From contig OZ253541.1 in assembly GCA_965262365.1 (NCBI GenBank), positions 5,015,989 through 5,079,988 of the forward strand: a stretch of DNA of 64,000 nucleotides, written 5' to 3'. This document shows, in pieces, positions 1-64,000 of this stretch; the first letter of the stretch is position 1; each line of letters opens with the position of its first letter. This DNA is from Candidatus Rariloculaceae bacterium. GTDB taxonomy: Bacteria > Pseudomonadota > Gammaproteobacteria > Steroidobacterales > Rariloculaceae. The notes beneath the pieces were generated by a model. That model was not told the origin of the DNA. It made no database searches and worked only from the letters and a program-made list of their open reading frames with translations. The translations under genes and the position numbers were made by a program.

Positions 1-262
1 TTTGGTCGGTTTATCTTCCTGGTGAAACGTCTGACGTGGTGGATTAATCCGGCACGGCCAAGTCGGCGTTGACGTAGCGTTATCCACGGGCTGTCCACGG
101 GCGCGGGCCCTTGGTCAGCCCTGTCGCCGGTGGGCAGGCGGTGGATAACGCGGTGCTGGCGCGACCGACGTGGGGGCGGGGCACTGGGTTAACCTGAGCG
201 CTTCCTGGATGGAAAGGGAGGGTGGCCCGCGCGGGACGACGATTCCCGCCGGGCCGTGGCCG

Positions 263-886
263 GTGCAGCTTCGGTATCCAACGGGGCTTACCGGCGAGCA
301 ATACGTTAAACGCCGTGCATGGCGCGATGCAACCCTTGAGCGGTGTCCGAACCATCCGCGGGGCGGTTGTTCCTTCGCCCGCCACGGGACCTACCCGCGC
401 AAGCGCCCGCGCGGGACGCGCGTTGCCCGCTGGTACTGTCCTGAGAGTCACATGACGTTCAGCCGGTTGCCGGATTGCCTGGCGGCGAGGCTGGGGGGCA
501 CGCTGCAGGCGGTCGAAGAGGCGGTGGTTGAGGCGGAGGCCGCGCCCAGTCTCGCCAAGGCGGCCGACGCGCTGCGGCGCGACGCGGTGCATCTGCCCGG
601 GGCGATGCGCTGGCTGGGCCGCCGGGTGCGGGCGGTGCATCGGAACCTGGCGGCGGTTCGGGGGCTGTGGCCGGAGCGGTTCCTGAAGTGTCCCCCGGAA
701 GTTGGGGCGTTCCGGGAGCGGCTCAAGACCGAGGCGGTGCTGGTGGGGCTGCGCGGGCGGTGCGAGGGGCGCCTGGCGCGGCTGGCGCCGCCGTTGGGCT
801 TTTGTCCTGACGTGCCGGCGCCGGGGACCGCTCTGGCGGTCGTCCAACACGGGACGGGGCCTGATCCACCGGCTTGCAGGCGCTAA
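263..886 (+). CDS. Transposon accessory protein with Cys/His Zn-ribbon (CPNHPRGGC...WYCP) and helical C-terminus
   Basis: ORF 170..886, probable GTG start at 263; sits upstream of the transposase like the Zn-ribbon ORF at 39189. Confidence 0.6.
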   Translation: MQLRYPTGLTGEQYVKRRAWRDATLERCPNHPRGGCSFARHGTYPRKRPRGTRVARWYCPESHMTFSRLPDCLAARLGGTLQAVEEAVVEAEAAPSLAKAADALRRDAVHLPGAMRWLGRRVRAVHRNLAAVRGLWPERFLKCPPEVGAFRERLKTEAVLVGLRGRCEGRLARLAPPLGFCPDVPAPGTALAVVQHGTGPDPPACRR

Positions 887-933
887 CGTGGCCACCGTGA
901 ACCGCGCAAGACCCCGGGGAGGCCGCCGAGACC

Positions 934-2265
934 ATGACCGAGCACGACGAGAAGCTGCGAGAGGCCGTGGCGCTGTTCCGCTACGGGCTGATCGCGGACT
1001 TGGCGCACCTGCCCCGCGGCGCCCGCGGCATCGGTGAGAAGCTGAAAGAAAAGGCCGCCGGGACCTACGCGATCCCCGGCACGCACCGCACCCGGGTGGC
1101 CGCGGAGACGATACGCAAGTGGCTGGTGACGTACCGCTACGGTGGCTTCGAGGCGCTGTACCCGAAACGTCGCTCGGACCTGGGCCGGCCCCGGCGCATG
1201 CCCGCGGAGGTCGCCGAGGCGCTGGTGGCGATCAAGACCCGGCGCCCCGGCTACTCCGTGCGCGCGGTCATCGCCCACGCCGCCGAGCACGGGCTGGTGA
1301 GCGAGGCGGCGATGCCCTCGGCGTCCACCGTGCAGCGGTTGCTGCGCCGCGAGGGGCTGACGGGCCGGGCCGCCGCGCAGGGACCCGCCACGGACCGGCG
1401 CCGCTTCAACTATCGCCGGGCGGGCCAACTCTGGATGAGCGATGTAATGCACGGGCCGAAGGTCCCTGACGGTCGCCGCCGGCGCAAGACCTTCCTCATC
1501 GCCTTCATCGACGACGCCACCCGCGTCATTCCCCACGCCGCGTTCGCCTTCGCCGAGAACACCGCCGCGTTCCTGCCGGTGTTCAAGCACGCGCTGCTGC
1601 GCCGCGGACTCACCGAGCGCCTCTACGTGGACAACGGGGCGAATTACCGCTCCCGCCACCTCGCGCTGGTGTGCGCCAAGCTCGGCATTGCGCTCATCCA
1701 CGCCCGCCCGTATCAACCGGCCGGCAAGGGCAAGATCGAACGCTGGTTCCGCACCCTGCGCGCCGGCTGGCTGCGCCATCTGGATGTGGGCTCGATCGAC
1801 GGGATCGAGGCGTTGAACCGTGCGCTGGCCGGCTGGGTGGAGGGCGAATACCATCAGTCCCCGCACCGCGGACTGGACGGTCAGACCCCGCTGGACCGCT
1901 GGGCCGGGACCGCCGCCGAGGTGCGCTACCCGGACGCCGCCGGGCTGGATCTGGACGAGCTGTTCCTGTTCGAGACCAAACGCCGCGTGCTCAAGGACCG
2001 CACCCTGAGTCTGCACGGGCGCCTCTACGAGGCCGACGCGATCCTCATCGGGCAAACCGTCACCGTGCGATACGATCCGGCCGCCCCGCCCACCCGGGCG
2101 CTGCAACTGGTGCACGAGGGACGTCCCGCGGGCCTGGCCACGCCGCTGGACGCCTACGCCAACACCGCCGTGAAACGCGAGCGCCGCTGCGGGCGCATCG
2201 AGCCCGGGGAGCCGCAACCGCCGCGCTCGCCGCTGAGCATCCGCCGACTGAAGGAGGAAGACTGA
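934..2265 (+). CDS. DDE (rve/Mu-type) transposase
   Basis: Motifs WMSDVMHG, FIDDATR, LYVDNGANY, PYQPAGKGKIERWF; N-terminal HTH; Mu-like C-terminal domain. Confidence 0.92.
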   Translation: MTEHDEKLREAVALFRYGLIADLAHLPRGARGIGEKLKEKAAGTYAIPGTHRTRVAAETIRKWLVTYRYGGFEALYPKRRSDLGRPRRMPAEVAEALVAIKTRRPGYSVRAVIAHAAEHGLVSEAAMPSASTVQRLLRREGLTGRAAAQGPATDRRRFNYRRAGQLWMSDVMHGPKVPDGRRRRKTFLIAFIDDATRVIPHAAFAFAENTAAFLPVFKHALLRRGLTERLYVDNGANYRSRHLALVCAKLGIALIHARPYQPAGKGKIERWFRTLRAGWLRHLDVGSIDGIEALNRALAGWVEGEYHQSPHRGLDGQTPLDRWAGTAAEVRYPDAAGLDLDELFLFETKRRVLKDRTLSLHGRLYEADAILIGQTVTVRYDPAAPPTRALQLVHEGRPAGLATPLDAYANTAVKRERRCGRIEPGEPQPPRSPLSIRRLKEED

Positions 2266-3065
2266 TGTACCTGCGCCACTTCGCCCTGACCCGCCTGCCG
2301 TTCGAAACCCCCGCGCACACCGACGAGCTGTTCCGCTGCGGCTCCCATCGCGAGGCCGAGGCGCGGCTCAAGCACCTCATCGATCTGCGCGGTATCGGGC
2401 TGCTGACCGGGGAGTCCGGCAGCGGCAAGACCAGCGTGTGCCGCCACGTCACCGGTGCGTTGCACCCGGGGCTGTTCCGGGTGTGCTACGTGGCGCTGTC
2501 CACCGGCAACGTGATGGACATGTACAAGAGCATCGGCTGGGAACTGGGCCTGCCTACCGAGCACGCCCGCGCCGCGGCCTACCGCGCCATCCAGACCGAG
2601 ATCACCCGCCTGGTCGGGGAGGCCAAGCAACAACCGGTGCTCGTCATCGACGAGGCTCACCACCTCAGAGCCGACGTGATCGAGGACCTCAGGCTGCTGA
2701 CCAACTTCGACATGGACTCCGCCCCCAGGCTGTGCCTGGTGCTCATCGGACTGACCGAACTGCGCCGGCGCCTGAGCATGGCCGTGCACGAATCGATGCA
2801 ACAGCGACTCATCGTTCAACACCACCTGCGCGGGCTGGAGCGCGAGGAACTGGACCCCTACCTCGCCCACCGGCTGCGCCTGGCCGGGTGCGAAATGCCC
2901 CTGTTCGATCCCCCCGCCATCGAGGCGCTGTACCAGGCCGCCCGCGGACTGCCGCGGCTCATCAACCGCATCGCCCACTACGCGCTCTCGGCCGCGGCGG
3001 TCGAGCAAGCGCGTACCGTGGACGCCGAACACCTGGCCCGCGCCGTCGAGGATCTGCGGCCATGA
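2265..3065 (+). CDS. ExeA/TniB-type AAA+ ATPase (transposition helper)
   Basis: Walker A GESGSGKT, Walker B LVIDEAH, GLPRLIN; TGATG coupling to the transposase stop. Confidence 0.9.
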   Translation: MYLRHFALTRLPFETPAHTDELFRCGSHREAEARLKHLIDLRGIGLLTGESGSGKTSVCRHVTGALHPGLFRVCYVALSTGNVMDMYKSIGWELGLPTEHARAAAYRAIQTEITRLVGEAKQQPVLVIDEAHHLRADVIEDLRLLTNFDMDSAPRLCLVLIGLTELRRRLSMAVHESMQQRLIVQHHLRGLEREELDPYLAHRLRLAGCEMPLFDPPAIEALYQAARGLPRLINRIAHYALSAAAVEQARTVDAEHLARAVEDLRP

Positions 3066-3271
3066 TCGATCCCGATCCCCGGCCCGAGCAGATCAGCGAC
3101 GAGGCCGCCGCGCACATGGCCGAGTGCCTGCAACGCATCGCCTATGACTTCGAAGGCCGCTACTACGGCCAGATCAGGCGCCACGCAGAATCCATCCGGC
3201 CGCCCCCGTGCCCCGCCGAGTCCTGCCACGAACGCCAGCTGCACCTGTTCGGCGAACCCCGCCCGTTCTGA
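3062..3271 (+). CDS. Small hypothetical protein of the transposon (69 aa)
   Basis: ATGA overlap with the ATPase stop; conserved in the second copy (23737-23946). Confidence 0.55.
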   Translation: MIDPDPRPEQISDEAAAHMAECLQRIAYDFEGRYYGQIRRHAESIRPPPCPAESCHERQLHLFGEPRPF

Positions 3272-3465
3272 ATCCGCGCCCAAACGGACCCGCCAACGCC
3301 GGCCGATCCTTCGGATCGGACCGGGTCGTGCCCCTCCATCACCCAACCGCCGTCGCGGCGACCGGCCTGCGATGGTCGGCAAAAGCAAAACAATGTGACC
3401 AATCCGGCCTCAACCGTGACCGGATAATCCGACAAATCCGTGTCGGTCTAGTCTGACCAACAACA

Positions 3466-3725
3466 ACGCCCATGCCGACAGGATGTTCACACACGGCGAC
3501 GAGCGAACGGCGGACCGCGTTTCGATGTACATGTTGGAGCGCGCAGGCGTCGATCCGCACGCGGCAATCGACTTTTGGCGAACCATGGCGTTGGAGAGTC
3601 CCGAAGCGATGCCGTTCGACGAACGCCACCCGGTCAATGCGAGGAGACTCGACGGCCTCGACAGCGCGCTCGCCGAGGTCGCGGCGAAGCGGAAGGCCGG
3701 CCAGCCCATGGTTCCCAATCCCTAG
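3466..3725 (+). pseudogene. C-terminal remnant of an M48-family metalloprotease, cut by the transposon end
   Basis: ERTADRVSMYMLERAGVDPHAAIDFW...HP..RRL matches the M48 C-terminal pattern; the HEXXH-bearing N-terminal part is missing. Confidence 0.6.
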
Positions 3726-4099
3726 TGCGCGGGTTTCGTGTCCGGTAGTGCCCGTGCGCGGGCCAGATGTGCAGCTGTGCCGGAAGGGTCTCAGGGCCCT
3801 GCTCGGCGACCGCTTCCGCATGGCGCGCGTGGTAGGCGAACGCGGGTCGTCAGTTCGATTCCGAATACGACCAGCATCGTGATCAGGATTGGCCAAACGC
3901 CGAAACGCGAGAAGGGCGTTGCCCCGGACGTCCGACGGAGGCGTCCCTCGAGCACGTCTGCGACGTGGCGGGGCAGCGACGCGGTCAGTTGGCCGCTCGG
4001 GTCCCGGGTCACAGACACCGCGCGCGCCCTGGCCGGGTCCCACACCGAAACCCTGTCGGGTGACTCCTGCGGCTTGTCGGTCCGCGCGCACTACGCGCA

Positions 4100-4195
4100 T
4101 TTAATATCACGATATTCATGTTTATAATGTATAGTGCAGAACAATCTACACATATCTTGTATTTTGATGGTTGATATTCATCATTAGTGTGATTA
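4100..4195 (+). promoter_or_regulatory. AT-rich promoter/operator region of the abiEi-abiEii operon
   Basis: Sharp AT-rich island containing TATAAT (~4123) and a repeated GATATTCAT, directly upstream of the antitoxin. Confidence 0.4.
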
Positions 4196-4999
4196 ATGGA
4201 TCGAAAAATACAAAACACCGGACTGGCTCTGGCGGATGACCTGATCGCCGACGGCAAACATTTCTTTACGTTTGCGGAGGCTCGAAGACGCTTGGGCTGC
4301 TCGCCGGCGGCGGCCGGCAACCTTCTAAAACGCATGCTCGCCGCCGGTCTGATCGACCGCGTTCGCCATGGCCATTATGTCGTGCGGCAACTCGGCGTGC
4401 TGGGTATCCCGTGCGTGGCCGAAGACGTCGCCCTGGCGGTGGCCGCCGCATTTGACGGTACCGCGCATCGCATGGCGTACCGGAGCGCGTTGGACGAACA
4501 CGATCTCATCGTCCATCCCTCGCGCACGATTTACGTCGCCAGCACGGCACAAATGCGCGCAAGGACCCTGTCCGGCCGGGCGTTATACATCGTCCGGGAA
4601 GCGAGCGCCACGCTCGATGTGGGCGCCATCGCCTGCGGGCCATCGCGCGTCTCGGACACTGAACGGGCCCTGCTCGATGCCGCACGACGTCCGAAGCTGG
4701 TCGGCGGCGTGGCCGTTGTGGCCGAAGCCATCGTGGCGGGGGGCAGCCGGGTGGATGCCAAACGGTTGGCTCACTACGCGAGAAGGCTCGGCTGGGCGAT
4801 GGCGCTGCGCCGCATCGGATCAATCGCCGACGTTCTGGAGGTCGCCGGCCTGGCTGGACGCTTGCGCCCGTTCAGGCCGATAAGGTCGGATCTCGACCTC
4901 GAACCGGGTGCACCGGCGCCGCACGCATGGCGCGACACACGCTGGCACGTGCGCTGGCCGCAACCGGTCGATGAAATCCGTGCCGTCGCGCACCAATGA
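4196..4999 (+). CDS. abiEi: Type IV TA antitoxin, AbiEi family transcriptional regulator
   Basis: N-terminal wHTH ending RVRHGHY; SALDEHDL, SDTERALLDA and LRRIG motifs; overlaps the AbiEii gene. Confidence 0.8.
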   Translation: MDRKIQNTGLALADDLIADGKHFFTFAEARRRLGCSPAAAGNLLKRMLAAGLIDRVRHGHYVVRQLGVLGIPCVAEDVALAVAAAFDGTAHRMAYRSALDEHDLIVHPSRTIYVASTAQMRARTLSGRALYIVREASATLDVGAIACGPSRVSDTERALLDAARRPKLVGGVAVVAEAIVAGGSRVDAKRLAHYARRLGWAMALRRIGSIADVLEVAGLAGRLRPFRPIRSDLDLEPGAPAPHAWRDTRWHVRWPQPVDEIRAVAHQ

Positions 5000-5763
5000 T
5001 CACCCGCGCGCATATCACTCGCCGTGCCGCCGCCGCCGCTGTCCCGGCCCAGACGGTGGAACGCGACTACGTTCTGGCCCATATCGTGGCGGGTCTTGCG
5101 TCGCTCGAGGGGGACACCGGACTGGTGCTCAAGGGCGGGACCGCCTTGCGCTTGTGTCATTTCGCCGATTACCGTTACTCGGCGGATCTGGATTTCTCGA
5201 TTGTTTCCGGATCCAGGGAAGACGCTTACGAAACGATTGCGCGGGCGCTGGTTGCAACCGTCGGCGACATAGAGGGTTTGCGAATCACCGGGCATGAGCC
5301 GCCAAGAATTGCCTACGTCGGACCATTGAACCGGGAACGCACGTTGAAGCTCGACCTCTCCGATGACGAACTCGTGTTGGACACCGAACCAAGATCGCTG
5401 TTGCCGCATTGGCCGGATCTGCCGCAGAATCCGACGGCACCGGTCTACACACTGACTGAAATTGCCGGCGAAAAGCTGAGATGCGTCCTGCAGCGTCTTC
5501 AGTGTCGCGATCTCTTCGATCTGTGGTTGCTGTTCTGCGACGACCGCGTTGACGCCATCGATGCCGCCGAATCGTTTCGGCCGAAGGCGCGACACCGCGG
5601 CATCGACCCCGCGGCTTTTCCCGCTCGATACGCACAACGACTGCTGCAGTACCGTCAACGCTGGGAACGCGAGCTCGCCGAACACGTTCCTGGCAATGTT
5701 CCGCACTTCGATGCGGTCGTGCGCCGCGTGAACCGAGAACTGCGGCGAGCCGGGTTGCTATAG
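4996..5763 (+). CDS. abiEii: Type IV TA toxin, AbiEii/AbiGii nucleotidyltransferase
   Basis: VERDY, LKGGTAL, RYSADLDF, EKL..RDLFDL signature motifs. Confidence 0.9.
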   Translation: MITRAHITRRAAAAAVPAQTVERDYVLAHIVAGLASLEGDTGLVLKGGTALRLCHFADYRYSADLDFSIVSGSREDAYETIARALVATVGDIEGLRITGHEPPRIAYVGPLNRERTLKLDLSDDELVLDTEPRSLLPHWPDLPQNPTAPVYTLTEIAGEKLRCVLQRLQCRDLFDLWLLFCDDRVDAIDAAESFRPKARHRGIDPAAFPARYAQRLLQYRQRWERELAEHVPGNVPHFDAVVRRVNRELRRAGLL

Positions 5764-5787
5764 CCATTGCGACAAACGCGTGTCGTA

Positions 5788-6196
5788 CATGGCCCGTCGT
5801 CCTGCGCGCCGGTCACTCGGTGAGCTCCAGCGCGATCCCCGAGCTTTCCGCGCATTCGCCCGTCACCGTGCTCGGCCACAATTGACGGCCATGCCAGCAC
5901 CTGCCAGCATTTCTATCCGTGACTGATCGGGAGCGGTAGATGCCCAGCCTCAGCGTTAGAAAACTCGACGATAGTACCCTGCAAGAACTGCGGGCGCGCG
6001 CTACGCGGCACGGTGTGTCGATGGAAGAAGAAGCCCGGCGCATCATCCGTCTCGCTGTCTCGGCACCGGAGCGGCTTGGCGATTTTGCCGTCCGGTTGTT
6101 TTCACCGGCATACGGCGGGGACGATCTTGAACTGCCCGCCCGCCAATCCAGCAACCCGATGAAATTTCCGGAGTGATTATCCTCGACACCAACGTC
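5788..6196 (+). repeat. Duplicated fitA/5'-vapC segment (copy 1; copy 2 at 13883-14291)
   Basis: Near-identical sequence by direct comparison. Confidence 0.85.
5940..6176 (+). CDS. FitA-like ribbon-helix-helix antitoxin
   Basis: MPSLSVRKLDD..LRARATRHGVSMEEEARRII RHH pattern; GTGA overlap with the PIN gene start. Confidence 0.85.
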   Translation: MPSLSVRKLDDSTLQELRARATRHGVSMEEEARRIIRLAVSAPERLGDFAVRLFSPAYGGDDLELPARQSSNPMKFPE

Positions 6197-6200
6197 GATC
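6173..6200 (+). pseudogene. vapC: VapC/PIN toxin truncated after about 8 codons
   Basis: Reads VIILDTNV, then homology to the 14268 copy stops. Confidence 0.7.
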
Positions 6201-6568
6201 TGTTGAGCGCCGCCGCCCGGTCCGGACCAAGCCTCCGATGTCGTCGCCATCGACCCAACTCCCCAAATTGTCAGACCTTCCAAGCCCTTAACATCCATTA
6301 TATTGCTTGGCGCACACCAGTGTGCGCCGCCGAATAAACCGACAATCTCAGATTGCTGCTGGCGCTAAACGAGTCGATCGGCGATACGCCGCGATTCGGC
6401 CTGCGCCAGAGTCGATCTGCAGTTTGCCGTCGACACGGACCCGGCCTCCGTCCTCTACGACTGTCGCAAAATTGACAAGCCGGATAAAGGGCCCTTGCTC
6501 CAGTATTGCCGGGATCGGATTGGATTGACCGCCCCGTATCTGCCCGGCGCCACTTGCCTGCCCGATCC

Positions 6569-7411
6569 TCAGTGCACGCCGCAGCAGCGATCGTATCGTC
6601 GCTCCGACCCGCAGCCGCACGGCTCGTCGCGCCCCGCCTTCTCCCCGGTTGCTCCCGGCAGGCCCGGTACGAGCCGTTCACCCGCGCCTGGCCCGCGTGA
6701 ATGCTTGCGCGCGTCAAGATCGCGCACCATCCCGCCGATCAGCGTCGGCGCCATGCTCACCAGCAGGTCCAGCCCCTTTTCCGCCAATTCGGACGTCCCG
6801 TTCGCTGCCGCGTACAAGGTGTGGATCACTTCAACCGCCTCGGTCACGTCCTGCTCGTCGTTGCGCTTGATTTGCTCCCAGGTCTCGGGGCGCAACCCCA
6901 TCGCGCTCTCGAACCCGCGGATCCACTCGATCCAGAACACCTCGTCCGTTATCTCGTCCACCTCCAGCACCGGCCCGTAGTTCTCCGGCTCGTACGCCAG
7001 CGTGCGGGCGACGCCGTTGTAATGTCCGATCAGCGCCGCGACCGTCGCCTCGGCCTCTTCGATGCTCTCGAATTCCGTCTCGGGTCCCCACACCACCGGC
7101 AACCATTCCGACGGCGGGACGATCTGCGCACACACCAGCAGCCCCGTCACGAACCCGTCCATCTCCCCGACCGTCATCGCCGCGCCCTCCGGGCCCAGCT
7201 CGTTGAGCGTCACCGCCAGCCGTTGCAGGGCCTCGGCGATCTTCTGCGCCACCGGGTCGGCCCGGCGGGCGGCAGACGCTTTCTCCTGCTGTGCCGCCCA
7301 CTTGGAAAAAACCTCATCGCCCAGCGCGCCGCCGACCGATTTTCGAAGCGCGTTCAATTTTCTCAATTGCCCCTTGGTCAGTCCGCTTTCATCAATCGCC
7401 ATGGGTGTCAT
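6569..7411 (-). CDS. UPF0149/YecA-family protein with SEC-C motif, fused in frame to the N-terminus of the upstream small gene
   Basis: MDGFVTGLLV..PSEWLPVVWG, WIRGF, GRDEPCGCGSERRYDRCCG; fusion is evident against the 14820-15847 copy. Confidence 0.8.
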   Translation of the reverse strand: MTPMAIDESGLTKGQLRKLNALRKSVGGALGDEVFSKWAAQQEKASAARRADPVAQKIAEALQRLAVTLNELGPEGAAMTVGEMDGFVTGLLVCAQIVPPSEWLPVVWGPETEFESIEEAEATVAALIGHYNGVARTLAYEPENYGPVLEVDEITDEVFWIEWIRGFESAMGLRPETWEQIKRNDEQDVTEAVEVIHTLYAAANGTSELAEKGLDLLVSMAPTLIGGMVRDLDARKHSRGPGAGERLVPGLPGATGEKAGRDEPCGCGSERRYDRCCGVH

Positions 7412-7955
7412 CCTCCTTTTTCCTGTCTCGATGCGAATTTGCGGCGCTCATGATACCGGGAATGTTGCTTGAAACATTCCACGGTCGATGTTGCGCCGCA
7501 GATGATGTTGAGGTCGTCATGGAGCCCCTGTTGCCGGGCAGGTATTTCACCAGGCGTCGCGCTTTCCGGGGCACAGACACCGCGCGCGACGTGGCCGGGT
7601 CCCACACCGGGACCCCGTCGGGCGACACCTGCGGCTCTTGGATCGCCGCCGTGCCGACGCCGAGCCGGTTCAGCGACCCGCGGTCGCGCTATGCGGTAGC
7701 GTGCAGCGCGGCGCGCGCGCCTCAAACCACGCGTGATCGGAACCGTCGGCCTGCACCAGCTCCCCCAGACACGCCCGCCGCGGACGCCGTTGATGAACCC
7801 GTCCGGAGCCCTCCGAGGCCACTTGCGCCACGTCGTTGCGGGCGGGAACGCCGTGGCAGGCCAACTGCAGCACAGGCTGCAGCCGCCGCGAAATTGACGA
7901 AGTAGACGCAATAGACGAATATGACAATGTGGCAACTAAGCTTGGGAGAACGTTC

Positions 7956-8558
7956 ATGACACCGACCGAGCTCGTGCAGGCGCGCGAACTGCAAGACGTG
8001 CTTCATGACGCCGCCGGACATCTCAGTCCGACGCATGTGACCGCGCTGCTCGCCCATCCGCACGCCGTGCGCGCTGCGCTCGCCGCCGCCGCGGACGCGC
8101 TGTCGATGAGCGATCGGGAGCGGCCGTCTGCGGTTGAGACGATTGAGGGTGATGCGCCATTGCTGCTCGGCGCTGCGGAATCGCGGCGACGCCTGACGGA
8201 GCGGGCGCGCGAGGCGGTGCCGGAGACATTGCTGACCTCGGACGAACTCGCGGCGCGAGCTGGACTGAAGTCCCGCCAGTCGGTCCATGACTGGCGGAAG
8301 AAGGGCAGGATCGTCGGGTGGCAGAATGCCAGGCGGGGTTATGTTTTCCCGGCCGCGCAGTTCGACGGGCGCAACCGTCCACTGCCGGGCCTGGACCGCA
8401 TTGTAGGGCAGTTCCGCGACGGCTATGCCGCGTGGGTCTGGCTGTCGACACCGCGGCCGTCGCTTGACGGGGCGATGCCGCTCGAGCTCTTGGCTGGCGG
8501 CGAGATCGACCTTGTGACGGAAGCTCTACGGGGAGACCGGCAAGGCGACTTTGCGTGA
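7956..8558 (+). CDS. Xre/MbcA/ParS-type antitoxin (HTH plus DUF2384-like toxin-binding domain)
   Basis: ELAARAGLKSRQSVHDWRKKGRI HTH; YVFPAAQF and AWVWLSTPRPSLDGAMPLELL motifs; RBS GGGAG. Confidence 0.75.
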   Translation: MTPTELVQARELQDVLHDAAGHLSPTHVTALLAHPHAVRAALAAAADALSMSDRERPSAVETIEGDAPLLLGAAESRRRLTERAREAVPETLLTSDELAARAGLKSRQSVHDWRKKGRIVGWQNARRGYVFPAAQFDGRNRPLPGLDRIVGQFRDGYAAWVWLSTPRPSLDGAMPLELLAGGEIDLVTEALRGDRQGDFA

Positions 8559-8670
8559 GCCGCGGCTACGACCCCGATCGGCTGCGCGCAGGGCTGTGCA
8601 CGGTGCGCCTGGAACGCGTTTTCCGCGTGATCCATCGAAGCCATCGCGCCTCGTTGCTCGCCGCCGCCAG
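8555..8670 (+). pseudogene. Truncated RES-domain toxin (N-terminus only)
   Basis: GTGA overlap with the antitoxin; VFRVIHRSH resembles a RES N-terminus; sequence becomes unrelated afterwards. Confidence 0.5.
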
Positions 8671-9167
8671 TGTTGTTGGGCACATTCTTCCACTGACCCA
8701 CCGAGCCATTTGGTCGGGCTGTTCAACACGATTTTGCGGCCCTCGTCGGCGATGTGCGCGATAAGGCCGTGACCCTTCCCCTCGAACCCATTCGATAACC
8801 GCGATCTTCGGCTCGCGACGAGCGCCCGAAATCCAAACACGTCCAATATAGGCGACTCGCGCGCCCGAGTATCTTCCCAATATTGGGGGGATGTGGCGTT
8901 TATATTCCTATGGGATTAATGAAGTTACGGAAAGGCGCGCGCCGAGTCGCGGTGGCTCGTGGCCTCAGCGACGGAACTGCGGCGCGCTGCCCAGCGAATG
9001 CACGAGCCGCACCAGGTCCGCCTGCCGCGACAGGTGGTGCCAGGCGAACATGCGCTTTACACGCGAGTCGATCGTGCCTACGTTGCGGCCCGTCAGCTGC
9101 AGCTGCTGCCCTGGGCGTTTACGCCAATCTCACGCTGAAAGCCAGGTGGTGTAGAGACACCGCTTAC

Positions 9168-9650
9168 GACCTTATAAAGCGATCTCGCAATGCAATCCGA
9201 CGCAAAGGCTCAGCGGCGTTCTCGGGGCCGGGCCTCGTTAACATTCAGTGCGCGACCGTCCAGGCTCTTGCCGTTGAGTTGCGCGACCGCCGCTTCGGCC
9301 TCAGCCTGGTTCGGCATCTCGACAAAACCGAACCCTCTGGCCCGTCCGGTTTCACGGTCAGTCAGGACGTTGACGGAGGACACCTCACCGAACTCTGCGA
9401 AGGCATCGCGCAATGCGGACTCCGTCAAGGAATAGGATAAATTTCCGACATATATATTCATCAGGACAAGCTCTCTCGCCGCACATCGTTTGAAAAGCCA
9501 CTTGATCGACAGCGTGAGATCGAGCGCTCGATGAGCCCGCTTCACCTCGAAGCCGACTCTTAACCGTCCATTGCCTGGCAACCACCCGCCAGGAATGACT
9601 CGCCACTGTAAGGGAAAACCAACGGGGGGAGCAACATCCGCTCGCCCTAT
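9168..9650. repeat. 483-bp duplication containing the RRM gene and its upstream region (copy 2 at 25331-25813)
   Basis: Only a few substitutions between the two copies. Confidence 0.9.
9210..9461 (-). CDS. Single-domain RRM (RNP-1) RNA-binding protein, 83 aa
   Basis: RNP2 IYVGNL, RNP1 RGFGFVEM, VNEARPR end. Confidence 0.93.
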   Translation of the reverse strand: MNIYVGNLSYSLTESALRDAFAEFGEVSSVNVLTDRETGRARGFGFVEMPNQAEAEAAVAQLNGKSLDGRALNVNEARPRERR

Positions 9651-10395
9651 GTCAACGCAAAGTAGAAATGTCCCCTTTTCTCCAAAGTTAAAATGTCCCC
9701 TTTGCCCGTCCCCGGGTCTTGTCGCCCGACACCGCGCGCAGACCCTCATCCGGCGGCGACCGACGTCGCGCCCGGCTTCAACGCCCGCCGCCAGGGATGG
9801 TCCGGCGCCGGCTTGTAGGCGGGCCGCGACTGCTGCTCCGCCTTGGCCCGGTCCACCCGCCGCCGAACCGTCTTCTCGTCTTGCACCGCCACCGCCTCCT
9901 CGCCTTCGGCGAGCAGCCGCACGGCCAACTCGCGGCCTTTGCGCAGCACCGTCACCGAACCGTCAAAGGCCTTGCACACCGTCACCGCCGCACCGCGCAG
10001 ACGGTACCCCTTGCCCCGCCCCGTCACCTGGTATTCGCGGCACTCGAACCGGATCGTCAGGTTCTTCGTCAACTTGCGTCCGTGGTGCTCGCGGAAAATC
10101 AGGTCCAACTCCGCCGCGTCGTGCAGCACCTCTCGGTGCGCGTCCTGTGGGTTCCGCGGCGCCACCGCGAAGCGCCGGTTGAAGTCCGCCATGAACTCCG
10201 GCAGGTACGCGTTGCCCGCCTCGATGTCCAGCGTCTTCAACGCCCGCGTGAACTGCGTCGGCTCGGCCTCCCGGCCCTTCTTGTTGACCCGGAACACACC
10301 GTACCGGTCCGAGTAATATGCCACCGGCCGACCGTGCGCCGCCAGATGCGCGCGCGTCGTCTCCATGTACGCCTCGGCCGGCTCTGGTGCACGCG
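9650..10395 (-). mobile_element. Remnant of an IS1202-group (ISNCY) element: right end plus internally deleted transposase C-terminus
   Basis: TGTCAACG terminus with two AAATGTCCCC repeats; YYSDRYGVF, TQFTRAL, FNRRFAV, KPAPDHPWR motifs; interrupts the duplicated RRM flank. Confidence 0.75.
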
Positions 10396-10428
10396 CACCT
10401 CCCGCCGCGCCTTCGTCATTGTCTTCGG

Positions 10429-10777
10429 GTAGCCGCGTCACGAACGACGGATCGCCCACCGCCATCTCGCCCAGGAGATACGCCTTCGTACCGGTGACGG
10501 CGAGAAACGCCTCCACCTCGCGCCGGAACAGCGGTCCGAACCGCGGCTCGTCCATGAACCTCAACACCTTGTCGGCGGTCGCAAGCCGTATCGAGCGGCC
10601 CCGGTACGGGCGGATGAACTGTAACCCCCCCTTGCCCAGCGCCGCGTCGGCGAATCGGCGCGCGCCCATGCGCCTGTGCCGGCAGTATGCGGTGACGGCT
10701 TGCCGGAACGTTCCTTCGTAGCACGCTTCGAAGAAACGCTGCGAATCGCCGTCGGCCCATGGATGCGCTTGAATCAT
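10429..10777 (-). pseudogene. Phage-type Cro-like small regulator (tandem HTH-like units), 3'-truncated and fused to the IS remnant
   Basis: GRSIRLATADKVLRFM and EVEAFLAVTG..LGEMAVGDPSFVTRL resemble proteobacterial prophage Cro-like proteins. Confidence 0.45.
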
Positions 10778-11613
10778 GTTGAAAAAATAGGGCAGGGCGC
10801 ATACGTCCGCAAGCGCTATTTCTAGGGAGCAGAGGGCCATGCCGACACGAGCCCTCTTGAGCTACACCCGACTATCGCCCAAATACGCTCAAATACGATA
10901 TTCGACCTGCCAAACGCTCACGTCGAGCGCCCAACCGACGACCGCCAACGCGCTGTTTGCGCAAACGACACCCCATCGCGCGCTCCGGCCACGGTGAAAG
11001 GCCAATGCCTCCACACGAGCGTGAGCGACCGCGACACCGCGTCGGTCCCTCGTTCCCGAACGGGTCATGTCTCCCGGTCCGCGCCTCAAATGCGTCCGGC
11101 GTGATCGGGCGCCTCGCCGTACAAATGAACATATATATATATGGTGTCGATCGGTCCGATTGCGTGGTTGAAACTCATCCACTAACCGAACCGATCAGTC
11201 AGACCGGTCGTCGGTCCATCGTTCCAGGGACGCTTCGACGGTTCCTGTGCGTTGAGTGCACGGAATGGCACGCCATCCAGTGCTCGCCCGCCCCGCTCAT
11301 GGCGATCAACGCACAAGGCCACATCGGCCTTGAAGATTCGCTTGGCGCCTCAGCGCCCGTGCGCCACGTCCCGCAGCCACCCCGAGAGAGACCGCTCGAA
11401 CCGAGGTTTTGCGCGACGCAGGCGCTTCACTGTGCTATGGTCGGGCGAACTCAATCTCGCCCAATCGCGAAGATTTGTCGTATGCTTAGGCGAAATAAGC
11501 AACAAAAGCGGCTCACAAGCCGGAACGTGATGGATCAGACTGCTGCAATTCCCGATTTACTTTTGGACGATTCGTAGTATTATTGGGAGCCTGTGGACGG
11601 TTGGAAGAATTTG

Positions 11614-11652
11614 AAAAAAACCCTTGTACTAGGGGTTTTTACTGGCTAGAAT
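11614..11652 (+). promoter_or_regulatory. Sigma70-like promoter overlapped by an inverted repeat
   Basis: TTGTAC(11624)-N17-TAGAAT(11647), upstream A-tract, AAAAACCC/GGGTTTTT palindrome around the -35. Confidence 0.45.
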
Positions 11653-11995
11653 CCTGCCGTAATCGACGGTTTGCGTCGGTGGGAACAATCTAAGGTTGTT
11701 AGACGCAACCGAACCGAGGTAATTTCGTGATGACTATTGCTTTTCTAAAGGGGCATGCGATGAATTGATGAAATTGCCTCTTTACCACTTTTCATAGTAT
11801 ACCTAAGTCACTAAAACAATTCAAAGTTTTCCCCTCTCTTTTACTTTCTTACTTCGGTTGGTTGATCGTTTGTAAGCAAACCGTCCACATTGTTTATCAA
11901 ACCCAGTCGAACTCCTGCGTAGTCCTGTCGCCAAACGTTCAGTTGAAAGCCCATAGTGTGCCGAATGTCTTTCATACTTGGCATTCGATCGCACA

Positions 11996-12240
11996 GGAAG
12001 TGTCAAGCATCTTTCGCACTTTTCTCTTTTGGGGTTGTGTCGAAAATCATTCGCACCTTGGTACTGTAAAGACTCTTTCGCACTTTCCTTTTTGGCGGTC
12101 ACCTCGGTTTGCAGTCGTGCCGCGGCATAAGCCCTCTCGTCGTTCATCTCTTCAATCAATGTCATGTTCATGTACCGGCGCAGTCCCCGGTGGGTGGCGG
12201 CGACATGGCGCAGCCGTGCAGCGGCGAGCATCAAAGCCGA
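11996..12240 (-). mobile_element. IS256-family remnant: transposase C-terminus plus three stacked IR-like ends
   Basis: MLAAARLRHVAAT..GLRRYMNM is a typical IS256 C-terminus; three GG..TGT....TTCGCAC units lie at 11996-12093. Confidence 0.65.
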
Positions 12241-13533
12241 GCGCCCGTCCGGGTATCCCCGCCAATGCGTCGGCGACCGCTAGGCGTCTTTCCATTCCGG
12301 GATGACCCCGACATCCCGACCACGGCCGCTTCGGCCCACGGCTCCACAGTGCACTCACCGCCCGCCCAGGCGCGCAGGGGCCCCTTGCGCGCTCTTTGCA
12401 TGGCCTTTGGTTGGGCTATGGTCCGGCCCCCAGCGGCCCCCAGCGGCCGCGAGGGAGGCCGCACGTTGTCGAGAAACGTTGAATTCCAGTGCGCCATCCC
12501 GAAGCGTGCTGCCCATCGGCCCGCCTTCGATCCTCGCCCGCTCACCGAGCAACACCGTCGGCGCGTCTGCCGATCATCCGGCGACCCGGCGCGCCGACAC
12601 GCGGCCCCATCATCATGCAGTACGCCCCGATAGCCCAACCACTCCTGTTTGGCCAATCGTTTGCGGGCATCGTCGATTTGCGTTTTTGTTGAGACGCCAT
12701 AAAGGTTGTTCGCAAATGTATACAAGACGTTTCGGCGTGCGGAAGTCTTTTCCAGGTTCAGGTTTGCGCGCACGGCTATTGTGAACGGACGACCCAAAAA
12801 CGATTTTCGCTCTCACTCATTGACGATGCCTGGATAACTATTGATATATTTGAAAGTTGGAGAAGAATGCGGACTTGGATAGGCGATAGCCAACTAGTCA
12901 TTGGAATGATCGCGGAAAAGCCGGATCGATTATAAGACTTCAATACGGCCTGCAATTTCAATAAAGACGAAGAACCGGAATACATAGAGACTCTAGAGAA
13001 CCGCAACGGATCCGAAACCCTCGCTGAGATCAAACCGCAGCCGAGCGCCAACCCAGTTCACCAAATACTCAATTGACGATGATCGTGTTGCTTACCGCTC
13101 CAAACTCTTTCATGGAGAATCACAGGGCACTATCTGCGGTTGGCTTGTAGTGCGGTACATCGTCTTGTCTTGCAAAACATAAGCCCGTTTGTTTTCTGGA
13201 ACTCCCACAGAGTGTTCAAGCCGCTTTTGATCGACACAACTTTGATGTTGTCCGATATTGCTTTCCCAGTATCAGTCACGCCAACATTGCTCGTACTTCG
13301 TTTGTTGCATTCTTTGTTCTCTCTTCTATATAGTTTTTGAAAGACTTCGATCACTGTCTGTTTCCAATGTCGTTGGCAAGTACGCTGCCGTTTTGAATCC
13401 AGTGCTCCTAGCCGATGCTTCGTACTCAATTGCTTGGAAATGAACGTAGGTATTTGACCAATTGTCCGGTCCGAAGCGATCCGATGAGGTCCATCGGGAG
13501 CCAAAATCAAAGGACTTCGACCCGCGGCAAGCC

Positions 13534-13876
13534 GGCGCCGGAGACCTTGCTGACCTCGGACGAACTGGCGGCGCGAGCCGGGCTGAAGTCCCGCCAGTCG
13601 GTCGATGACTGGCGGAAGAAGGGCAGAATCGTCGGATGGCAGAATGCCAGGCGGGGTTATGTCTTCCCGGCGGCGCAGTTCGACGGGCGCAACCGTCCGC
13701 TGCCGGGCCTGGACCGCAATATCGGGCGGTTCGGCGACGGCTATGCTGCCTGGGTCTGGCTAACGACACCGCGGCCGTCGCTTGACGGGGCGATGCCGCT
13801 CGAACTCTTGGCTCGCGGCGAGATCGATCGTGTGACGGACGCGGTACGGGGACACCGGCAAGGCGACTTTGCGTGA
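13534..13876 (+). pseudogene. 5'-truncated copy of the Xre/MbcA-type antitoxin; no RES toxin follows
   Basis: Homologous to 8219-8558. Confidence 0.75.
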
Positions 13877-14034
13877 CCCGTCCATGGCCCGTCGTCCCTC
13901 GCGCCGGTCACTCGGTGAACTCCAGCGCGATCCCCGAGCTTTCCGCGCATTCGCCCGTCACCGTGCTCGGCCACAATTGACGGCCATGCCAGCATCTGCC
14001 AGCATTTCTATCTGTGACTGATCGGGAGCGGTAG

Positions 14035-14271
14035 ATGCCCAGCCTCAGCGTTAGAAAACTCGACGACAGTACCCTGCAAGAACTGCGGGCGCGTGCTACG
14101 CGGCACGGTGTTTCGATGGAAGAAGAAGCCCGGCGCATCATCCGCCTGGCTGTCTCGGCACCGGAGCGGCTTGGCGATTTTGCCGTCGGGCTGTTTTCAC
14201 CTGCATACGGCGGGGACGATCTTGATCTGCCCGCCCGCCAATCCAGCAACCCAATGAAATTTCCGGAGTGA
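14035..14271 (+). CDS. FitA-like RHH antitoxin (copy 2)
   Basis: Differs from the 5940 copy at only 2 aa. Confidence 0.85.
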   Translation: MPSLSVRKLDDSTLQELRARATRHGVSMEEEARRIIRLAVSAPERLGDFAVGLFSPAYGGDDLDLPARQSSNPMKFPE

Positions 14272-14693
14272 TTATCCTCGACACCAATGTGGTGTCGGAA
14301 TTCATGACATCATCGCCTTCAGCGGCAGTGCTGAAGTGGATGAACGCGCAAGAACCCGCAACGCTGTACATCACGTCGATTTAGGTCGCCGAGATCAGTT
14401 TCGGCCTTCACGCCATGCCTCGCGGCCGCCGCCGCCGACTGCTTGAAGAACGGTTTGAGCGGTACATCGACGTGGCGTTCCCGTCGCGCGTGCTGCACTT
14501 CGACGAAGCGGCCGCGCGCGTTTTTGGCGAAATCAAGGCCTATCGCAGGAAAATCGGACGGCCCCTTGGTGACTTTGACGGACAGATCGCGGCCATCGCC
14601 CGCGTTCACGGTTATGGCCTTGCCACTCGCAATCTGGACGACTTCGAGCATTGCCTTGTCGATCTGATCGATCCCTTCGCGTTCGACGGATAG
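14268..14693 (+). pseudogene. vapC: VapC/FitB PIN toxin with an in-frame TAG at codon 39
   Basis: IILDTNVVSE ... TAG at 14382-14384 ... AEI, DGQIAAIA, LATRNLDDF. Confidence 0.85.
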
Positions 14694-14819
14694 CCAACGT
14701 TCGCCAACGACGCCTGGAGCCGATGCTTACTTGCACTGCTGGGAATGTGGCCGCCATGCCACCATGGCGATCCGCATGGGCCGCGATGGGCATCACGGCG
14801 CCACTTGCCGGCCCAATCC

Positions 14820-15527
14820 CTAATGCGCGCCGCAGCAGCGATCGTATCGCCGCTCCGATCCGCAGCCGCACGGCTCGTCGCGCCCCGCCTTCTCCCCGGT
14901 TGCTCCCGGCAGGTCCGCTACGAGCCGTTCACCCGCGCCTGGCCCGCGCGATTGCTTGCGCGCATCAAGATCGCGCACCATCCCGCCGATCAGCGTCGGC
15001 GCCATGCTCTCCAGCAGATCCAGCCCCTTTTCCGCCAGATCGGACGTCCCGTTCGCTGCCGCGTACAAGGCGTTGATCACTTTAACCGCCTCGGTCACGT
15101 CCTGCTCGTCGTTGCGCTTGATTTGCTCCCAGGTCTCGGGGTGCAACCCCATCGCACTCTCGAACCCGCGGATCCACGCGATCCAGAACACCTCGTCCGT
15201 TGCCTCGTCCACCTCCAGCACCGGCCCGTAGTTCTCCGGCTCGTACGCCAGCGTGCGGGCGACGCCGTTGTAGTGTCCGATCAGCGCCGCCACCGTCGCC
15301 TCGGCCTCTTCGATGCTCTCGAATTCCGTCTCAGGTCCCCACACCACCGGCAACCATTCCGACGGCGGGACGATCTGCGCACACACCAGCAGCCCCGTCA
15401 CGAACCCGTCCATCTTCCCGACCGTCATCGCCTCGCCCTCCTGGCACAGCTCGTTGAGCCTCACCGCCAGCCGTTGCAGGGCTTCGTCGCGATCGTCCGT
15501 CGCCCGGCGCCGCTCGGGGTCGTGCAC
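14820..15527 (-). CDS. UPF0149/YecA-family protein with SEC-C motif
   Basis: Same motifs as the 6569 copy; GTG start at 15527 with GGAG RBS. Confidence 0.8.
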   Translation of the reverse strand: MHDPERRRATDDRDEALQRLAVRLNELCQEGEAMTVGKMDGFVTGLLVCAQIVPPSEWLPVVWGPETEFESIEEAEATVAALIGHYNGVARTLAYEPENYGPVLEVDEATDEVFWIAWIRGFESAMGLHPETWEQIKRNDEQDVTEAVKVINALYAAANGTSDLAEKGLDLLESMAPTLIGGMVRDLDARKQSRGPGAGERLVADLPGATGEKAGRDEPCGCGSERRYDRCCGAH

Positions 15528-15547
15528 GGCGCTCCAGCGACGCTGGG

Positions 15548-15847
15548 TCACGTCTTTTCGTTCTTCGTCGCCACGAATTCCGTCGCACCCTTGCCGCGGG
15601 CGCGGCGCACCGTGTAGCCGTAGCGGCCGAGCCGAAACGACCCGTCCGCCTCGTAATCCGCCAGGGCCTCGGCGATCTTCTGCGCCACCGGGTCGGCCCG
15701 GCGGGCGGCAGACGCTTTCTCCTGCTGCGCCACCCACTTGGCAAAAACCTCCTCGCCCAGTGCGTTGCCGACCGATTTTCGTAGCGCGGCCAGCTTTCTC
15801 AGTTGCCCCTTGGTCAGTTGGCTCTCGTCAATGGCCATGGACGTCAT
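15548..15847 (-). CDS. Hypothetical 99-aa protein upstream of yecA-like gene
   Basis: AGGAGG RBS; its N-terminal 62 aa are conserved in the fused copy. Confidence 0.7.
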   Translation of the reverse strand: MTSMAIDESQLTKGQLRKLAALRKSVGNALGEEVFAKWVAQQEKASAARRADPVAQKIAEALADYEADGSFRLGRYGYTVRRARGKGATEFVATKNEKT

Positions 15848-16197
15848 CCTCCTTTTTCCTGTCTCGGTGCGAATTTGCGGCGCTCATGATACCGGCAATG
15901 TTGCTTGAAACATTTCAAGGCTTTTGTTGCGGTCGTCATGGATCACGAGTGCCTGTATGCATGGGTTTGCGCAACTATCACGCCCGATGGTCACCAAGCT
16001 CCGTGGCGCAATGTAGGCGATCCAAGCTGGTATGGCCATTGGCCTTGATCCGGTATTGCCAAATTAACCTCTGCAAGCCGTCGAGATTCTGCACCATTTT
16101 CGATCAACCAGCCGTGACCTGAATCCAGGACACAAAGGCGCGATGCCTCAGATTCCGACAATCGCGGGCTCTAACCATTTGACGACCCAAATTGAAC

Positions 16198-16275
16198 AGG
16201 TTGTATACACGCCGGCGGAGGTCGTGCGCTACATGGTCGCCCGCGTGGATAAGACGTTGATCAACGATCTGGACA
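16198..16275 (+). pseudogene. Fragment of an N6-adenine methyltransferase (type ISP/IIG R-M-like)
   Basis: VYTPAEVVRYMVARVD motif only. Confidence 0.45.
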
Positions 16276-16956
16276 CAACATGCTCGAGTTCATGGGCAAG
16301 CCAGCCTTCGGTTCGCGGTTCCGGTGGGCTTTGCAGTGCTGGCGGTGATCGGGTCAGAACTGGCGACGGTTTTGGTCAATGGATTTCTACACAGGGTGTA
16401 AACATTTTTCCTGTTTATGCTTCCTCCGTGACCGTGGTAAGCGCCCGATAGCGTGCAAGCCAAAGAGGTTATTGCGCCTATTCCGGACGCCCTCGAAAAT
16501 CTCGCTGAAGTGCCTCATCAGACACTCTTGGACAAGGCAGTGTCGGACAGGATCGTCTATCGCGTCAGGAGGCTGGCTTCGCTCGTGCGTGAATTGGGCC
16601 CCGCAGGGCGCCGGTCCGGCAGTGATTCATGATCCGGCTCGATGAGGTGGTTGTGGGCGGGCGTTTCAGGTGGGAAAAATCAGCCGAATAACGCTGGAAG
16701 AACTGTTGCTCGAACTCGCGGATCGTGACCGATCCATCTGTCGGTCCCGGCCTCTGGTTTCCGGTCGAGGAGGATGAACAGACGCCGCTCCGGCCGCCCT
16801 CGGATGCGCGATTGCGGGCAATGATCCGGGCGCTTGCCAATGAATGGGGTGCCGCGGATGAACGCGGGAAGGCGTCGATCGAGACGCGCCTCAAGGCGTA
16901 TTTCCCCGAATTGACTGGTAATAAGTGATCGAGGACTAGAGGCTGAGGAGGCGAAC

Positions 16957-17268
16957 TTGCCAGATAAAGACGGAAAGCTGTCAGAAGCCGATCGACAGAA
17001 AATTTCGAATTGGTTGAATAAACGCTGGCGAGCGCAGCGGAATTGCACCGTGTGCGGGACCAACAATTGGAGTATCGGCGAGCATGTGGTCACGACTGCT
17101 CGGCTGAACAATAAGGGCCAGATCCTGATGAGCGGGGCCGCATATCCCTACGTCATGGTCATCTGCAACTATTGCGCGAACACCATGGCGTTTAATGCAC
17201 CAATGCTGGGGCTCGTGGAGAACAAGGCGGCGGCACAAAAGAACAAGGACGTTTCAAATGCCTCCTGA
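16957..17268 (+). CDS. Small Zn-ribbon hypothetical protein
   Basis: CTVC...CNYC; GAGGAGG RBS. Confidence 0.65.
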   Translation: MPDKDGKLSEADRQKISNWLNKRWRAQRNCTVCGTNNWSIGEHVVTTARLNNKGQILMSGAAYPYVMVICNYCANTMAFNAPMLGLVENKAAAQKNKDVSNAS

Positions 17269-17665
17269 AGATCCGCCTCCAGAGCGTCTCCGGCTCGACA
17301 TTCGCGGAACCACAGGCTCGATTGTGCACCCTCAGTACGTGGAGCGCGATATGACGTTCTACGCAGTTCCCGAACACGAGCTTCGCTCGATCTCAATGAT
17401 GAATACCCTCGCGATTTTCTTCTTTTCCGGCGCCTCTTCGTTCCTCGCCTTTTTTGCAGGTATCCGGATTGAGGTGTCGCTTCAGGATCCGGTGACACCG
17501 CAGGCCGCTGCGATATCCGCGACGGCTGAGCCGATCTGCATAATTGGCGCCATTGTTTGTGGCCTGTTGGGTGGTTGGGCTTTGGTGCACAGGGGCTCCA
17601 TGCTCAAGACCATACGAAACGAGAGTCGCGTAATTTCTGGGGCTGGTGCAGGCAAAGAGGGATGA
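17258..17665 (+). CDS. Hypothetical 2-TM membrane protein
   Basis: Two hydrophobic segments; overlaps the previous stop. Confidence 0.6.
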   Translation: MPPEDPPPERLRLDIRGTTGSIVHPQYVERDMTFYAVPEHELRSISMMNTLAIFFFSGASSFLAFFAGIRIEVSLQDPVTPQAAAISATAEPICIIGAIVCGLLGGWALVHRGSMLKTIRNESRVISGAGAGKEG

Positions 17666-17780
17666 CTGAAATTGGCAGACGGAACAAGCCCGGCAAATCC
17701 GCAGCCGTTGTATTTTGCGATGGCCGATGAGGCCTTGGTAGGGATGACGCTGCACTTGACGACGACGCTTGGATGAATTG

Positions 17781-17984
17781 ATGAACTGGAAGCGCGGCCT
17801 AATCCGAGTATGGGTATTTCTGACGGCGTTGTGGTTGCTACTGGTGGTGCCGTTCAGCGCCATTATTGTGGGCAGCGACCCGGACGCGATTTGGTGGGCA
17901 GTCGCAATTGTTGGCGGTACGCTTGTAGTGGCGTTCCTTATCGGGGCTTTGGGATATTGGGCCGCCAGGGGGTTCAAAGGGTAA
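17781..17984 (+). CDS. Small 2-TM membrane protein
   Basis: MNWKRGLIRVW followed by two hydrophobic helices. Confidence 0.6.
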   Translation: MNWKRGLIRVWVFLTALWLLLVVPFSAIIVGSDPDAIWWAVAIVGGTLVVAFLIGALGYWAARGFKG

Positions 17985-18040
17985 CTCTCGAAGAGACGAG
18001 CACCAGGACGAGACGAAAGCCAAGGCCACGGAAGGAACTA

Positions 18041-18376
18041 GTGTCGACCATATTACTGGTTTGCCGGCAATGCGGCTGCGTTCCGGAATGCATCAGAGCG
18101 ATCGGAAAGAGTGATTTGATTCGCTGTCGTGAATGCGGTGCGATGGGCGACCTGGAGGAAGTCCAGCAACAAGCTGCCAGAACTGCCGCGAGACATGAAG
18201 TATATTGGCTGTTGGACGAACACTCGAAGTGCATTCAGCGAATGGCTCGGGAATCGAAAAACGCCCGCTACGTCAATGGACGACGGCCTAAACTCTCCCC
18301 ACCGATCTTTGTATTCGAGTGGCAATTGGAAGGGAAGCGCCGGGCGGCCTCAGGGCTGCTCGTTCGCAATCGATAG
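18041..18376 (+). CDS. Zn-ribbon hypothetical protein
   Basis: CRQC...CREC; AAGGA RBS before GTG. Confidence 0.45.
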   Translation: MSTILLVCRQCGCVPECIRAIGKSDLIRCRECGAMGDLEEVQQQAARTAARHEVYWLLDEHSKCIQRMARESKNARYVNGRRPKLSPPIFVFEWQLEGKRRAASGLLVRNR

Positions 18377-18388
18377 CAAGGAGGCGAG

Positions 18389-18875
18389 ATGGACCCAGTA
18401 TCCATAGGCGCGCTGCTGACCAGTCTCAAGACCGCTAAAGACCTTTTGAGGGACTGGCGGAAGGGCGGAGATGATGTCACGGTCAGTATAGACAAACAGA
18501 GCGATCTGAAGTCCGCTGTGCTTGATGCTCAAGAACACGCTATGGAGGCCCGGCAGGCCCAGTACGACCTGATGCAGCGCAATGACGAACTCGAACAGAA
18601 ATTAAAGGCGTATGCGAAATGGAGGGAGGAAAAAGAGAGCTATAAGTTGATCAATGTTGGTGTAGTTGGGGCATTCGTATACGCATTAAAGTCTGGCGCG
18701 ACGCAGAAAGACGTACCGCATTGGTTATGTCAGACTTGCTTTGATGCGTCGACGAAGTCTGTACTCCAGTTCAATGGAACCATTCGAAACAGGCCGAATA
18801 GCGCTTTGGAGGTGCACCGTCTGTAAGGTTCACGTAAGCGCGAGGGCGAGTGCGACCCCGAGCCAACACCTTTAG
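18389..18875 (+). pseudogene. Coiled-coil plus Zn-ribbon hypothetical protein, probably frameshifted near its C-terminus
   Basis: AAGGAGG RBS; PHWLCQTC is in frame but the expected second CxxC (WRCTVC) lies in the +1 frame at ~18807-18825. Confidence 0.55.
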
Positions 18876-19419
18876 AGAGACGGCGATCGGTACCGAGCAA
18901 TGAACGCAGCCGAATTCTCAATGCTCTAAAGATCCGGAAGATTGAGCGGCCACCACAGCCGATGCGGTAATCGTGGGCGGAGTTTCAAACAGCGAGTTGA
19001 AAAATGGCAGGGGTGTTCAGGGCCAACATTTTCGAGCGTGAGCAATTCGGCGCAGACGGGACTATCGCGCCGCTCGACCTGGCGCGGGCGCCAGGCGGCG
19101 TCATGGGAGCATATTTGCCAAACGGTAGCGGGACACTTGCCCGGTGACCAAAGATATGCGGACAATCGAGCAAGTGGTCACGTCATGCCAAAAAGTAATG
19201 ACATTTGGCGGATTTTTCGGGAACGGTCACGGTCTAAATCGGCGCATCATGCATATTTTCTATGAAAGTCGCCAAAAGCCAGCAGTTTTTGAGCAGATTT
19301 TTGCCCCGCTAGAAAAATTGCGCATATATACTCTCGTATACCGTCTCGTTCACACCTTGTGTGTTTAGAATTTCCGTGACAAAGAACAAAAATCCTGACA
19401 GTCGACCAAGAGGGACGAA

Positions 19420-20022
19420 ATGATTCAAGGCCTTGTAATTGTACTCTGCCTGGGCGGCGTTCTTGTGAGCGCGGCGATGTTTCTTTCGGCTGCGATTAGG
19501 ACGAGCAAAGTGCTCGGCATCGTTGTTAAGGCAGGAGTCAACAACGATGCCCATGCGGTGGAATCGTTTGTATGGTTGATCAGTGAGGCGAGGGAGAGTC
19601 TCGAGACCTTTGACGATGGCGACAAGGCGGAGGGGTCGATTTACGAGTTGCCGGAGGTAGTAGAGGCACTTGCCAAAAAACTTCAGGACAACCCCCGCTT
19701 CACGGTGACTAGCTACTTGAACGGACCGGCAACGGAGTTGTTGTTCCACAGAGCATTCGCAGATCATCCGCGCGTCCACATTTATGCGGGATTGGAGCCT
19801 AAGCCTGCCGAGCGCCCGGAAGGGGAGGTTCACTACAAGATCGTGGACGGTGGTAGGCTCGGGTACGTCTCACGCCACCCCTATTCGGATCAGGCCCGTG
19901 AGTACCGGCAATGGGATTGTCGGCACCTCTCGGAGCGGACCGTAAAGGCCAAGGCCGAGTACCTGTATTCGGGAATGAGGCAGCACGCACACGCCAAGCT
20001 GCAACAACCGCAAGCTGCCTGA
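19420..20022 (+). CDS. N-terminal TM anchor plus possible degenerate PLD-fold domain
   Basis: Hydrophobic residues 1-26; LISEARESLE and HYKIVDGG resemble PLD-superfamily elements, but HKD spacing is non-canonical. Confidence 0.5.
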   Translation: MIQGLVIVLCLGGVLVSAAMFLSAAIRTSKVLGIVVKAGVNNDAHAVESFVWLISEARESLETFDDGDKAEGSIYELPEVVEALAKKLQDNPRFTVTSYLNGPATELLFHRAFADHPRVHIYAGLEPKPAERPEGEVHYKIVDGGRLGYVSRHPYSDQAREYRQWDCRHLSERTVKAKAEYLYSGMRQHAHAKLQQPQAA

Positions 20023-20027
20023 TTATC

Positions 20028-20378
20028 ATGTCCTTGTATCCTGCGGTGCCAGTGTACCTGGCGTTGGGACTAGCTATGGCCGTAATGGCCATGGCTGTTG
20101 GGTACATGCTGTCAGACACGGCAGCGAAAGCGACGACGTCCATATCTACAGCAGCTTGGGTTGTAGTGTTTATGGCCTTGGCGTTTGCATATATTCATCT
20201 GTTCACGGAGCTATTGGACATGATGAACACGCATTTTGCAGAGGGCCGATCCGAGGAAGGCACCGCTCTAATTTTTCACCTCGTAAATATTTCGCTGGCC
20301 ATCAGTGGGGCCTTCCTGCTCAAGTTTGGGGCGCTCTCGGCCCATTTCGATGCGCAGTTCGGAGCCCGCTTCCGTTAG
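20028..20378 (+). CDS. Hypothetical 3-TM membrane protein
   Basis: Three hydrophobic helices; starts 5 nt after the previous gene. Confidence 0.6.
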   Translation: MSLYPAVPVYLALGLAMAVMAMAVGYMLSDTAAKATTSISTAAWVVVFMALAFAYIHLFTELLDMMNTHFAEGRSEEGTALIFHLVNISLAISGAFLLKFGALSAHFDAQFGARFR

Positions 20379-20387
20379 CGACATTAG

Positions 20388-22414
20388 CCCGACTTCCGCA
20401 ACTCGACCGAGTTTTGATCGAATTTCATCGTGATTTGGGTGCCGAAGCTGACGTAACGCCCTGTTTTCATTGAATCGAGCCGCACGATCTGGGCTGTAGT
20501 GCCGACCTAACCCCTTGATTTGTTTGGTGGTTGGGGCATGCTATGGGTCCATGTTCGTACGGGCCAAGAGACGCTTCAAGGACGGCAAGGAACACCGCTA
20601 CTGGAGCGTGGTGGAGAACGTTCGCAACCGCGACGGGCGGGTCGTTCAGCGTCAGGTGCTGTACCTGGGCGAGATCAACGATCGTCAGCGCGCGGCGTGG
20701 TGCCGTTCGATCGAGGTGTTGCAGGGAGATTCCGGGTCCGGATCGATGGCGCTGTTCGCCGAAGACGGCGAGGCGCCGGAGCTGGCCTGCGAGGTGGTGC
20801 GGATCCAGGTCAAGGCGCTGAGTTTACACCGACCGCGGCAGTGGGGCGCGTGCTGGCTGGCGCTGACGTTGTGGGATCGGCTGGAGCTGGATCGATTTTG
20901 GCGTACCCGGCTGCCGTCGAGCCGTCAGGGCACACGCTGGCTGGACGTGTTGAAGACGTTGGTGTGTTATCAGCTGATCGATCCGGGCAGCGAATGGCGG
21001 TTGCATCGGCATTGGTACGGTCACAGCGCGATGCGCGACTTGCTGGGCAGTCCGATGGCGGTCATCGCCAACGATACGCTGTACCGCTGTCTGGACAAGC
21101 TGGCGGCGCACAAGCGGGCGTTTTTCTCGTTTTTGCGGGCGCGTTGGGAGACGTTGTTCGACGCGCGCTTCGACGTCCTGCTGTACGACCTGACCTCCAC
21201 CTATTTTGAGAGCGATCCAACGTTTTCGGACAAGCGCCGGTTCGGATACAGCCGCGACAAGCGCTCGGACTGCGTGCAGGTGGTGATCGCCCTGATCGTG
21301 ACCCCGCAGGGGTTTCCGCTGGCCTACGAGGTGATGCCGGGCAACACGTCCGACAAGACCACGTTGGCGGACTTTCTGGAAAAGATCGAGGCGCAGTACG
21401 GGCGATCGGACCGGGTCTGGATCATGGACCGTGGCATTCCCACCGAAGAGACTCTGGAGGCGATGCGCACGGGGCCGGCGCCGGTGCATTACCTGGTGGG
21501 CACGCCCAAGGGCCGATTGACGAAACTGGAGAAGGCGTTCGTGGGCAAGCCTTGGCGGCAGGTTCGCGAGTCGGTGGAGGTGAAGCTGTTGAGCGAGGAC
21601 GGGGAACTGTACGTCCTGGCCCAGAGCCGGGCGCGGGTGTTGAAGGAGCGCGGCATGCGCCGGCGCCGATTGAAGAAGCTGTGGCGGCGGTTGCACGAGT
21701 TGCGCGACCAATCGCTGAAGCGCGACGAGTTGCTGCTGAAGCTGGGCGCGGCGAAGAAGGAGGCCGGCCGCGCTTGGCACTTGGTCGAGATCGGTCTGCC
21801 CAAGGCTCGCGAAGCGGTCACCGCCGAGACGTTCACGTTCTCATTGCGGCGCCAGCGGCTGCGCCAAGCCCGGCGCCGCGAGGGCCGGTATCTGCTGCGT
21901 TCCAACCTCACCGGCGAGGACCCGGCGACATTGTGGCGCTACTACATGCAGCTCTGCGAGATCGAGCAGGCGTTCAAGGAACTGAAGCACGATCTGGCCA
22001 TCCGGCCGATCTTCCATCAGCGCGAGGATCGGATCGAGGCGCACATCTTCGTCGCCTTCATCGCGTACTGTCTGCACGTGACGTTGAAAAACCTGGCCCG
22101 ACCGCGGGCGCCGGGGCTGACGCCCCGGGCGATCCTGGAGAAGTTCGCCACCATGCAGATGGTCGATGTGCATCTGCCGACCACCGACGGACGGTACCTG
22201 ATCCTGCCCCGACATACTCAACCGCAACGGGAACACCAACTCCTGCTGGATCAACTCAAACTGCGTTTGCCGGAACAACCGACACCCAGAATCCTCGCCT
22301 GAATCGACGGCCACACCGCTTGCCAGTCGGTGCCTTGTAGTGCCGACCTACGGCTCTGGACAACAATAAATCAATGACTTGCGCCCGTTTTGGCGCTGAG
22401 TTGCGGAAGTCGGG
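20388..22414 (+). mobile_element. Complete IS1634-family insertion sequence
   Basis: 17-bp perfect IR CCCGACTTCCGCAACTC; flanking TTAG duplication (20384-87 and 22415-18); internal 15-bp direct repeat TGTAGTGCCGACCTA at 20495 and 22336. Confidence 0.9.
20551..22302 (+). CDS. IS1634-family transposase
   Basis: LYDLTSTYFE, FGYSRDKRSD, MDRG, IEQAFKELK..LAIRPIFH. Confidence 0.93.
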   Translation: MFVRAKRRFKDGKEHRYWSVVENVRNRDGRVVQRQVLYLGEINDRQRAAWCRSIEVLQGDSGSGSMALFAEDGEAPELACEVVRIQVKALSLHRPRQWGACWLALTLWDRLELDRFWRTRLPSSRQGTRWLDVLKTLVCYQLIDPGSEWRLHRHWYGHSAMRDLLGSPMAVIANDTLYRCLDKLAAHKRAFFSFLRARWETLFDARFDVLLYDLTSTYFESDPTFSDKRRFGYSRDKRSDCVQVVIALIVTPQGFPLAYEVMPGNTSDKTTLADFLEKIEAQYGRSDRVWIMDRGIPTEETLEAMRTGPAPVHYLVGTPKGRLTKLEKAFVGKPWRQVRESVEVKLLSEDGELYVLAQSRARVLKERGMRRRRLKKLWRRLHELRDQSLKRDELLLKLGAAKKEAGRAWHLVEIGLPKAREAVTAETFTFSLRRQRLRQARRREGRYLLRSNLTGEDPATLWRYYMQLCEIEQAFKELKHDLAIRPIFHQREDRIEAHIFVAFIAYCLHVTLKNLARPRAPGLTPRAILEKFATMQMVDVHLPTTDGRYLILPRHTQPQREHQLLLDQLKLRLPEQPTPRILA

Positions 22415-22699
22415 TTAGAGGCCGCTCGTTTGCGACACGACCGTGGGTCCTAGGAATGCTACTGAAGCGCTTGGGGCGCCGCCTCAGTCGGCGCTAGGGA
22501 TCATCATCGACAACGTGCCGCCGAAGTTAGCGTCCGGACTGAACAGCGTTCAGTTCGATTTTCGCTCCATTTGCAGGATGATATCCGCCACGCTCATCGC
22601 AGCCCCGCCGCTCAACATTCCACCTATTCGCCCGAGCGCATCCACAAGGCGATGCAGTCGGCGAGCGGTGCGCGGCCAGGGAATCGCGGATCGTTCCGG

Positions 22700-22905
22700 A
22701 TTCCGAGTCGGCCAATTCCGCAGCGGCAGCATCCCAGTTCGGCGGGTCTGATCGCACTGCCGTGAGCACGTCCCCGAATCCAGCGCACGCGGCGGCGAAG
22801 CACAGCCAGTAGAGTGCGTCGCGCCGGGCAGGCGCCATCGCGTCCAAGCGCCCGCCGAGCAGCCGGCGCGCCTCGATTTCCGCTTTCTCGATATCCTCGT
22901 CCCGC
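22700..22905 (-). pseudogene. Possible phage lysozyme (T4-like) C-terminal fragment
   Basis: DIEKAEIEARRL...RRDAL...WDAAAAELADS pattern. Confidence 0.35.
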
Positions 22906-22919
22906 AGCGCCGCCATCTC

Positions 22920-23150
22920 CACCCTCGTCGGCCAGCGCCTGCAGCGCCGCCAGGCGCCGGCCGCCCGCGACAACCTCGTAGCGGCCGGCACCGTCGTCAG
23001 CCTGATCGGCGGGCTGCACAAGGAGATTCTCAAGCAACCCGTGGGCGGCGATGGAGGTCTTGAGCTGTTGGAACGCCGAGCCTTCGGCGGGCGTCTTTCT
23101 GACGTTGAGCGGCGACGGGATCAGCGAATGAAGGGGAATGCAGCGCATGG
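22920..23150 (-). pseudogene. ParB N-terminal fragment (paralog of 47328)
   Basis: SPLNVRKT..LKTSIAAHGLLENLLV..YEVVAGGRRLAAL. Confidence 0.8.
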
Positions 23151-23404
23151 TGAACCGCGCCCGCGGAACCTGCGTCAGGATCGTCTCCCACTGCTTGTAC
23201 ATCTCCACGTGCAAGTGGGGGCGCAAAAACCCCATTGCGAAGAAAGCCTCGAAGCGCTCGTAGCCCGTGAGGATGGGGCGCCCCTGTCGCAGGTTGGCGG
23301 CCATCGTCAGCGCCAGGCGCCCGCCGTCGAGCGACAGCGACGCGCTGCGCAGCGGCTGCGCCGCTGCTCACCTGCGCCGGCAACAGACCTTTCGGTCCCT
23401 TCCG

Positions 23405-23541
23405 GTGCGGGACGCGGCGGCCGAGCGGTACCGCTCCGACACCGGGAACATGTGGCGCCCGAGGCACGGCTCGCACACCTCCCGCACCGCCAAGCTCACC
23501 TCCGCGGCCATCGACGCGCGGGACTTCCTCCGCGCCCGAGA
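23405..23541 (+). pseudogene. Internal fragment of a DUF2493-type gene (paralog of 61443), cut by the transposon end
   Basis: RDAAAERYR.DTGNMWRPRHGSHTSRTAKLTSAAIDARDFLRARD is near-identical to 61840-61975. Confidence 0.8.
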
Positions 23542-24363
23542 TGTTGTTGGTCAGACTAGACCGACACGGTTTTGTCGGATTATCCGGTCACGGTTGAGAC
23601 TGGAATGGTCACATTATTTTGTTGTTGCCGACCATCGCAGGCCGGCCGTGGCGACGGCGGTTGGGTGATGGAGGGGCACGACCCGGTCCGATCCGAAGGA
23701 TTGGCCGGGCGTTGGCGGGTCCGTTTGGGCGCGGATTCAGAACGGGCGGGGTTCGCCGAACAGGTGCAGCTGGCGTTCGTGGCAGGACTCGGCGGGGCAC
23801 GGGGGCGGCCGGATGGATTCTGCGTGGCGCCTGATCTGGCCGTAGTAGCGACCTTCGAAGTCATAGGCGATGCGTTGAAGGCACTCGGCCATGTGCGCGG
23901 CGGCCTCGTCGCTGATCTGCCCGGGCCGGGGATCGGGATCGATCATGGCCGCAGATCCTCGACGGCGCGGGCCAGGTGTTCGGCGTCCACGGTACGCGCT
24001 TGCTCGACCGCCGCGGCCGAGAGCGCGTAGTGGGCGATGCGGTTGATGAGCCGCGGCAGTCCGCGGGCGGCCTGGTACAGCGCCTCGATGGCGGGGGGAT
24101 CGAACAGGGGCATTTCGCACCCGGCCAAGCGCAGCCGGTGGGCGAGGTAGGGGTCCAGTTCCTCGCGCTCCAGCCCGCGCAGGTGGTGTTGAACGATGAG
24201 TCGCTGTTGCATCGATTCGTGCACGGCCATGCTCAGGCGCCGGCGCAGTTCGGTCAGTCCGATGAGCACCAGGCACAGCCTGGGGGCGGAGTCCATGTCG
24301 AAGTTGGTCAGCAGCCTGAGGTCCTCGATCACGTCGGCTCTGAGGTGGTGAGCCTCGTCGATG
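23542..24363 (-). mobile_element. Partial inverted copy of the 1-3465 transposon (right end, small ORF, 3' half of the ATPase)
   Basis: Starts TGTTGTTGGTCAGAC; near-identical to the reverse complement of ~2646-3465. Confidence 0.9.
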
Positions 24364-24695
24364 CCGTACGCGCCTCAATGGCCCTCTTGCCCGACCGGCC
24401 GCACCCGCCCTCGCGAGCGCCCGGCCTTCGGACCGCTTCTCCCACCGGCTTGCGCCCGCTCGCCAGCGCTCGGAACGCGAGTCTCGCGCACGTTCGCTTC
24501 CAACGAATCCTCGACCGCCGGCCGCTCTGGCGTTGTTGTCCCGTATCTGCGCCCAGGCATCGCCCGGAGCACGGGTTCGGCGGCGGTCGGGACGATGGCC
24601 GGTGTCCGGAGCCCTCCGAGGCCTCTTGCGCCACGTCGTTGCGGGCGGGAACGCTGTGGCAGGCCAACTGCAGCACAGGCTGCAACCGCCGCAAA

Positions 24696-25159
24696 CGCGC
24701 TGTCGATGAGCGATCGGGAGCGGCCGTCTGCGGTTGAGACGATTGAGGGTGGCGCGCCATTGCTGCTCGGCGCTGGGGAATCGCGGCGGCGCCTGACGGA
24801 GCGGGCGCGCGAGGCGGTGCCGGAGACATTGCTGACCTCGGACGAACTGGCCCGCGCAAGCCGGGCTGAAGTCCCGCCAGTCGGTCCATGACTGGCGGAA
24901 GAAGGGCAGGATCGTCGGGTGGCAGAATGCCAGGCGGGGTTATGTCTTCCCCGCCGCGCAGTTCGACGGGCGCAACCGTTCGCTGCCGGGCCTGGACCGC
25001 ATTGTAGGGCAGTTCGGCGACGGCTATGCCGCGTGGGTCTGGCTGACGACACCACGGCCGTCGCTTGACGGGGCGATGCCGCTCGAGCTCTTGGCTCGCG
25101 GCGAGATCGACCGTGTGACGGACGCGCTAAGGGGAGACCGGCAAGGCGACTCTGCGTGA
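24696..25159 (+). pseudogene. Third copy of the Xre/MbcA-type antitoxin, with 5' deletion and frameshift; followed by a ~12-codon RES stub
   Basis: Homologous to 8095-8593; frame break at ~24851-24860. Confidence 0.75.
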
Positions 25160-25372
25160 GCCGCGGCTACGACCCGGATCGGCTGCGCGCAGGGCCGCGG
25201 CAGGAGTGCGTTTCTCGCTGCAATTCTTCCAGCACTCCATTTTCAGCCCCGCCGGACCTTCGTCCAAAAACGTTGCCTACCGTCCGAAAAGCGTCTCGGT
25301 GACACCGCCGACGAAGCCTCGGCACGTCCAGACCTTATAAAGCGATCTCGCAATGCAATCCGACGCAAAGGC

Positions 25373-25624
25373 TCAGCGGCGTTCTCGGGGCCGGGCCTCG
25401 TTAACATTCAGTGCGCGACCGTCCAGGCTCTTGCCGTTGAGTTGCGCGACCGCCGCTTCGGCCTCAGCCTGGTTCGGCATCTCGACAAAACCGAACCCTC
25501 TGGCCCGTCCGGTTTCACGGTCAGTCAGGACGTTGACGGAGGACACCTCACCGAACTCTGCGAAGGCATCGCGCAATTCGGACTCCGTCAAGGAATAGGA
25601 TAAATTTCCGACATATATATTCAT
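25373..25624 (-). CDS. RRM RNA-binding protein (copy 2)
   Basis: One aa difference (A/E) from the 9210 copy. Confidence 0.93.
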   Translation of the reverse strand: MNIYVGNLSYSLTESELRDAFAEFGEVSSVNVLTDRETGRARGFGFVEMPNQAEAEAAVAQLNGKSLDGRALNVNEARPRERR

Positions 25625-25834
25625 CAGGACAAGCTCTCTCGCCGCACATCGTTTGAAAAGCCACTTGATCGACAGCGTGAGATCGAGCGCTCGATGAGCC
25701 CGCTTCACCTCGAAGCCGACTCTTAACCGTCCATTGCCTGGCATCCACCCGCCAAGAATGACTCGCCACTGTAAGGGAAAACCAACGGGGGGAGCAACAT
25801 CCGCTCGCCCTATCGACATCGCCTTTCCGTGGGT

Positions 25835-25985
25835 AAGCGCACAAACCTTTCCGGTCGCAACCTTGACCGCAAACGGGTAATCGAGCGGATACTCGTATCC
25901 CGAGCAAAAGTTGATCCACATGGCCTCGGCCTGGTGCATCGGCACCACTACGCCGCCGCGACGAAGCCACGCGTCGGGTAGAGGT
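25835..25985 (-). pseudogene. Internal fragment of a conserved hypothetical gene
   Basis: WLRRGGVVVPMHQAEAMWINF...YPFAVKVATGK reads as a real protein segment with no start or end of its own. Confidence 0.4.
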
Positions 25986-26170
25986 CGTGGCCATGCCCCG
26001 GCGATGTCCACTCTCGCGGATACTCGTTGACCGATCCATACGGGCTTCCGCAATAGCGGACCATGCCTTGATCGCGTTGCGCCGCACGACCGTTGTTTCC
26101 ATCGCCAATCCGGACGTTTCCGCCGGTTTCGAACATCGACAACGACACGAGTGTCTCCACAATGGGGGCC

Positions 26171-26368
26171 ATGCTGGATTGGACTGACTCCGACCTTCTT
26201 ATGCTGGCACGGCTTTACCTACAGAACGAAAGATCATTCGTTGTTCGGCGTTGCGTTCAACGGTACGCGGCCGGGGAGTTGACCGCGCGGGAGGCCGTCC
26301 TGCGTATTTGCGAGCACCCCGGTGAGCGCGACGACGAGCGTTTCCAGGACGATCCGCTGCCTCGCTAG
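26171..26368 (+). CDS. Small hypothetical protein
   Basis: ORF only (MLDWTDSDLL...). Confidence 0.35.
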   Translation: MLDWTDSDLLMLARLYLQNERSFVVRRCVQRYAAGELTAREAVLRICEHPGERDDERFQDDPLPR

Positions 26369-26738
26369 ATCCGCATCGGCGCTTCTTCGTTCGCAGCCTT
26401 CCTGGGGACCGGCGTTGGCACAACCCGCCTCGCATCAGGGCCGAGCTCGCCGGTCCAGATCCTGCACCGACCGGACTTCCGGTCGGTCCTACCCAGGGTG
26501 ACCAATGGCCGGGACGCGGGAGCGTCTCCTGGCAATCCTTTCATTGTTCGTTTCACCGGAGCTTCGGCCCACGGCTGACGGCGACGCACTCTCGACTCGC
26601 CCCACCGAGGGCGGCGGGCGGCCCGGAGGGGTGAGTCGCAGTGGGCGGCGGGGGTTCACGCGCCGGTCAAGTGCCCCGGATGAATCCCCTTCGTTCGCCC
26701 TGCCGCCTTCACCTGACCCGTTGAGGAGCCCATCGACC

Positions 26739-27116
26739 ATGCCCGCATCCAAAACTGTCCCTGCAAGCGCTGCCCCCGCGAACGCAAACCGCTTTCAATC
26801 GATCTCGCCCGCCTCGTTGTCGAGGACCGAGAAATCCTCCGTAATAAAGCTCGCGCTTGCCGTGCTGTCGGCGCGCTACTGCCCGGGCCGCGCGTTCAAC
26901 TCTCCCGAGGACATAGAAGCGTTTCTGCGCCTGAAACTCACAGGCCGCCGCAACGAGGTGTTCGGCATCGTTTATCTCGACACCCGCCACCGCCTGATCG
27001 AGATCGCCGAACTGTTCAACGGCACCGTCGACGGGGCGGCCGTGTACCCGCGCGTGGTCGTGCAGCAGGCGCTTGAGAAAAACGCCGCCGCGGTGATGTT
27101 TTTTCATAATCACCCC
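26739..27116 (+). pseudogene. radC: radC-1 (backbone JAB-domain gene), 5' part up to HNHP; 3' part at 47013-47165
   Basis: GAGGAG RBS; EVFGIVYLD, LFNGTVD, VYPRVV, HNHP, then foreign sequence. Confidence 0.92.
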
Positions 27117-27142
27117 TTAGGTGGAAAACAGGTTGTCAACCT
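27117..27142. repeat. Terminal imperfect inverted repeat of element A (partner 46986-47012)
   Basis: TTAGGTGGAAAACAGGTTGTCAACCT versus reverse complement TTAGGTTGCATTCACGGTTGTAAACCT. Confidence 0.8.
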
Positions 27143-27505
27143 ACCAATGATCAGCTCTGTTCTGCGCAAAATACTTGGGGATGATCGTATGCAATTACGC
27201 CAACACCTGACGGCTTAGAGTTCCTGCGGGCGTTTAGATTGGTTGATGCGCGTACCGTCGAGTTAACTTCCGCCAGTCTCCGAAATCCCAAACGTCATGC
27301 GTAGTCATCGAAACCATCGGTGCCTCACAGGTCATTTGTGCCATCCAGCCGCTCCACTGCCCTGCGGCCTGCGGAGCCGGAGGGCGGCGTTGGCCGGGCG
27401 AAATCCGGTGCTTCGCGAGGCTTCTCGCCACGCAGAAAACCCGGACGATTTTCATCATCCCATCGTTCGGCGTCCCTCCAGGGCGTTTCCAGGAGCACAC
27501 AGCCA

Positions 27506-27868
27506 ATGCCCGCATCGAAAACCGCCCCCGCAAGCGACAACCGCTTTCAATCGCTTTCCCCCGCCGCATTGTCCAAAAGCGAGAAGTCCTCCGTGGTGAC
27601 GCTCGCCCTCAAGGTGTTGTCCCAGCGCTTCCGCCCCGGCCGCGCGTTCACCTCGCCCGAGGACATCGAAGGGTATCTCCGCCTCAAACTCACCGGGCGG
27701 CGCAACGAGGTGTTCGGCATCATCTACCTCGACACCAGGCATCGCCTGATCACGATCGAGGAACTCTTCCAGGGCACCATCGACGGGGCGGCCGTGTACC
27801 CGCGCGTGGTCGTGCAGCAGGCGCTGGAAAAGAACGCCGCTGCTGTAGTGGTATACCACAATCATCCC
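27506..27868 (+). pseudogene. radC: radC-2 (cargo of element A), 5' part up to HNHP; 3' part at 34479-34631
   Basis: AGGAG RBS; same motifs as radC-1; interrupted at the same codons. Confidence 0.92.
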
Positions 27869-27894
27869 TTAGGTGGAAAACAAAGTGTCAACCT
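27869..27894. repeat. Terminal imperfect inverted repeat of element B (partner 34452-34478)
   Basis: TTAGGTGGAAAACAAAGTGTCAACCT; the partner end is identical to that of element A. Confidence 0.8.
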
Positions 27895-28257
27895 GCCAAC
27901 GATCGGCTCCGTTCTGCGCAAAATTTTTGGGGACGATCGTATGCAATTACGCCAACGCCTGACGGCTTGGAGTTCCCGCGGGCGTTTGAATTGGTTGATG
28001 TGCGTACCGTCGAGTTGACTTCCGCCAGGCTCCGCAATCCTGATCGTCATGCCTAGTCATCGAAACCATCGGTGCCTCACGGGTCATTTGCGCCATCCAG
28101 CCGCTCCACTGCCCTGCGGCCTGCGGAGCCGGAGGGCGGCGTTGGCCGGGCGAGGTCGGGTGCTTCGCGAGGCTTCCCGCCACGCAGAAAACCCGGACGA
28201 GTCTCATCATCCCATCTTTCGGCGTCCCTCCAGGGCGTGTCCAGGAGCCCACAGCCA

Positions 28258-28767
28258 ATGCCCGCATCGAAAACCGCCCCCGCAGGCGACAACCGCTTTG
28301 AATCGCTATCGCCCGCTGCATTGTCCAAGAGCGAGAAGTCCTCCGTTGTGACGCTCGCCCTCAAGGTGTTGTCCCAGCGCTTCCGCCCCGGCCGCGCGTT
28401 CACTTCGCCCGAGGACATCGAAGGTTATCTGCGCCTCAAACTCACCGGGCGGCGCAACGAGGTGTTCGGCATCATCTACCTCGACACCCGGCATCGCCTG
28501 ATCGAAATCGCCGAACTCTTCCAGGGCACCATCGACGGGGCGGCCGTGTACCCGCGCGTGGTCGTGCAGCAGGCGCTCGACAAGAACGCCGCGGCCGTTG
28601 TGATTTTTCATAATCACCCATCAAAAATTTCAGAACCGAGCGATGCCGACCGCAGCATCACGCTGAAGCTCGGCAAGGCGCTGGCGCTGATTGACGTGCG
28701 CCTGCTCGATCACCTCGTCGTCACCGACGGTGACGTGGTCTCGTTCGCGCAACGCGGGCTGATATGA
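28258..28767 (+). CDS. radC: radC-3, intact JAB/MPN-domain protein (169 aa), cargo of element B
   Basis: E...HNHPS...EPSDAD...LLDHLVV; AGGAG RBS; unoccupied site CACCCA at 28615-28620. Confidence 0.93.
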   Translation: MPASKTAPAGDNRFESLSPAALSKSEKSSVVTLALKVLSQRFRPGRAFTSPEDIEGYLRLKLTGRRNEVFGIIYLDTRHRLIEIAELFQGTIDGAAVYPRVVVQQALDKNAAAVVIFHNHPSKISEPSDADRSITLKLGKALALIDVRLLDHLVVTDGDVVSFAQRGLI

Positions 28768-28783
28768 CCGAGCGTTTCGGCAA

Positions 28784-29212
28784 CTAGTTGCCAGGGTTCG
28801 ACACCGGTTCCAGTCGCACGGATGCCAACTTCGTTTTGCTGCCACGACGAAGTGCGGCGAGTTCTCCCTCGCGTCTCTGAAGCAAGATCCGACTCTCGGA
28901 CCAAGCCCCAAAGTAGTGGTCGACGAGTGCTGCAAGTTGGCCGAGTTGAGTTCGCAATGCAGCGTTCTCTTCACGCAAGGCTGTCAAGGCCTGTTGGCTT
29001 GGTGCCGCTCTTCGCCAGTGTTTATGCTGCCATTTGTGCAGCGCGTGCACTACGCTCGGGTGGTAGCGGTAGAGCGTGGTACGCGAGACGCCGGCAATCC
29101 GACACAGCGCTGTTGCGGTTGGTTTGCCGGGCAGGGTACCGGAAGCGTGTTGAGCAATCAGTTGCGACAACGCCCGTTGAAGTCGTTGTTCCGTCGATAC
29201 GTTATCGGCCAT
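28784..29212 (-). CDS. TnpC/Srap-like accessory protein (HTH plus coiled coil) of element B
   Basis: TATALCRIAGVSRTTLYRYHP HTH; LREENAALRTQLGQL coil; last gene of the recombinase operon. Confidence 0.75.
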   Translation of the reverse strand: MADNVSTEQRLQRALSQLIAQHASGTLPGKPTATALCRIAGVSRTTLYRYHPSVVHALHKWQHKHWRRAAPSQQALTALREENAALRTQLGQLAALVDHYFGAWSESRILLQRREGELAALRRGSKTKLASVRLEPVSNPGN

Positions 29213-31103
29213 GGTTGCCTTCCTTGCAGGTGGCATTGTCGATCGCTCGAATCATCGCGCGAGCTTCCTCGAGTCGGCTGCGCGCGATTTGCAGTGTCTG
29301 CCGAGGCAGTGCCGGTTCGTGCAACAGGGCCTCGTGTCGATCGACCTGATCGAGCCAGTACGGTCCATGTTTTGGCGATACCGCGAAGTTCTTGCATCCC
29401 GCGCAGGTGGAGGGCTCCCGGCGTGCGGGGTTGGGACCGACGGCGTTGCCGAGGCACGCGCTATGCTCTTCGCGGTAGACGCAGAACCCCCAGTCGCACA
29501 CGCCGAGCGTGAGTCCCGCGTCGGTCAGCATGCGTGCATAGCTTTTTATGTCTTCCTTAAGGCGCGCGCCTCTGAAGCGCGGACGTTTGGCGGCGACCTC
29601 CTGGCCTGCGCGTCCGCCCAAGGAGGGTGTCGCGAGCATGTGTTCCCAGGCGCTCACCGACTGCTCCAGAATCTCGGCATCGATCTCCCGGTTGAGGCGA
29701 TAGTCGGATCCGCAATAGGACGTATCGGTGACGGCGCGTTCGCGATGGCCCAGATGTTGGGCGATGGCAAACAAGGCCGATCGGTCCCGTAGCGCCGCGA
29801 AGCGCACGAAGGTCTTGCGGCCCTGATGGGTTGTCAATCGCCACGGTTCGCCGTCATGATCGGGCAGCTCCAGCCACGTAGCGAATCGACCGAGCAACAA
29901 TCGCATGCGCTGAGTCGAAGCGATCTCGATCTCGCCCTCGCACATCGGCCGCCACTCGGTGGCGCCTTTGGCACCGCAGCGGCGCAGCCACAGATCGTCG
30001 CGACCCGTTTGCTGACGATGCCCTTCGGACAGTGCTTCGAGCACCGCGATGGCTTGAACCGCCGGTGGCGGGGCGACCCACTGATGAGGTCGGCCGTGGT
30101 ACTCGGGCTGTCTTTTGTAAATGGCGCCGACGAGGACGGTCATGGAATCGGGCTCCGCCCCGTGACGTTTTACGCAGCCGGCCTGCAGGTGCAGAATCTC
30201 ACTGGCTCTTGCGCCGACGAGGTAGGCGATGACGACAAAGCAGGCCGCGTAGAGCATCTCGATGGCCCAAGCCAGGTCACCAACCGTTGTCAGCGACCGG
30301 TCGTGGCCGGGACTCTCCACAGCGGCCCGCTCGAGCGCGCGCGTTGCCGCGTTGGTGCAGGCATCGGGGCCGCAGCCCCGCCGCTCGGCCGATCCCATGG
30401 CATCGGCGTAGACCTCTCGTGCTCGCAAGATGTTGCTGGCTCCAACGCTGACCAGGTCAATCGCGTGCTTGACGAGCGCCACGGCAACCGCGTCAGGCGT
30501 GTGCGGCCAGCCTTGGATATCGGCATCGCGCACGCCGGCGACATCGCCGTGGCTGCGCCCGGGGAAAGGGTCGAACGTGAGTCCGTCGTCGATCTCGTTG
30601 CGAAAGCGATAGAGATACGTGAACAGGTACAGGTACTTCTCCACCGTCCTGTTGGCGACGGTCTCAGTGGCGATGCCGGCACGCTCCGCGACCGCGCGTT
30701 GAAACTGCCGCACCGCGGTGGCGTCCAGACCGCCAAAGCGTGAGACCCCGGCGCGATCCATCCATCGGAGCAGCTGGCGCAGATGCGCGAAATAACCGCC
30801 GACTGTGCTCGCCCGCTGTGACAATCCCGTGCCCAGACCACGGCGACGGATGATAGCGATCAACTGTCGGCTGCTCTCCAGCAGTGACGCATACCGATCG
30901 TCGGTGAACACCCGGTCGTTGGGCATGGAGAAACCCCACAGCAATCGAACGGGCCGGGGCTCTTCGAGCACGTTGGTCGGTCGAAGCGTCCAAACGGCAT
31001 CGTTCCAGTCGCAGTCGAGCAGAAACCAACCTCGATCGGTGGAGCCTGCCTGCTCGTCCGATGACGTGCTGCGTTGTAACGCGTGTGACGGTGACGTGGG
31101 CAT
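29202..31103 (-). CDS. Large tyrosine recombinase (IntB/TnpB-like) of element B
   Basis: GARASE (R), YK, HQGR, HLGH...TDTSY; Cys-rich C-terminus. Confidence 0.88.
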   Translation of the reverse strand: MPTSPSHALQRSTSSDEQAGSTDRGWFLLDCDWNDAVWTLRPTNVLEEPRPVRLLWGFSMPNDRVFTDDRYASLLESSRQLIAIIRRRGLGTGLSQRASTVGGYFAHLRQLLRWMDRAGVSRFGGLDATAVRQFQRAVAERAGIATETVANRTVEKYLYLFTYLYRFRNEIDDGLTFDPFPGRSHGDVAGVRDADIQGWPHTPDAVAVALVKHAIDLVSVGASNILRAREVYADAMGSAERRGCGPDACTNAATRALERAAVESPGHDRSLTTVGDLAWAIEMLYAACFVVIAYLVGARASEILHLQAGCVKRHGAEPDSMTVLVGAIYKRQPEYHGRPHQWVAPPPAVQAIAVLEALSEGHRQQTGRDDLWLRRCGAKGATEWRPMCEGEIEIASTQRMRLLLGRFATWLELPDHDGEPWRLTTHQGRKTFVRFAALRDRSALFAIAQHLGHRERAVTDTSYCGSDYRLNREIDAEILEQSVSAWEHMLATPSLGGRAGQEVAAKRPRFRGARLKEDIKSYARMLTDAGLTLGVCDWGFCVYREEHSACLGNAVGPNPARREPSTCAGCKNFAVSPKHGPYWLDQVDRHEALLHEPALPRQTLQIARSRLEEARAMIRAIDNATCKEGNHGR

Positions 31104-31112
31104 GCGGGCCTC

Positions 31113-32849
31113 TTATCGAAGCTCCGGCAACGGCGCAAGCGCCCGCATCAGCGCTTGCGCCGAGGCATGTTGATCGCTGCCGAACCGTGGCAGGATGTCT
31201 TGTTCCAGGATCTGCAGTTGCGGTTCGTAGAAGGCCTTCCACCGTGCTGGATGCAACGTCGCTGCACTCGTGCGCAGGTGATCGCGGGCCTGCAGCAGTC
31301 TGGCCAGGGTCGTCGGGTCTTGTGCAATGATGGCGTTGGGGCAAGTGAAGCAGCCCATGAAGTTGGTGCAGAGCTCACCGCGACGCGACCCCGGTGCGAT
31401 GCCTTCAAACGGGTTGCTGCACTCGAATCCAAACATCGTCACGACGGCGCCGCCAGGTGGCTCTGCCGGCGGCGCTTGCGGCGACTCGACGACGGCGGTG
31501 TCGTCACACTGTTCGATGTGCTCGAGGAACGCGCCTTGCAGTGCGGCGATGCGGGCATGGTTCTGTGCCTTCACACGCGGTGTGTCGACGTAACCGATGG
31601 TTGTTGCAAGATGCGCGTGGTTGGCCAACGACTGTGTCTTGCGGAGATCGCCGCTGACGCGGTAGAAACTTGCCAGGACACTGGGGCGGATGGATGCGAG
31701 CGTAAAGTGCGCAAGCTCATGGCGTTCGCGAAATACCTTGAGGTGATGCCTGACGGCCGCCGTTGTCAGTGCGCTAACACCACGTCTGTGCTTATACAGA
31801 AACAACCGGTCGCGATCATCGGCCGGCGCCATTGGACGGAGCCGCCGGTTCCACTCGAGGATCTCCTTCACCAGTGAAGGTGGCTCGAAACGATCGGTCG
31901 CACTGAACGTGCGTCGCTGCATGCGGTTGGAGCGCGACTTGAACCACACGAGCGCTTCGCGATCGTGTAACAGCGGCAACGGCTGCAAGCAGTCGCACTC
32001 GATCTCTGCGATCGGTTCGGGGTTGCCGGCGGCATGGATCAGAATGGCCAGGTAGTACGGCAGCAGCGCCTCAAGGCGCGGATACAGGCACGGTTCCACG
32101 CCCTTCATGCCACCGAACCGAGTCAGTGCCTGTCGCGCCGCGTACTGTCCTGCGACCGCAAACTGACGATCCGGCGGTACGACGCCGCCGAAGCGTTGTT
32201 CGATGTAATTGAGCAGCCCACCGAGTGTGGCCACGGAGTCGGCGGCGCCGGCGCGTTCGGCGTCGGCGGCAGTGCGCCGCGCCCGAATCTCTTTTATGTC
32301 GCTCTTGCACGCCTTCAGCAGCGCGCGCAGAGCGCGCGCCGACATCGTCGCAACAGGTCGAGTGTCGCGATTGCGCCAGGGAAACGGGTTAAACGGGTAA
32401 TCGATGCCGCCGAGGATCTCCGGGCGACACCGTTCGAGCCACTGCAGCAGCATACGCAGCGTGGCGTACGTCCTCGATCGACTGGACTTGCTCCACGGTT
32501 GACCGTTGGATCGGCGTTGGCCGTTCAGCCACTCGACGTAGCGCACCAGCAGACCGCCGTTGAGGTCGGCCAGGCTGTGGATCGCCGCGGACTCGTCCGC
32601 GAACCGAGCGAACGTTTTTACGTTCCACCAGTGCAGGTAAAGACTCCGCTCGGCCAGCACCCCGAAATGCCGCCAAAAGGCCTCGGCCAAGGCCAGCCGC
32701 ACGTCGGCCGGCAGCCTGAGCGAACTGAAATCCATGACGGTGTCACGAATGCGCCGAGGTGCATCGAAACGCGATGACTGCAGCGTCCTCGACGATACGC
32801 TCGATGCGTTGGCGGGCAACAAACGCGGCATGGATTTACGGCGAGACAT
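31113..32849 (-). CDS. Tyrosine-recombinase-fold protein with degenerate active site (CDS2-like) of element B
   Basis: AAGNPEP in place of TGxR, ASIR in place of HxxR, ANH...TTIGY retained; C..FMGCFTCPNA tail. Confidence 0.8.
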   Translation of the reverse strand: MSRRKSMPRLLPANASSVSSRTLQSSRFDAPRRIRDTVMDFSSLRLPADVRLALAEAFWRHFGVLAERSLYLHWWNVKTFARFADESAAIHSLADLNGGLLVRYVEWLNGQRRSNGQPWSKSSRSRTYATLRMLLQWLERCRPEILGGIDYPFNPFPWRNRDTRPVATMSARALRALLKACKSDIKEIRARRTAADAERAGAADSVATLGGLLNYIEQRFGGVVPPDRQFAVAGQYAARQALTRFGGMKGVEPCLYPRLEALLPYYLAILIHAAGNPEPIAEIECDCLQPLPLLHDREALVWFKSRSNRMQRRTFSATDRFEPPSLVKEILEWNRRLRPMAPADDRDRLFLYKHRRGVSALTTAAVRHHLKVFRERHELAHFTLASIRPSVLASFYRVSGDLRKTQSLANHAHLATTIGYVDTPRVKAQNHARIAALQGAFLEHIEQCDDTAVVESPQAPPAEPPGGAVVTMFGFECSNPFEGIAPGSRRGELCTNFMGCFTCPNAIIAQDPTTLARLLQARDHLRTSAATLHPARWKAFYEPQLQILEQDILPRFGSDQHASAQALMRALAPLPELR

Positions 32850-32851
32850 CG

Positions 32852-34012
32852 CTACGTCGTCCCGGCAAAGAGGGAATCCAGGACGTCTTTGAGCGTCCAC
32901 TCATCGACCGCGATGGCACGCAAGTAGCGGTCCGTCGTACCGATACGTTCGTGGCCCATCAGCACCTTGACGATAAGCAGCGGGTTAATCGCCGCGCCGG
33001 CGCCGGCCAACCGCTCCAGTCGCGCCAGCAGCATGCAGGCAAACGTCGCGCGCAACTGATGTGTGGTCGCTCTGAATCCGCAGCGTGTGCCTGCGCGGCG
33101 GACCTGGCGCTGATAGGCGTTCTTGCCCGCCGCTGCGCCACGTGCGTTGACGAACAATGCGCTCGGATCCGAGGTCGATCCTCTGCGTCTGGCGCGGCGC
33201 ACCCACGCGCGACGATGTTGTGAGACGTAGCAAGCTGTCTCATCGAGCAAGCTGGCCGAGGCCACCACATAACCTCGCTTGCGGCCCTTGCGCAGCACCT
33301 CGACCACGTCGTGCGACGCCGTTGACGACGGCCGTTTGGCAACGTCGCCAATGTCGAGTCGCAGTAACTCGCTGACGCGCAGGCCCGTGTAGAGCTGCCA
33401 GCGAGCCATCAGGTCATAAGGCGGCGCGAGCGCCGCCATCAGCTCGCATGCTTGCGCCGATATGAGTGGACGCGGCAGTGACTCGAACTGTCGCAACACG
33501 AACAGACTGTGGTCGGTGGCTGTTGTGGTCGTGCTGCGCGCGGGCCGCGGCCGCTTAACCCGCGCAAAATCGCGAGGCTGGCTCGCCAACGGCGATGCAT
33601 CCAGGTACCGGTTGCGCACCAGCCACTCGTAGAATCTGAGCACGCCACGGACACGATGGTTGATGGTCGAGATACGGTACGGTCGACCGGTGTGCCCGCT
33701 CGGTTCCGACAGCATCCGGTTGCGGTACGCCACCAGGTCGACGGCATCCGCTTCCCGCCAGGCGATCGCGTTCTGTTCAAGCGTCTCGAACCAGTCGTAG
33801 AGAATCTCCGCGTAGGTCCTGAGAGTGTCAGCGGTATGGGCTCGCTGAATGAAGTGCTCATGTAGATACGCAACCGCCGGCTCAATGAGCTGACAATCGG
33901 CCGTGAACAGAAGCGGGAATCCGGCAGGTCTGGGCTCACGAAGCACCATCGAACGTGCCTGCAAGGCAGCCTCGGCAAGATGCTCGCCGACCTCGTCCGG
34001 CTCTGGCAGCAC
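32852..34012 (-). CDS. Tyrosine recombinase (IntA/TnpA-like) of element B; true start possibly ATG 33949
   Basis: TLRTYA core-binding helix, TGLRVSE, RKGRK, HQLR, LMGH...TTDRY. Confidence 0.92.
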   Translation of the reverse strand: MLPEPDEVGEHLAEAALQARSMVLREPRPAGFPLLFTADCQLIEPAVAYLHEHFIQRAHTADTLRTYAEILYDWFETLEQNAIAWREADAVDLVAYRNRMLSEPSGHTGRPYRISTINHRVRGVLRFYEWLVRNRYLDASPLASQPRDFARVKRPRPARSTTTTATDHSLFVLRQFESLPRPLISAQACELMAALAPPYDLMARWQLYTGLRVSELLRLDIGDVAKRPSSTASHDVVEVLRKGRKRGYVVASASLLDETACYVSQHRRAWVRRARRRGSTSDPSALFVNARGAAAGKNAYQRQVRRAGTRCGFRATTHQLRATFACMLLARLERLAGAGAAINPLLIVKVLMGHERIGTTDRYLRAIAVDEWTLKDVLDSLFAGTT

Positions 34013-34016
34013 CGAC

Positions 34017-34349
34017 TTACGAATGATCTGAACGATGTTGGCTTCGCTCGCGGGTCAGCTGCTTGACCGCGTCCACAAAAGACAGACCGCGAACATGCAT
34101 CGCCAGGTCGATGGCACCGCCACCGCCGCAGCGCCCTCGCATGTCGTACCACTGGCACCCTGTCGTCAAGATCTCAAACTCCCCGCGTGTGGTACGTACG
34201 TGCCAGCGTCGGCTGCGATCCGACTTGACCGGCACATAGCTTGGGTCGGCCTTGACGTGTATCGCCAGCAATGCCAAGGCATCGGAGGCCGGCATCTCGC
34301 GCAGCTGCGTCAACGTCGCTTCGTCGAAAAATCGGCGCCTCGCCATCAA
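34017..34349 (-). CDS. 110-aa protein resembling a primase N-terminal (CHC2-like) domain, first gene of the operon
   Basis: WYD....GGGGAIDLAMHV.GLSFVDAVKQL; GGAGG RBS; conserved in element A. Confidence 0.7.
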   Translation of the reverse strand: MMARRRFFDEATLTQLREMPASDALALLAIHVKADPSYVPVKSDRSRRWHVRTTRGEFEILTTGCQWYDMRGRCGGGGAIDLAMHVRGLSFVDAVKQLTRERSQHRSDHS

Positions 34350-34420
34350 CGCATGCCTCCAAAATGATCGCGTGCCGGGCTACTCGCCTCTAAACGAGGC
34401 CTGGGCTGCTCGGCCCGCTC

Positions 34421-34449
34421 AGTGTAGGCAATCAGAAGGAGGGACCCAA
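34421..34449 (-). promoter_or_regulatory. Candidate sigma70 promoter of the recombinase operon
   Basis: TTGGGT-N17-TACACT on the minus strand, just inside the terminal IR; identical in element A. Confidence 0.35.
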
Positions 34450-34478
34450 TGAGGTTTACAACCGTGAATGCAACCTAA

Positions 34479-34631
34479 CATCCAAGTCAGGTATCGGAGC
34501 CAAGTGACGCCGACCGCGGCATCACGCAGAAGCTCGGCCGGGCCCTCGCGCTGATCGACGTGCGCCTGCTCGATCACCTCGTCGTCACCGACGGGGACAT
34601 GGTCTCGTTCGCGCAACGCGGGCTTATATGA
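34479..34631 (+). pseudogene. radC: radC-2, 3' part
   Basis: [50 protein letters not shown]. Confidence 0.92.
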
Positions 34632-34647
34632 CCGAGCGTTCCGGCAA

Positions 34648-35082
34648 CTAGTTGCCAGGGTTCGACAACGGTTCCAGTCGCACGGATGCCAAGTTCGTTT
34701 TGCTGCCACGACGAAGTGCGGCGAGTTCTCCCTCGCGTCTCTCAAGCAAAATCCGACTCTCGGACCAAGCCGCAAAGTAGTGATCGACGAGTGCGGCGAG
34801 CTGGGTGACCTGAGTTCGCAGTGTCGCCCGTTCTTCGCGCAACGCCATCAAGGTCTTCTGGTCCGGACCTGCTCTGCCGGGGTGTTTGCGTTGCCATTGA
34901 TGGAGCGATTGCAGTACGCCGGGGTGGTAGCGGTAGAGTGTGGTGCGCGAGACGCCGGCAAGCCGACACAGTGCTGTTGCAGTGACTGTGCTGGGCGTCC
35001 TCTCGGCAGCGTGTTGATCGATGAGTTGGGACAGCGCGCGTTGCAGTCGCTGTTCCGTCGATAGGTTGTCAGTGTCAGTCAT
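34648..35082 (-). CDS. TnpC/Srap-like accessory protein of element A
   Basis: Paralog of 28784-29212. Confidence 0.75.
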   Translation of the reverse strand: MTDTDNLSTEQRLQRALSQLIDQHAAERTPSTVTATALCRLAGVSRTTLYRYHPGVLQSLHQWQRKHPGRAGPDQKTLMALREERATLRTQVTQLAALVDHYFAAWSESRILLERREGELAALRRGSKTNLASVRLEPLSNPGN

Positions 35083-36973
35083 CGGCGCCTTCCTTGGTCG
35101 GGGTGTTGTCGATCGCGCGAATCATCGAGCGCGCTTCATCGAGTCGGCTGCGCGCGATGCGCAGTGTCTGTCCAGGCAGTGCCGGTTCGTGCAAGAGGGC
35201 CTGATGTCGATCGGCTTGTTCGACCCAGTACGGTCGGTGTTGCGCCGTTGCCGCGAAGTTCTTGCATCGAGCGCAAGTGGAGGGCTCTCGCCGAGCCGGA
35301 TTGGGACCGACGGCGTTGCCGAGGCAGGCGCTGTGTTCCTCGCGGTAGACGCAGAAACCCCAGTCGCACACGCCGAGCGTGAGGCCGGCGTCGGTCAACA
35401 TGCGGGCATAGGCGTTGATGCCTTCCTTCAGGCGCGCGCCTCTGAAGCGCGGACGTTTGGCGGCGATATCCTGGCCTGCGCGCCCGCCCAAGGCGGGTGT
35501 CGCGAGCATGTGTTCCCAAGCGCTCACGGACTGCTCGAGAATCTCGGCATCGATCTCCCGGTTGAGGCGATAGTCGGATCCGCAATAGTTCGTGTCGGTG
35601 ACGGCGCGTTCACGATGGCCGAGGTGTTGGGCGATGGCGAACAGGGCCGAGCGGTCGCGCAGCGCGGCGAAACGCACGAAGGTCTTGCGCCCTTGATGGG
35701 TTGTCAGGCGCCACGGCTTGCCGCCGTGGTCGGGCAGATCGAGCCACGTGGCGAATCGTCTGAGCGACGACCCCATGAGAGGGGTCGTTAGGACCCGCAA
35801 CTCGCCCGCGCACGTTCGCCGCCATTCCGTGGCGCCGGCGTTGCCGCAGCGGCGCAGCCACAGATCGTCCCGGCCTGTTTGGCGGCGATGCCCTTCGGAC
35901 AGGGCTTCAAGCACCGTGATCGCTTGAACCACCGGTGGCGGTGCGACCCACTCGTGAGGGCGGCCGTGGTACTCGGGCTCCTTCTTGAAAATGGCCCCGA
36001 CGATGAAGGTCATCGGATCCCGGTCCGCACCGAGGCGTTTTACGCACCCGACCTTAAGGCGCAGGATCTCACTGGCTCTTGCACCGACGAGATAGGCGAT
36101 GACGATGAAGCAGGCCGCGTAGAGCGTATCGATGGCGCTTGCCATGTCACGAACCGATGTCAGTGATCGGTCGGTGCCGGGGATCCTGAGAGCGGCCCGG
36201 CGCAGTGCGCGCGTCGCCGCGTTGGTGCAGGCATTGAGGCAGTAGCCGCGCGCCTCGGCCGAGGCCACAGCATCGGCGTAGACCTGTCGTGCCTGCAGGA
36301 TGTTGCTCGCCGCGACGGTGACGAGAGCGATGGCGTGGTTAACGAGCGGCACAGCGACGGCGTCAGGCGTGTGCGGCCAGGGTCGAATATCGGCATCGCG
36401 CGAGCCGGCCACCTCCGCGGGGCTGCGCCCGGCAAAAGGGTCGAACGGGAGTCCATCGTCGATCTCGTTGCGGAACCGGTAGAGATAGGTGAAGAGGTAG
36501 AGGTACTTCTGCACCGTGGCGCGCGCGATGGTGTCGCGGCCGGCGCCGTGACGCGCCGCGATCACTCGTTGAAACTGGCGCACGGCGGCGGCGTCCAGAT
36601 CGGCGAAGCGTGAGACGCCGGCGCGGTCCATCCATCGGACCAGTTGCCGGAGATGAAAGAAGTAGCCGGCCACCGTGCTCGCACGCTGTGACAGACTCGT
36701 AGTCAGGGTCCGGCGACGAATGACGGCGATCAACTGTCGGCTGCTCTCCAGCAGCGACTCATGGAGATCGTCGGTGAACACCCGGTCGTCGGGCATGGCG
36801 AACGCCCAGACCAATCGAACCGGCTGGCGCTGTTCGAGGACGCTGGTGGGTCGAAGAATCCAGACCTCATCGTGCCAGGCGCAGTCGAGGAGAAACCAGC
36901 CTCGGTCCGCGGCGGCTGCCTGCTCGTCCGGCGGGCAGTCAGGCTGCAACTCGTGGGGCGCTGACCTGCTCAT
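35075..36973 (-). CDS. Large tyrosine recombinase (IntB-like) of element A
   Basis: GARASE, HQGR, HLGH...TDTNY. Confidence 0.88.
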   Translation of the reverse strand: MSRSAPHELQPDCPPDEQAAAADRGWFLLDCAWHDEVWILRPTSVLEQRQPVRLVWAFAMPDDRVFTDDLHESLLESSRQLIAVIRRRTLTTSLSQRASTVAGYFFHLRQLVRWMDRAGVSRFADLDAAAVRQFQRVIAARHGAGRDTIARATVQKYLYLFTYLYRFRNEIDDGLPFDPFAGRSPAEVAGSRDADIRPWPHTPDAVAVPLVNHAIALVTVAASNILQARQVYADAVASAEARGYCLNACTNAATRALRRAALRIPGTDRSLTSVRDMASAIDTLYAACFIVIAYLVGARASEILRLKVGCVKRLGADRDPMTFIVGAIFKKEPEYHGRPHEWVAPPPVVQAITVLEALSEGHRRQTGRDDLWLRRCGNAGATEWRRTCAGELRVLTTPLMGSSLRRFATWLDLPDHGGKPWRLTTHQGRKTFVRFAALRDRSALFAIAQHLGHRERAVTDTNYCGSDYRLNREIDAEILEQSVSAWEHMLATPALGGRAGQDIAAKRPRFRGARLKEGINAYARMLTDAGLTLGVCDWGFCVYREEHSACLGNAVGPNPARREPSTCARCKNFAATAQHRPYWVEQADRHQALLHEPALPGQTLRIARSRLDEARSMIRAIDNTPTKEGADD

Positions 36974-36982
36974 ACGGCTCGC

Positions 36983-38719
36983 TCATCGAAGCTCTGGCAA
37001 GGGGGGGAGCGTGCGCATGAGCGCTTCAGCCGACGCCAGTTGATCGGTCCCGAACCGCGCCAGGATGTCCTGTTCGAGGATCTGCAGTTGCGGTCGGTAG
37101 AAGGCCTTCCAGCGCGCCGGGTGCAACGTCGCTGCGCTGGCGCGCAGATGATCGCGGGCCTGCAGCAGTCTGGCCAGGGTCACCGAATCCTGAGCGATGA
37201 TGGCGTTGGGACAGGTGAAGCAGCCCATGAAGTTGGTGCACAGCTCCCCGCGACGCGACCCCGGTGCGACGCCGGCGAAGGGGTCGCTGCAATCGAATCC
37301 GAACATCGACGTGACGGCGCCGGCGGGTGTCTCTGCGGGCGGCTGTTGCGTCGACGGCGCGACGGCCGTGTCGTCACGCTGTTCGATGTGCTCGATGAAC
37401 GCACCCTGCAGTGCGGCGATGCGCGCATCGTTCTTCGCCTTCACGAGCGGCGTGTCGACGTAGCCGATCGTGGTTGCAAGATGCGCGTGGTTGGCCAGCG
37501 CCTGTGTCTTGCGAAGATCGCCGCTGACGCGGTAGAAACTCGCGAGGACGCTGGGGCGGATGGATGCGAGCGAAAAGTGCGAAAGCTCATGGCGTTCGCG
37601 GAATCCCTTGAGGTGATGCCTGACGGCCGCCGTTGTCAGTGCGCTTACACCACTACTGTGCTTATACAGAAACAGCCGGTCGCGGTGACCGGCGGAGGCC
37701 ATGGGACGGAGCCGCTGGTTCCACTCGAGGATCTCCTTCACCAGTGACGGTGGCTCGAAACGATCGGTCGCACTGAACGTGCGTCGCTGCATGCGGTTGG
37801 CCCGCGGCTTGAACCAGAGCAGCGCCTGGCGGTCGCGCAACAGGGGCACCGGCTGCAGGCAGTCGCACTTCATCCGTGCGATCGGTTGCGGGTTGCCGGC
37901 GGCATGGATGAGAATAGCCAGGTAGTACGGCAGCAGCGCCTCAAGGCGCGGATACAGGCACGGTTCCACGCCCTTCATGCCACCGAACCGTGCCATTGAC
38001 TGTCGCGCCGCGTACTGTGCTGCGACCGAAAACTGACGGTACGGCGGTACGACGCCGCCGAAGCGTTGATCGATGTAATTGAGCAGCCCACCGAGCGTGG
38101 ACAGTGAGCCATCGGCGCCGCCGCGTTCGGCGTCGGCCGCGCCTCGGCGGGCGCGGATGTGGACGATATCCTTCTTGCACGCCTTGAGCAGCGCGCGTAG
38201 CGCGCGCGCCGACATCGTTGAAACGCGTCGGGTGTCGCGGTTCCGCCAGGGGAACGGGCTGAACGGGTACTCGATGCTGCCGAGGATGTCCGGACGACAA
38301 CGTTCCAGCCATTGCAGCATCACCCGGAGCGTGGTGTAGGGACCCGATCGACTGGACTTGGTCCACGCTCGACCGTTGGATCGACGTTGACTGTTCAGCC
38401 ACTCCGCATAACGCGTCAACAGATCGCCGTCGAGGTCGGCCAGGCTGACGACGGCCGCGGACTCGTCCACGAACCGGCAGAAGATCTTTACGTGGGACCA
38501 GCGCGGGTACAATCCCTGCTCGGCGCCAGCGCCGAAGTGCTGCCAGAACGCCTCGGCCAGCGCCCGGCGCACGTCGGCCGGGAGGCGAAGCGCACTGAAA
38601 TCGATGACGGTGTCGCGAATGCGCCGCGGCCTGTCGTAGCGCGATGGCTGTAGCGTCTTCGACGCTACGCTGGATGCCTTCTCAGCCAGTGGCCGCGGCA
38701 TGGACTTGCGACGGGCCAT
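36983..38719 (-). CDS. Degenerate tyrosine-recombinase-fold protein (CDS2-like) of element A
   Basis: Paralog of 31113-32849 with the same N-for-R and ASIR substitutions. Confidence 0.8.
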   Translation of the reverse strand: MARRKSMPRPLAEKASSVASKTLQPSRYDRPRRIRDTVIDFSALRLPADVRRALAEAFWQHFGAGAEQGLYPRWSHVKIFCRFVDESAAVVSLADLDGDLLTRYAEWLNSQRRSNGRAWTKSSRSGPYTTLRVMLQWLERCRPDILGSIEYPFSPFPWRNRDTRRVSTMSARALRALLKACKKDIVHIRARRGAADAERGGADGSLSTLGGLLNYIDQRFGGVVPPYRQFSVAAQYAARQSMARFGGMKGVEPCLYPRLEALLPYYLAILIHAAGNPQPIARMKCDCLQPVPLLRDRQALLWFKPRANRMQRRTFSATDRFEPPSLVKEILEWNQRLRPMASAGHRDRLFLYKHSSGVSALTTAAVRHHLKGFRERHELSHFSLASIRPSVLASFYRVSGDLRKTQALANHAHLATTIGYVDTPLVKAKNDARIAALQGAFIEHIEQRDDTAVAPSTQQPPAETPAGAVTSMFGFDCSDPFAGVAPGSRRGELCTNFMGCFTCPNAIIAQDSVTLARLLQARDHLRASAATLHPARWKAFYRPQLQILEQDILARFGTDQLASAEALMRTLPPLPELR

Positions 38720-39188
38720 CGCTAGGTCGTCTCGGTCAAGAGGGTATCCAGGACGTCTGTGATCGTGCACTCGTCAACCGCGATGGCGCGCAGGTAGCGG
38801 TCGGTCGTGGCGATGTGTTCGTGGCCCATCAGCACCTTGACGATCAACAGCGGGTTGATCGCTGCGCCGCCGCTGGCCAACCGCTCCAGTCGCGCCAGCA
38901 GCATGCACGCGAAGGTCGCGCGCAGCAGATGCGTTGTCGCCTTGAATCCGCACCGGGCGCCTGCACGGCTGATCTGGCGTTGATAGGCGTTCTTGCCGGC
39001 CGCTGCGCCTCGCGCGTTGACGAACAACGCGCACGGCTCCGTGAGCGGGCGCAGTTTGTCTGAGGGGATTTGGGGGGGAATCGCTCGGATTAAATGATGT
39101 TCGGAGCGGGTTGCCCCCCGAAGAACTTGCAAAAAGTTCCCCGGGAGGCTTGTCTCGGTGACGCTGATTTCAACTGAGACGGTGGCCA

Positions 39189-39803
39189 GTGTCGCACAAT
39201 CTTTTCTCCGCTCCCAACTTTTCCAATGCCCGGGTCTGGGCACTTCTTGAACGCATCGACAAAGACGAGGCCGCGACGTGCCGCGAGGAGGGGTGTCCGC
39301 GCTGCGGGCAAATACTGCACAGCGCGACCTACCCCCGCAAGCCTCACGGCCTGACGGCAGAGCTGAGAGTCGGGGCGCGCCGCTTCAGCTTCTGCTGCGC
39401 GATGTGCCGGGGTCGAGTGACGCCGCCCTCGGTGCGGTTCTTCGGCCGGCGTTGGCGGGCCGCACCGCTGTTCGCGCTGCTCGGCGCGCTGGTCTCGGCG
39501 CCGCGGGCGCGGCTCGGGGCGATCGCGCGCCGGTGGGCGATCCCGTTATCGACGCTGAAGCGCTGGCGGCGGTGGTGGCTCAAGACGATTGTGACCACAC
39601 CGCCGTGGCGCACCCGGGGCGGGGCGCTGGCGGTGCCCTCGGACGAGGCGCCGTTGCGCTGGCTGCTCAAACTCATTCGGGGCCGGGGGTTCCGTGGCCG
39701 GCTGTTGTACAGCCTGATCTGGCTCAAGCCCTGGACCGAGCCGTGCGCGCTCGGTGACGGGCCGATCCTGTCCGCAGAAGGTGTTTCTGACATGCTCGTG
39801 TAG
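39189..39803 (+). CDS. Zn-ribbon/HTH accessory protein
   Basis: CPRC...YPRKP...FSFCCAMCR.RVTPPSVRF; STLKRWRRWW. Confidence 0.7.
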   Translation: MSHNLFSAPNFSNARVWALLERIDKDEAATCREEGCPRCGQILHSATYPRKPHGLTAELRVGARRFSFCCAMCRGRVTPPSVRFFGRRWRAAPLFALLGALVSAPRARLGAIARRWAIPLSTLKRWRRWWLKTIVTTPPWRTRGGALAVPSDEAPLRWLLKLIRGRGFRGRLLYSLIWLKPWTEPCALGDGPILSAEGVSDMLV

Positions 39804-39850
39804 GGCGTGCACCATGCTCTCCATCGGGTCATCGGACGAGGAGAGAACGC

Positions 39851-41326
39851 ATGGGCAGAGGCGACGGAAGCAACACTCAGGAACGGTGGGCGCGGCTGCG
39901 CTTCGCGGTGGTCGGTCCGCTGCTGGCCTCGCCGCCACCCGCGAGGCAGCTGCGGGCGGAGCTTGACCGGCTCTCGCAACGGGAGTGGGAACACCCCACG
40001 CGCGGTGGGCCGGTTCGGTTCTCGGTCTCCACCATCGAGCGCTGGTACTACCAGGCGCGCTCGGCGGGGAACGACCCGGTCGGGGCGCTGAAGCGCCGCC
40101 CGCGCGCCGATGCCGGACGCGAACGGGCGATCTCGGCGGTGCTGATGGAGGCGCTGCGCGAGCAATACCGGACGCACCCGTCGTGGTCGGCGCAGCTGCA
40201 TTACGAGAACCTGGCCGCGCGGGTCGAGGCCGATCCGGCGCTCGGGCCGATGCCGTCCTACGCCACGCTGACCCGGGCGATGCGCAATCGCGGGCTGGTG
40301 CGCAAGCGCCGCCGCCGGCGCCCCGGGGGAGAGGACAAGACACCGGTATCCACGCGTGAGGTGCTCAGCTACGAAGTCTCGCGCAGCCACGCCCTTTGGC
40401 ACTGCGACTTTCACCACGGAAAGCGCCGCGTGCTGATCCCCTCGGGGGAGTGGAAGACGCCGATCCTGCTCGGCTTCATCGACGATCATTCGCGTCTGGG
40501 CTGCCACCTGCAGTGGTACCTGGCCGAGACCGCGGAGGTGTTCGTGCACGGGCTGTGCCAGGCGTTCATGAAGCGGGGCCTGCCGAGAGCGCTGATGAGC
40601 GACAACGGGTCCCCGATGCTCGCCGGCGAAGTCCAGGAGGGGCTGCACCGTCTCGGGATTATCCATTCCCGCACGCTCGCGCGCGCGCCGCACATGAACG
40701 GCAAGTGCGAGGTGTGGTGGGCGCTCGTGGAGGGCCGGCTGATGGCCATGCTGGAGGCGGTGGAGCCGCTCACGCTCAAAAGACTCAACGACGCCACCAT
40801 CTCATGGCTTGAGCAGGATTATCACCGCCGTGTTCACCGCGAGCTGGGCATCACCCCGCATCAACGCCTGATCGAGAGCCCCGACGCCTCCAGGCCCTGT
40901 CCGGGCACGGGCGAGTTGCGCGACGCGTTCCGGATCGTGCGCACGCGCACCGTGCGCCGCTCCGACGCCACCGTCTCGGTGGGCGGCGTGCGCTACCAGC
41001 TCCCGGCGCCGTGGCGGCACCTGCGCGAGGTGCGGGTCCGCTACGCGCGCTGGGATCTCGCCGGTATCGATCTGGTCGACGAGCGAAGCGGCGACCGCAT
41101 GTGCACGCTGTACCCGCTGGACAAGCGCGCCAACGCGTCGGGGGTGCGCCGTCCCGTGCGATCCGCCGACGATGACGACGATAAAGACGGCGGCGACGAC
41201 GCGAACGAACCCGCGCCGCTGCTGGGGCGCATCCTCGAGGAGCAGGCCGCCACGGGTCTGGCGCCGGCCTGGCTGCCTCACCCCGACAGCCCCGCCGAAG
41301 ACGACGATCTGGGAGAGACCCAATGA
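39851..41326 (+). CDS. DDE (rve/Mu-type) transposase
   Basis: WHCDFHH, FIDDHSR, MSDNGS, NGKCE. Confidence 0.92.
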   Translation: MGRGDGSNTQERWARLRFAVVGPLLASPPPARQLRAELDRLSQREWEHPTRGGPVRFSVSTIERWYYQARSAGNDPVGALKRRPRADAGRERAISAVLMEALREQYRTHPSWSAQLHYENLAARVEADPALGPMPSYATLTRAMRNRGLVRKRRRRRPGGEDKTPVSTREVLSYEVSRSHALWHCDFHHGKRRVLIPSGEWKTPILLGFIDDHSRLGCHLQWYLAETAEVFVHGLCQAFMKRGLPRALMSDNGSPMLAGEVQEGLHRLGIIHSRTLARAPHMNGKCEVWWALVEGRLMAMLEAVEPLTLKRLNDATISWLEQDYHRRVHRELGITPHQRLIESPDASRPCPGTGELRDAFRIVRTRTVRRSDATVSVGGVRYQLPAPWRHLREVRVRYARWDLAGIDLVDERSGDRMCTLYPLDKRANASGVRRPVRSADDDDDKDGGDDANEPAPLLGRILEEQAATGLAPAWLPHPDSPAEDDDLGETQ

Positions 41327-42144
41327 ACCGCGAACTGCTGAACCTCTACGGGCTGAAGTTCAACCCCTTCGCCACCGACGTGCCGGTCGAAAGCCTGCTG
41401 ACCACGCCCGCCGTGGACAGCTTCTGCCGAAGGGTCGAACAGCACCTGGTGCGCCAGGGCGGGTTCGCGCTCATCGCCGGCGACCCCGGCACCGGCAAGA
41501 GCGTGGCGCTGCGCCTGCTCGCCGAGCGCCTCGGGCGCACCGACGGGCTCAACGTCGCGGTGCTGACCCATCCCTCCTCCAGCCTCGGGGACTTCTACCG
41601 CGAGATGGCGGACCTGTTCGGCATCACCCTGATCCACAATAACCTCTGGCTTGGGTTCAAGGGGCTGCGCCACCGCTGGCTGCTGCACTTCGAGGACACG
41701 CGCACCCGTCCGATCCTGCTGGTGGACGAGGCCCAGGAGGTACTCGGCGGCGTACTGACCGAGATGCGCCTGCTCACCTCCACGGACTTCGACTCGCGCG
41801 CCATTCTCAGCGTGGTGCTGGCCGGGGACAAGCGCCTGCTGGCCAAACTGCGCAGCGTGGAGTTGCTGCCCATCGCCTCGCGGATCCGCCAGCGCCTGAT
41901 GCTCACGCGCGCGGAACCGGCGGACCTGGAGAAGCTACTGGATCATCTGCTGCGCGAGGCCGGCAACCCCACGCTGATGACCGCGGGGCTGAAGGACACG
42001 CTCATCGCGCACGCCGGGGGCAACCCCCGGACGCTTGTGATCCTGGCCGACGGGCTGCTGGCGGCGGCCGCGGACCAGAACCGCGAGGTGCTGGACGAGA
42101 AGCTCTTCATCGAGACCGGCGGCACCGGCAAGGCGCGCCGGTGA
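41323..42144 (+). CDS. ExeA/TniB-type AAA+ ATPase
   Basis: GDPGTGKS, LLVDEAQ, GNPR. Confidence 0.9.
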   Translation: MNRELLNLYGLKFNPFATDVPVESLLTTPAVDSFCRRVEQHLVRQGGFALIAGDPGTGKSVALRLLAERLGRTDGLNVAVLTHPSSSLGDFYREMADLFGITLIHNNLWLGFKGLRHRWLLHFEDTRTRPILLVDEAQEVLGGVLTEMRLLTSTDFDSRAILSVVLAGDKRLLAKLRSVELLPIASRIRQRLMLTRAEPADLEKLLDHLLREAGNPTLMTAGLKDTLIAHAGGNPRTLVILADGLLAAAADQNREVLDEKLFIETGGTGKARR

Positions 42145-43250
42145 AGGGCTTCCCGACGCTGAGCCCGGCGGGCCTTGAGGTGCGCCCGCCCGCGCAACAG
42201 TGGCTGGTCGAGGCGCTGTGGAGCGAGCAGGGCGTGGGCATCGTCGGCGGCGAGCCCAAGTGCGGCAAGTCCTTTCTGGCGCTGGATCTGGCCGTGGCGG
42301 TGGCCGCGGGCGTGCCCTGCCTGCGCCGCTACCGCCCCGGCGGGCGCGGCGCGGTGCTGCTGTTCGCCGCCGAGGACGCCGGCCACATCGTGCGCGCACG
42401 GCTGGAAGGCATCGCCGGCGCCGCCGGAACCGCCTTCGAAGAACTCGACATCGCCGTCATCGACGCACCCACGCTGCGGCTGGATCATCGCGCCGACCGC
42501 CAACGGCTGCTTCACACCGTCGAACGGGTCAAGCCCCGCCTGCTGGTGCTCGACCCCCTGGTGCGTCTGCACGGCGTGGACGAGAACGCCGCCGGGGAGA
42601 TCGGCCCGATCCTGGGGTTCCTGCGCGAGATCCAGCGCCGCTTCGACACCGCGGTGGTGCTCGTGCACCACGCCCGCAAGGGCGGTGCGGCCCGCCCGGG
42701 CCAGGCGCTGCGCGGCAGCTCCGAGCTGCACGCCTGGGGCGACTCCAACCTCTACCTGCGCCGCCGCCGCGAGCGGATCCTGCTCACCGCCGAGCACCGC
42801 GCCGCGCCCGGGCTCGCCGATATCGCGATCGAACTCACCGACCACGGCCAGGGGCTCGCCCTGCGTCTCGGCCAGGCCGCGGACGAGGAGTCCGTCCCGG
42901 CGCGGCAAACGCCCGAACAGCGCGTACTTGAGATCCTCGCCGAAGCCGGGACGCCGCTCTCCCAGCGTCAGATCCGCGAGCGCGCCGCCACGCGCGCAAC
43001 CACCGTCGTGGCCGCGCTGCGCACGCTGTCCCGCGAGGGCCGGGTCGAACACGCCGCCCAAGGCGGATACCGCCTCGCCGGCGACGCTCACCGCAAAGCG
43101 TTTCCCAAACGCGTTTCCCGCCCAAACCCTAGGCCAGCGTGGGAAACGGAAACGGGAAACACGCCCCGCCCCGCCCGTGGCGGAACCGCCGCTCAAGCGT
43201 CCGGCGCCGGGACACCGCCCGGGTCCACCACCACGGAGCAACTGGCTTGA
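42141..43250 (+). CDS. RepA/AAA_25-type (RecA-fold) helicase-like ATPase with C-terminal wHTH
   Basis: WLVEALW, GGEPKCGKS, AAED, LLVLDP, DEN, VHHARK, LRGSS. Confidence 0.85.
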   Translation: MKGFPTLSPAGLEVRPPAQQWLVEALWSEQGVGIVGGEPKCGKSFLALDLAVAVAAGVPCLRRYRPGGRGAVLLFAAEDAGHIVRARLEGIAGAAGTAFEELDIAVIDAPTLRLDHRADRQRLLHTVERVKPRLLVLDPLVRLHGVDENAAGEIGPILGFLREIQRRFDTAVVLVHHARKGGAARPGQALRGSSELHAWGDSNLYLRRRRERILLTAEHRAAPGLADIAIELTDHGQGLALRLGQAADEESVPARQTPEQRVLEILAEAGTPLSQRQIRERAATRATTVVAALRTLSREGRVEHAAQGGYRLAGDAHRKAFPKRVSRPNPRPAWETETGNTPRPARGGTAAQASGAGTPPGSTTTEQLA

Positions 43251-43717
43251 ACCGAACCCGTCGAGCCGATCCCGCAGCCTCGCGCCGGGGTAACCCCAAT
43301 CGCGTCGAGCGACGCCATCCGCACTCCATCCGCTTTACCAAGGCCGAGTGGACAAGGATCCAGCAGGCCGCCGCCCGGCATGGCCTGACGTCCGGCGAAA
43401 TCGTCCGGGCGCGTGCGCTGGGGCTGCCCGACAAGCCGTTCCACGCCGATATGCCCGCTTCATTCTCCCCGGGGCACGTCGCGCTGATCGAGGCCACCTA
43501 TCGCGCCGTGCATCTGCTGGCCACGATGGCCACCCAACCCATGCCATACGAGGAAGTCGACGCCCTGCTCGGCGCCGCTCACACTGCCCTGATCGCGACC
43601 CTGGACGAAGAGCCCGCCGGGGCGGTTGCCGGGGAATCGCTGTCGACCGGGCGACGGCCACGCCGTGCGAAGCACAATGCATCGTCGAACTCGTCGTCGG
43701 GCCTGATCCCCATTTAG
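43247..43717 (+). CDS. MobC-like ribbon-helix-helix protein
   Basis: SIRFTKAEWTRIQQAAARHGLTSGEIVRARAL; TTGA overlap; GGAG RBS. Confidence 0.6.
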   Translation: MNRTRRADPAASRRGNPNRVERRHPHSIRFTKAEWTRIQQAAARHGLTSGEIVRARALGLPDKPFHADMPASFSPGHVALIEATYRAVHLLATMATQPMPYEEVDALLGAAHTALIATLDEEPAGAVAGESLSTGRRPRRAKHNASSNSSSGLIPI

Positions 43718-44684
43718 GCGCTGACGGCAACGACCGCGCCGCCTCTACGTTCCATCCCTTCAAGCCTGCGGCCCGCTGGCCGTAAGCTTGCTTACGGGCA
43801 TGCCCGCACCGCGTCGGGTGAGCGGCGGCGGGTCACCCGAAGGGCCGCAGCGCAGCGCAGGAGCCGCGCAGCGGCTTGACCCGGCGACGTTCATCCGACA
43901 TCCGCCCGGTCCCCCGGGGACGCGATCCGAAATCCGTCAAACAACGTGAGCATCGCGCCATCAGGTAGCGTTAGCGCGCTCACTCCGGGTTCGATCTTCT
44001 GTGTCTGGCACGTTGCAGCCACGCGCGGCGATGTTGCGAGACGTACGAAGCGGTCTCGTCGAGCAAGCTGACGGAGGCCATCACATGACCTCGCTTGCGG
44101 CCCTTGCGCAGGACCTCGATGACGCCGTGCGACGCTGTTGCCGGCAACCGCCCGGCAACGTCGCCAACGTCCAGTCGCAGCAACTCGCTGACGCGCAAGC
44201 CCGTGTAGAGTTGCCAGCGAGCCATCAGGTCATAGGGCGGCCGAAGCGCCGCCATCAGCTCACAGGCTTGCGCCGACGTGAGCGGTCGCGGCAGTGGTTC
44301 GAACTGCCGCAACACGAACAGACTGTCGTCGGTGGCTGCTGAGATCCTGGTGCGCGCCGACCGCGGCCGCTTACGCTGTGCAAAATCGCGAGGCTGCGTG
44401 GCCAAAGGCGACGCAGCCAGGTACCGGTTGCACACCAGCCACTCGTAGAATCGGAGTACGCCGCGGACGCGATGGTTGACGGTCGAGATACGGTACGGTC
44501 GGCCGGTGTGCCCGCTCGGTTCCGACAGCATCCGGTTGCGGTACGCCACCAGATCGACGGCATCCGCTTCCCGCCAGGCGATCGCGTTCTGTTCAAGCGT
44601 CTCGAACCAGTCGTAGAGAATCTCCGCGTAGGTCCTGAGAGTGTCAGCGGTATGGGCCCGCTGAATGAAGTGCTCATGTAGATA

Positions 44685-46397
44685 GTTCTTGTCCGTAAAC
44701 GGCGGGGTTCGAAGCGGGGGTTGAGTTGGAAGCGACCTTGCACTTTGTCACAAATCCGGTTGGTTGGCAAAAAAGCGGATTCGCCACGGGCTCGCGCCCG
44801 TCGAGCGTCACCGGGGCCGTGCGTTTGGCCGCGCAAAGCGTCGATTTTCAGGCATCGGGCACGGGCGCTCGCCGGTCTTTGAACCGGTACACGGCGATGG
44901 CTGGCGGAAGGCGTCAGGCCGGCCGCGGGGGCGGTCGCACGAGGCGCATCAGGTTGTGGGCGAACACGGCCGAGTGCACGTAGGCCTGGAATCGCGGCCA
45001 GCCGCGCCAGCGGCACAGGCCGAGACCGAAGCAGCGTTTCAGGTAGGAGATACCCGCTTCGATACCGGCGCGGAAGCGCTTGAGTTGCCGGTACACCCAC
45101 GGCGAGGGGGACATGTCGGTCTCTTTCATGCCGCGTTTCTTGTGGAACATCGCATGCGTCACGCCAAGCGCCTTGGCCTGCTTGAGGTTCTCGCGCGACG
45201 CGTAGCCGCCGTCGAAGGCCGCGTGCGTCGGCGCCGTGCCGTAGTGTTCGATATGCCGCTCAAGCATCGGCAGGCAGCGCGCGCTGTCGGCCGGATTGCC
45301 CTTCTCCACCACCGTGTCGAGCACCAGTCCGCTGCGCCCGGTGGCGAAGTTGACCTTGTGACCGAAGTGCGTGCCGCGACCGCCCTTGAGGATAATGTCG
45401 GTGTGCGGCTCGAACAGGCTCAGTACCTTTTCCGCCGCCGGTACCGTCTCGCCGTCGAACACGCGGCGTTGCGTCTGATCCACGACACGGAGCAGCAACT
45501 CTCTGGTTTCGCTGACGTTTTGTGTCCATGACACGGCCCACGGCGGCGCCGCGGACGCCACCGCCGGCAACGCCCCCTCGGCGTAGCCCAGCGTGCGCTG
45601 CGCCAACCGCAACAGCTTGCGGTAGGTCTTCGAGCGCCGCGCGCCGCGTCGCGACCCGATCTCCAACGTGCGCCGCTTGGCCGCCCGACGGTGATCGTGA
45701 AACACCACGACTTGCGGCCCCAAGCGCTTGCGCGCCGTGCCGAGCAACCGGCTCAGCACGCGTATCCCGTCGTACAGCAGGCGGCTGTCGGCGGGTTCCA
45801 GGATATGCGTATGGGTCACCGTGCTGTCGATACGTAGCCGGTTTCCGGTTTCGATCCCCGCCGCGCTCGCCACGCCAAGCAAGTGCCGATTGATGCGCTC
45901 CCAAGTCGTCGCGCTCACCGCCCCCAGCGCCGCCTGCAGCGCTGACTTCTTCGGCAGCCGCGCCGTGTCCACGCGCGCGAAACGCTGTGCCGAACGCGAG
46001 TCCCGCAACGCAAACTCCAGCCCCCGGCAGGTCTCCTGGCGCAGATGCTTGAGTACCGCGCAACGCAGAATCGTCTCGCAGGTCAGCCCGTGGCGACCGC
46101 GCGCCGCCCCCGTATCGGCGCCCAGATCGGCGGCGATCTCGTCGAGCAACTCCGGGTGCTCGTCCAACCAGACCGACGCCCGTTCCAAGCCGTCCGCGAG
46201 CGGATGGTCAATGGCGGGCGGATCGAATAAACTTGTTTGTGCGGTGCGTTTCTCGCGCATGGCGCCTCCGGCGTTCTCGGTTTTTCGCGTTTTGCCTCGA
46301 ATCCAAGACAAGAATAGCCGAAACGCCGGTTTTCAACTACCTCAAAACGCCTGTTTGTCCAGCTAAATCAATCCATTAGGAATTTACGGACAAGAAC
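44685..46397 (-). mobile_element. Complete ISNCY (ISDol1/ISRm17-like) insertion sequence, 1,713 bp
   Basis: 15-bp IR GTTCTTGTCCGTAAA; 6-bp TSD TAGATA (44679-84 and 46398-403). Confidence 0.9.
44914..46260 (-). CDS. ISNCY-family DDE transposase
   Basis: RIDSTV, SLFEPHTDII.KG, FGHK, DGGY, RFRAGIEAGISYLKR; GGAGG RBS. Confidence 0.9.
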   Translation of the reverse strand: MREKRTAQTSLFDPPAIDHPLADGLERASVWLDEHPELLDEIAADLGADTGAARGRHGLTCETILRCAVLKHLRQETCRGLEFALRDSRSAQRFARVDTARLPKKSALQAALGAVSATTWERINRHLLGVASAAGIETGNRLRIDSTVTHTHILEPADSRLLYDGIRVLSRLLGTARKRLGPQVVVFHDHRRAAKRRTLEIGSRRGARRSKTYRKLLRLAQRTLGYAEGALPAVASAAPPWAVSWTQNVSETRELLLRVVDQTQRRVFDGETVPAAEKVLSLFEPHTDIILKGGRGTHFGHKVNFATGRSGLVLDTVVEKGNPADSARCLPMLERHIEHYGTAPTHAAFDGGYASRENLKQAKALGVTHAMFHKKRGMKETDMSPSPWVYRQLKRFRAGIEAGISYLKRCFGLGLCRWRGWPRFQAYVHSAVFAHNLMRLVRPPPRPA

Positions 46398-46551
46398 TAG
46401 ATAGGCAACCGCCGGCTCAATGAGCTGACAATCGGCCGTGAACAGAAGCGGGAATCCGGCAGGTCTGGGCTCACGAAGCACCATCGAACGTGCCTGCAAG
46501 GCAGCCGGAGCGACAAGGTTAGCTACCTCGTCCGGCTCAGGCAGTTCCGAT

Positions 46552-46884
46552 TTACGAATGATCTGAACGATGTTGGCTTCGTTCGCCGGTCAACTGCTTG
46601 ACGGCGTCCACAAAAGACAGCCCGTGAATGTGCATCGCCAGGTCGATCGCGCCGCCACCACCGCGGCGCTGTCGCGTGTCGTACCACTGGCACCCTGTCG
46701 TCAAAATCTCAAACTCCCCACATGTGGTAAGTACGTGCCAGCGTCGGCTGCGATCCGACTTGACCGGCACATAGCTTGGGTCGGCCTTGACGTGTATCGC
46801 CAGCAATGCCAAGGCATCGGAGGCCGGCATCTCGCGCAGCTGCGTCAACGTCGCTTCGTCGAAAAATCGGCGCCTCGCCATCAA
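46552..46884 (-). CDS. 110-aa primase-N-terminal-like protein of element A
   Basis: Paralog of 34017-34349. Confidence 0.7.
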   Translation of the reverse strand: MMARRRFFDEATLTQLREMPASDALALLAIHVKADPSYVPVKSDRSRRWHVLTTCGEFEILTTGCQWYDTRQRRGGGGAIDLAMHIHGLSFVDAVKQLTGERSQHRSDHS

Positions 46885-47012
46885 CGCATGCCTCCAAAAT
46901 GATCGCGTGCCGGGCTACTCGCCTCTAAACGAGGCCTGGGCTGCTCGGCCCGCCAGTGTAGGCAATCAGAAGGAGGGACCCAATGAGGTTTACAACCGTG
47001 AATGCAACCTAA

Positions 47013-47165
47013 CATCCCAGCGGGATTGCGGAACCCAGTGAAGCCGACCGCGGTATCACCCTCAAGCTGGGTAGGGCACTGGCATTGATCGACGTGCGCC
47101 TGCTCGATCACCTGGTCGTCACCGACGGGGATGTGGTGTCCTTCGCCGCCAGGGGTCTCATCTAG
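47013..47165 (+). pseudogene. radC: radC-1, 3' part
   Basis: [50 protein letters not shown]. Confidence 0.92.
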
Positions 47166-47327
47166 ACGCTCCTTTTCTGCCCCTTTCGCCGCCACCCGGG
47201 TCAGCAACCGCAAGAGTTCGGGACCGGCGGCGGTTTCGGGCGAGCCGCCGGGCCGGGAGCGCGGGCGGCTCACTCCCTGTTTCCGTTCCATACGTGCCCC
47301 GCACCGGGGCCAGTTCAGGAGTTCTCC

Positions 47328-49649
47328 ATGTCCGATTCCGAACGCGTCATTCGATGCATCGCCCTCCATTCCCTCGTGCCTTCCCCCGAGAACGTCAGAA
47401 AGACGCCCGCCGAAGGCGCGGCGTTCGCACAACTCAAAGCGTCCATCGCCGCCCACGGGTTGCTGGAAAACCTGCTGGTCCGCCGCCAGGCACCCGATAC
47501 CGATGCCGCCAGCCACTATGAGGTCGTGGCCGGCGGACGGCGCCTCGCGGCGCTCCGGGCACTCGCCGACGAGGGGGCTGTCGCCCCCGATCACCCCGTG
47601 CCCTGCCACGTGGTCACGGACCAGGACAACGCCGCCGAACTGTCCCTGGTGGAAAACACCGTGCGCGCGGCCATGCATCCCGCCGACCAAGTCGAGGCGT
47701 TCGCCAAACTCGCCGAGGCCGGGGGCACCGTCGCGGCGATCGCCGCCCGGTTCGGCGTTTCCGAGCGCACGGTGGAACAGCGGCTGCGCCTCGGCAACGC
47801 CGCGCCGGAGCTGCTCGATGCGTACCGGGCGGGAGACATGGGGTTGCAGTCCCTGCAGGCGTTCTGCGTCACCGCCGATGCCGGGCATCAACTCGCTGTG
47901 TGGGAGGAACTCAAGGCCCAGCACTACGGCCCGAGCGTCTGGCAGATCCGAAGGCTCCTGACCGAAGGCCGGATGCCCGCGACGGCGGCGCTTGCGCAGT
48001 TCGTCGGGGTGGCCGCGTACGAGAAGGCAGGCGGGGCGCTGACGCGCGACCTTTTCGCCGAGGAAGACGAAAGAGGCATCTGGTTCGACGATCCGGCGCT
48101 GCTTCGGAAGCTCGCCCTCGATCGGCTCGAAACCGCCGCCGAGGAGCTGCGCACGAAATGGTCCTGGGCCGAAGCCCGGGTCGAGGTCGAGTGGAGCGAC
48201 ACGGCCCGCTTTGCGCGGATCCGCCCGAAACCCGGCGAGCCCACCGCGGACGAAGCGAAGGAAGTGGAGCGAATGTCCGCCCGCCGCCAGGCGCTGACCG
48301 AACTCGAGGACGACGCTTGGACCGACGAAGCGGAATCGGAACTGGAGCGCATCGAGGCGCGTCTGGACGAGATCGAGCGCGCCGTCGCCGGCCGGGCCGT
48401 GTTCCGCCGCAAGGACATGGAGATGGCGGGCGCGATCGTCACCATCGCCGACGACGGCACGCTGCACGTGATCCAGGGGCTGGTGCGCCCCGAAGACCTC
48501 GCCGGTGCTGCGGGTCCTGCGGACGGCAATACCTCGGCCGTGAACGGGACTGGTCATGACGACGCCGATCCGAATGCCCGCCGTGCGCAGGACCCGGACC
48601 GGATTCAGCCGCCGGCGCTCTCGCGTCCCGATCCGGTACCCGATCCCGCGGCCGAGGCGCGCAAGCGTACGGGGATCGGGATCGGGTTGGGCGACGACCT
48701 TCGGGCGATCCGCACGTCGCTGATCAAGGCGCACCTGGCGCAGGATTTCTCGGCCGCGTTCGACCTGTGCGTGTTTCAGATGGCCCGCGCCGTGTTCCGG
48801 ACCGGGTATCGGCCGCATGCGCTGGATATTTCGGTCGTCGAGACCCGCGACCGGCCCCCGATTCGCGGCAACGACGAGCGCTTCGGCGAGGCGGCGCGTG
48901 GCGAGGCCCTGCTGGAACTCAACCGTTCGGTCCTGCCGTTGGACTGGCTTGAACTGGACGATGACGGCGACGCGTTTCAGGCGCTGCGGGAGCTGTCAGC
49001 GGACGAGAAACAATCGCTGTTCGCCGCCTGTGTGGCGCGCACCGTGAAGGGACAGCTCGCGTTCGAGCCCTCGGCGCGTCCCGAACTCGAAGCCACGGTG
49101 GCGCGGCTCGATATCGATTTCGCGGGGCTTTACCGGCCCGACGCGGAATTGTTCTGGAGCCGGTTGAACAAGGCGAAGATCCTGGAGATCGCGTCCCGGA
49201 CGCTCGGCCTCGACTGGGCCGGCGCGCGGGCGAAGTCCAAAAAAACGCTCCTGGTGTCGTCCATGGCACGGGCGTTTGCTGCCGATGACGAGCAGGCGCA
49301 GCACCTGCCCGCCAGGCTCCGCGCCGCGGCGCTCGAGTGGACGCCGCCCGGGTTCAAGGCGTTCGATGCCGGCGGGTCCGAGACCCACGCGGGCGACGCC
49401 GATGAAGCGGCGCCGACGAATGGAGAGATCGCCGCCGACACGGCAACGGCTCCGCACGATACGCCGCCATCGGCTCGGCCGGTCGAGCCCGGCAACGGGG
49501 CCCGCGCAGAGTCCGTATCGAGCGTCGACTCGCACGCGCCGAAACAGCCCGATGTCGCCGCCGCGCCGGACGGCACCGAGGCTCCCGCCGCCGGCAACGG
49601 CCACGACACGCCGTCCGCGCTGCCGGCTTTTCTGCGTCCCGCGACGTAG
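47328..49649 (+). CDS. parB: ParB/RepB/Spo0J-family protein (long ICE/plasmid type)
   Basis: NVRK, GLLENLLV, VVAGGRR, SLVEN..R, HTH, YEKAGG..DLF. Confidence 0.88.
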   Translation: MSDSERVIRCIALHSLVPSPENVRKTPAEGAAFAQLKASIAAHGLLENLLVRRQAPDTDAASHYEVVAGGRRLAALRALADEGAVAPDHPVPCHVVTDQDNAAELSLVENTVRAAMHPADQVEAFAKLAEAGGTVAAIAARFGVSERTVEQRLRLGNAAPELLDAYRAGDMGLQSLQAFCVTADAGHQLAVWEELKAQHYGPSVWQIRRLLTEGRMPATAALAQFVGVAAYEKAGGALTRDLFAEEDERGIWFDDPALLRKLALDRLETAAEELRTKWSWAEARVEVEWSDTARFARIRPKPGEPTADEAKEVERMSARRQALTELEDDAWTDEAESELERIEARLDEIERAVAGRAVFRRKDMEMAGAIVTIADDGTLHVIQGLVRPEDLAGAAGPADGNTSAVNGTGHDDADPNARRAQDPDRIQPPALSRPDPVPDPAAEARKRTGIGIGLGDDLRAIRTSLIKAHLAQDFSAAFDLCVFQMARAVFRTGYRPHALDISVVETRDRPPIRGNDERFGEAARGEALLELNRSVLPLDWLELDDDGDAFQALRELSADEKQSLFAACVARTVKGQLAFEPSARPELEATVARLDIDFAGLYRPDAELFWSRLNKAKILEIASRTLGLDWAGARAKSKKTLLVSSMARAFAADDEQAQHLPARLRAAALEWTPPGFKAFDAGGSETHAGDADEAAPTNGEIAADTATAPHDTPPSARPVEPGNGARAESVSSVDSHAPKQPDVAAAPDGTEAPAAGNGHDTPSALPAFLRPAT

Positions 49650-49729
49650 TTCTTCGCGACCGGGTTTTCATTGCCCGACCGTTCGGCCCCGCCGCCGATC
49701 CACCGGTGGGGCCTGTTTGACTTCGAGAC

Positions 49730-51484
49730 ATGCAGGAGATGTTCACGATGCACCGTCCCACCGATCCCACCACATCGCCCATCCGGGCGCGAATCCACGA
49801 GCGCGCGCTCAGCCGCGTGACGAAGCTCTTCAATGCGGGCCTCGGCGACATCTTCGCCGAACTGCTCCAGAATGCCCGCCGCGGCGGCGCCGGGCGCATC
49901 GACGTCACCGTCGAGCGCATCCCGGCCCAATTCGAGGGCGACCGGCTCGTCACCGTCACCGACGACGGCGCCGGCATCGCCGATCCGGCGGTGCTCTTGT
50001 CCTTCGGCGAATCGGGATGGGATGCCGGGACGGCCGAACGCGAGGATGCCGCCGGCATGGGGCTCCTGTCGCTCGCGCGGCGCGGTTGCGTCGTGGGCTC
50101 GCGCGTGCATACCGGCGGGACGGAACCGGCGCCAGGCTGGCGGTTGCTGCTCACGCCCGATCATTTTCTGGGCTGCGACGACGCCCAGGCCGTGCCCGAT
50201 GACGAAGCGCCGTCTCCCAGCGGCACCGCCATTGCGTTGGTGGCGCACGAAACCGCCGAGACGATCCAGGCGGCCGTCGCGACCGCCGCGCGCTACGCGC
50301 CCCTTCCCGTGACATTCAATGCAGAGGCCGTGCCCCAGGAATCGTTTCTCGACGGCGCCTGCCACACCGAACGCTGGGCCGGACTCACGCTCGGCGTGTT
50401 CAGGAACCGCCACGATCCGTTCAACCACCCGGACCTGAACTTCCACGGCCTGACGCTGAACGTGCGCCTGCCCCGGGTTCAGACCCTGGACGGGGACACC
50501 TGGTCGGCGCGCGCCGACGTCGAGTCGTGCCCGGAGTTGGAACTGGTGCTGCCGGCGCGCAAGGAAGCCGTGGAGACGCCGTTCCTCGCCACTCTGCGCG
50601 AGGCCGTGCGCGAGCCCATCTATCACGCGCTCGCGGTGGCGGACCCGGCACCCCGGGTCGCTTGGAAGGACCACCGCGACGCCGCCCGGCTGGGCATCCC
50701 GCTGCCGGTCGCGCCAGCGGAACTGCGCCCCTGGCGGCCCGCCACGGCGGACGTGGACGACTGGCGCGAAGCGATGCCGTTCACGCCCGTCGCGGACGAT
50801 GCGCTCGTCATGGCGTACGACCCCGATCCCCCGGAGGCCCAGGCGCTGTACCGGGCCGCCGAGCAGGCGGGGCTCCACCAACGGCTGTTCGAGGCCGACA
50901 GGCGCCTGGAGGGCTATCCCTGGTACGACGCGCTGGCGAGGGTGCGTAACCTCCACGTGGAGATCACCGCCGGGGACGCCGTCCGTTGGCTCGATACGCT
51001 GCGCTCGACCTCGCCCGACGCCGCGGCTTCACCGTCCACCCCGGACACGCCGATCCGTCCCCAGGCGATCCGGATGCACCTGGAACTGGTGCGCGCTGGC
51101 AAACCGCGGGCGCCGATGTCGATTCCGGCCGATGTCGTCTTTCTGGGCGAGGCCTACACCTGGGCCGGCGAAGCGCGCCCGCTTGTGACCGCCGACAGCG
51201 CCATCGAGCCCGAGACCCTGGCCCGGTTGTTGCGCGACGGATTCTTCAGCCCGTCGGATGACGCCGCCGCGGATGCCTGGGAAACGCAGTCGGTCCGCTT
51301 CGACGAGGAGGCGCTGCACATCGCCCTGAAACTCCTTTCCTCGGAGGACGAGGCGCGCCGGCGCACCATCGCCCAGGCGGTGTGGCGGGAGATTCTGTGG
51401 CTCATGCCCAAGGACCGCGCCGTGGACATCGCCATCCGCAACGGCGACGTCGCCGTGACGCTCGGTCCCCTGGCCGGGCGCTGA
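49730..51484 (+). CDS. GHKL (HATPase_c) ATP-binding protein
   Basis: ELLQNA, DDGAGI, AGMG Bergerat-fold boxes. Confidence 0.8.
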   Translation: MQEMFTMHRPTDPTTSPIRARIHERALSRVTKLFNAGLGDIFAELLQNARRGGAGRIDVTVERIPAQFEGDRLVTVTDDGAGIADPAVLLSFGESGWDAGTAEREDAAGMGLLSLARRGCVVGSRVHTGGTEPAPGWRLLLTPDHFLGCDDAQAVPDDEAPSPSGTAIALVAHETAETIQAAVATAARYAPLPVTFNAEAVPQESFLDGACHTERWAGLTLGVFRNRHDPFNHPDLNFHGLTLNVRLPRVQTLDGDTWSARADVESCPELELVLPARKEAVETPFLATLREAVREPIYHALAVADPAPRVAWKDHRDAARLGIPLPVAPAELRPWRPATADVDDWREAMPFTPVADDALVMAYDPDPPEAQALYRAAEQAGLHQRLFEADRRLEGYPWYDALARVRNLHVEITAGDAVRWLDTLRSTSPDAAASPSTPDTPIRPQAIRMHLELVRAGKPRAPMSIPADVVFLGEAYTWAGEARPLVTADSAIEPETLARLLRDGFFSPSDDAAADAWETQSVRFDEEALHIALKLLSSEDEARRRTIAQAVWREILWLMPKDRAVDIAIRNGDVAVTLGPLAGR

Positions 51485-51582
51485 ACCCCCTGGCGGGGCG
51501 CTGATTGCCCCGGCCGGCCGCGGCGCCGGCCGCCCGCCGAACCCGTTTCTTTCCCTTCAATTCCATCCACCAGGAGCGTTTC

Positions 51583-52002
51583 ATGCAACTCATCACCTCC
51601 GCGCTGCGCGAACAACTGCTCGCCAACGGCGCCCGCCGCGACACCGATCACGTCCCGGTACTCAAGCTGTTCAATCCCGTCGGCGCGGCCACGTGGCTCG
51701 TGACCGAAATGGATCCCGAAGACAACGATTATCTCTTCGGCCTGGCCGATCTGGGTCTGGGGTTCCCGGAACTGGGCGGTATCAGCCTCTCCGAGCTTCA
51801 GGCGTATCGCGGACCGCTGGGGCTCGGCATCGAGCGGGATCTCTACTTCAGGCCGAAGTTTCCACTTTCCATTTACACCGAGGCCGCCCGTGGCGCCCGG
51901 CGCATCGTCGAGTCCGGCCCGGACCTCGAGGACGCTGCCCGCCAGCTCGGCGCCTGCGCCGCTAACCCGTCCGATGCCCACGCCCCAGGGGTCGCCTCGT
52001 GA
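51583..52002 (+). CDS. DUF2958-family protein
   Basis: KLFNP.GAATWL.TE, LFGLADLG.GFPELG, IERDLYF. Confidence 0.85.
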   Translation: MQLITSALREQLLANGARRDTDHVPVLKLFNPVGAATWLVTEMDPEDNDYLFGLADLGLGFPELGGISLSELQAYRGPLGLGIERDLYFRPKFPLSIYTEAARGARRIVESGPDLEDAARQLGACAANPSDAHAPGVAS

Positions 52003-52292
52003 GCGCCGCCGCGCTGTTTCCGAACGCCTTGCCCGCCGGTCATGACCGTCACCGAGAGGCGCTGCTCATCGTCGACCCGGGCGCGTCCAACCCGTCCGGT
52101 GTGGCGCTCTCGGTCTTCAACGCCTGCCGCCAGGTGATCGGGGAGGGCGGCAACCCGACCACCGATCCGGCGGTGCGCCTGATGGTCACCCAGCTTTCTT
52201 TCCTGGTAAACAGCCACGGGAACCTCGATCTCGCCGAATACGGCGCGTTGATGGAGGCGTGTCAGGCGAAGACCAGGGGCTCCGTGCCGTAG
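51999..52292 (+). CDS. Hypothetical protein
   Basis: GTGA overlap; same orientation as the operon. Confidence 0.6.
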   Translation: MSAAALFPNALPAGHDRHREALLIVDPGASNPSGVALSVFNACRQVIGEGGNPTTDPAVRLMVTQLSFLVNSHGNLDLAEYGALMEACQAKTRGSVP

Positions 52293-52386
52293 CCCTTGGC
52301 GCAGTCCAGCGTTCCTTTCTCGTGCCCGGCCGCGGTCAACCCCGCCGCCGGGCGTTTTTCGTTCCATCGCCTCCCGGAGTTACGCC

Positions 52387-52881
52387 ATGTCCGTCAGTCG
52401 ATCCGCCGCCACCGCGCCGGCCGCACCTCCCGCTCCATCGCCGGCCGCCCACCCCATGGGCCCGCGCCACGGCCGGGGCCTCTCGCCCAAGTTTTCGGCA
52501 TTCTTGTGTTGGCTGCTCGACCTGCCGGCCATGACCGACCCGGCCATTGTCGATGCGGTCGTGACCGGCGATTGCGTGTTTGTCGCCACGACCGACGACC
52601 CTTCATTCAACCATCTTCTGGGGTCCTGGCAGGACTGCAAGGCGAATCTGCGCGGTTGGGGAGATGCCTGCGCCGCCAGTCCCCACACCGTGGATGCGCT
52701 CATCGCCAAGGCCCGCCACGGCGCCGGCTGCGTGCCCGGCGTCGAGCCGTCCCCATCCCCCGACCCTGCCCATCCCCACCGGGAGGCCGAGCCGGGCCGC
52801 GGACGCTCGAATCGCGAATGCCCGAGCGGGATCGCCGCTGCACTTCCACCCACATTGCCCACACGGAGATCGACACCATGA
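52387..52881 (+). CDS. Hypothetical protein
   Basis: GGAG RBS; coupled to the next gene. Confidence 0.5.
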   Translation: MSVSRSAATAPAAPPAPSPAAHPMGPRHGRGLSPKFSAFLCWLLDLPAMTDPAIVDAVVTGDCVFVATTDDPSFNHLLGSWQDCKANLRGWGDACAASPHTVDALIAKARHGAGCVPGVEPSPSPDPAHPHREAEPGRGRSNRECPSGIAAALPPTLPTRRSTP

Positions 52882-53120
52882 CCGGAACCCATATCACCGA
52901 CGAACACCGGCGCGCCTTCGAGGCTCTGACGAGCGGCGACTACGACAACTTTTTGCTCTTCTCATGCTTTATCGACGGAGCGCCCGGCGCCGCCATCGCG
53001 GCCGTCAACGCGTGCCCGCCCGCCGAGGACGGCGGCGAACCCGAAGTCACCCTTAGCCCCATCTTCGTCAGCGTTACGGAGGCAATGACGCTCACCGATC
53101 ACGACGGCCGGGAGGCATGA
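52878..53120 (+). CDS. Small conserved-type hypothetical protein
   Basis: GGAG RBS; ATGA overlap. Confidence 0.55.
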   Translation: MTGTHITDEHRRAFEALTSGDYDNFLLFSCFIDGAPGAAIAAVNACPPAEDGGEPEVTLSPIFVSVTEAMTLTDHDGREA

Positions 53121-53349
53121 GCCGCGTTTCGCCGATTCCTGCCCGTTCCCCATCCCCGTCCCACCCGAATGCCGGGCACCGATCGAACGCGGCGCGCTCA
53201 TCGTTCTCGATCGCTCCGGCGGCAACGACAACGGCGCCGACGGGAGGCGGGGCCGCTTGGGCGGGTCGGGTCCGGACCGAAGGGGAGCGTGTTCCTCGTT
53301 CTCCGCGCGCCGGCCCGTTCGCCATCCATCCACCTGAAGGAGTCCATCG

Positions 53350-56300
53350 ATGCCCGATGCGCCGTCACAGCGTGTGTCCCCACGCCCGAATTCGCCGCTT
53401 GCCCAACCTGCGGCGTACAGCGCAAAATCCGCCTGCCTGCTGGCGGCCGCGCGCACGCTCCTGACCACGCTGCAGAACGGCTGTCTGCTCAGCGCAGCTG
53501 TGCTGCGCGAGGCCATGACCGGCGCATTCGGGGGCACCGATGCCGATGGCGCGTGGCTCTGGAAGGACGCCTACGACGCCGCCGAAGCCGCGGTTGTCTT
53601 GTTCATCAAGCGCTACGGAACGGCGATGCGCCGCGAAGCGGGTGCCGGCCCGCAGGGCCCCGCCGCCATGCTCGCGATGCTCCAACGCCTGGCCGCGCTT
53701 GAACCCTCCCATACGCGCCGCTCCGAGGAACAGGTCCGCCTGCAGCAGTTCTCCACGCCCTTGCCCCTGGCCTATGCCGCGGTGCAGGCAGCCACGATCC
53801 GGCCCGGCGACCGGGTGCTGGAGCCCTCGGCGGGCACCGGCATCCTCGCCGTCATGGCCCACTGTTCGCTCGGCGCAGCCGCCAGCCAGCGGCTTTACCT
53901 CAACGAACTCGCGCCGACGCGGGCGGGGCTTTTGGAACAACTCTTTCCAGGCGTCTCTGTGGACCGGCGTAATGCCGAGACCATCGCCGACTACCTGCCC
54001 GGGCTCGTACCGTCGGTGGTGCTGATGAACCCGCCGTTCTCCGTCAGCCCCGGGGTCGAGCGCCGCCGCCATGACGCGGACCTGCGCCATATCCGTTCCG
54101 CGTTCTCCATGCTGCCGCCGGGCGGGCGGCTCGTGGCCATTACCTCCCACTCATGTATCCCCGGCAGCCCGGCCTGGCAAGGCGCGTTCCGGTATCTCGA
54201 CCCGCCCGCGCAAGCCGTGTTCTCCATGGCCATCGAGGGTCGCGCGTATGCCCGTCACGGCACCTCGTTCGACACCCGCCTGACGGTCCTCGACCGGTTG
54301 ACGCGCGAGGCGTGCGACGACACCGGCCTGTCCTTCGATCCCGGCATCGCCGCGCCCGATGCCGCGGCTTTGCTCCAAGCCGTGCAAGCTCAGGTGTCGC
54401 CCCGCCGGCCGCTTGACCCGGAACCCGGCGCGCGTCGGCCCGCCGGCGGGTTCTCCCTCGAACCGCCGCCGACCGTCGCAGGCAACGGAAACGCAGCCGC
54501 CCCGGACGCCCGCCCCGCCAGCCGGCCCGAGCCAGCCACCGTTTGGGGGCCCGTCGCCGATCTCGACTACGAGACCGCATCGCAAATGACGGATCCCGCC
54601 GAGGGTAATTCTCCAGTTTGCCGTGCGCCAGCACCGTCGGCGGGACCGTACGAGCCCTGGCGGCCCGCCACCGTCGCGATCGGCGGGGCCCAGCCCCATC
54701 CCACACCCCTGGTGCAGTCCGCGGCGATGGCCACGGTCGCTCATCCGCGCCCGGCCTACCGCCCGAAACTACCGCTCGACCTCGTCGCCAAGGGGCGACT
54801 GTCCGATGCGCAACTCGAAAGCGTGATCCTCGCGGGCCAGGCCCACGAGCGGCGCCTGCCGGCAAACTTCTGCATCGGCGAAGGCTGGGAAACCCTCCAA
54901 CGCGTCGACGGTGCTGCGCACGGCAGTCCTGCGGGCGACAGTGTTCCGGACGCCAATTCCGAGCACGGCAGCCCGACCGAAGACGGGGAGGTGCTCTCAT
55001 CCCCGGTTCGTTTCCGCCGCGGCTGGATGCTCGGCGACGGCACCGGCTGCGGCAAGGGCCGCCAGGTCGCCGGCATCGTTCTGGATCAATGGCTGCGGGG
55101 CAACCGCCGCGCGCTGTGGCTGTCGGCTTCGGACAAGCTGCTCGAAGACGCCCGGCGCGACTGGACCGCCATCGGCGGTGTCGAATCCGATGTCATTGCG
55201 CTGGGGAAGATTCGCCGCGGCGCAGCCGTTCCCCACCGCCAGGGAATCCTCTTCGCCACCTACGCCGCGCTTCGCAGTCCGTCCCGGCAGGGCTCGCTGT
55301 CGCGACTGAAACAAATCGTCAATTGGCTGGCCGGCGGACTGGACGAGCAGAGCCGCCACGCCTTCTCCGGCGTGATTGTGTTCGATGAGGCCCACGCCAT
55401 GGCCAATGCGGCCGGCTCCAAGGGAAGCCGCGGCGATGTCGCCCCGTCCCAGCAGGGCCGCGCAGGCTTGCGCCTGCAGAACGCGCTGCCCGATGCACGC
55501 ATCCTGTATGTATCCGCCACCGGCGCCACGACCCTGGCCGGTCTTGCGTATGCCCAACGCTTGGGTCTCTGGGGGACCGAAGAAACCCCGTTCGAGAAAC
55601 GCACCGACTTCGTCAGCGCGATGGAATCGGGCGGTGTGGCCGCCATGGAAGTGGTCGCGCGGGATCTGAAGGCACTCGGTCTCTACCAGGCTCGGGCGCT
55701 GTCCTATGACGGCGTGGAAGTGGAACTGCTCGAACACGCCCTGACAGACGAGCAGCGGCGGATCTATGACTCGTATGCGCAAGCATTCAAGATCATCCAT
55801 GCCCATCTGGAACAGGCCTTGCAAAGTACAGGTATCTCGGACAATGAGCGCACGCTCAACCGCAACGCCAAGTCCGCCGCGATGTCCGCGTTCGAGGGTG
55901 CCAAACAGCGGTTTTTCGGACACCTGCTGACCTCCATGAAGTGCCCGGCGCTCATCCGCGCCATCGAAGCCGACCGGGACGCCGGCCGTGCGTCCGTGAT
56001 CCAGCTCGTCTCCACCGGAGAGGCGCTGATGGAGCGGCGCATCGCCGAGGTGCCCACGTCGGAATGGAACGACCTCAACATCGATCTGACGCCGCGGGAG
56101 TCGATCCTCTCGTACCTGGCCCACGCGTTTCCGGTGCAGTTGCAGGAACCGTTCACGGACGAGGAGGGGAACCTGCTCTCGCGCCCGGTCTACGACGATG
56201 ACGGCAATCCTGTGCTTTCCCAGGATGCGGTCGCGGCCCGCGATGCGCTGATCGAGCAACTGGCGGCCTTGCTGGCCGTGCCCGCGGCGCTGGATCAATT

Positions 56301-57909
56301 GCTCCACCACTTCGGTCACGAAGCGGTAGCCGAAGTGACCGGCCGCTCGCGTCGCGTGTTGAAGATCATGGACTCGACCGGTGAGCGCCTGGCCCTGAAG
56401 AGCCGCCCCGCGTCCGCCAACCTTTCAGAGACCGCTGCGTTCATGGACGGGTCCAAAAAAATCCTGGTCTTCTCCATGGCAGGCGGCACCGGGCGCAGTT
56501 ACCACGCCGCGCTCGATTGCGGTCACACCGCCCGCCGCGTTCACTACCTGCTCGAACCCGGGTGGCGGGCCGAGCTGGCGATCCAGGGCCTGGGCCGGAC
56601 CCATCGCACGCACCAGGCCTGCGCGCCCGTGTTCCGCCCGGTCACCACCGACGTGAAGGGCGAACGGCGGTTCATTGCCACCATCGCGAGAAGGCTGGAC
56701 AGCCTCGGGGCGCTGACCCGTGGGCAGCGGGATTCGCAGTCGTCTTTGGGCGGCGGCGATGCGGCGCTCTTCAAGGCCCGCGACAACCTGGAAAGCCTGT
56801 ACGCTCGGGCCGCGCTTCGCCAGTTCTACGGCGCGTTGTGGGCCGGGTACATCCCCGGCTGGTCGCTCGACCGGTTCGAGACGGCGACGGGCCTGAAACT
56901 CACCTGGGAAGGGACACTGAAAGAAGACCTGCCGCCGATGCCGAGGTTCCTCAACCGGCTGCTGGCGCTGCCCATCGATGAGCAGAACGAATTGTTCGCC
57001 CAACTCGAAGAACGCATCGACGCGAACATCGAGCAGGCGATGGAGGCCGGCACCTACGAGCAGGGCGTGGAGAACATCCTCGCCGATACCCTGCGGGCGG
57101 CATCCCGGGAGGTACTGCAGACCCATGAGAGAACCGGGGCGGCCACCGAGTTGGTCGAGATCGTGCGCCGGAACCGCCTGGAACCGCTGACCGCTGACGC
57201 GGCGTTGCAACTGCGAGGTCAGGCCCTGGTTGCCGGCCGCAAGGCCGCTTTACTGGTCAACGGCCGCTCGAACCGCGCCGCCGTGCGAGTGCCCGCGCCG
57301 TCGCGGATGCTGGAGGACGGCGGCATCCAGCCGCGGGTGCGCCTGCTGCGTCCCGCCTCGCGCGACACCGCCGCCGAGGCGGCGCTCGCCGCGTCCCACT
57401 GGCGCGAGGCCGACGAAAGCGAATGGCGCACGCTGTGGGATTTGGAGGTGCAATCGCTGCCGAGCCACACCGAATCGCGCCTGTGGCTGGTGACGGGTTT
57501 GTTGTTGCCCGTATGGGACCGCTTGCCCAAGGAAGACCTGCGCGTGCGCCGGCTCCGGACCGATGATGGCGAGGCCCTGATCGGCCGGGTTCTGAACCCC
57601 GAGCAGGCCACTGCGTTGCGCAGGACGTTCGGACTCGGTACCGGTCCACTCCCAAGCCCTGCCGAGGTGTACGAAGCGTTAACGCAGCGCGCAGCGCCGT
57701 TCAGCCTCGCCAACCGCTGGCGCCTGGTGCGACGACGCCTGATGGGGGCCGAGCGGATCGAGCTCGATGGCCCGGTCGACACTGATCTGCCGGTACTGAA
57801 ACGCCTCGGGTGCATGACAGAAATCATCGCCTGGCGCACCCGCGTGTTCGTGCCCGGCGCCCGGGCCGTCGAGCGGATCCTGGCACGCTACCCGCTCGAT
57901 AGGGGATAG
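53350..57909 (+). CDS. Strawberry-notch-family methyltransferase/SF2 helicase fusion
   Basis: QFSTP, LEPSAGTG, MNPPF; LSDAQLE, GDGTGCGKGRQ, FDEAH, SATG, AGGTGRSYHA, QGLGRTHRT. Confidence 0.92.
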   Translation: MPDAPSQRVSPRPNSPLAQPAAYSAKSACLLAAARTLLTTLQNGCLLSAAVLREAMTGAFGGTDADGAWLWKDAYDAAEAAVVLFIKRYGTAMRREAGAGPQGPAAMLAMLQRLAALEPSHTRRSEEQVRLQQFSTPLPLAYAAVQAATIRPGDRVLEPSAGTGILAVMAHCSLGAAASQRLYLNELAPTRAGLLEQLFPGVSVDRRNAETIADYLPGLVPSVVLMNPPFSVSPGVERRRHDADLRHIRSAFSMLPPGGRLVAITSHSCIPGSPAWQGAFRYLDPPAQAVFSMAIEGRAYARHGTSFDTRLTVLDRLTREACDDTGLSFDPGIAAPDAAALLQAVQAQVSPRRPLDPEPGARRPAGGFSLEPPPTVAGNGNAAAPDARPASRPEPATVWGPVADLDYETASQMTDPAEGNSPVCRAPAPSAGPYEPWRPATVAIGGAQPHPTPLVQSAAMATVAHPRPAYRPKLPLDLVAKGRLSDAQLESVILAGQAHERRLPANFCIGEGWETLQRVDGAAHGSPAGDSVPDANSEHGSPTEDGEVLSSPVRFRRGWMLGDGTGCGKGRQVAGIVLDQWLRGNRRALWLSASDKLLEDARRDWTAIGGVESDVIALGKIRRGAAVPHRQGILFATYAALRSPSRQGSLSRLKQIVNWLAGGLDEQSRHAFSGVIVFDEAHAMANAAGSKGSRGDVAPSQQGRAGLRLQNALPDARILYVSATGATTLAGLAYAQRLGLWGTEETPFEKRTDFVSAMESGGVAAMEVVARDLKALGLYQARALSYDGVEVELLEHALTDEQRRIYDSYAQAFKIIHAHLEQALQSTGISDNERTLNRNAKSAAMSAFEGAKQRFFGHLLTSMKCPALIRAIEADRDAGRASVIQLVSTGEALMERRIAEVPTSEWNDLNIDLTPRESILSYLAHAFPVQLQEPFTDEEGNLLSRPVYDDDGNPVLSQDAVAARDALIEQLAALLAVPAALDQLLHHFGHEAVAEVTGRSRRVLKIMDSTGERLALKSRPASANLSETAAFMDGSKKILVFSMAGGTGRSYHAALDCGHTARRVHYLLEPGWRAELAIQGLGRTHRTHQACAPVFRPVTTDVKGERRFIATIARRLDSLGALTRGQRDSQSSLGGGDAALFKARDNLESLYARAALRQFYGALWAGYIPGWSLDRFETATGLKLTWEGTLKEDLPPMPRFLNRLLALPIDEQNELFAQLEERIDANIEQAMEAGTYEQGVENILADTLRAASREVLQTHERTGAATELVEIVRRNRLEPLTADAALQLRGQALVAGRKAALLVNGRSNRAAVRVPAPSRMLEDGGIQPRVRLLRPASRDTAAEAALAASHWREADESEWRTLWDLEVQSLPSHTESRLWLVTGLLLPVWDRLPKEDLRVRRLRTDDGEALIGRVLNPEQATALRRTFGLGTGPLPSPAEVYEALTQRAAPFSLANRWRLVRRRLMGAERIELDGPVDTDLPVLKRLGCMTEIIAWRTRVFVPGARAVERILARYPLDRG

Positions 57910-58028
57910 GCCTGGGACTTTTCATCATATACGTATGGCCGGCCTCTCACCGACTCCGGCACACGGGTTGCCGGCTCGCCGGCCGTTCCCCCCAACCACT
58001 TCACTTTCACCCACAGGAGGGCCAAATC

Positions 58029-58298
58029 ATGGCGCCCACCAGCATCTTGCCCGACAACCCCGTGTACGCGTTCGTGCCCGCGTACGCGCCGGCCGATCAG
58101 CCTCAACCCATCCGAATCGTGTTCGAGGCGCTGCCCGGTTACGTCCCCACGGCACTGGTCGCGCTGAATCTCGCCGATGCGGAACGGTTGTGCACCAAAC
58201 TCAACGCCCGGCTCGGTCTCGACCCCGAGGCGTGGATGAACATGGCCGCGCGCGCCATGCGCGAGTCCGAACGGCCGCCCGGCGGCGTGTGGCACTGA
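58029..58298 (+). CDS. Hypothetical protein
   Basis: AGGAGG RBS. Confidence 0.6.
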   Translation: MAPTSILPDNPVYAFVPAYAPADQPQPIRIVFEALPGYVPTALVALNLADAERLCTKLNARLGLDPEAWMNMAARAMRESERPPGGVWH

Positions 58299-58428
58299 AT
58301 CGCCGCGTCCGCTTCCGAACGACGCCCCCAATGTGCGGCACATCGCCGAGCGAGACGAACGCCCCCGCCGCGGCGGGGGCCGACAGCGCGTTCGCCCGGG
58401 GCGCACCGGCCGGCCCGCCGTCCATTGC

Positions 58429-58932
58429 TCATCCCCGTGCATTCGCCGCCCGCAACGGCACCCACAGGTCGGTCGACAGGTGCTCGGGCGGCGTATCCAT
58501 CTGCGATTTGCGGTAGATCTCCATGCACGGCCGGTCATCCATCGACTCGCCGCTCTGGGGCAACCACTCGCTGAACAGTTTCCGGTACGCCGGCCCTATG
58601 CCCTCGTAGGGGCCCTTTAGCCGGTACACGGCATGGCGCCCTGCGCCGACCGGACCCAGCAAGATGCCGGGGGGCGGTTCTTTGTTCGTGCGTAACTCCA
58701 CGCACGCATCGGATCGCAACCGCTCCGGCGCCACGCTTTCCGGGTTGTCGTACGAGAGCGTGAGGACCCGGCCGGTGGGTTCGCCGATGCTCGCCGCCCA
58801 CCGGAAGATCTGCTCGAAACACGGACCCACGTCCGCGTGCGGGCCGACGTGGCGGATGCGCGCCACGTGGATGGCCTTGAGCATTTCGATACGGACATCG
58901 ATGGCGATTTCTTCCTGTGCGTCCGGGTCCAT
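58429..58932 (-). CDS. Stand-alone GyrI-like small-molecule-binding protein
   Basis: RHVGP, DNPE...LRSDAC, KGPYE, WLPQSG, EIY. Confidence 0.85.
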   Translation of the reverse strand: MDPDAQEEIAIDVRIEMLKAIHVARIRHVGPHADVGPCFEQIFRWAASIGEPTGRVLTLSYDNPESVAPERLRSDACVELRTNKEPPPGILLGPVGAGRHAVYRLKGPYEGIGPAYRKLFSEWLPQSGESMDDRPCMEIYRKSQMDTPPEHLSTDLWVPLRAANARG

Positions 58933-59098
58933 TTCAACCGGGACACGGGGGCGAAATCCTACACCAATCCTTCGCCCGGCGACCGTTGAGCGGCGCTGCG
59001 GGCAGGGTCCGGGACGGGCGATCGGGGGGCGAGCGCCCCGGGTCGGAGAGAGAGTTTCTCGGCTCCGGGGATTTTACGGCCCCTTCGGAGTACACACC

Positions 59099-59323
59099 AT
59101 GTATCGCCTTGCACGTACCGGCTCGGATCCCGCGCCGCTGGACTTCAACACGCCTCGCCACACCGACACCGTGGCCGACGCCCTCGATTCGGATTCCCGC
59201 CCGCACGACGAATCTCGTGCCTCGGCGCTCGACACCGGCGCGCTGCTCGCCGAGATCGGCCTCTCCGCGCAAGCCATCCGGGAAATTCAGGCGTCTCGGT
59301 CCGCCCCGGGCTTTTCGGAGTAA
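59099..59323 (+). CDS. Small hypothetical protein
   Basis: GGAG RBS before ATG; ORF only. Confidence 0.35.
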   Translation: MYRLARTGSDPAPLDFNTPRHTDTVADALDSDSRPHDESRASALDTGALLAEIGLSAQAIREIQASRSAPGFSE

Positions 59324-59419
59324 GGGGGGCTTGGAGAGGGTGAATCGGGAAGGGCTCGGGAGAGACCGTTCCCGGTTCATCAACCCTTTGTCATTAACCA
59401 GTACCTCAGGAGATCTACC

Positions 59420-59884
59420 ATGTTTGGTTTGAATCGTGCAGAAGTCATCGGCCGCTTGGGCGCCGACGTCACCGTCAATCATCTGGTATCGGGGGGCCGC
59501 GTCGCGAACATGAGCATCGCGACGGACGAGAGCTACCTGGATCGCAACGGCGGCGGCGAGCGGGTCGAGAAAACGGAGTGGCACCGGATCGTCACCTTCC
59601 AGCCCGGACTCGTGGATATGCTCGAGAAGCACGCCAGGAAGGGCCGGCTGGTCTACGTGTCCGGCAAGCTGCAGACGCGGCGCTGGCGCAAGGACGGGGA
59701 GGACTCCGACCGGTTCTCCACCGAGATCCTGCTCGCCCCGGGTGGCCGGATCCAGTTCCTGGAACGCCCGAACGGCGCCAACGGGTCCAACGGCTCAGGC
59801 GAGCCCGAAGCCCCGGCGGCGAACGAGCCCGCGCAAGCGCAGGGCGCCTCGCAGACAGATCTGGATTCCGATATCCCGTTTTGA
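59420..59884 (+). CDS. ssb: Single-stranded DNA-binding protein
   Basis: NRAEVIGRLGAD, TEWHRIV, KG.LVYVSGKLQTR, C-terminal DSDIPF. Confidence 0.95.
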   Translation: MFGLNRAEVIGRLGADVTVNHLVSGGRVANMSIATDESYLDRNGGGERVEKTEWHRIVTFQPGLVDMLEKHARKGRLVYVSGKLQTRRWRKDGEDSDRFSTEILLAPGGRIQFLERPNGANGSNGSGEPEAPAANEPAQAQGASQTDLDSDIPF

Positions 59885-59936
59885 CGTCTGAGAGGCCCAA
59901 TGTCGAAAGCGTAGACTTTTGACGGCCGCGCCCCCG

Positions 59937-59977
59937 AAGGCCGGCCCCCGCCATTACGGCGGGGGTTCGGCCTTTTT
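59937..59977 (+). terminator. Rho-independent terminator after ssb
   Basis: AAGGCCG-GCCCCCGCC-attac-GGCGGGGGTTCGGCC-TTTTT. Confidence 0.7.
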
Positions 59978-60179
59978 GCATGCAGCTGCCCGCACCGTAA
60001 TGACTGACGGCATCCTGCCGTCGCCCGGCGGCCCGATTCCCGGGCCGTTCGTCTTCGCCTCACGCCCCGGAGCGGTCGAGTCCGGCCGCCACCGGGACGA
60101 CTCCTCAGGCGGAGAGCCAGCCCATGTTCCGTTCACCATCCCGATCCGTATGCGCCGCTTCAGCGCGACGCTGTGCCGG

Positions 60180-61256
60180 ATGCAATCCATGAACGCCGCC
60201 GACACCGCCGCGGCGCTGGCCGCGCACGCGGAACAGGTCTGCCGCCGGTTCCTGCCCCGCGGCCGCCGCGTCGGCCGCTACTGGTGCGCCGGCGATGTGC
60301 GCGGCGCACCGGGCCGTTCGCTGTTCGTGCGGCTTGAGCCGCCGGGCCCGGTCGGGAAATGGTCGGATCCCGCCGAGCAGTTGCACGGCGATCTGTTGGA
60401 CCTTATCCGCCTGGCCACAGGCGCCCACTCGCTGCGCGAGGCGCTCGCCGAGGCGCGGCGGTTCCTGGCCCGGCCCCTGGCGCCGTCAACTTCCCGCCCC
60501 GGCACCTATGACCGCACCGAAGCGGCCCGCAACCTGTGGAACCGTTGCCGGCCCATAGACGGTTCACACGCCGAGCTTTATCTGAAGGCGCGCGGTATCC
60601 GCCGCTGCCGTTTCCCCGCCCTGCGATTCCATCCCTCGCTTCCCTATCGCCCTGACGCGGGCGGCTGGCGCCGCTCTCCCGCGCTCGTCGCGGCGGTCGC
60701 CGGCGACGACGGAGAAGTTGCCGGCGTTCACAGAACGTGGCTCGACTCTCGGCGACCGGCCAAGGCCCCGGTCTCCAGCCCCAGAAAGTCCCTCGGCCGA
60801 ATCCACGGCTTCGCCGTGCGCTTCGGCGAACCGGCCGCGGCCTCCACGCTGCTGGTGGGCGAGGGCATCGAGACCGTGCTCTCGCTGGTCACCGTGCTGC
60901 CGCACGGCGCCTTGCGAACCGCGGTCCCGTCCGGGACGTTCGCCGCCGCCGCACTCTCGGCCGGGGGGCTCGGCACGTTCGTGCCGCCGCTGATGGTCTC
61001 TCGCCTCATCATCGCCCAGGACCGCGACGAGGAAGGCGGGCGCGCAGCGCGGCGGTTGCAGTTGCGGTGCACGCGGCTGGGCATCGCCTCCACCGTCCTG
61101 CTTTCCGCAGGGAGCGATTTCAACGACGAACTGCTCGAGTTCGGTCCCGAACGTCTCGCAAACCGTCTGACTCCGCTGGTCATTCAACCTGGCGGGCAGA
61201 GTCGGTGCGGCTTCGCCGCGGGTGAGCAAGGAACGAAGAACGTGTCGCGAGAGTGA
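60180..61256 (+). CDS. TOPRIM-domain primase-like protein
   Basis: YW..GDV.GAPGRSL, GDLLDLI, YLKARG, HRTWL, GEGIET, DRD, DFND. Confidence 0.85.
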   Translation: MQSMNAADTAAALAAHAEQVCRRFLPRGRRVGRYWCAGDVRGAPGRSLFVRLEPPGPVGKWSDPAEQLHGDLLDLIRLATGAHSLREALAEARRFLARPLAPSTSRPGTYDRTEAARNLWNRCRPIDGSHAELYLKARGIRRCRFPALRFHPSLPYRPDAGGWRRSPALVAAVAGDDGEVAGVHRTWLDSRRPAKAPVSSPRKSLGRIHGFAVRFGEPAAASTLLVGEGIETVLSLVTVLPHGALRTAVPSGTFAAAALSAGGLGTFVPPLMVSRLIIAQDRDEEGGRAARRLQLRCTRLGIASTVLLSAGSDFNDELLEFGPERLANRLTPLVIQPGGQSRCGFAAGEQGTKNVSRE

Positions 61257-61442
61257 AAGGTTTTATTCCGTCATGACACGTTCAGCGTGACACACGTGCT
61301 CAGGCGTCAACCCCTGCAAAGCAGGGGTCCTTCATTTCATTGCGGCCCGCAAGCGGGTGACTGCCCTGCGCGCGCGCATCCCACTAAACATGTCACGACG
61401 GAATACCCCGCCGTGCTCTCTCACATAAAGAAGGAACTCATC

Positions 61443-62354
61443 ATGCTTACTCACGCTCAACACGCTTCTCCCACCGCGGTCATCTGCGAGAACCTGGAAT
61501 ACTTCGGCGGCGGACCCAACCGCGGCGAACCCGATCCCCGCGCCGTCTGGGACGAAACCGAAGCCCTCACGGGACTCGAGACCGTGCTGGACGCGTTCGT
61601 CGAAGAGATCGCTCCGGACGGCACACAGCTCGCCGACGAACGGGAGTCGCTGCTCTGGGGCTTCGTCAACACACTGCACATGCAGACCGTGAGACTGGAC
61701 CGGGCCGTCGACCGGCTCTCTCCGGAGCTGAAGAACCTGCAGGCCTCTCAGGACGGCTCCGAGATCGGCGCCTGGGAACTGGAGCGAATCATCGAGCGCG
61801 CTCAGCACCTCGGCGACCGGCGCGATGCGTTCGAACGGCTGCGCGACGCCGCCGCGGAACGTTACCGCGCCGACACCGGCAACATGTGGCGCCCGAGGCA
61901 CGGCTCGCACACCTCGCGCACCGCCAAGCTGACCTCCGCGGCGATCGACGCCCGGGACTTCCTCCGCGCCCGGGATAACGAGAAGACCCAGGCGCACCTG
62001 CCCGAAGGCACCCTGGTGGCTGTCACCGGCTCCAAGCCCGTCGAGGACGCCGACCGGATCTTCTCCGCACTCGACAACGTCCGCAACAAGTACAACGACA
62101 TGGTCCTCGTCCACGGCGGCGGACCGGGCGCCGAGAAAATCGCGGCGCGTTGGGCCGAGTCCCGAAACGTGCACCAGGTCGTCTGCCGACCGGACTGGAA
62201 CGCCCACGGCAAGGCCGCCCCGTTCCGGCGCAACGACCAACTGCTGAGCCTGCTGCCGAAGGGCGTCATCTCCTTCCCCGGCTCCGGCATCTCCGAGAAC
62301 CTCGTCGACAAGGCGATCCAGCTCGGCATCCCCGTCAAGAAGTACGCCGCCTGA
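61443..62354 (+). CDS. DUF2493 (YspA/SLOG-like) protein
   Basis: VAVTG, LVHGG..GAE.IAA.WA, PDW..HGKAAPFRRND, FPGSG. Confidence 0.85.
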   Translation: MLTHAQHASPTAVICENLEYFGGGPNRGEPDPRAVWDETEALTGLETVLDAFVEEIAPDGTQLADERESLLWGFVNTLHMQTVRLDRAVDRLSPELKNLQASQDGSEIGAWELERIIERAQHLGDRRDAFERLRDAAAERYRADTGNMWRPRHGSHTSRTAKLTSAAIDARDFLRARDNEKTQAHLPEGTLVAVTGSKPVEDADRIFSALDNVRNKYNDMVLVHGGGPGAEKIAARWAESRNVHQVVCRPDWNAHGKAAPFRRNDQLLSLLPKGVISFPGSGISENLVDKAIQLGIPVKKYAA

Positions 62355-62547
62355 TCCGGCGTGCCTCTCTCGCGGGCCGCATCGTCATCGAGCACGGTGC
62401 GGTCCGCCTTTCCCGTGTCGTTCTGCCAGGCGCCGTGCAATCGATCCGAGTGGAGTCGAGACGCACGTGAGTGAACCGCGCGGCGATCGAGAGAGAGTCG
62501 CCGGCGCTACCGTCCTCGCATCGCAACCCAACACCAGGAGCAGGATC

Positions 62548-62775
62548 ATGTCCCGCGTGACCTTCAAGCGCATCGCTTCCGACCAGGCCAACATCTACGA
62601 CGAAGACGGCGACTTCGTCGGAGAAGTGCTTCGGCATCCCGACATTCTCAATCCCGGCGAGTTCTACTTCCTCGTCTGGCTCGACGAAGATCCCAGGAGC
62701 TACGTGCGCGTTCACGACCGCTCGCGCATCCGGGAAGTGGCTGAAGCACGACTCGCTTCGCATCCTTTCCGATGA
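62548..62775 (+). CDS. Small hypothetical protein
   Basis: AGGAG/AGGA RBS; GC3-rich codon usage. Confidence 0.6.
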   Translation: MSRVTFKRIASDQANIYDEDGDFVGEVLRHPDILNPGEFYFLVWLDEDPRSYVRVHDRSRIREVAEARLASHPFR

Positions 62776-63458
62776 ACGCGACGCCTTCGGCGCCGACGAT
62801 CGTTTCGATGCCGCCGACTCGTTCCATGATCTTCGGCGCGCCGCTTCGCGGACTGCGCCTTCGCGATGCCGGGATCGCCGCGGCGCATGGCTTCGCCACC
62901 GCGTTGCTTGCGCCAACGGCTTGAGCTGGCGCTGCGCGCCGCGCTCATCGCCATCGCACATCGGCTCGCCGGCTTTCGCGTTCGCGAACGCCATCTCCCT
63001 CCTGTTGCGATCGGTCGCGTCCGCCGATGCGATCGCTTCGCGACACCTTTCAGCCAGCACTTTCAATCGCGCCCCGCGATTCCTATACTACGCCCCGGAA
63101 GCCGCGCGACGGTTCGGGAACCGTTCCCCCCGCTGCGCTGCGGACGCCTCCGCTCAGGCGCCGCTCGGCTAACCCATTGTCGTAACAATGGCTCAGCCTC
63201 CCGGTCGCTTGGTCAGCCAGGAAGCACATCGACGACGCCGGTGGGCGTGACTATCTCACACCGGACGCACCTCAGGTGCAAAGAGCGCGGTATTCCAACC
63301 CGCCGCTGATTCGCGTTGTTCGCCGGTTTTTCAATGCCTTGCATGGCCCCAAGAATTCTGGAGCCCGTGCCCGCGCAACCTGAATCTCTTGTCCAAACGG
63401 CCGCTGTTGTTCCCTGGGGAACGATACAGCCGGCAGGTAACACACACAGGAGACCCGC

Positions 63459-64000
63459 ATGCGCACCTACTACACCCTCAACGAACGGACCATCCATCGA
63501 AGCTTCAAGAAACACCGGCGCAGTCGGCGCAGCCTCTTCATTTTCGACCGCGACCTGCGCGCGTTCGGCCTCAAAATCACCCCCAGCGGCAAGCGGACGT
63601 TCTTCGTCCGCATCATCAACAAGCTGGGACGATTCGACATCGAACTCGGCACGGTCGGAAACATCACCGCCGCTGAGGCCCGTGCCAGGGCGCTTGACGA
63701 ACTCAGGCAGGCCCGACACGGAACCGACGCCGGACCGTTGATGCGCGATTATGCCGAGGAGTTCCTGAAACGCACCGAGCGCCGTTGGAAGCCAGCCACG
63801 CGCGAAACCAACCGCGACGCCATCGCCAACCGCATCCTGCCGTACTTTGGGGAGATGCGCGTGCCGGACATCGAACCCACCGACGTGCACCGCTGGTTCG
63901 ATTCCATGAGCCACAAACCCGCCACCGCCAACCGGACGCTGCCGGTGCTTTCGGTCATGATGACCCAGGCGGAGCTGTGGGACATTCGTCCGGCCGGTTC
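63459..64000 (+). CDS. Arm-binding-domain tyrosine integrase, N-terminal part (runs off the window)
   Basis: DRDLRAFGLKITPSGKRTF, ITAAEARARA, WKPATR, ILPYFG, PATANR; AGGAG RBS; absent from the ORF track because it has no stop in the window. Confidence 0.85.
   Translation, partial: MRTYYTLNERTIHRSFKKHRRSRRSLFIFDRDLRAFGLKITPSGKRTFFVRIINKLGRFDIELGTVGNITAAEARARALDELRQARHGTDAGPLMRDYAEEFLKRTERRWKPATRETNRDAIANRILPYFGEMRVPDIEPTDVHRWFDSMSHKPATANRTLPVLSVMMTQAELWDIRPAG

Follow-up and report, generated by a model that had tools for sequence, protein, structure and literature searches.

GInt-like transposons nested in ICE-borne radC genes, each bringing a radC of its own

Integrative elements are known either to leave their targets undamaged or to mend them with a short substitute for the 3' end. 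Were a transposon family routinely to carry the split gene whole, as a spare, this would be a third means of making insertion less costly. Our literature search returned a sole precedent for a carried target copy, the 'target-gene-like' gene (tgl) of Tn552-II (PMC12486829, 2025), a homolog of the gene hit which, in the available text of that paper, the authors propose may rescue the disrupted target. Like the elements described below, Tn552-II is a tyrosine-recombinase transposon; it passes through a circle and brings a coupling sequence with it, as is proposed for them. It resides in Staphylococcus, however, its att is 7 bp, its Tn554-type tnpABC pairs TnpC with two recombinases, and the available text presents a single case with a YolD-like target, reporting no nesting, selection analysis or family-wide pattern.

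Other described systems share the target or the gene content. The Tn554 family inserts in radC (att554) of Firmicutes with a 6-bp footprint (summarised in PMC10214605), but is set apart by its description: tnpA, tnpB and tnpC only, without a third recombinase-fold protein, in hosts of a different phylum from the window's and, in the summary available, with no radC copy reported aboard. RIT elements (ritABC) are tyrosine-recombinase trios that inactivate radC of Tn4371-like ICEs in Betaproteobacteria (PMC2864759, PMC3414803); they differ in size (elements of ~3.5 kb whose three recombinases measure 315-410 aa; PMC10214605, PMC3414803), lack small proteins, and have no radC copy described aboard in the accessible parts of PMC2864759 and PMC3414803. 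SEs, integrative elements that circularize with a strand bias, possess four core genes, two of them for catalytic recombinases, one for a protein with the recombinase fold and one for a small coiled-coil protein, together with imperfect inverted-repeat ends and a 6-bp spacer copied from one flank, but their order is intA-tfp-intB-srap, with the fold protein second rather than third, and no target copy is described (PMC10214605). No BLAST similarity is reported between SE and GInt proteins (PMC10214605).

The closest likeness is to GInts (PMC5385486, 2017). In the available text these comprise three recombinase-like genes followed by a small HTH/coiled-coil gene, with the operon at one end, cargo directly after its last gene and a short opposite end, and they insert site-specifically between imperfect repeats with a 6-nt overlap that can carry prior-site sequence. 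They leave their site as circles, for which every gene of the operon is needed. The word radC is absent from the text of that paper.

Here we describe two GInt-like elements, A and B, within a window of 64,000 nucleotides from a Candidatus Rariloculaceae bacterium (GCA_965262365.1 OZ253541.1:5015989-5079988). Their features are as follows.

26739-27116, + strand: 5' part of radC1, the radC of the host ICE-like backbone; Pfam RadC 1-76/121; ends in CAC CCC (His-Pro of HNHP); ATG from translation.
27117-47012, + strand: element A, 19,896 bp, holding B and two later insertions; from end motifs and homology to B.
27506-27868, + strand: 5' part of radC2, A's own radC; Pfam RadC 1-76/121 on ORF 27320-28018; ends in CAT CCC; leader at 27117-27505.
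27869-34478, + strand: element B, 6,610 bp; from end motifs; a 100% identical second copy lies at G000 4357865-4364474.
28258-28767, + strand: intact radC3, 169 aa from the ATG; Pfam 1-121/121, E 4.4e-40, 136.8 bits; NCBIfam RadC family, E 1.3e-43.
28784-29236, - strand: ORF5, 150 aa, HTH then coiled coil, GinD/TnpC/Srap position; found by tblastn in nearly all related loci; Pfam HTH_7, E 1.6e-5, the coiled-coil match being weak.
29202-31103, - strand: YR3, 633 aa, predicted tyrosine-recombinase fold (AF2 model and Foldseek), Cys-rich C-terminus, GinC position.
31113-32900, - strand: IntB, 595 aa, large tyrosine recombinase, GinB position; Pfam Phage_integrase, E 1.2e-4.
32852-34012, - strand: IntA, 386 aa, Xer-like tyrosine recombinase, GinA position; Pfam Phage_integrase, E 8.8e-13; NCBIfam XerC/XerD.
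34017-34349, - strand: small first operon gene, 110 aa; 57-98% conserved across loci; A versus B dN/dS 0.27.
34479-34631, + strand: hexamer CATCCA, then the 3' part of radC2 with its stop; HMM 125-174 and junction sequence.
34648-38770, - strand: A's ORF5 (34648-35082), YR3 (35075-36973) and IntB (36983-38770), all open; Pfam and homology to B.
38752-46544, - strand: A's IntA in three pieces (38752-39042, 43983-44684, 46398-46544); tblastn with B's IntA.
39043-43982, + strand: inserted transposon with rve transposase, AAA_22 and AAA_25 genes (Pfam); ~4.9 kb, boundaries approximate; single-copy in the genome.
44685-46397, - strand: inserted IS with a DDE_Tnp_1 transposase; Pfam and breakpoints.
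46552-46884, - strand: A's small gene, 110 aa; homology to B's.
47013-47165, + strand: hexamer CATCCC, then the 3' part of radC1 with its stop; HMM 125-174 and junction sequence.

Thus the 5' part of radC1 is followed by A, within which the 5' part of radC2 is followed by B with its intact radC3; the 3' part of radC2 then closes around B and that of radC1 around A. The nesting is evident by several routes. The Pfam RadC profile (121 positions) is covered only over 1-76 in ORFs 26505-27218 and 27320-28018, and in full in ORF 28072-28767, while a radC HMM made for this analysis locates two 3' pieces (positions 125-174) at 34479-34628 and 47013-47162. Translation of the three radC genes probably begins with the ATGs at 26739, 27506 and 28258; the longer ORFs reach back into leader sequence. 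By self-BLAST the tandem 5' units match at 87% (26724-27867 versus 27491-28619), with periods of 767 and 752 bp, and A matches B in three blocks: 28630-33171 with 34494-39041 (83%), 33168-33868 with 43984-44684 (89%) and 33863-34612 with 46398-47146 (92%). TTAGGT left ends begin at 27117 (A) and 27869 (B), and ACCTAA right ends close at 34478 (B) and 47012 (A), which sets B at exactly 6,610 bp and A at 19,896 bp. Each left junction directly follows the CAY-CCN (His-Pro) of HNHP, and another CAY-CCN adjoins each right end.

These observations bear out the order given in a preliminary description of this DNA, as well as its placement of both insertions at the same His-Pro codons and its identification of an intact radC as the sole cargo outside the operon. 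Its proposal that removing B restores radC2 stands for the size of 6,610 bp but not for the exact product: excision of 6,610 bp in silico leaves an in-frame HPHP, and HNHPS is regained only when B plus one hexamer (6,616 bp) is removed.

Three ~750-bp tandem units are the type of repeat that assemblers mishandle, and among the public-run short contigs listed none spans the array, which raises the prospect of misassembly, or of the 5' region of radC having simply been duplicated in tandem. We regard this as very improbable, because the genome is assembled as one 6.03-Mb contig, the 5' stubs all pair with 3' stubs in nested order, and each unit stops at the same codon and gives way to a transposon end. 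That the three units differ by 8-20%, that the codon register is the same at every junction, and that the same nesting occurs in other assemblies, namely L004 (another, unrelated MAG) and L087 (a metagenome contig), likewise argue that the array did not arise by chance. With the window, these make three independent nested cases, and the earlier suggestion that the carried copy serves as a landing pad holds.

The five-gene operon runs in the order small gene, IntA, IntB, YR3, ORF5 and alone occupies ~5.6 kb. The preliminary description had recognized a module of four genes, to which the conserved gene at 28784-29236 (-) adds a fifth, and had cited Tn554, SEs and RITs as the known comparisons, while operon order and gene matches point to GInts instead. 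Five genes, including a predicted third recombinase-fold protein, place the elements outside the Tn554 family; their gene order places them outside SEs; and proteins of 386, 595 and 633 aa, with an operon of this length, outside RITs. IntA, IntB, YR3 and ORF5 (386, 595, 633 and 150 aa) correspond one to one, and in the same order, to the operon of a P. aeruginosa plasmid (376, 563, 637 and 171 aa), which is taken as a GInt from its architecture rather than from a named GInt sequence and is followed by resistance cargo. Identities to its first to fourth genes are 27% for IntA (E 4e-28), 28% for IntB (E 2e-25), 26% over 634 aa for YR3 (E 1e-38) and 33% for ORF5 (E 4e-8); between GInt families, 24-40% is given in the available text of PMC5385486. 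Judged from these sequence comparisons, the module appears collinear with a GInt-type, ginABCD-like operon, making GInts the closest known kind.

The third protein merits separate consideration. YR3 has no Pfam or NCBIfam match, and its AF2 model (pLDDT 67.8, poor over residues 428-479) finds Cre, XerH and Tn1549 Int as top Foldseek matches; on this model YR3 is predicted to be a third protein with a tyrosine-recombinase fold. R299, K330, R429, H453 and Y463 are invariant in alignment A1, and, a search for a PDB sequence match to anchor the catalytic residues having returned none, we read these, by the usual recombinase motifs, as belonging to a putative full Arg-Lys-His-Arg-His-Tyr set. GinC, by contrast, is said in the available part of PMC5385486 to lack the first catalytic Arg.

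Several further traits of GInts are found here. Three recombinase-like genes of similar sizes and a small HTH/coiled-coil gene stand in order, preceded by the extra 110-aa gene, whose product has no significant family in Pfam, NCBIfam or a further profile search. In B, the operon sits at one end and the cargo right after its last gene: the stop side of radC3 lies 16 bp from the ORF5 stop, convergent with it, and beyond the gene only a 390-bp leader precedes the left end. Insertion is site-specific between imperfect repeats, with CAYCCN at both flanks, often unequal. Unlike the GInts described in the available text of PMC5385486, which insert at gene ends and leave the product unaltered, A and B insert mid-gene, their targets are ICE-borne, and their cargo is a copy of the target.

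The ends of A and B are ~25-bp imperfect inverted repeats (TTAKGT...GTGTCAAC). At its flanks A has CACCCC on the left and CATCCC on the right, B has CATCCC and CATCCA, and the second copy of B has CACCCC on both sides. In many related loci, too, the left and right hexamers are unequal; we read the flanking hexamers as coupling sequences, not duplications. The second B copy, identical over all 6,610 bp, occupies another radC of the same genome, and judged by their hexamers neither copy was the direct donor of the other. In one of four runs, X15, a Logan contig passes straight from 27862 to 34479, with B and 6 bp missing, although the shorter side of this junction is 25 letters, under the 30-letter caution threshold. 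Two identical copies suggest that B has recently been active. A, with two insertions in IntA, appears crippled; one of the two is an IS present in at least 12 copies at 100% identity among 14 near-full-length genome matches.

The carried gene itself bears the marks of function. An AGGAG lies 10 nt ahead of the ATG of radC3, whose translation includes a full JAB domain with HNHPS...PS..D (HxH...S..D), HNHPSKISEPSDAD; a promoter scan returned nothing in 27000-29300. Carried radC genes show dN/dS of 0.03-0.29 in 6/6 pairs (0.129 for radC2 of A versus radC3 of B), next to 0.27-0.31 for the operon genes. The carried radC is kept under purifying selection across the clade, and it may replace the function of the split radC.

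It seems probable to us that A and B, with 83% DNA identity, are diverged members of one site-specific, GInt-like transposon family that parasitises ICEs and makes good the gene that each element splits. Their movement would be driven by the five-gene operon: the element would leave as a circle, its ends joined through a 6-bp coupling sequence, and integrate beside a CAYCCN hexamer, so that the target would supply one of the flanking hexamers and the previous site the other. This lineage targets the hexamer in which the JAB motif of radC, HNHP, has the codons for its second His and its Pro. The cargo slot after the last operon gene houses a complete radC, convergent with the operon and kept by selection, which could stand in for the split gene and so lower what insertion costs the carrier ICE, the presumed vehicle for the element's transfer. 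Because the hexamer encodes catalytic residues it presumably cannot be lost, and the carried radC would remain a target in which siblings can nest: A would have entered radC1 first, and B then A's radC2.

Nested arrays would also permit alternative end pairings, whereby an inner left end and an outer right end could together remove a composite element, leaving as a scar a radC 5' stub followed by a left end, leader and chimeric intact radC. Two scars are present in the genome. Their left parts resemble A's left part at 45-50 of 50 bases per alignment window, and identity drops to ~72% at the HP site before running into ICE backbone. The genome contains four paralogous ICE-like backbones, each with a coupling-protein (T4CP) homolog 49-65 kb away, and beyond 47165 in the window the backbone continues with ParB-like, HATPase, Sno-type helicase and Toprim genes identified by Pfam. 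It is on ICE-like elements that the targeted radC genes lie.

A census of 78 related loci illustrates how far the arrangement extends. Internal radC genes occur in 4/4 genome loci of the window's clade (L004-L007) and in 3/3 of its metagenome contigs reaching far enough. Ten loci of a sister lineage hit those radC codons as well but hold no radC inside, and since these split radC without a spare copy, compensation is not required for persistence. The claim that the family complements the gene it destroys with a whole copy is therefore too broad for a family, while purifying selection and the census both favor it for the window's clade. At L078, in the same MAG as L007, a YR3 end and ORF5 of 79% identity are followed by 2.6 kb without radC. 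In a second clade, inserting at radC site 158, a radC-like gene is aboard in 4/5 loci. A further clade of 35 loci splits an SbcC-like ATPase gene and carries an internal paralog, full in 31 and partial in 4, with 5' stub, internal copy and 3' stub together in 18. Where the targets of this clade have LHPY, the copies inside have L(T/V)P(F/Y) (34/34 aligned over the site); they lack the target hexamer, and none of them is interrupted.

Cargo that matches the target in three clades, always directly after the last operon gene, could mean that the carried gene serves the element, a RadC-type JAB protein or SbcC-like ATPase processing a transposition intermediate or guiding targeting. This is quite unlikely: two unrelated protein families occupy the same slot, the 10 radC-targeting loci without a carried gene keep intact operons and ends, some as near-identical copies in different genera, and published GInts, in the available text of PMC5385486, need only ginABCD.

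Capture by proximity deserves greater weight, but is still unlikely. Mis-excision or use of an alternative end could sweep a neighboring target gene into the cargo slot, the match then being mechanical, with no selection for compensation. GInt cargo occupies this very slot and is said, in the accessible part of PMC5385486, to derive from related bacteria; the scars show that alternative end pairings happen; and in our tree the internal radCs of the window's clade share a clade of 17 rows (support 97) with the radCs targeted in the same host lineage. Flanking DNA, however, supplies just half a gene, and we found no simple route to a whole one. The internal copies are moreover old, distinct paralogs, those of the SbcC-like clade being 42-66% identical to targets and 67-100% to each other, and the lack of the target hexamer in that clade and the purifying selection on carried copies also speak against mere capture.

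Compensation for the split gene may thus extend beyond the window. A broader reading, for and against which we see the case as evenly balanced, is of a GInt-like lineage on ICEs that would 'bring your own target': each clade splitting a conserved ICE gene (radC at two sites, or the SbcC-like ATPase) and carrying a functional, selected paralog in a fixed slot, with the carrier phenotype unchanged. Where the hexamer is mutable the spare would become immune; where it is catalytic (HNHP), nesting, shed composites and scars would follow. If true, this would explain how non-conjugative tyrosine-recombinase transposons pile up in conserved ICE genes and ride between hosts, and it would account for the puzzling 'half genes' in tandem and the extra radC or SMC-like genes that ICE annotations show. 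It would bear, too, on the retention of radC by ICEs, a question that becomes testable if the gene is worth replacing. For annotation, it would offer a simple rule for element boundaries: an intact paralog enclosed by the two parts of a split gene. In the SbcC-like clade the slot after the operon holds mer genes in addition to the target copy. As a separate observation, one clade shifts mercury-resistance genes between genera at 100% identity.

The nested order proposed in the preliminary description, radC1-5', A[radC2-5', B[radC3, operon], radC2-3', operon], radC1-3', proved correct by Pfam, a radC HMM built in this analysis from 18 sequences, self-BLAST, and end motifs. Here, A is the outer insertion in radC1, B the inner insertion in A's radC2, and radC3 the intact gene carried by B. 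The window (G+C content 65%) comes from a genome assembled as one 6.03-Mb contig, where it occupies positions 5,015,989-5,079,988.

Features of the nested elements in the window
26505-27218: ORF, radC 5' part, matching the first 76 of 121 Pfam RadC positions
27320-28018: ORF, radC 5' part, matching the same 76 of 121 positions
27117-47012: element A, from end motifs
27869-34478: element B, 6,610 bp, from end motifs
28072-28767: ORF, radC3, whole Pfam RadC domain
28784-29236 (-): ORF5, 150 aa
32852-34012 (-): IntA
34479-34628: radC 3' piece, radC HMM positions 125-174
47013-47162: radC 3' piece, radC HMM positions 125-174

In the self-BLAST, the three radC 5' units form a tandem array at 80-87% identity, and the block reaching from the 3' end of radC across the recombinase genes occurs twice, at 83-92%. 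The left ends of A and B each lie directly after the CAY-CCN of the HNHP motif, and their right ends are each followed by CAY-CCN and then by the remainder of radC. The radC3 gene has a full open frame and an AGGAG 10 nt upstream of its ATG; a sigma-70 promoter scan of 27000-29300 returned no sites, and terminator-like sites in that interval were at chance level. Within A, IntA is split into three pieces by two insertions, namely a 4.9-kb transposon with rve/AAA_22/AAA_25 genes and an IS with 14 near-full-length genome matches, 12 of them listed at 100% identity; the four other operon genes of A are open frames. IS elements crowd this genome: elsewhere in the window, a 3.5-kb repeat (1-3465, rve/Mu-type transposase at 934-2265) and a 2-kb IS (20377-22418, DDE_Tnp_1 transposase at 20515-22302) each have many genome copies at 98-100% identity.

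The recombinase operon, earlier taken to be a four-gene module, has five genes instead: a 110-aa small gene, IntA, IntB, YR3 (633 aa), and, beyond the 633-aa gene, ORF5. The ORF5 product combines a resolvase-type HTH with a subsequent coiled-coil region, and at almost every related locus tblastn detects a counterpart downstream of the YR3 gene. YR3 itself matched nothing in Pfam or NCBIfam, and a profile search of PDB sequences gave nothing at E <= 1; an AlphaFold model built on 20 aligned sequences (pLDDT 67.8) has Cre, XerH, and the integrase of Tn1549 as its nearest structures (Foldseek probability 0.95-1.00). The small first gene had no significant match in Pfam or NCBIfam, and IntA has a faint NCBIfam match (E 0.004) to "gamma-mobile-trio recombinase GmtY", a named trio family.

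A YR3 tblastn search of plasmids uncovered, on a Pseudomonas aeruginosa plasmid, an operon that encodes proteins of 376, 563, 637, and 171 aa and has resistance genes downstream. IntA, IntB, YR3, and ORF5 match these four proteins one to one, at 27%, 28%, 26%, and 33% identity and E-values of 4e-28 to 4e-8. The published GInt architecture (PMC5385486) is ginABCD, comprising three integrase-like proteins and a small protein, with cargo after ginD and a 6-nt overlap, and identity between GInt families is only 24-40%. The window operon and its plasmid counterpart share this architecture, whereas Tn554, SE, and RIT elements differ from the window operon in gene number or order. Judged by architecture, A and B belong with the GInts. 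The ends of the family are imperfect inverted repeats of about 25 bp, the left one beginning TTATGT, not TTAGGT, in most related clades.

The CAYCCN hexamers on the two sides of an element are frequently unlike. A has CACCCC on its left and CATCCC on its right, B has CATCCC and CATCCA, and at many related loci the two differ at the third or sixth base. Target duplication would give equal hexamers; unequal ones are as expected of coupling sequences, the 6 bp that GInt, SE, and Tn554 elements carry over from their previous site.

How general is the carriage of a target copy? YR3 has 465 relatives at E <= 0.001 among 8,000 candidates scored, mostly in Beta- and Gammaproteobacteria. A scan of one genome per species yielded 78 loci, and on all of them the operon's five proteins, the end motifs, and, by HMM, pieces of radC were mapped. 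The YR3 phylogeny is a quick tree that leaves out 11 of the 78, namely L057 (a stop codon in the match) and those with matches below 540 aa (L067, L069-L072, L075, and L078-L081).

Groups of related loci, with target and internal copy
Group (a), the window's clade (L004-L007): target radC at HNHP; intact internal radC in 4/4
Group (b), sister lineages (L008, L010, L012-L014, L016, L018, L063, L076, L080): target radC at the same codons; spare copy in 0/10
Group (c), a deeper clade (L057-L060, L069): target radC after GAT-CAC-CTN (LDHL, HMM position 158); 4/5 with a radC-like gene at the same slot
Group (d), a 35-row clade of the quick YR3 tree, 31 full and 4 partial copies: target an SbcC/SMC-like ATPase gene, right after ..DNL-HP

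The expectation that homologous elements hold an intact radC inside their ends, with a split radC outside, was borne out in group (a) and failed in group (b); in group (c) the internal gene, present in 4/5, is radC-like. Group (a), whose YR3 proteins share 77-92% identity, has a support of 100 in the quick tree. In group (b), the radC frame ends two codons into the element, and in L059 of group (c) the frame is broken after the site. A counter-case is L078, where a 79%-identical YR3 end and ORF5 are followed by 2.6 kb without radC. L009 and L015 show the radC 3' side only, and the remaining loci, mostly short contigs, were left unclassified. Scanning metagenomes with the left-end motif added six contigs, grouped here with (a), all with a radC stub and then the left end; internal radC, ORF5, and YR3 are present in all three that extend far enough.

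Nesting recurs in L004 and the metagenome contig L087, each with two left ends 752 bp apart. L004 and L005, paralogous loci of a Ca. Rariloculus MAG, are 98% identical over 10.8 kb and differ by one 752-bp unit of left end, leader, and radC 5'; of their outer element, only the small gene and IntA residues 1-226 are left, and L005 combines a single left end with two right ends, the pattern that a composite element would show. Other arrangements were also seen. In L050, an intact radC (2874-3356, -) lies upstream of the small gene, at 284 bp and in divergent orientation, the arrangement that a circle of the window's element would have; no right-end motif was found. In L084 (9405-9926) and L086 (1286-1807), the split target radC is preceded, at a distance of about 160 bp, by an extra intact radC, so that the carrier holds tandem radC genes. 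In L060, the target stub of the site-158 element (8270-8377) is limited to HMM 124-159; a further cut lies at the His-Pro site of that radC, and the few bases past it match neither radC nor any known end.

Group (d), which lies within L022-L075 and was initially labelled "no radC at the ends" in the quick tree, extends the pattern to an unrelated target, which matches SMC_N and AAA_23 domains. A full paralog of the target lies directly after ORF5 and convergent with it, and 18 loci have the 5' stub, internal copy, and 3' stub all present. In L035, for example, the internal copy lies at 12649-15129 (-), with stubs at 4561-6582 and 18596-18766. Among themselves, the internal copies share 67-100% identity; with the targets they share 42-66%. 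All 34 that align over the site have L(T/V)P(F/Y) where targets have LHPY, so the CAYCCC hexamer is lost; none of the internal copies is interrupted. Some of these elements also carry merA, and L035-type YR3 sequences are identical across Piscinibacter, Rubrivivax, and other genera. We would guess at a link to the Cupriavidus "BIM" modules (recombinase plus "SMC domain protein").

The carried radC genes are under purifying selection. Their dN/dS (NG86) is 0.03-0.29 in six of six pairs among B, L004, L006, and L007, at or below the 0.27-0.31 of operon genes, and the A and B genes give 0.129 over the 5' part. Because the radC tree (39 rows) is weakly resolved on 89 columns, we leave the number of radC captures unclaimed. 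Routes considered for the entry of a whole target gene into the cargo slot, via a pseudo-end further out, tandem targets, or insertion just 3' of the gene, are all incompatible with the 16 bp that separate the stop codons of radC3 and ORF5.

Three clades thus have, at one and the same slot, a cargo gene paralogous to the gene they split, which chance does not explain. Biased capture of neighbouring DNA would also account for this identity and remains a rival, but the internal paralogs are old and under purifying selection, and the SbcC-like copies have dispensed with the target hexamer. On these grounds we favour selection for compensation as the cause, although the uncompensated radC-targeting relatives stand against a strict need for it. 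The central idea of the preliminary description, that the family complements the gene it destroys with a whole copy, holds for individual clades, not for the family at large, and reaches the SbcC-like target; the complementing function itself is putative. In radC, the hexamer supplies the codons for the second His and for the Pro of HNHP, which belongs to the JAB metal-site motif HxH...S..D; a functional radC copy would then have to keep the target, and nesting would follow.

RIT trios are known to insert into ICE-borne radC (PMC2864759, PMC3414803), and Tn554-type transposons are described as targeting radC in Firmicutes. The word radC is absent from the main text of the GInt (PMC5385486) and SE (PMC10214605) papers, whose supplementary tables could list such targets. 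Tn552-II is reported to carry a homolog of its target, with a suggested rescue role (PMC12486829), the only such printed case found in the main texts searched. Two P. aeruginosa GInts whose insertion point is described as the terminus of a "duplicated" nrdA gene (PMC5385486) may be another instance of a target copy travelling with its element.

Signs of recent movement come from the genome itself. A second B copy, identical across all 6,610 bp, occupies another radC (4,357,865-4,364,474); as a direct donor-recipient pair, the two copies have hexamers that fit in neither direction. Four genome regions share a post-radC backbone of ParB-like, HATPase, Sno-type helicase, and Toprim genes at 83-87% identity, each with a T4SS coupling-protein homolog 49-65 kb away, and are probably ICE-like elements. 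Two of them retain only a radC 5' stub, left end, leader, and intact radC, lacking operon and 3' stub.

Scars in the genome, outside the window
3994377-3995650: intact chimeric radC, A-type left end, breakpoint at the His-Pro site
2976391-2977679: intact chimeric radC, A-type left end, breakpoint at the His-Pro site

The left parts of these scars are near-identical to that of A, agreeing at 45-50 bases in each 50-base alignment window; identity drops to about 72% at the His-Pro site, after which each continues into its own ICE backbone. Such scars would be expected from the departure of a composite after pairing between an inner element's left end and an outer element's right end.

In public sequencing runs, one Logan contig of run X15 joins 27862 to 34479, equal to radC2 lacking both B and one hexamer, at a depth of 75.5, close to the 76.2 of A's single-copy part, and with 25 letters on the shorter side. 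This joint, absent from three other runs examined, hints at a B-free radC2. A joint from 35100 to 29236 in run contigs is explained by A/B paralogy. Contigs of runs X1 and X15 join 28873 to 34321, skipping 5,447 bp, with 28 letters on the shorter side; this would equal a 1.16-kb mini-element with radC and without the operon, a form with no representative in this genome assembly. Runs with small word shares are mostly labelled sponge metagenome, and X3, examined among them, gave two partial, uninformative contigs.

What the first reader, a model, noticed from the sequence alone, without database searches (positions are those of the whole stretch)
28591..28644. Cargo radC is recoded specifically across the insertion site (possible self-immunity)
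Seen (hand count): radC2 and radC3 differ at ~12/258 nt upstream and ~8/102 nt downstream, but at 21/54 nt (15 of 18 codons) in the window centred on HNHP. Most of those changes are synonymous or conservative, use AT-ending codons that are rare elsewhere in the gene, and include an AGT-to-TCA serine family switch right after the crossover. radC1 versus radC2 shows the same spike (~19/54, against 4/66 just upstream). The usually conserved Gly of HNHPSG becomes Gln or Lys, while the metal ligands H, H, D are kept. Inference: each element carries a rescue allele recoded so its own recombinase cannot insert into it, analogous to homing-endonuclease-resistant alleles. A sibling with shifted specificity (B) can then exploit that allele.
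Basis: partly seen in the sequence, partly recalled or inferred. Interest (0 to 1): 0.9.

Follow-up and report, generated by a model that had tools for sequence, protein, structure and literature searches.

The report
Rescue radC gene scrambled at insertion site
Two small mobile elements that cut into a radC gene each bring their own spare radC, and that spare copy has changed unusually fast exactly where such elements insert, which looks like a natural disrupt-and-rescue design but has not been tested at the bench.

Summary
radC2 and radC3 differ at 21 of 54 bases in 28591-28644, against 28 of 456 in the rest of the gene (Fisher p=3e-10). The patch is 28% G+C in a 62% gene.

The elements are two nested GInt-type islands: three tyrosine-recombinase-like genes, a small HTH gene, and one cargo gene, radC. 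They sit in the His-Pro codons (CAYCCN) of HNHP in a radC gene with ICE-like (integrative conjugative element) neighbours. Element B has a second, 100% identical 6,610-bp copy in another radC.

The spike generalises. In 7 cargo alleles from 5 sources the site took 54 parsimony changes in 54 columns, against 117 in 456 elsewhere (p=8e-14). In 15 non-cargo alleles it did not (ratio 1.13).

No cargo allele of an intact element keeps an in-register Gly codon right of the crossover (0 of 5). Used sites do in 5 of 6 cases. One cargo lineage has an extra codon exactly at the crossover.

Immunity itself is not shown. B uses both canonical and Gln-type sites, cargo copies are invaded repeatedly, and hybrid scars show that the cargo site recombines.

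Most likely reading (about 0.55): DNA-level conflict between the recombinases and an internal copy of their own target.

The parts
26739..27116 (+). radC1 5' part. This is the backbone radC and the target of element A. It ends with the 6-nt core CACCCC at 27111-27116.
   Evidence: Pfam RadC matches the ORF 26505-27218.
27117..47012 (.). Element A, a GInt-type element now disabled. It runs from the left end TTAGGTGG... to the right end ...GCAACCTAA. It holds radC2 (split by B), ginD, ginC, ginB and a ginA broken into three pieces by insertion sequences.
   Evidence: Junctions. ginA pieces lie at 38752-39042, 43983-44684 and 46398-46544. An IS21-like pair lies at 39851-42144 and a DDE transposase at 44914-46311.
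27506..27868 (+). radC2 5' part. radC2 is the cargo of A and the target of B. The junction core CATCCC lies at 27863-27868.
27869..34478 (.). Element B, a minimal GInt of 6,610 bp. It consists of a left-end region, radC3, and ginD, ginC, ginB and ginA on the minus strand. A second copy elsewhere in the genome has 0 mismatches.
28258..28767 (+). radC3, the intact 169-aa cargo radC of B. It has a RadC JAB domain and the site motif HNHPSKISEPSD.
   Evidence: Pfam RadC E=2e-40. NCBIfam RadC family, below the curated cut-off. Translation.
28591..28644 (+). The fast-evolving patch of the finding. The hottest codons lie at 28597-28632 and are 27.8% G+C. The position equivalent to the crossover core is CACCCA at 28615-28620.
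28784..29236 (-). ginD-like small HTH protein of B (150 aa).
   Evidence: Pfam HTH_7 E=1.6e-5. The A copy has a faint DUF6262 hit.
29202..31103 (-). ginC-like third recombinase of B (633 aa).
   Evidence: No Pfam or PDB sequence hit. R299, H426, R429, H453 and Y463 are invariant in 9 homologues. hhalign to the ginA profile aligns the catalytic boxes, but weakly (E=7.6e-4, probability 25%).
31113..32900 (-). ginB-like long tyrosine recombinase of B (595 aa).
   Evidence: Weak Pfam Phage_integrase and SAM-like hits. Weak XerC hits.
32852..34012 (-). ginA-like tyrosine recombinase of B (386 aa).
   Evidence: Pfam Phage_integrase E=8.8e-13. XerC/XerD-like hits.
34479..34631 (+). radC2 3' part. It starts with the core CATCCA and encodes [10 protein letters not shown]...
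34648..38770 (-). ginD (34648-35082), ginC (35075-36973) and ginB (36983-38770) of element A.
   Evidence: The ginC proteins of A and B are 77% identical.
47013..47165 (+). radC1 3' part. It starts with the core CATCCC and encodes [10 protein letters not shown]...
47328..49649 (+). ParB-like gene of the ICE-like backbone that follows radC1.
   Evidence: Pfam ParB_N. The same backbone follows four other radC loci of the genome.

Best explanation
The window holds two nested GInt-type integrative elements. Each has three tyrosine-recombinase-like genes (ginA, ginB, ginC), a small HTH gene (ginD), and a single cargo gene.

Both elements insert at the His-Pro codons (core CAYCCN) of the HNHP metal-binding motif of a radC gene on an ICE-like backbone. 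This splits the gene. Each element brings a complete replacement radC with its own upstream region.

That replacement would itself be a target. A patch of about 36-54 nt centred on the crossover has therefore been driven away from the recognised sequence. The changes are mainly synonymous and conservative substitutions, often to A/T-ending codons. The in-register Gly codon is replaced by Gln or Lys, and one lineage has a one-codon insertion at the crossover.

The driving force is conflict between the recombinases and an internal copy of their own site:
- Recombination between an element end and the cargo site, or super-insertion by a sibling followed by excision with mismatched ends, destroys the element.
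- What remains is a 'solo left end + hybrid radC' scar.
- Variants that are recognised less well therefore survive.
- Lesions or footprints made by the recombinases may supply some of the mutations.

Shown: the anatomy, the recent activity of B, the cargo-specific and mostly synonymous rate excess, the scars and the nested insertions.

Inferred: that the changed patch lowers recognition, and that selection rather than mutation alone drove the change.
For: Anatomy:
- The junctions are sharp. Joining the ends gives an inferred attI with ACCTAA-[CAYCCN]-TTAGGT, a perfect inverted repeat around a 6-nt spacer.
- The core differs between the two junctions of A (CACCCC/CATCCC) and of B1 (CATCCC/CATCCA). 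This fits 6-nt staggered cuts with carry-over, as measured for GInts (PMC5385486 Results, read).

Activity: B1 and B2 are 6,610 bp long with 0 mismatches and sit in different radC genes.

Rate excess:
- 20 of 21 cargo-cargo pairs have a site/rest divergence ratio of 1.8-6.8.
- By parsimony, cargo alleles took 54 changes in 54 site columns against 117 in 456 elsewhere (binomial p=8e-14).
- The hot codons, 114-125, are symmetric around the core.
- Apart from the two closest pairs, A/L014 and L016/L017, pS at the site is 0.67-1.33 against 0.13-0.28 elsewhere. pN/pS in the rest of the gene is about 0.2-0.4, so the protein is under constraint.

Controls:
- 105 non-cargo pairs have a median ratio of 0.99 and a maximum of 2.4.
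- The non-cargo parsimony ratio is 1.13 (p=0.11). Without radC1 and n_L034b it is 0.92.
- 19 of 19 more distant radC genes keep HNHPSG.

Discriminating feature:
- An in-register GGN codon is present in 5/6 used right halves (7/8 if scars are counted) and in 0/5 cargo alleles of intact elements (p=0.015 and 0.005).
- Cargo allele L029/L030 has GGG inserted exactly at the crossover.

Hazard made visible:
- Three examined scars (own C, own D, L014 outer) switch from cargo-type to target-type sequence exactly at the core. They lack the gin genes and the right end.
- Nested insertions into cargo radC occur in this window, in L014 and in L028.

Generality of the design: sibling elements (ginC 57-61% identical) split an SMC-like ATPase gene at CAYCCC. 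They carry an 826-aa copy of that gene whose core reads GTGCCC.
Against: - No binding or integration data exist. Which bases the recombinases read is unknown.
- B inserted into the Gln-type site of radC2 and into a canonical site with a TCG serine. Gln and the serine switch therefore do not protect against B.
- The left half of radC3 keeps all features shared by the 17 used left halves.
- The left halves of the Gln-type cargo alleles are found at recombined junctions (B in radC2, the two own scars C and D, L028). Any immunity is therefore partial or lineage-specific.
- Unoccupied canonical sites exist in the same genome (scars C and D). The two empty radC3 copies therefore say nothing.
- Variant sites are not confined to cargo. 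33 of 112 parsed cluster representatives of this radC family are non-canonical, including backbone-type ones: n_L034b next to parB, and P0016, which is 110/117 identical in its N-part to a backbone allele.
- A backbone allele, n_L037, shares the AGT-CAG-GTA start of the right half with radC2. This suggests shared descent or patch exchange.
- Low GC3 at the site is strong only in this genome's alleles and weaker in L014 (11/18). It is absent in L016, L017, L025 and L029.
- The alleles are related, so the pairwise tests and the small Fisher tests overstate significance.
Confidence: 0.55

Rival explanations
1. Mutational footprint without selection. The resident recombinases repeatedly nick, or abortively recombine at, the pseudo-site in their own cargo gene. 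Error-prone, AT-biased repair then leaves a local excess of substitutions and in-frame indels. Loss of recognition is a by-product, not an adaptation.
For: - GInt excision is reported to alter attachment sites, with changed overhang bases and 2- or 6-nt deletions (PMC5385486 Results, read).
- One-codon insertions lie exactly at the crossover in 9 of 112 parsed radC representatives. The DNA was seen in L029/L030.
- Codons are AT-biased in radC1, radC2 and radC3.
- The cargo is permanently exposed to its own enzymes, whereas backbone genes are exposed only occasionally. This would explain why the excess is specific to cargo.
Against: - The changes reach about 18-27 nt on each side of a 6-nt overlap region. 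That is wider than the reported footprints.
- The in-register Gly codon is lost in all 5 cargo alleles by different routes. That looks directed.
- This rival cannot be separated from the best explanation by sequence alone. The end state it predicts is the same.
Confidence: 0.17
2. Mosaic origin. The patch was imported by site-specific recombination at the core combined with homologous recombination, or by short-patch gene conversion, from older diverged radC alleles. The spike would then reflect old divergence pasted into young flanks.
For: - Hybrids with a switch exactly at the core exist: own C, own D and L014 outer.
- The right patch of L029 is target-like while its 3' end is cargo-like.
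- Backbone allele n_L037 shares the start of radC2's right half.
- Lys-Ile-Ser and Gln variants occur on other backbones: P0017, P0039 and P0016.
- Site divergence among cargo alleles (19-39%, again apart from the A/L014 and L016/L017 pairs) is about the level seen gene-wide among backbone alleles, roughly 25%.
Against: - The spike lies on both sides of the core and returns to 94% identity within about 30 nt on each side. Import would need two short conversion tracts.
- A/T-ending codons are not what 82-88% GC3 donor genes would supply.
- radC3 carries 3 private bases in 54 at the site against 3 in 456 elsewhere (p=0.018).
- No donor for the radC3 patch was seen among the 25 DNA alleles compared.
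Confidence: 0.15
3. Protein-level adaptation. The loop after HNHPS changed because the element-borne RadC needs a different activity or substrate. The DNA changes would simply follow that.
For: Gly to Gln, Asn or Lys, and Val/Ala to Ile/Ser, are amino-acid changes next to the metal site. pN at the site is also raised, at 0.12-0.15 against 0.03-0.08.
Against: - Most of the excess is synonymous, and pS is saturated at the site.
- 15 of 18 codons differ between radC2 and radC3 but only 4 residues differ, all conservatively.
- The excess is symmetric around the crossover, not around the active-site loop.
Confidence: 0.05
4. Chance, or an artefact of joining the two halves of the interrupted genes.
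Against: Fisher p=3e-10. An uninterrupted allele in another genome (L014) carries the radC2-type patch. Only the 6-nt core is ambiguous at the junctions.
Confidence: 0.01

Closest known systems
[quoted passage not shown] 2017, PMC5385486; I read the abstract, Results part 1 and Discussion)
   Same: - A four-gene module at one end: three tyrosine-recombinase-like proteins and a small helix protein.
- Site-specific insertion.
- Short hybrid repeats at both junctions.
- Junction cores that differ in a way that fits 6-nt staggered cuts with carry-over.
- No transfer genes.
   Different: - These elements sit in the middle of radC, at the catalytic-motif codons. The paper names ABC-transporter, ssb and ribonucleotide-reductase sites, and 'radC' does not occur in its text.
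- The only cargo is a full copy of the target gene, with a fast-evolving site.
- The ginC-like protein keeps all five RHRHY positions, whereas the paper says GinC lacks the first Arg.
- Sequence homology to the Pseudomonas gin genes was not tested here.
- The paper's supplementary tables could not be opened and may list further targets.
RIT (recombinase in trio) elements reported to interrupt radC on Tn4371-like ICEs of Cupriavidus metallidurans CH34 and Bordetella petrii (PMC2864759, passages; PMC3414803, RIT section)
   Same: Three adjacent tyrosine recombinase genes that interrupt a radC gene on an ICE or genomic island.
   Different: - RITs are about 3.5 kb, with 4-8 bp gene overlaps and three proteins of ordinary size.
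- Here the three genes span about 4.8 kb. Two of the proteins are about 600 aa, ginC and ginB are 9 nt apart, and a fourth small gene follows.
- Neither paper mentions a cargo radC in the parts I read.
Tn554 family (TnpA, TnpB, TnpC)
   Same: - One ordinary and one long tyrosine recombinase plus a small protein.
- A site-specific home in radC. This rests on my recall and on the co-occurrence of 'Tn554' and 'radC' in the listing.
- A 6-bp footprint (PMC10214605 passages).
- GinD is said to resemble TnpC (PMC5385486 Discussion).
   Different: Two recombinases rather than three. Firmicutes hosts. Resistance genes as cargo and no replacement radC. No NCBIfam or Pfam link to the Tn554 proteins was seen.
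Cleavage-resistant alleles of homing-endonuclease hosts (intronless homing) and synthetic home-and-rescue or cleave-and-rescue gene drives (both from recall; no paper read)
   Same: A selfish element disrupts a conserved gene at a conserved motif. It tolerates wobble variation in targets, and it keeps or supplies a version of the gene that its own enzyme no longer recognises, largely through silent changes.
   Different: The enzymes here are tyrosine recombinases, not nucleases. The rescue is a whole extra gene inside a bacterial integrative element. Resistance of the rescue copy is inferred, not measured.

Membership tests
GInt | ginABCD-type module at one end: three tyrosine-recombinase-like genes followed by a small helix protein gene, all in one orientation. 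| tested here: met
   Proteins of 386, 595, 633 and 150 aa lie on the minus strand from the right end inwards. The first two hit Pfam Phage_integrase. The third has invariant R, H..R, H and Y in 9 homologues, and hhalign aligns its boxes weakly. The fourth has an HTH.
GInt | Site-specific insertion flanked by short imperfect repeats that are hybrids of the element site and the target site. | tested here: met
   All 17 left junctions follow CAY-(AAY or CAG)-CAY-CC. The 6-nt core is present at both junctions of A, B1 and B2 and is imperfect in A and B1. The repeats seen here are 5-6 nt, not the 10-11 nt given in the paper.
GInt | Excision as a circle with 6-nt staggered cuts. | not testable with these tools
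   Only the junction-core differences fit this. The public runs are kept as contigs, which cannot show rare circles.
GInt | Sequence homology to the Pseudomonas ginA-D products. | not tested
   No reference GInt sequence could be fetched. Relatives at 30-59% identity on 50 plasmids are annotated only as integrase or hypothetical protein.
GInt | GinC lacks the first catalytic Arg (a description in the paper, not a definition). | tested here: not met
   R299 lies in a GARASEI box and is invariant in 9 homologues. It aligns with the box I Arg of ginA.
RIT element | Three overlapping recombinase genes of ordinary size in a unit of about 3.5 kb. | tested here: not met
   The genes span 29202-34012, about 4.8 kb. 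Two of the proteins are about 600 aa. There is a 9-nt gap between ginC and ginB, and a fourth gene follows (criteria).
Tn554 family | Two recombinases (TnpA, TnpB) plus TnpC. | tested here: not met
   Three recombinase-like genes are present.
RadC (JAB/JAMM) family, for the cargo gene | RadC-like JAB domain with an HxH...S..D metal motif. | tested here: met
   Pfam PF04002 E=2e-40 over positions 1-121 of the 121-position model. H118, H120 and the PS..D segment are kept. The NCBIfam RadC models score below their cut-offs (149 against 180) because this is the short form that lacks the N-terminal domain.

The most novel reading that the evidence does not exclude
These are natural 'home-and-rescue' parasites of conjugative elements. 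A clade of GInt-type islands spreads by splitting conserved genes of conjugative-element-type (ICE-like) backbones (radC in one branch, an SMC-like ATPase in another) while supplying a replacement copy that their own recombinases no longer recognise.

This would set up a three-way arms race fought over about 40 bp of DNA:
- Cargo alleles escape self-attack and attack by siblings.
- ICE alleles escape insertion through Gly to Gln, Asn or Lys, through one-codon insertions, or even through loss of a catalytic His codon.
- Generalist elements such as B regain access to escaped alleles.
- Hybrid scars spread escaped sites back into ICEs.
Probability: 0.35. Interest if true: 0.85.

Novelty: new variant of a known kind. 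Interest (0 to 1): 0.68.

Why it matters
If the reading holds, it shows three things.

1. A bacterial integrative element can neutralise the cost of hitting a conserved gene by carrying a spare copy of it. Two sibling clades do this with two different genes.

2. Selection can act on the DNA sequence of a coding region, rather than on its protein, because that sequence is a recombination site. This gives a clean natural example of elevated synonymous change caused by genetic conflict.

3. It offers a ready-made panel of natural site variants for working out what three-recombinase GInt machinery recognises. That is currently unknown.

It also gives a natural counterpart to engineered disrupt-and-rescue gene drives. 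It explains the 'solo end + hybrid gene' scars, which would otherwise be annotated as ordinary radC genes.

Tried and rejected
- The phn-island paper, which I recalled as a radC-targeting trio island, does not contain the words 'radC' or 'tyrosine recombinase'. I dropped that lead.
- Sequence searches of the 633-aa protein against solved structures found nothing, either alone or as a 9-sequence profile (one chance-level hit). Its recombinase nature rests on invariant motif residues and a weak hhalign match.
- A related plasmid element in Paraburkholderia (L024) has a right end next to a different gene. No cargo copy of that gene was found within 12 kb. This is inconclusive because the left end was not located.
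- The Bradyrhizobium BTAi1 plasmid element (L060) was only inspected for gene order.
- The private-base test was weak because 25 alleles saturate four-state columns.
- Rows dropped: the L017 target allele was dropped from all divergence counts because its reconstruction did not align. c_L015 and c_L030 were left out as duplicates of c_L014 and c_L029. 8 of the 120 listed proteins could not be parsed for the motif, and 12 of the 132 hits were not listed.
- The genome-collection scan returned only 10 loci because its two peptide patterns were narrow. The metagenome scan returned 6 loci.

Public runs are all kept as contigs.
- A contig in X15 joins 27862 to 34479. That would be an uninterrupted radC2, but only 25 letters lie on the shorter side, below the tool's 31-letter rule.
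- Joints 27861-34515 (X15, X17) match scar D of the same genome.
- A joint 28873-34321 (X15, X1; side 28) may be a gin-deleted mini-element.
- None of these is used as evidence. Circles cannot be seen in contigs.

Literature on a target-gene copy inside GInts or on radC-targeting GInts: nothing was found with the terms. Supplementary tables of PMC5385486 and PMC3414803 could not be read and may list radC targets.
Full report
WHAT IS THERE

The window contains one radC gene split twice, like nested boxes.
- The 5' part of a backbone gene, radC1 (26739-27116), is followed by element A (27117-47012).
- Element A begins with about 390 nt and then its own radC2. radC2 is split at the same codons (27506-27868) by element B (27869-34478).
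- Element B carries an intact radC3 (28258-28767).
- The 3' part of radC2 resumes at 34479, and the 3' part of radC1 resumes at 47013.
- Both elements start with TTAGGTGG and end with GCAACCTAA.
- Each junction is preceded or followed by a 6-nt core, CAYCCN. These are the His-Pro codons of the HNHP motif.
- Joining the ends gives ACCTAA-core-TTAGGT, a perfect inverted repeat around a 6-nt spacer.

Behind radC3, on the minus strand, lie four genes:
- a 150-aa HTH protein;
- a 633-aa protein;
- a 595-aa tyrosine recombinase;
- a 386-aa tyrosine recombinase.

The 633-aa protein has no Pfam or PDB sequence match. It does keep R, H..R, H and Y invariant across 9 homologues down to 38% identity. hhalign aligns these boxes with those of the 386-aa protein, but weakly (E=7.6e-4, probability 25%).

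[quoted passage not shown] In GInts all four genes are needed for excision and integration, and the cuts are 6 nt apart.

Element A is dead. Its ginA lies in three pieces separated by insertion sequences.

Element B is alive or was very recently. A second copy 0.68 Mb away has 0 mismatches over 6,610 bp and sits in a different radC gene, radC4. Because the identity includes radC3 while the flanks differ, radC3 is cargo.

THE OBSERVATION

- radC2 against radC3: 21/54 at the site against 28/456 elsewhere (p=3e-10).
- 15 of 18 codons differ but only four residues differ.
- radC1 against radC2: 19/54, and 4/66 just upstream.
- GC3 at the site is 6/18 in radC3 against 129/152 in the rest of the gene.
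- The hottest 36 nt are 27.8% G+C.

DOES IT GENERALISE?

I collected related elements from five kinds of source:
- the window's own genome;
- a genome-collection scan (10 loci);
- a metagenome scan for the left end (6 loci);
- an order-wide search with a backbone radC (401 genomes);
- a protein search.

Seven distinct cargo alleles of intact or recently intact elements were compared: B, A, L014, L016, L017, L025 and L029.
- In 20 of 21 pairs the site is 1.8-6.8 times more diverged than the rest of the gene.
- On a tree built from the flanks, parsimony gives 54 changes in the 54 site columns against 117 in 456 other columns (ratio 3.9, binomial p=8e-14).
- The excess sits in codons 114-125, symmetric around the crossover. 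That is about the size of a recombinase core site.
- It is mainly synonymous. Apart from the two closest pairs (A/L014 and L016/L017), pS is 0.67-1.33 at the site against 0.13-0.28 elsewhere. The rest of the gene is under purifying selection.

Fifteen radC alleles that are not cargo show no such excess. These are targets, unoccupied backbone genes and tandem paralogues.
- The 105 pairs have a median ratio of 0.99 and a maximum of 2.4.
- The parsimony ratio is 1.13 (p=0.11). Without two odd alleles it is 0.92.
- In 19 of 19 more distant radC genes the motif is HNHPSG.

There are two instructive exceptions:
- radC1, the target of A;
- a backbone allele in a related genome (n_L034b, next to parB). 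It reads HNHPSQNCSPSE with A/T-ending codons, in a genome without a ginC homologue.

WHAT SEPARATES CARGO SITES FROM USED SITES?

- All 17 left junctions share CAY-(AAY or CAG)-CAY-CC. The cargo alleles keep that too, so the left-half changes cannot be shown to matter.
- On the right, 5 of 6 distinct used sites have an in-register Gly codon after the serine (7 of 8 if the scars are counted). None of the 5 distinct cargo alleles does (p=0.015 and 0.005). These tests use small numbers of related alleles.
- The cargo alleles read Gln in A/L014, L016/L017 and L025, and Lys in B.
- L029/L030 keep Gly, but an extra GGG codon lies exactly at the crossover and shifts everything by 3 nt.
- The one used site without Gly is radC2, which was hit by B.
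- B also sits in the canonical radC4 site, whose serine codon is TCG. B is therefore broad in specificity, not shifted, and the serine switch alone cannot protect.

WHY WOULD THE CARGO SITE NEED TO CHANGE?

The genome shows the hazard.
- Two loci (3.99 Mb and 2.98 Mb) consist of a target 5' part, an element left end, and a full radC. That radC is cargo-type up to the core and target-type from the core on.
- The ICE-like backbone follows directly, with no gin genes and no right end.
- The outer element of L014 is a third such hybrid, and it was later invaded again. A further locus in that genome looks the same but was not examined in detail.
- A switch exactly at the core points to site-specific recombination. 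Homologous recombination is unlikely, because the target 3' fragment has no homology to the left of the core.
- The arrangement in this window is the likely precursor. Recombination between B's left end and A's right end would leave exactly such a scar.
- Nested insertion into a cargo radC is seen three times among the 17 left junctions: in this window, in L014 and in L028.

So a recognisable cargo site costs the element its recombinase genes. That is a plausible selective force. It also shows that protection is incomplete.

THE DESIGN IS NOT A ONE-OFF

Sibling elements were found in Burkholderiales (ginC 57-61% identical, same right end).
- They split an SMC/RecF-like ATPase gene just after its Walker A motif, again at CAYCCC.
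- In the position of radC they carry an 826-aa copy of that gene. It is 45% identical to the target's 3' part.
- In the cargo copy the core reads GTGCCC, so His has become Val.

THE WIDER radC FAMILY

Among the 112 parsed 90%-cluster representatives at least 65% identical to radC3 (120 listed), 79 are canonical and 33 are not. The 33 comprise 18 Gln, 4 Asn, 2 Lys and 9 one-codon insertions between HNHP and Ser. Some of these lie on backbone-type sequences.

The site therefore looks like a battleground for targets as well as cargo. Patches may also move between alleles. This weakens the narrow claim that the patch was recoded after capture.

MECHANISM AND RIVALS

My best reading (0.55) is DNA-level conflict. 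Variants of the cargo site that the gin machinery recognises less well survive, because recognised ones lead to self-recombination or to invasion and loss.

The rivals are:
- a purely mutational footprint of recombinase action (0.17). It predicts the same end state and is supported by the attachment-site changes and small deletions reported for GInts;
- imported mosaic patches (0.15). The hybrids and shared patches support it. The two-sided short extent and the A/T-ending codons argue against it;
- protein-level adaptation (0.05). The synonymous excess argues against it;
- chance or artefact (0.01).

Nothing here measures binding or integration. The empty radC3 copies are uninformative, because canonical sites in the same genome are empty too.

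COMPARISON AND NOVELTY

The elements work like GInts and meet the architectural criteria. Homology to the Pseudomonas genes was not tested, and the ginC-like protein differs in keeping the first Arg.

They are not RITs by size and gene overlap, although RIT trios interrupting radC on ICEs have been noted in passing. They are not Tn554-like by gene count.

I found no paper that links GInts to radC or describes a cargo copy of the target gene (searches; supplements not readable).

I file this as a new variant of a known kind. The closest functional analogies are cleavage-resistant alleles in homing systems and engineered home-and-rescue drives. Both are from recall.

Noticed in passing
L018-L023 (e.g. 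L023 4251-6530, 7010-12249, 12627-15107): A sibling clade of the same element type in Burkholderiales splits an SMC/RecF-like ATPase gene at CAYCCC. It carries an 826-aa copy of that gene. Extra heavy-metal-type cargo lies between the left end and that copy.
   Followed up: partly
Own genome G000 185907-186410 (-), locus L008: This is the only ICE-type radC of the genome that no element has hit. It reads HNRP (CGC), so the crossover core and a metal-binding His codon are lost. It may be an escape allele or a dead gene.
   Followed up: partly
L025 9420-9926, L027 1301-1807, L034 1498-2004, L033 2193-2699: A second radC paralogue lies in tandem just upstream of the targeted radC on several backbones. 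It reads RNRP or RNHP, so it lacks the first His.
   Followed up: no
Proteins P0006, P0027, P0053, P0055, P0056, P0062, P0066, P0069, P0073; DNA in L029 486-998 and L030 2433-2945: One-codon insertions (Gly, Cys or Ser) lie exactly between HNHP and Ser in 9 of 112 parsed radC representatives. They may be in-frame excision footprints or selected spacing changes.
   Followed up: partly
L034 827-1333 (genome G230): A backbone radC next to parB has a locally rewritten site (HNHPSQNCSPSE, A/T-ending codons). No ginC homologue was found in that genome. Against its closest relative the site differs at 22/54 and the rest at 76/453.
   Followed up: partly
window 39851-43250 and 44914-46311: An IS21-like pair (rve transposase and AAA helper), an AAA_25 ATPase gene, and a DDE transposase have broken ginA of element A into three pieces.
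   Followed up: partly
window 25373-26053 (-): A 226-aa ORF has a C-terminal eukaryote-type RNA recognition motif (Pfam RRM_1, E=1e-24). It lies just upstream of the radC locus.
   Followed up: no
window 47328-57909: The ICE-like backbone after radC1 holds a ParB-like gene (773 aa), a GHKL ATPase, and a 1519-aa Strawberry-notch-type helicase. Homologous backbones follow four other radC loci in the genome, so the genome holds several related ICE-like islands.
   Followed up: partly
window 28597-28632: The AT-rich patch of radC3 contains a small inverted repeat (TGATT, 6 nt, AATCA) and a CATAAT hexamer. I did not test whether it has gained a function of its own, such as a promoter or another protein's site.
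   Followed up: no
L014 and L015 (genome G107): Two loci of one genome share the same pair of right ends and the same 3' radC fragments, but they differ on the left (two left ends against one). This suggests duplication or recombination between element copies. The outer element there is a mini-element without recombinase genes.
   Followed up: no
window 27862/34479 and 28873/34321 in runs X15 and X1: Contigs of public runs appear to join across B (an uninterrupted radC2) and across ginD to the right-end region (a gin-deleted derivative). Only 25-28 letters lie on the shorter side, below the 31-letter rule.
   Followed up: partly
L024 (Paraburkholderia plasmid) and L060 (Bradyrhizobium BTAi1 plasmid): Relatives of the same four-gene module sit on large plasmids. 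One lies next to a PRTRC system. The other lies next to a large N-6 DNA methylase gene and an ArdC-like gene. This fits a preference for conjugative-element backbones.
   Followed up: partly
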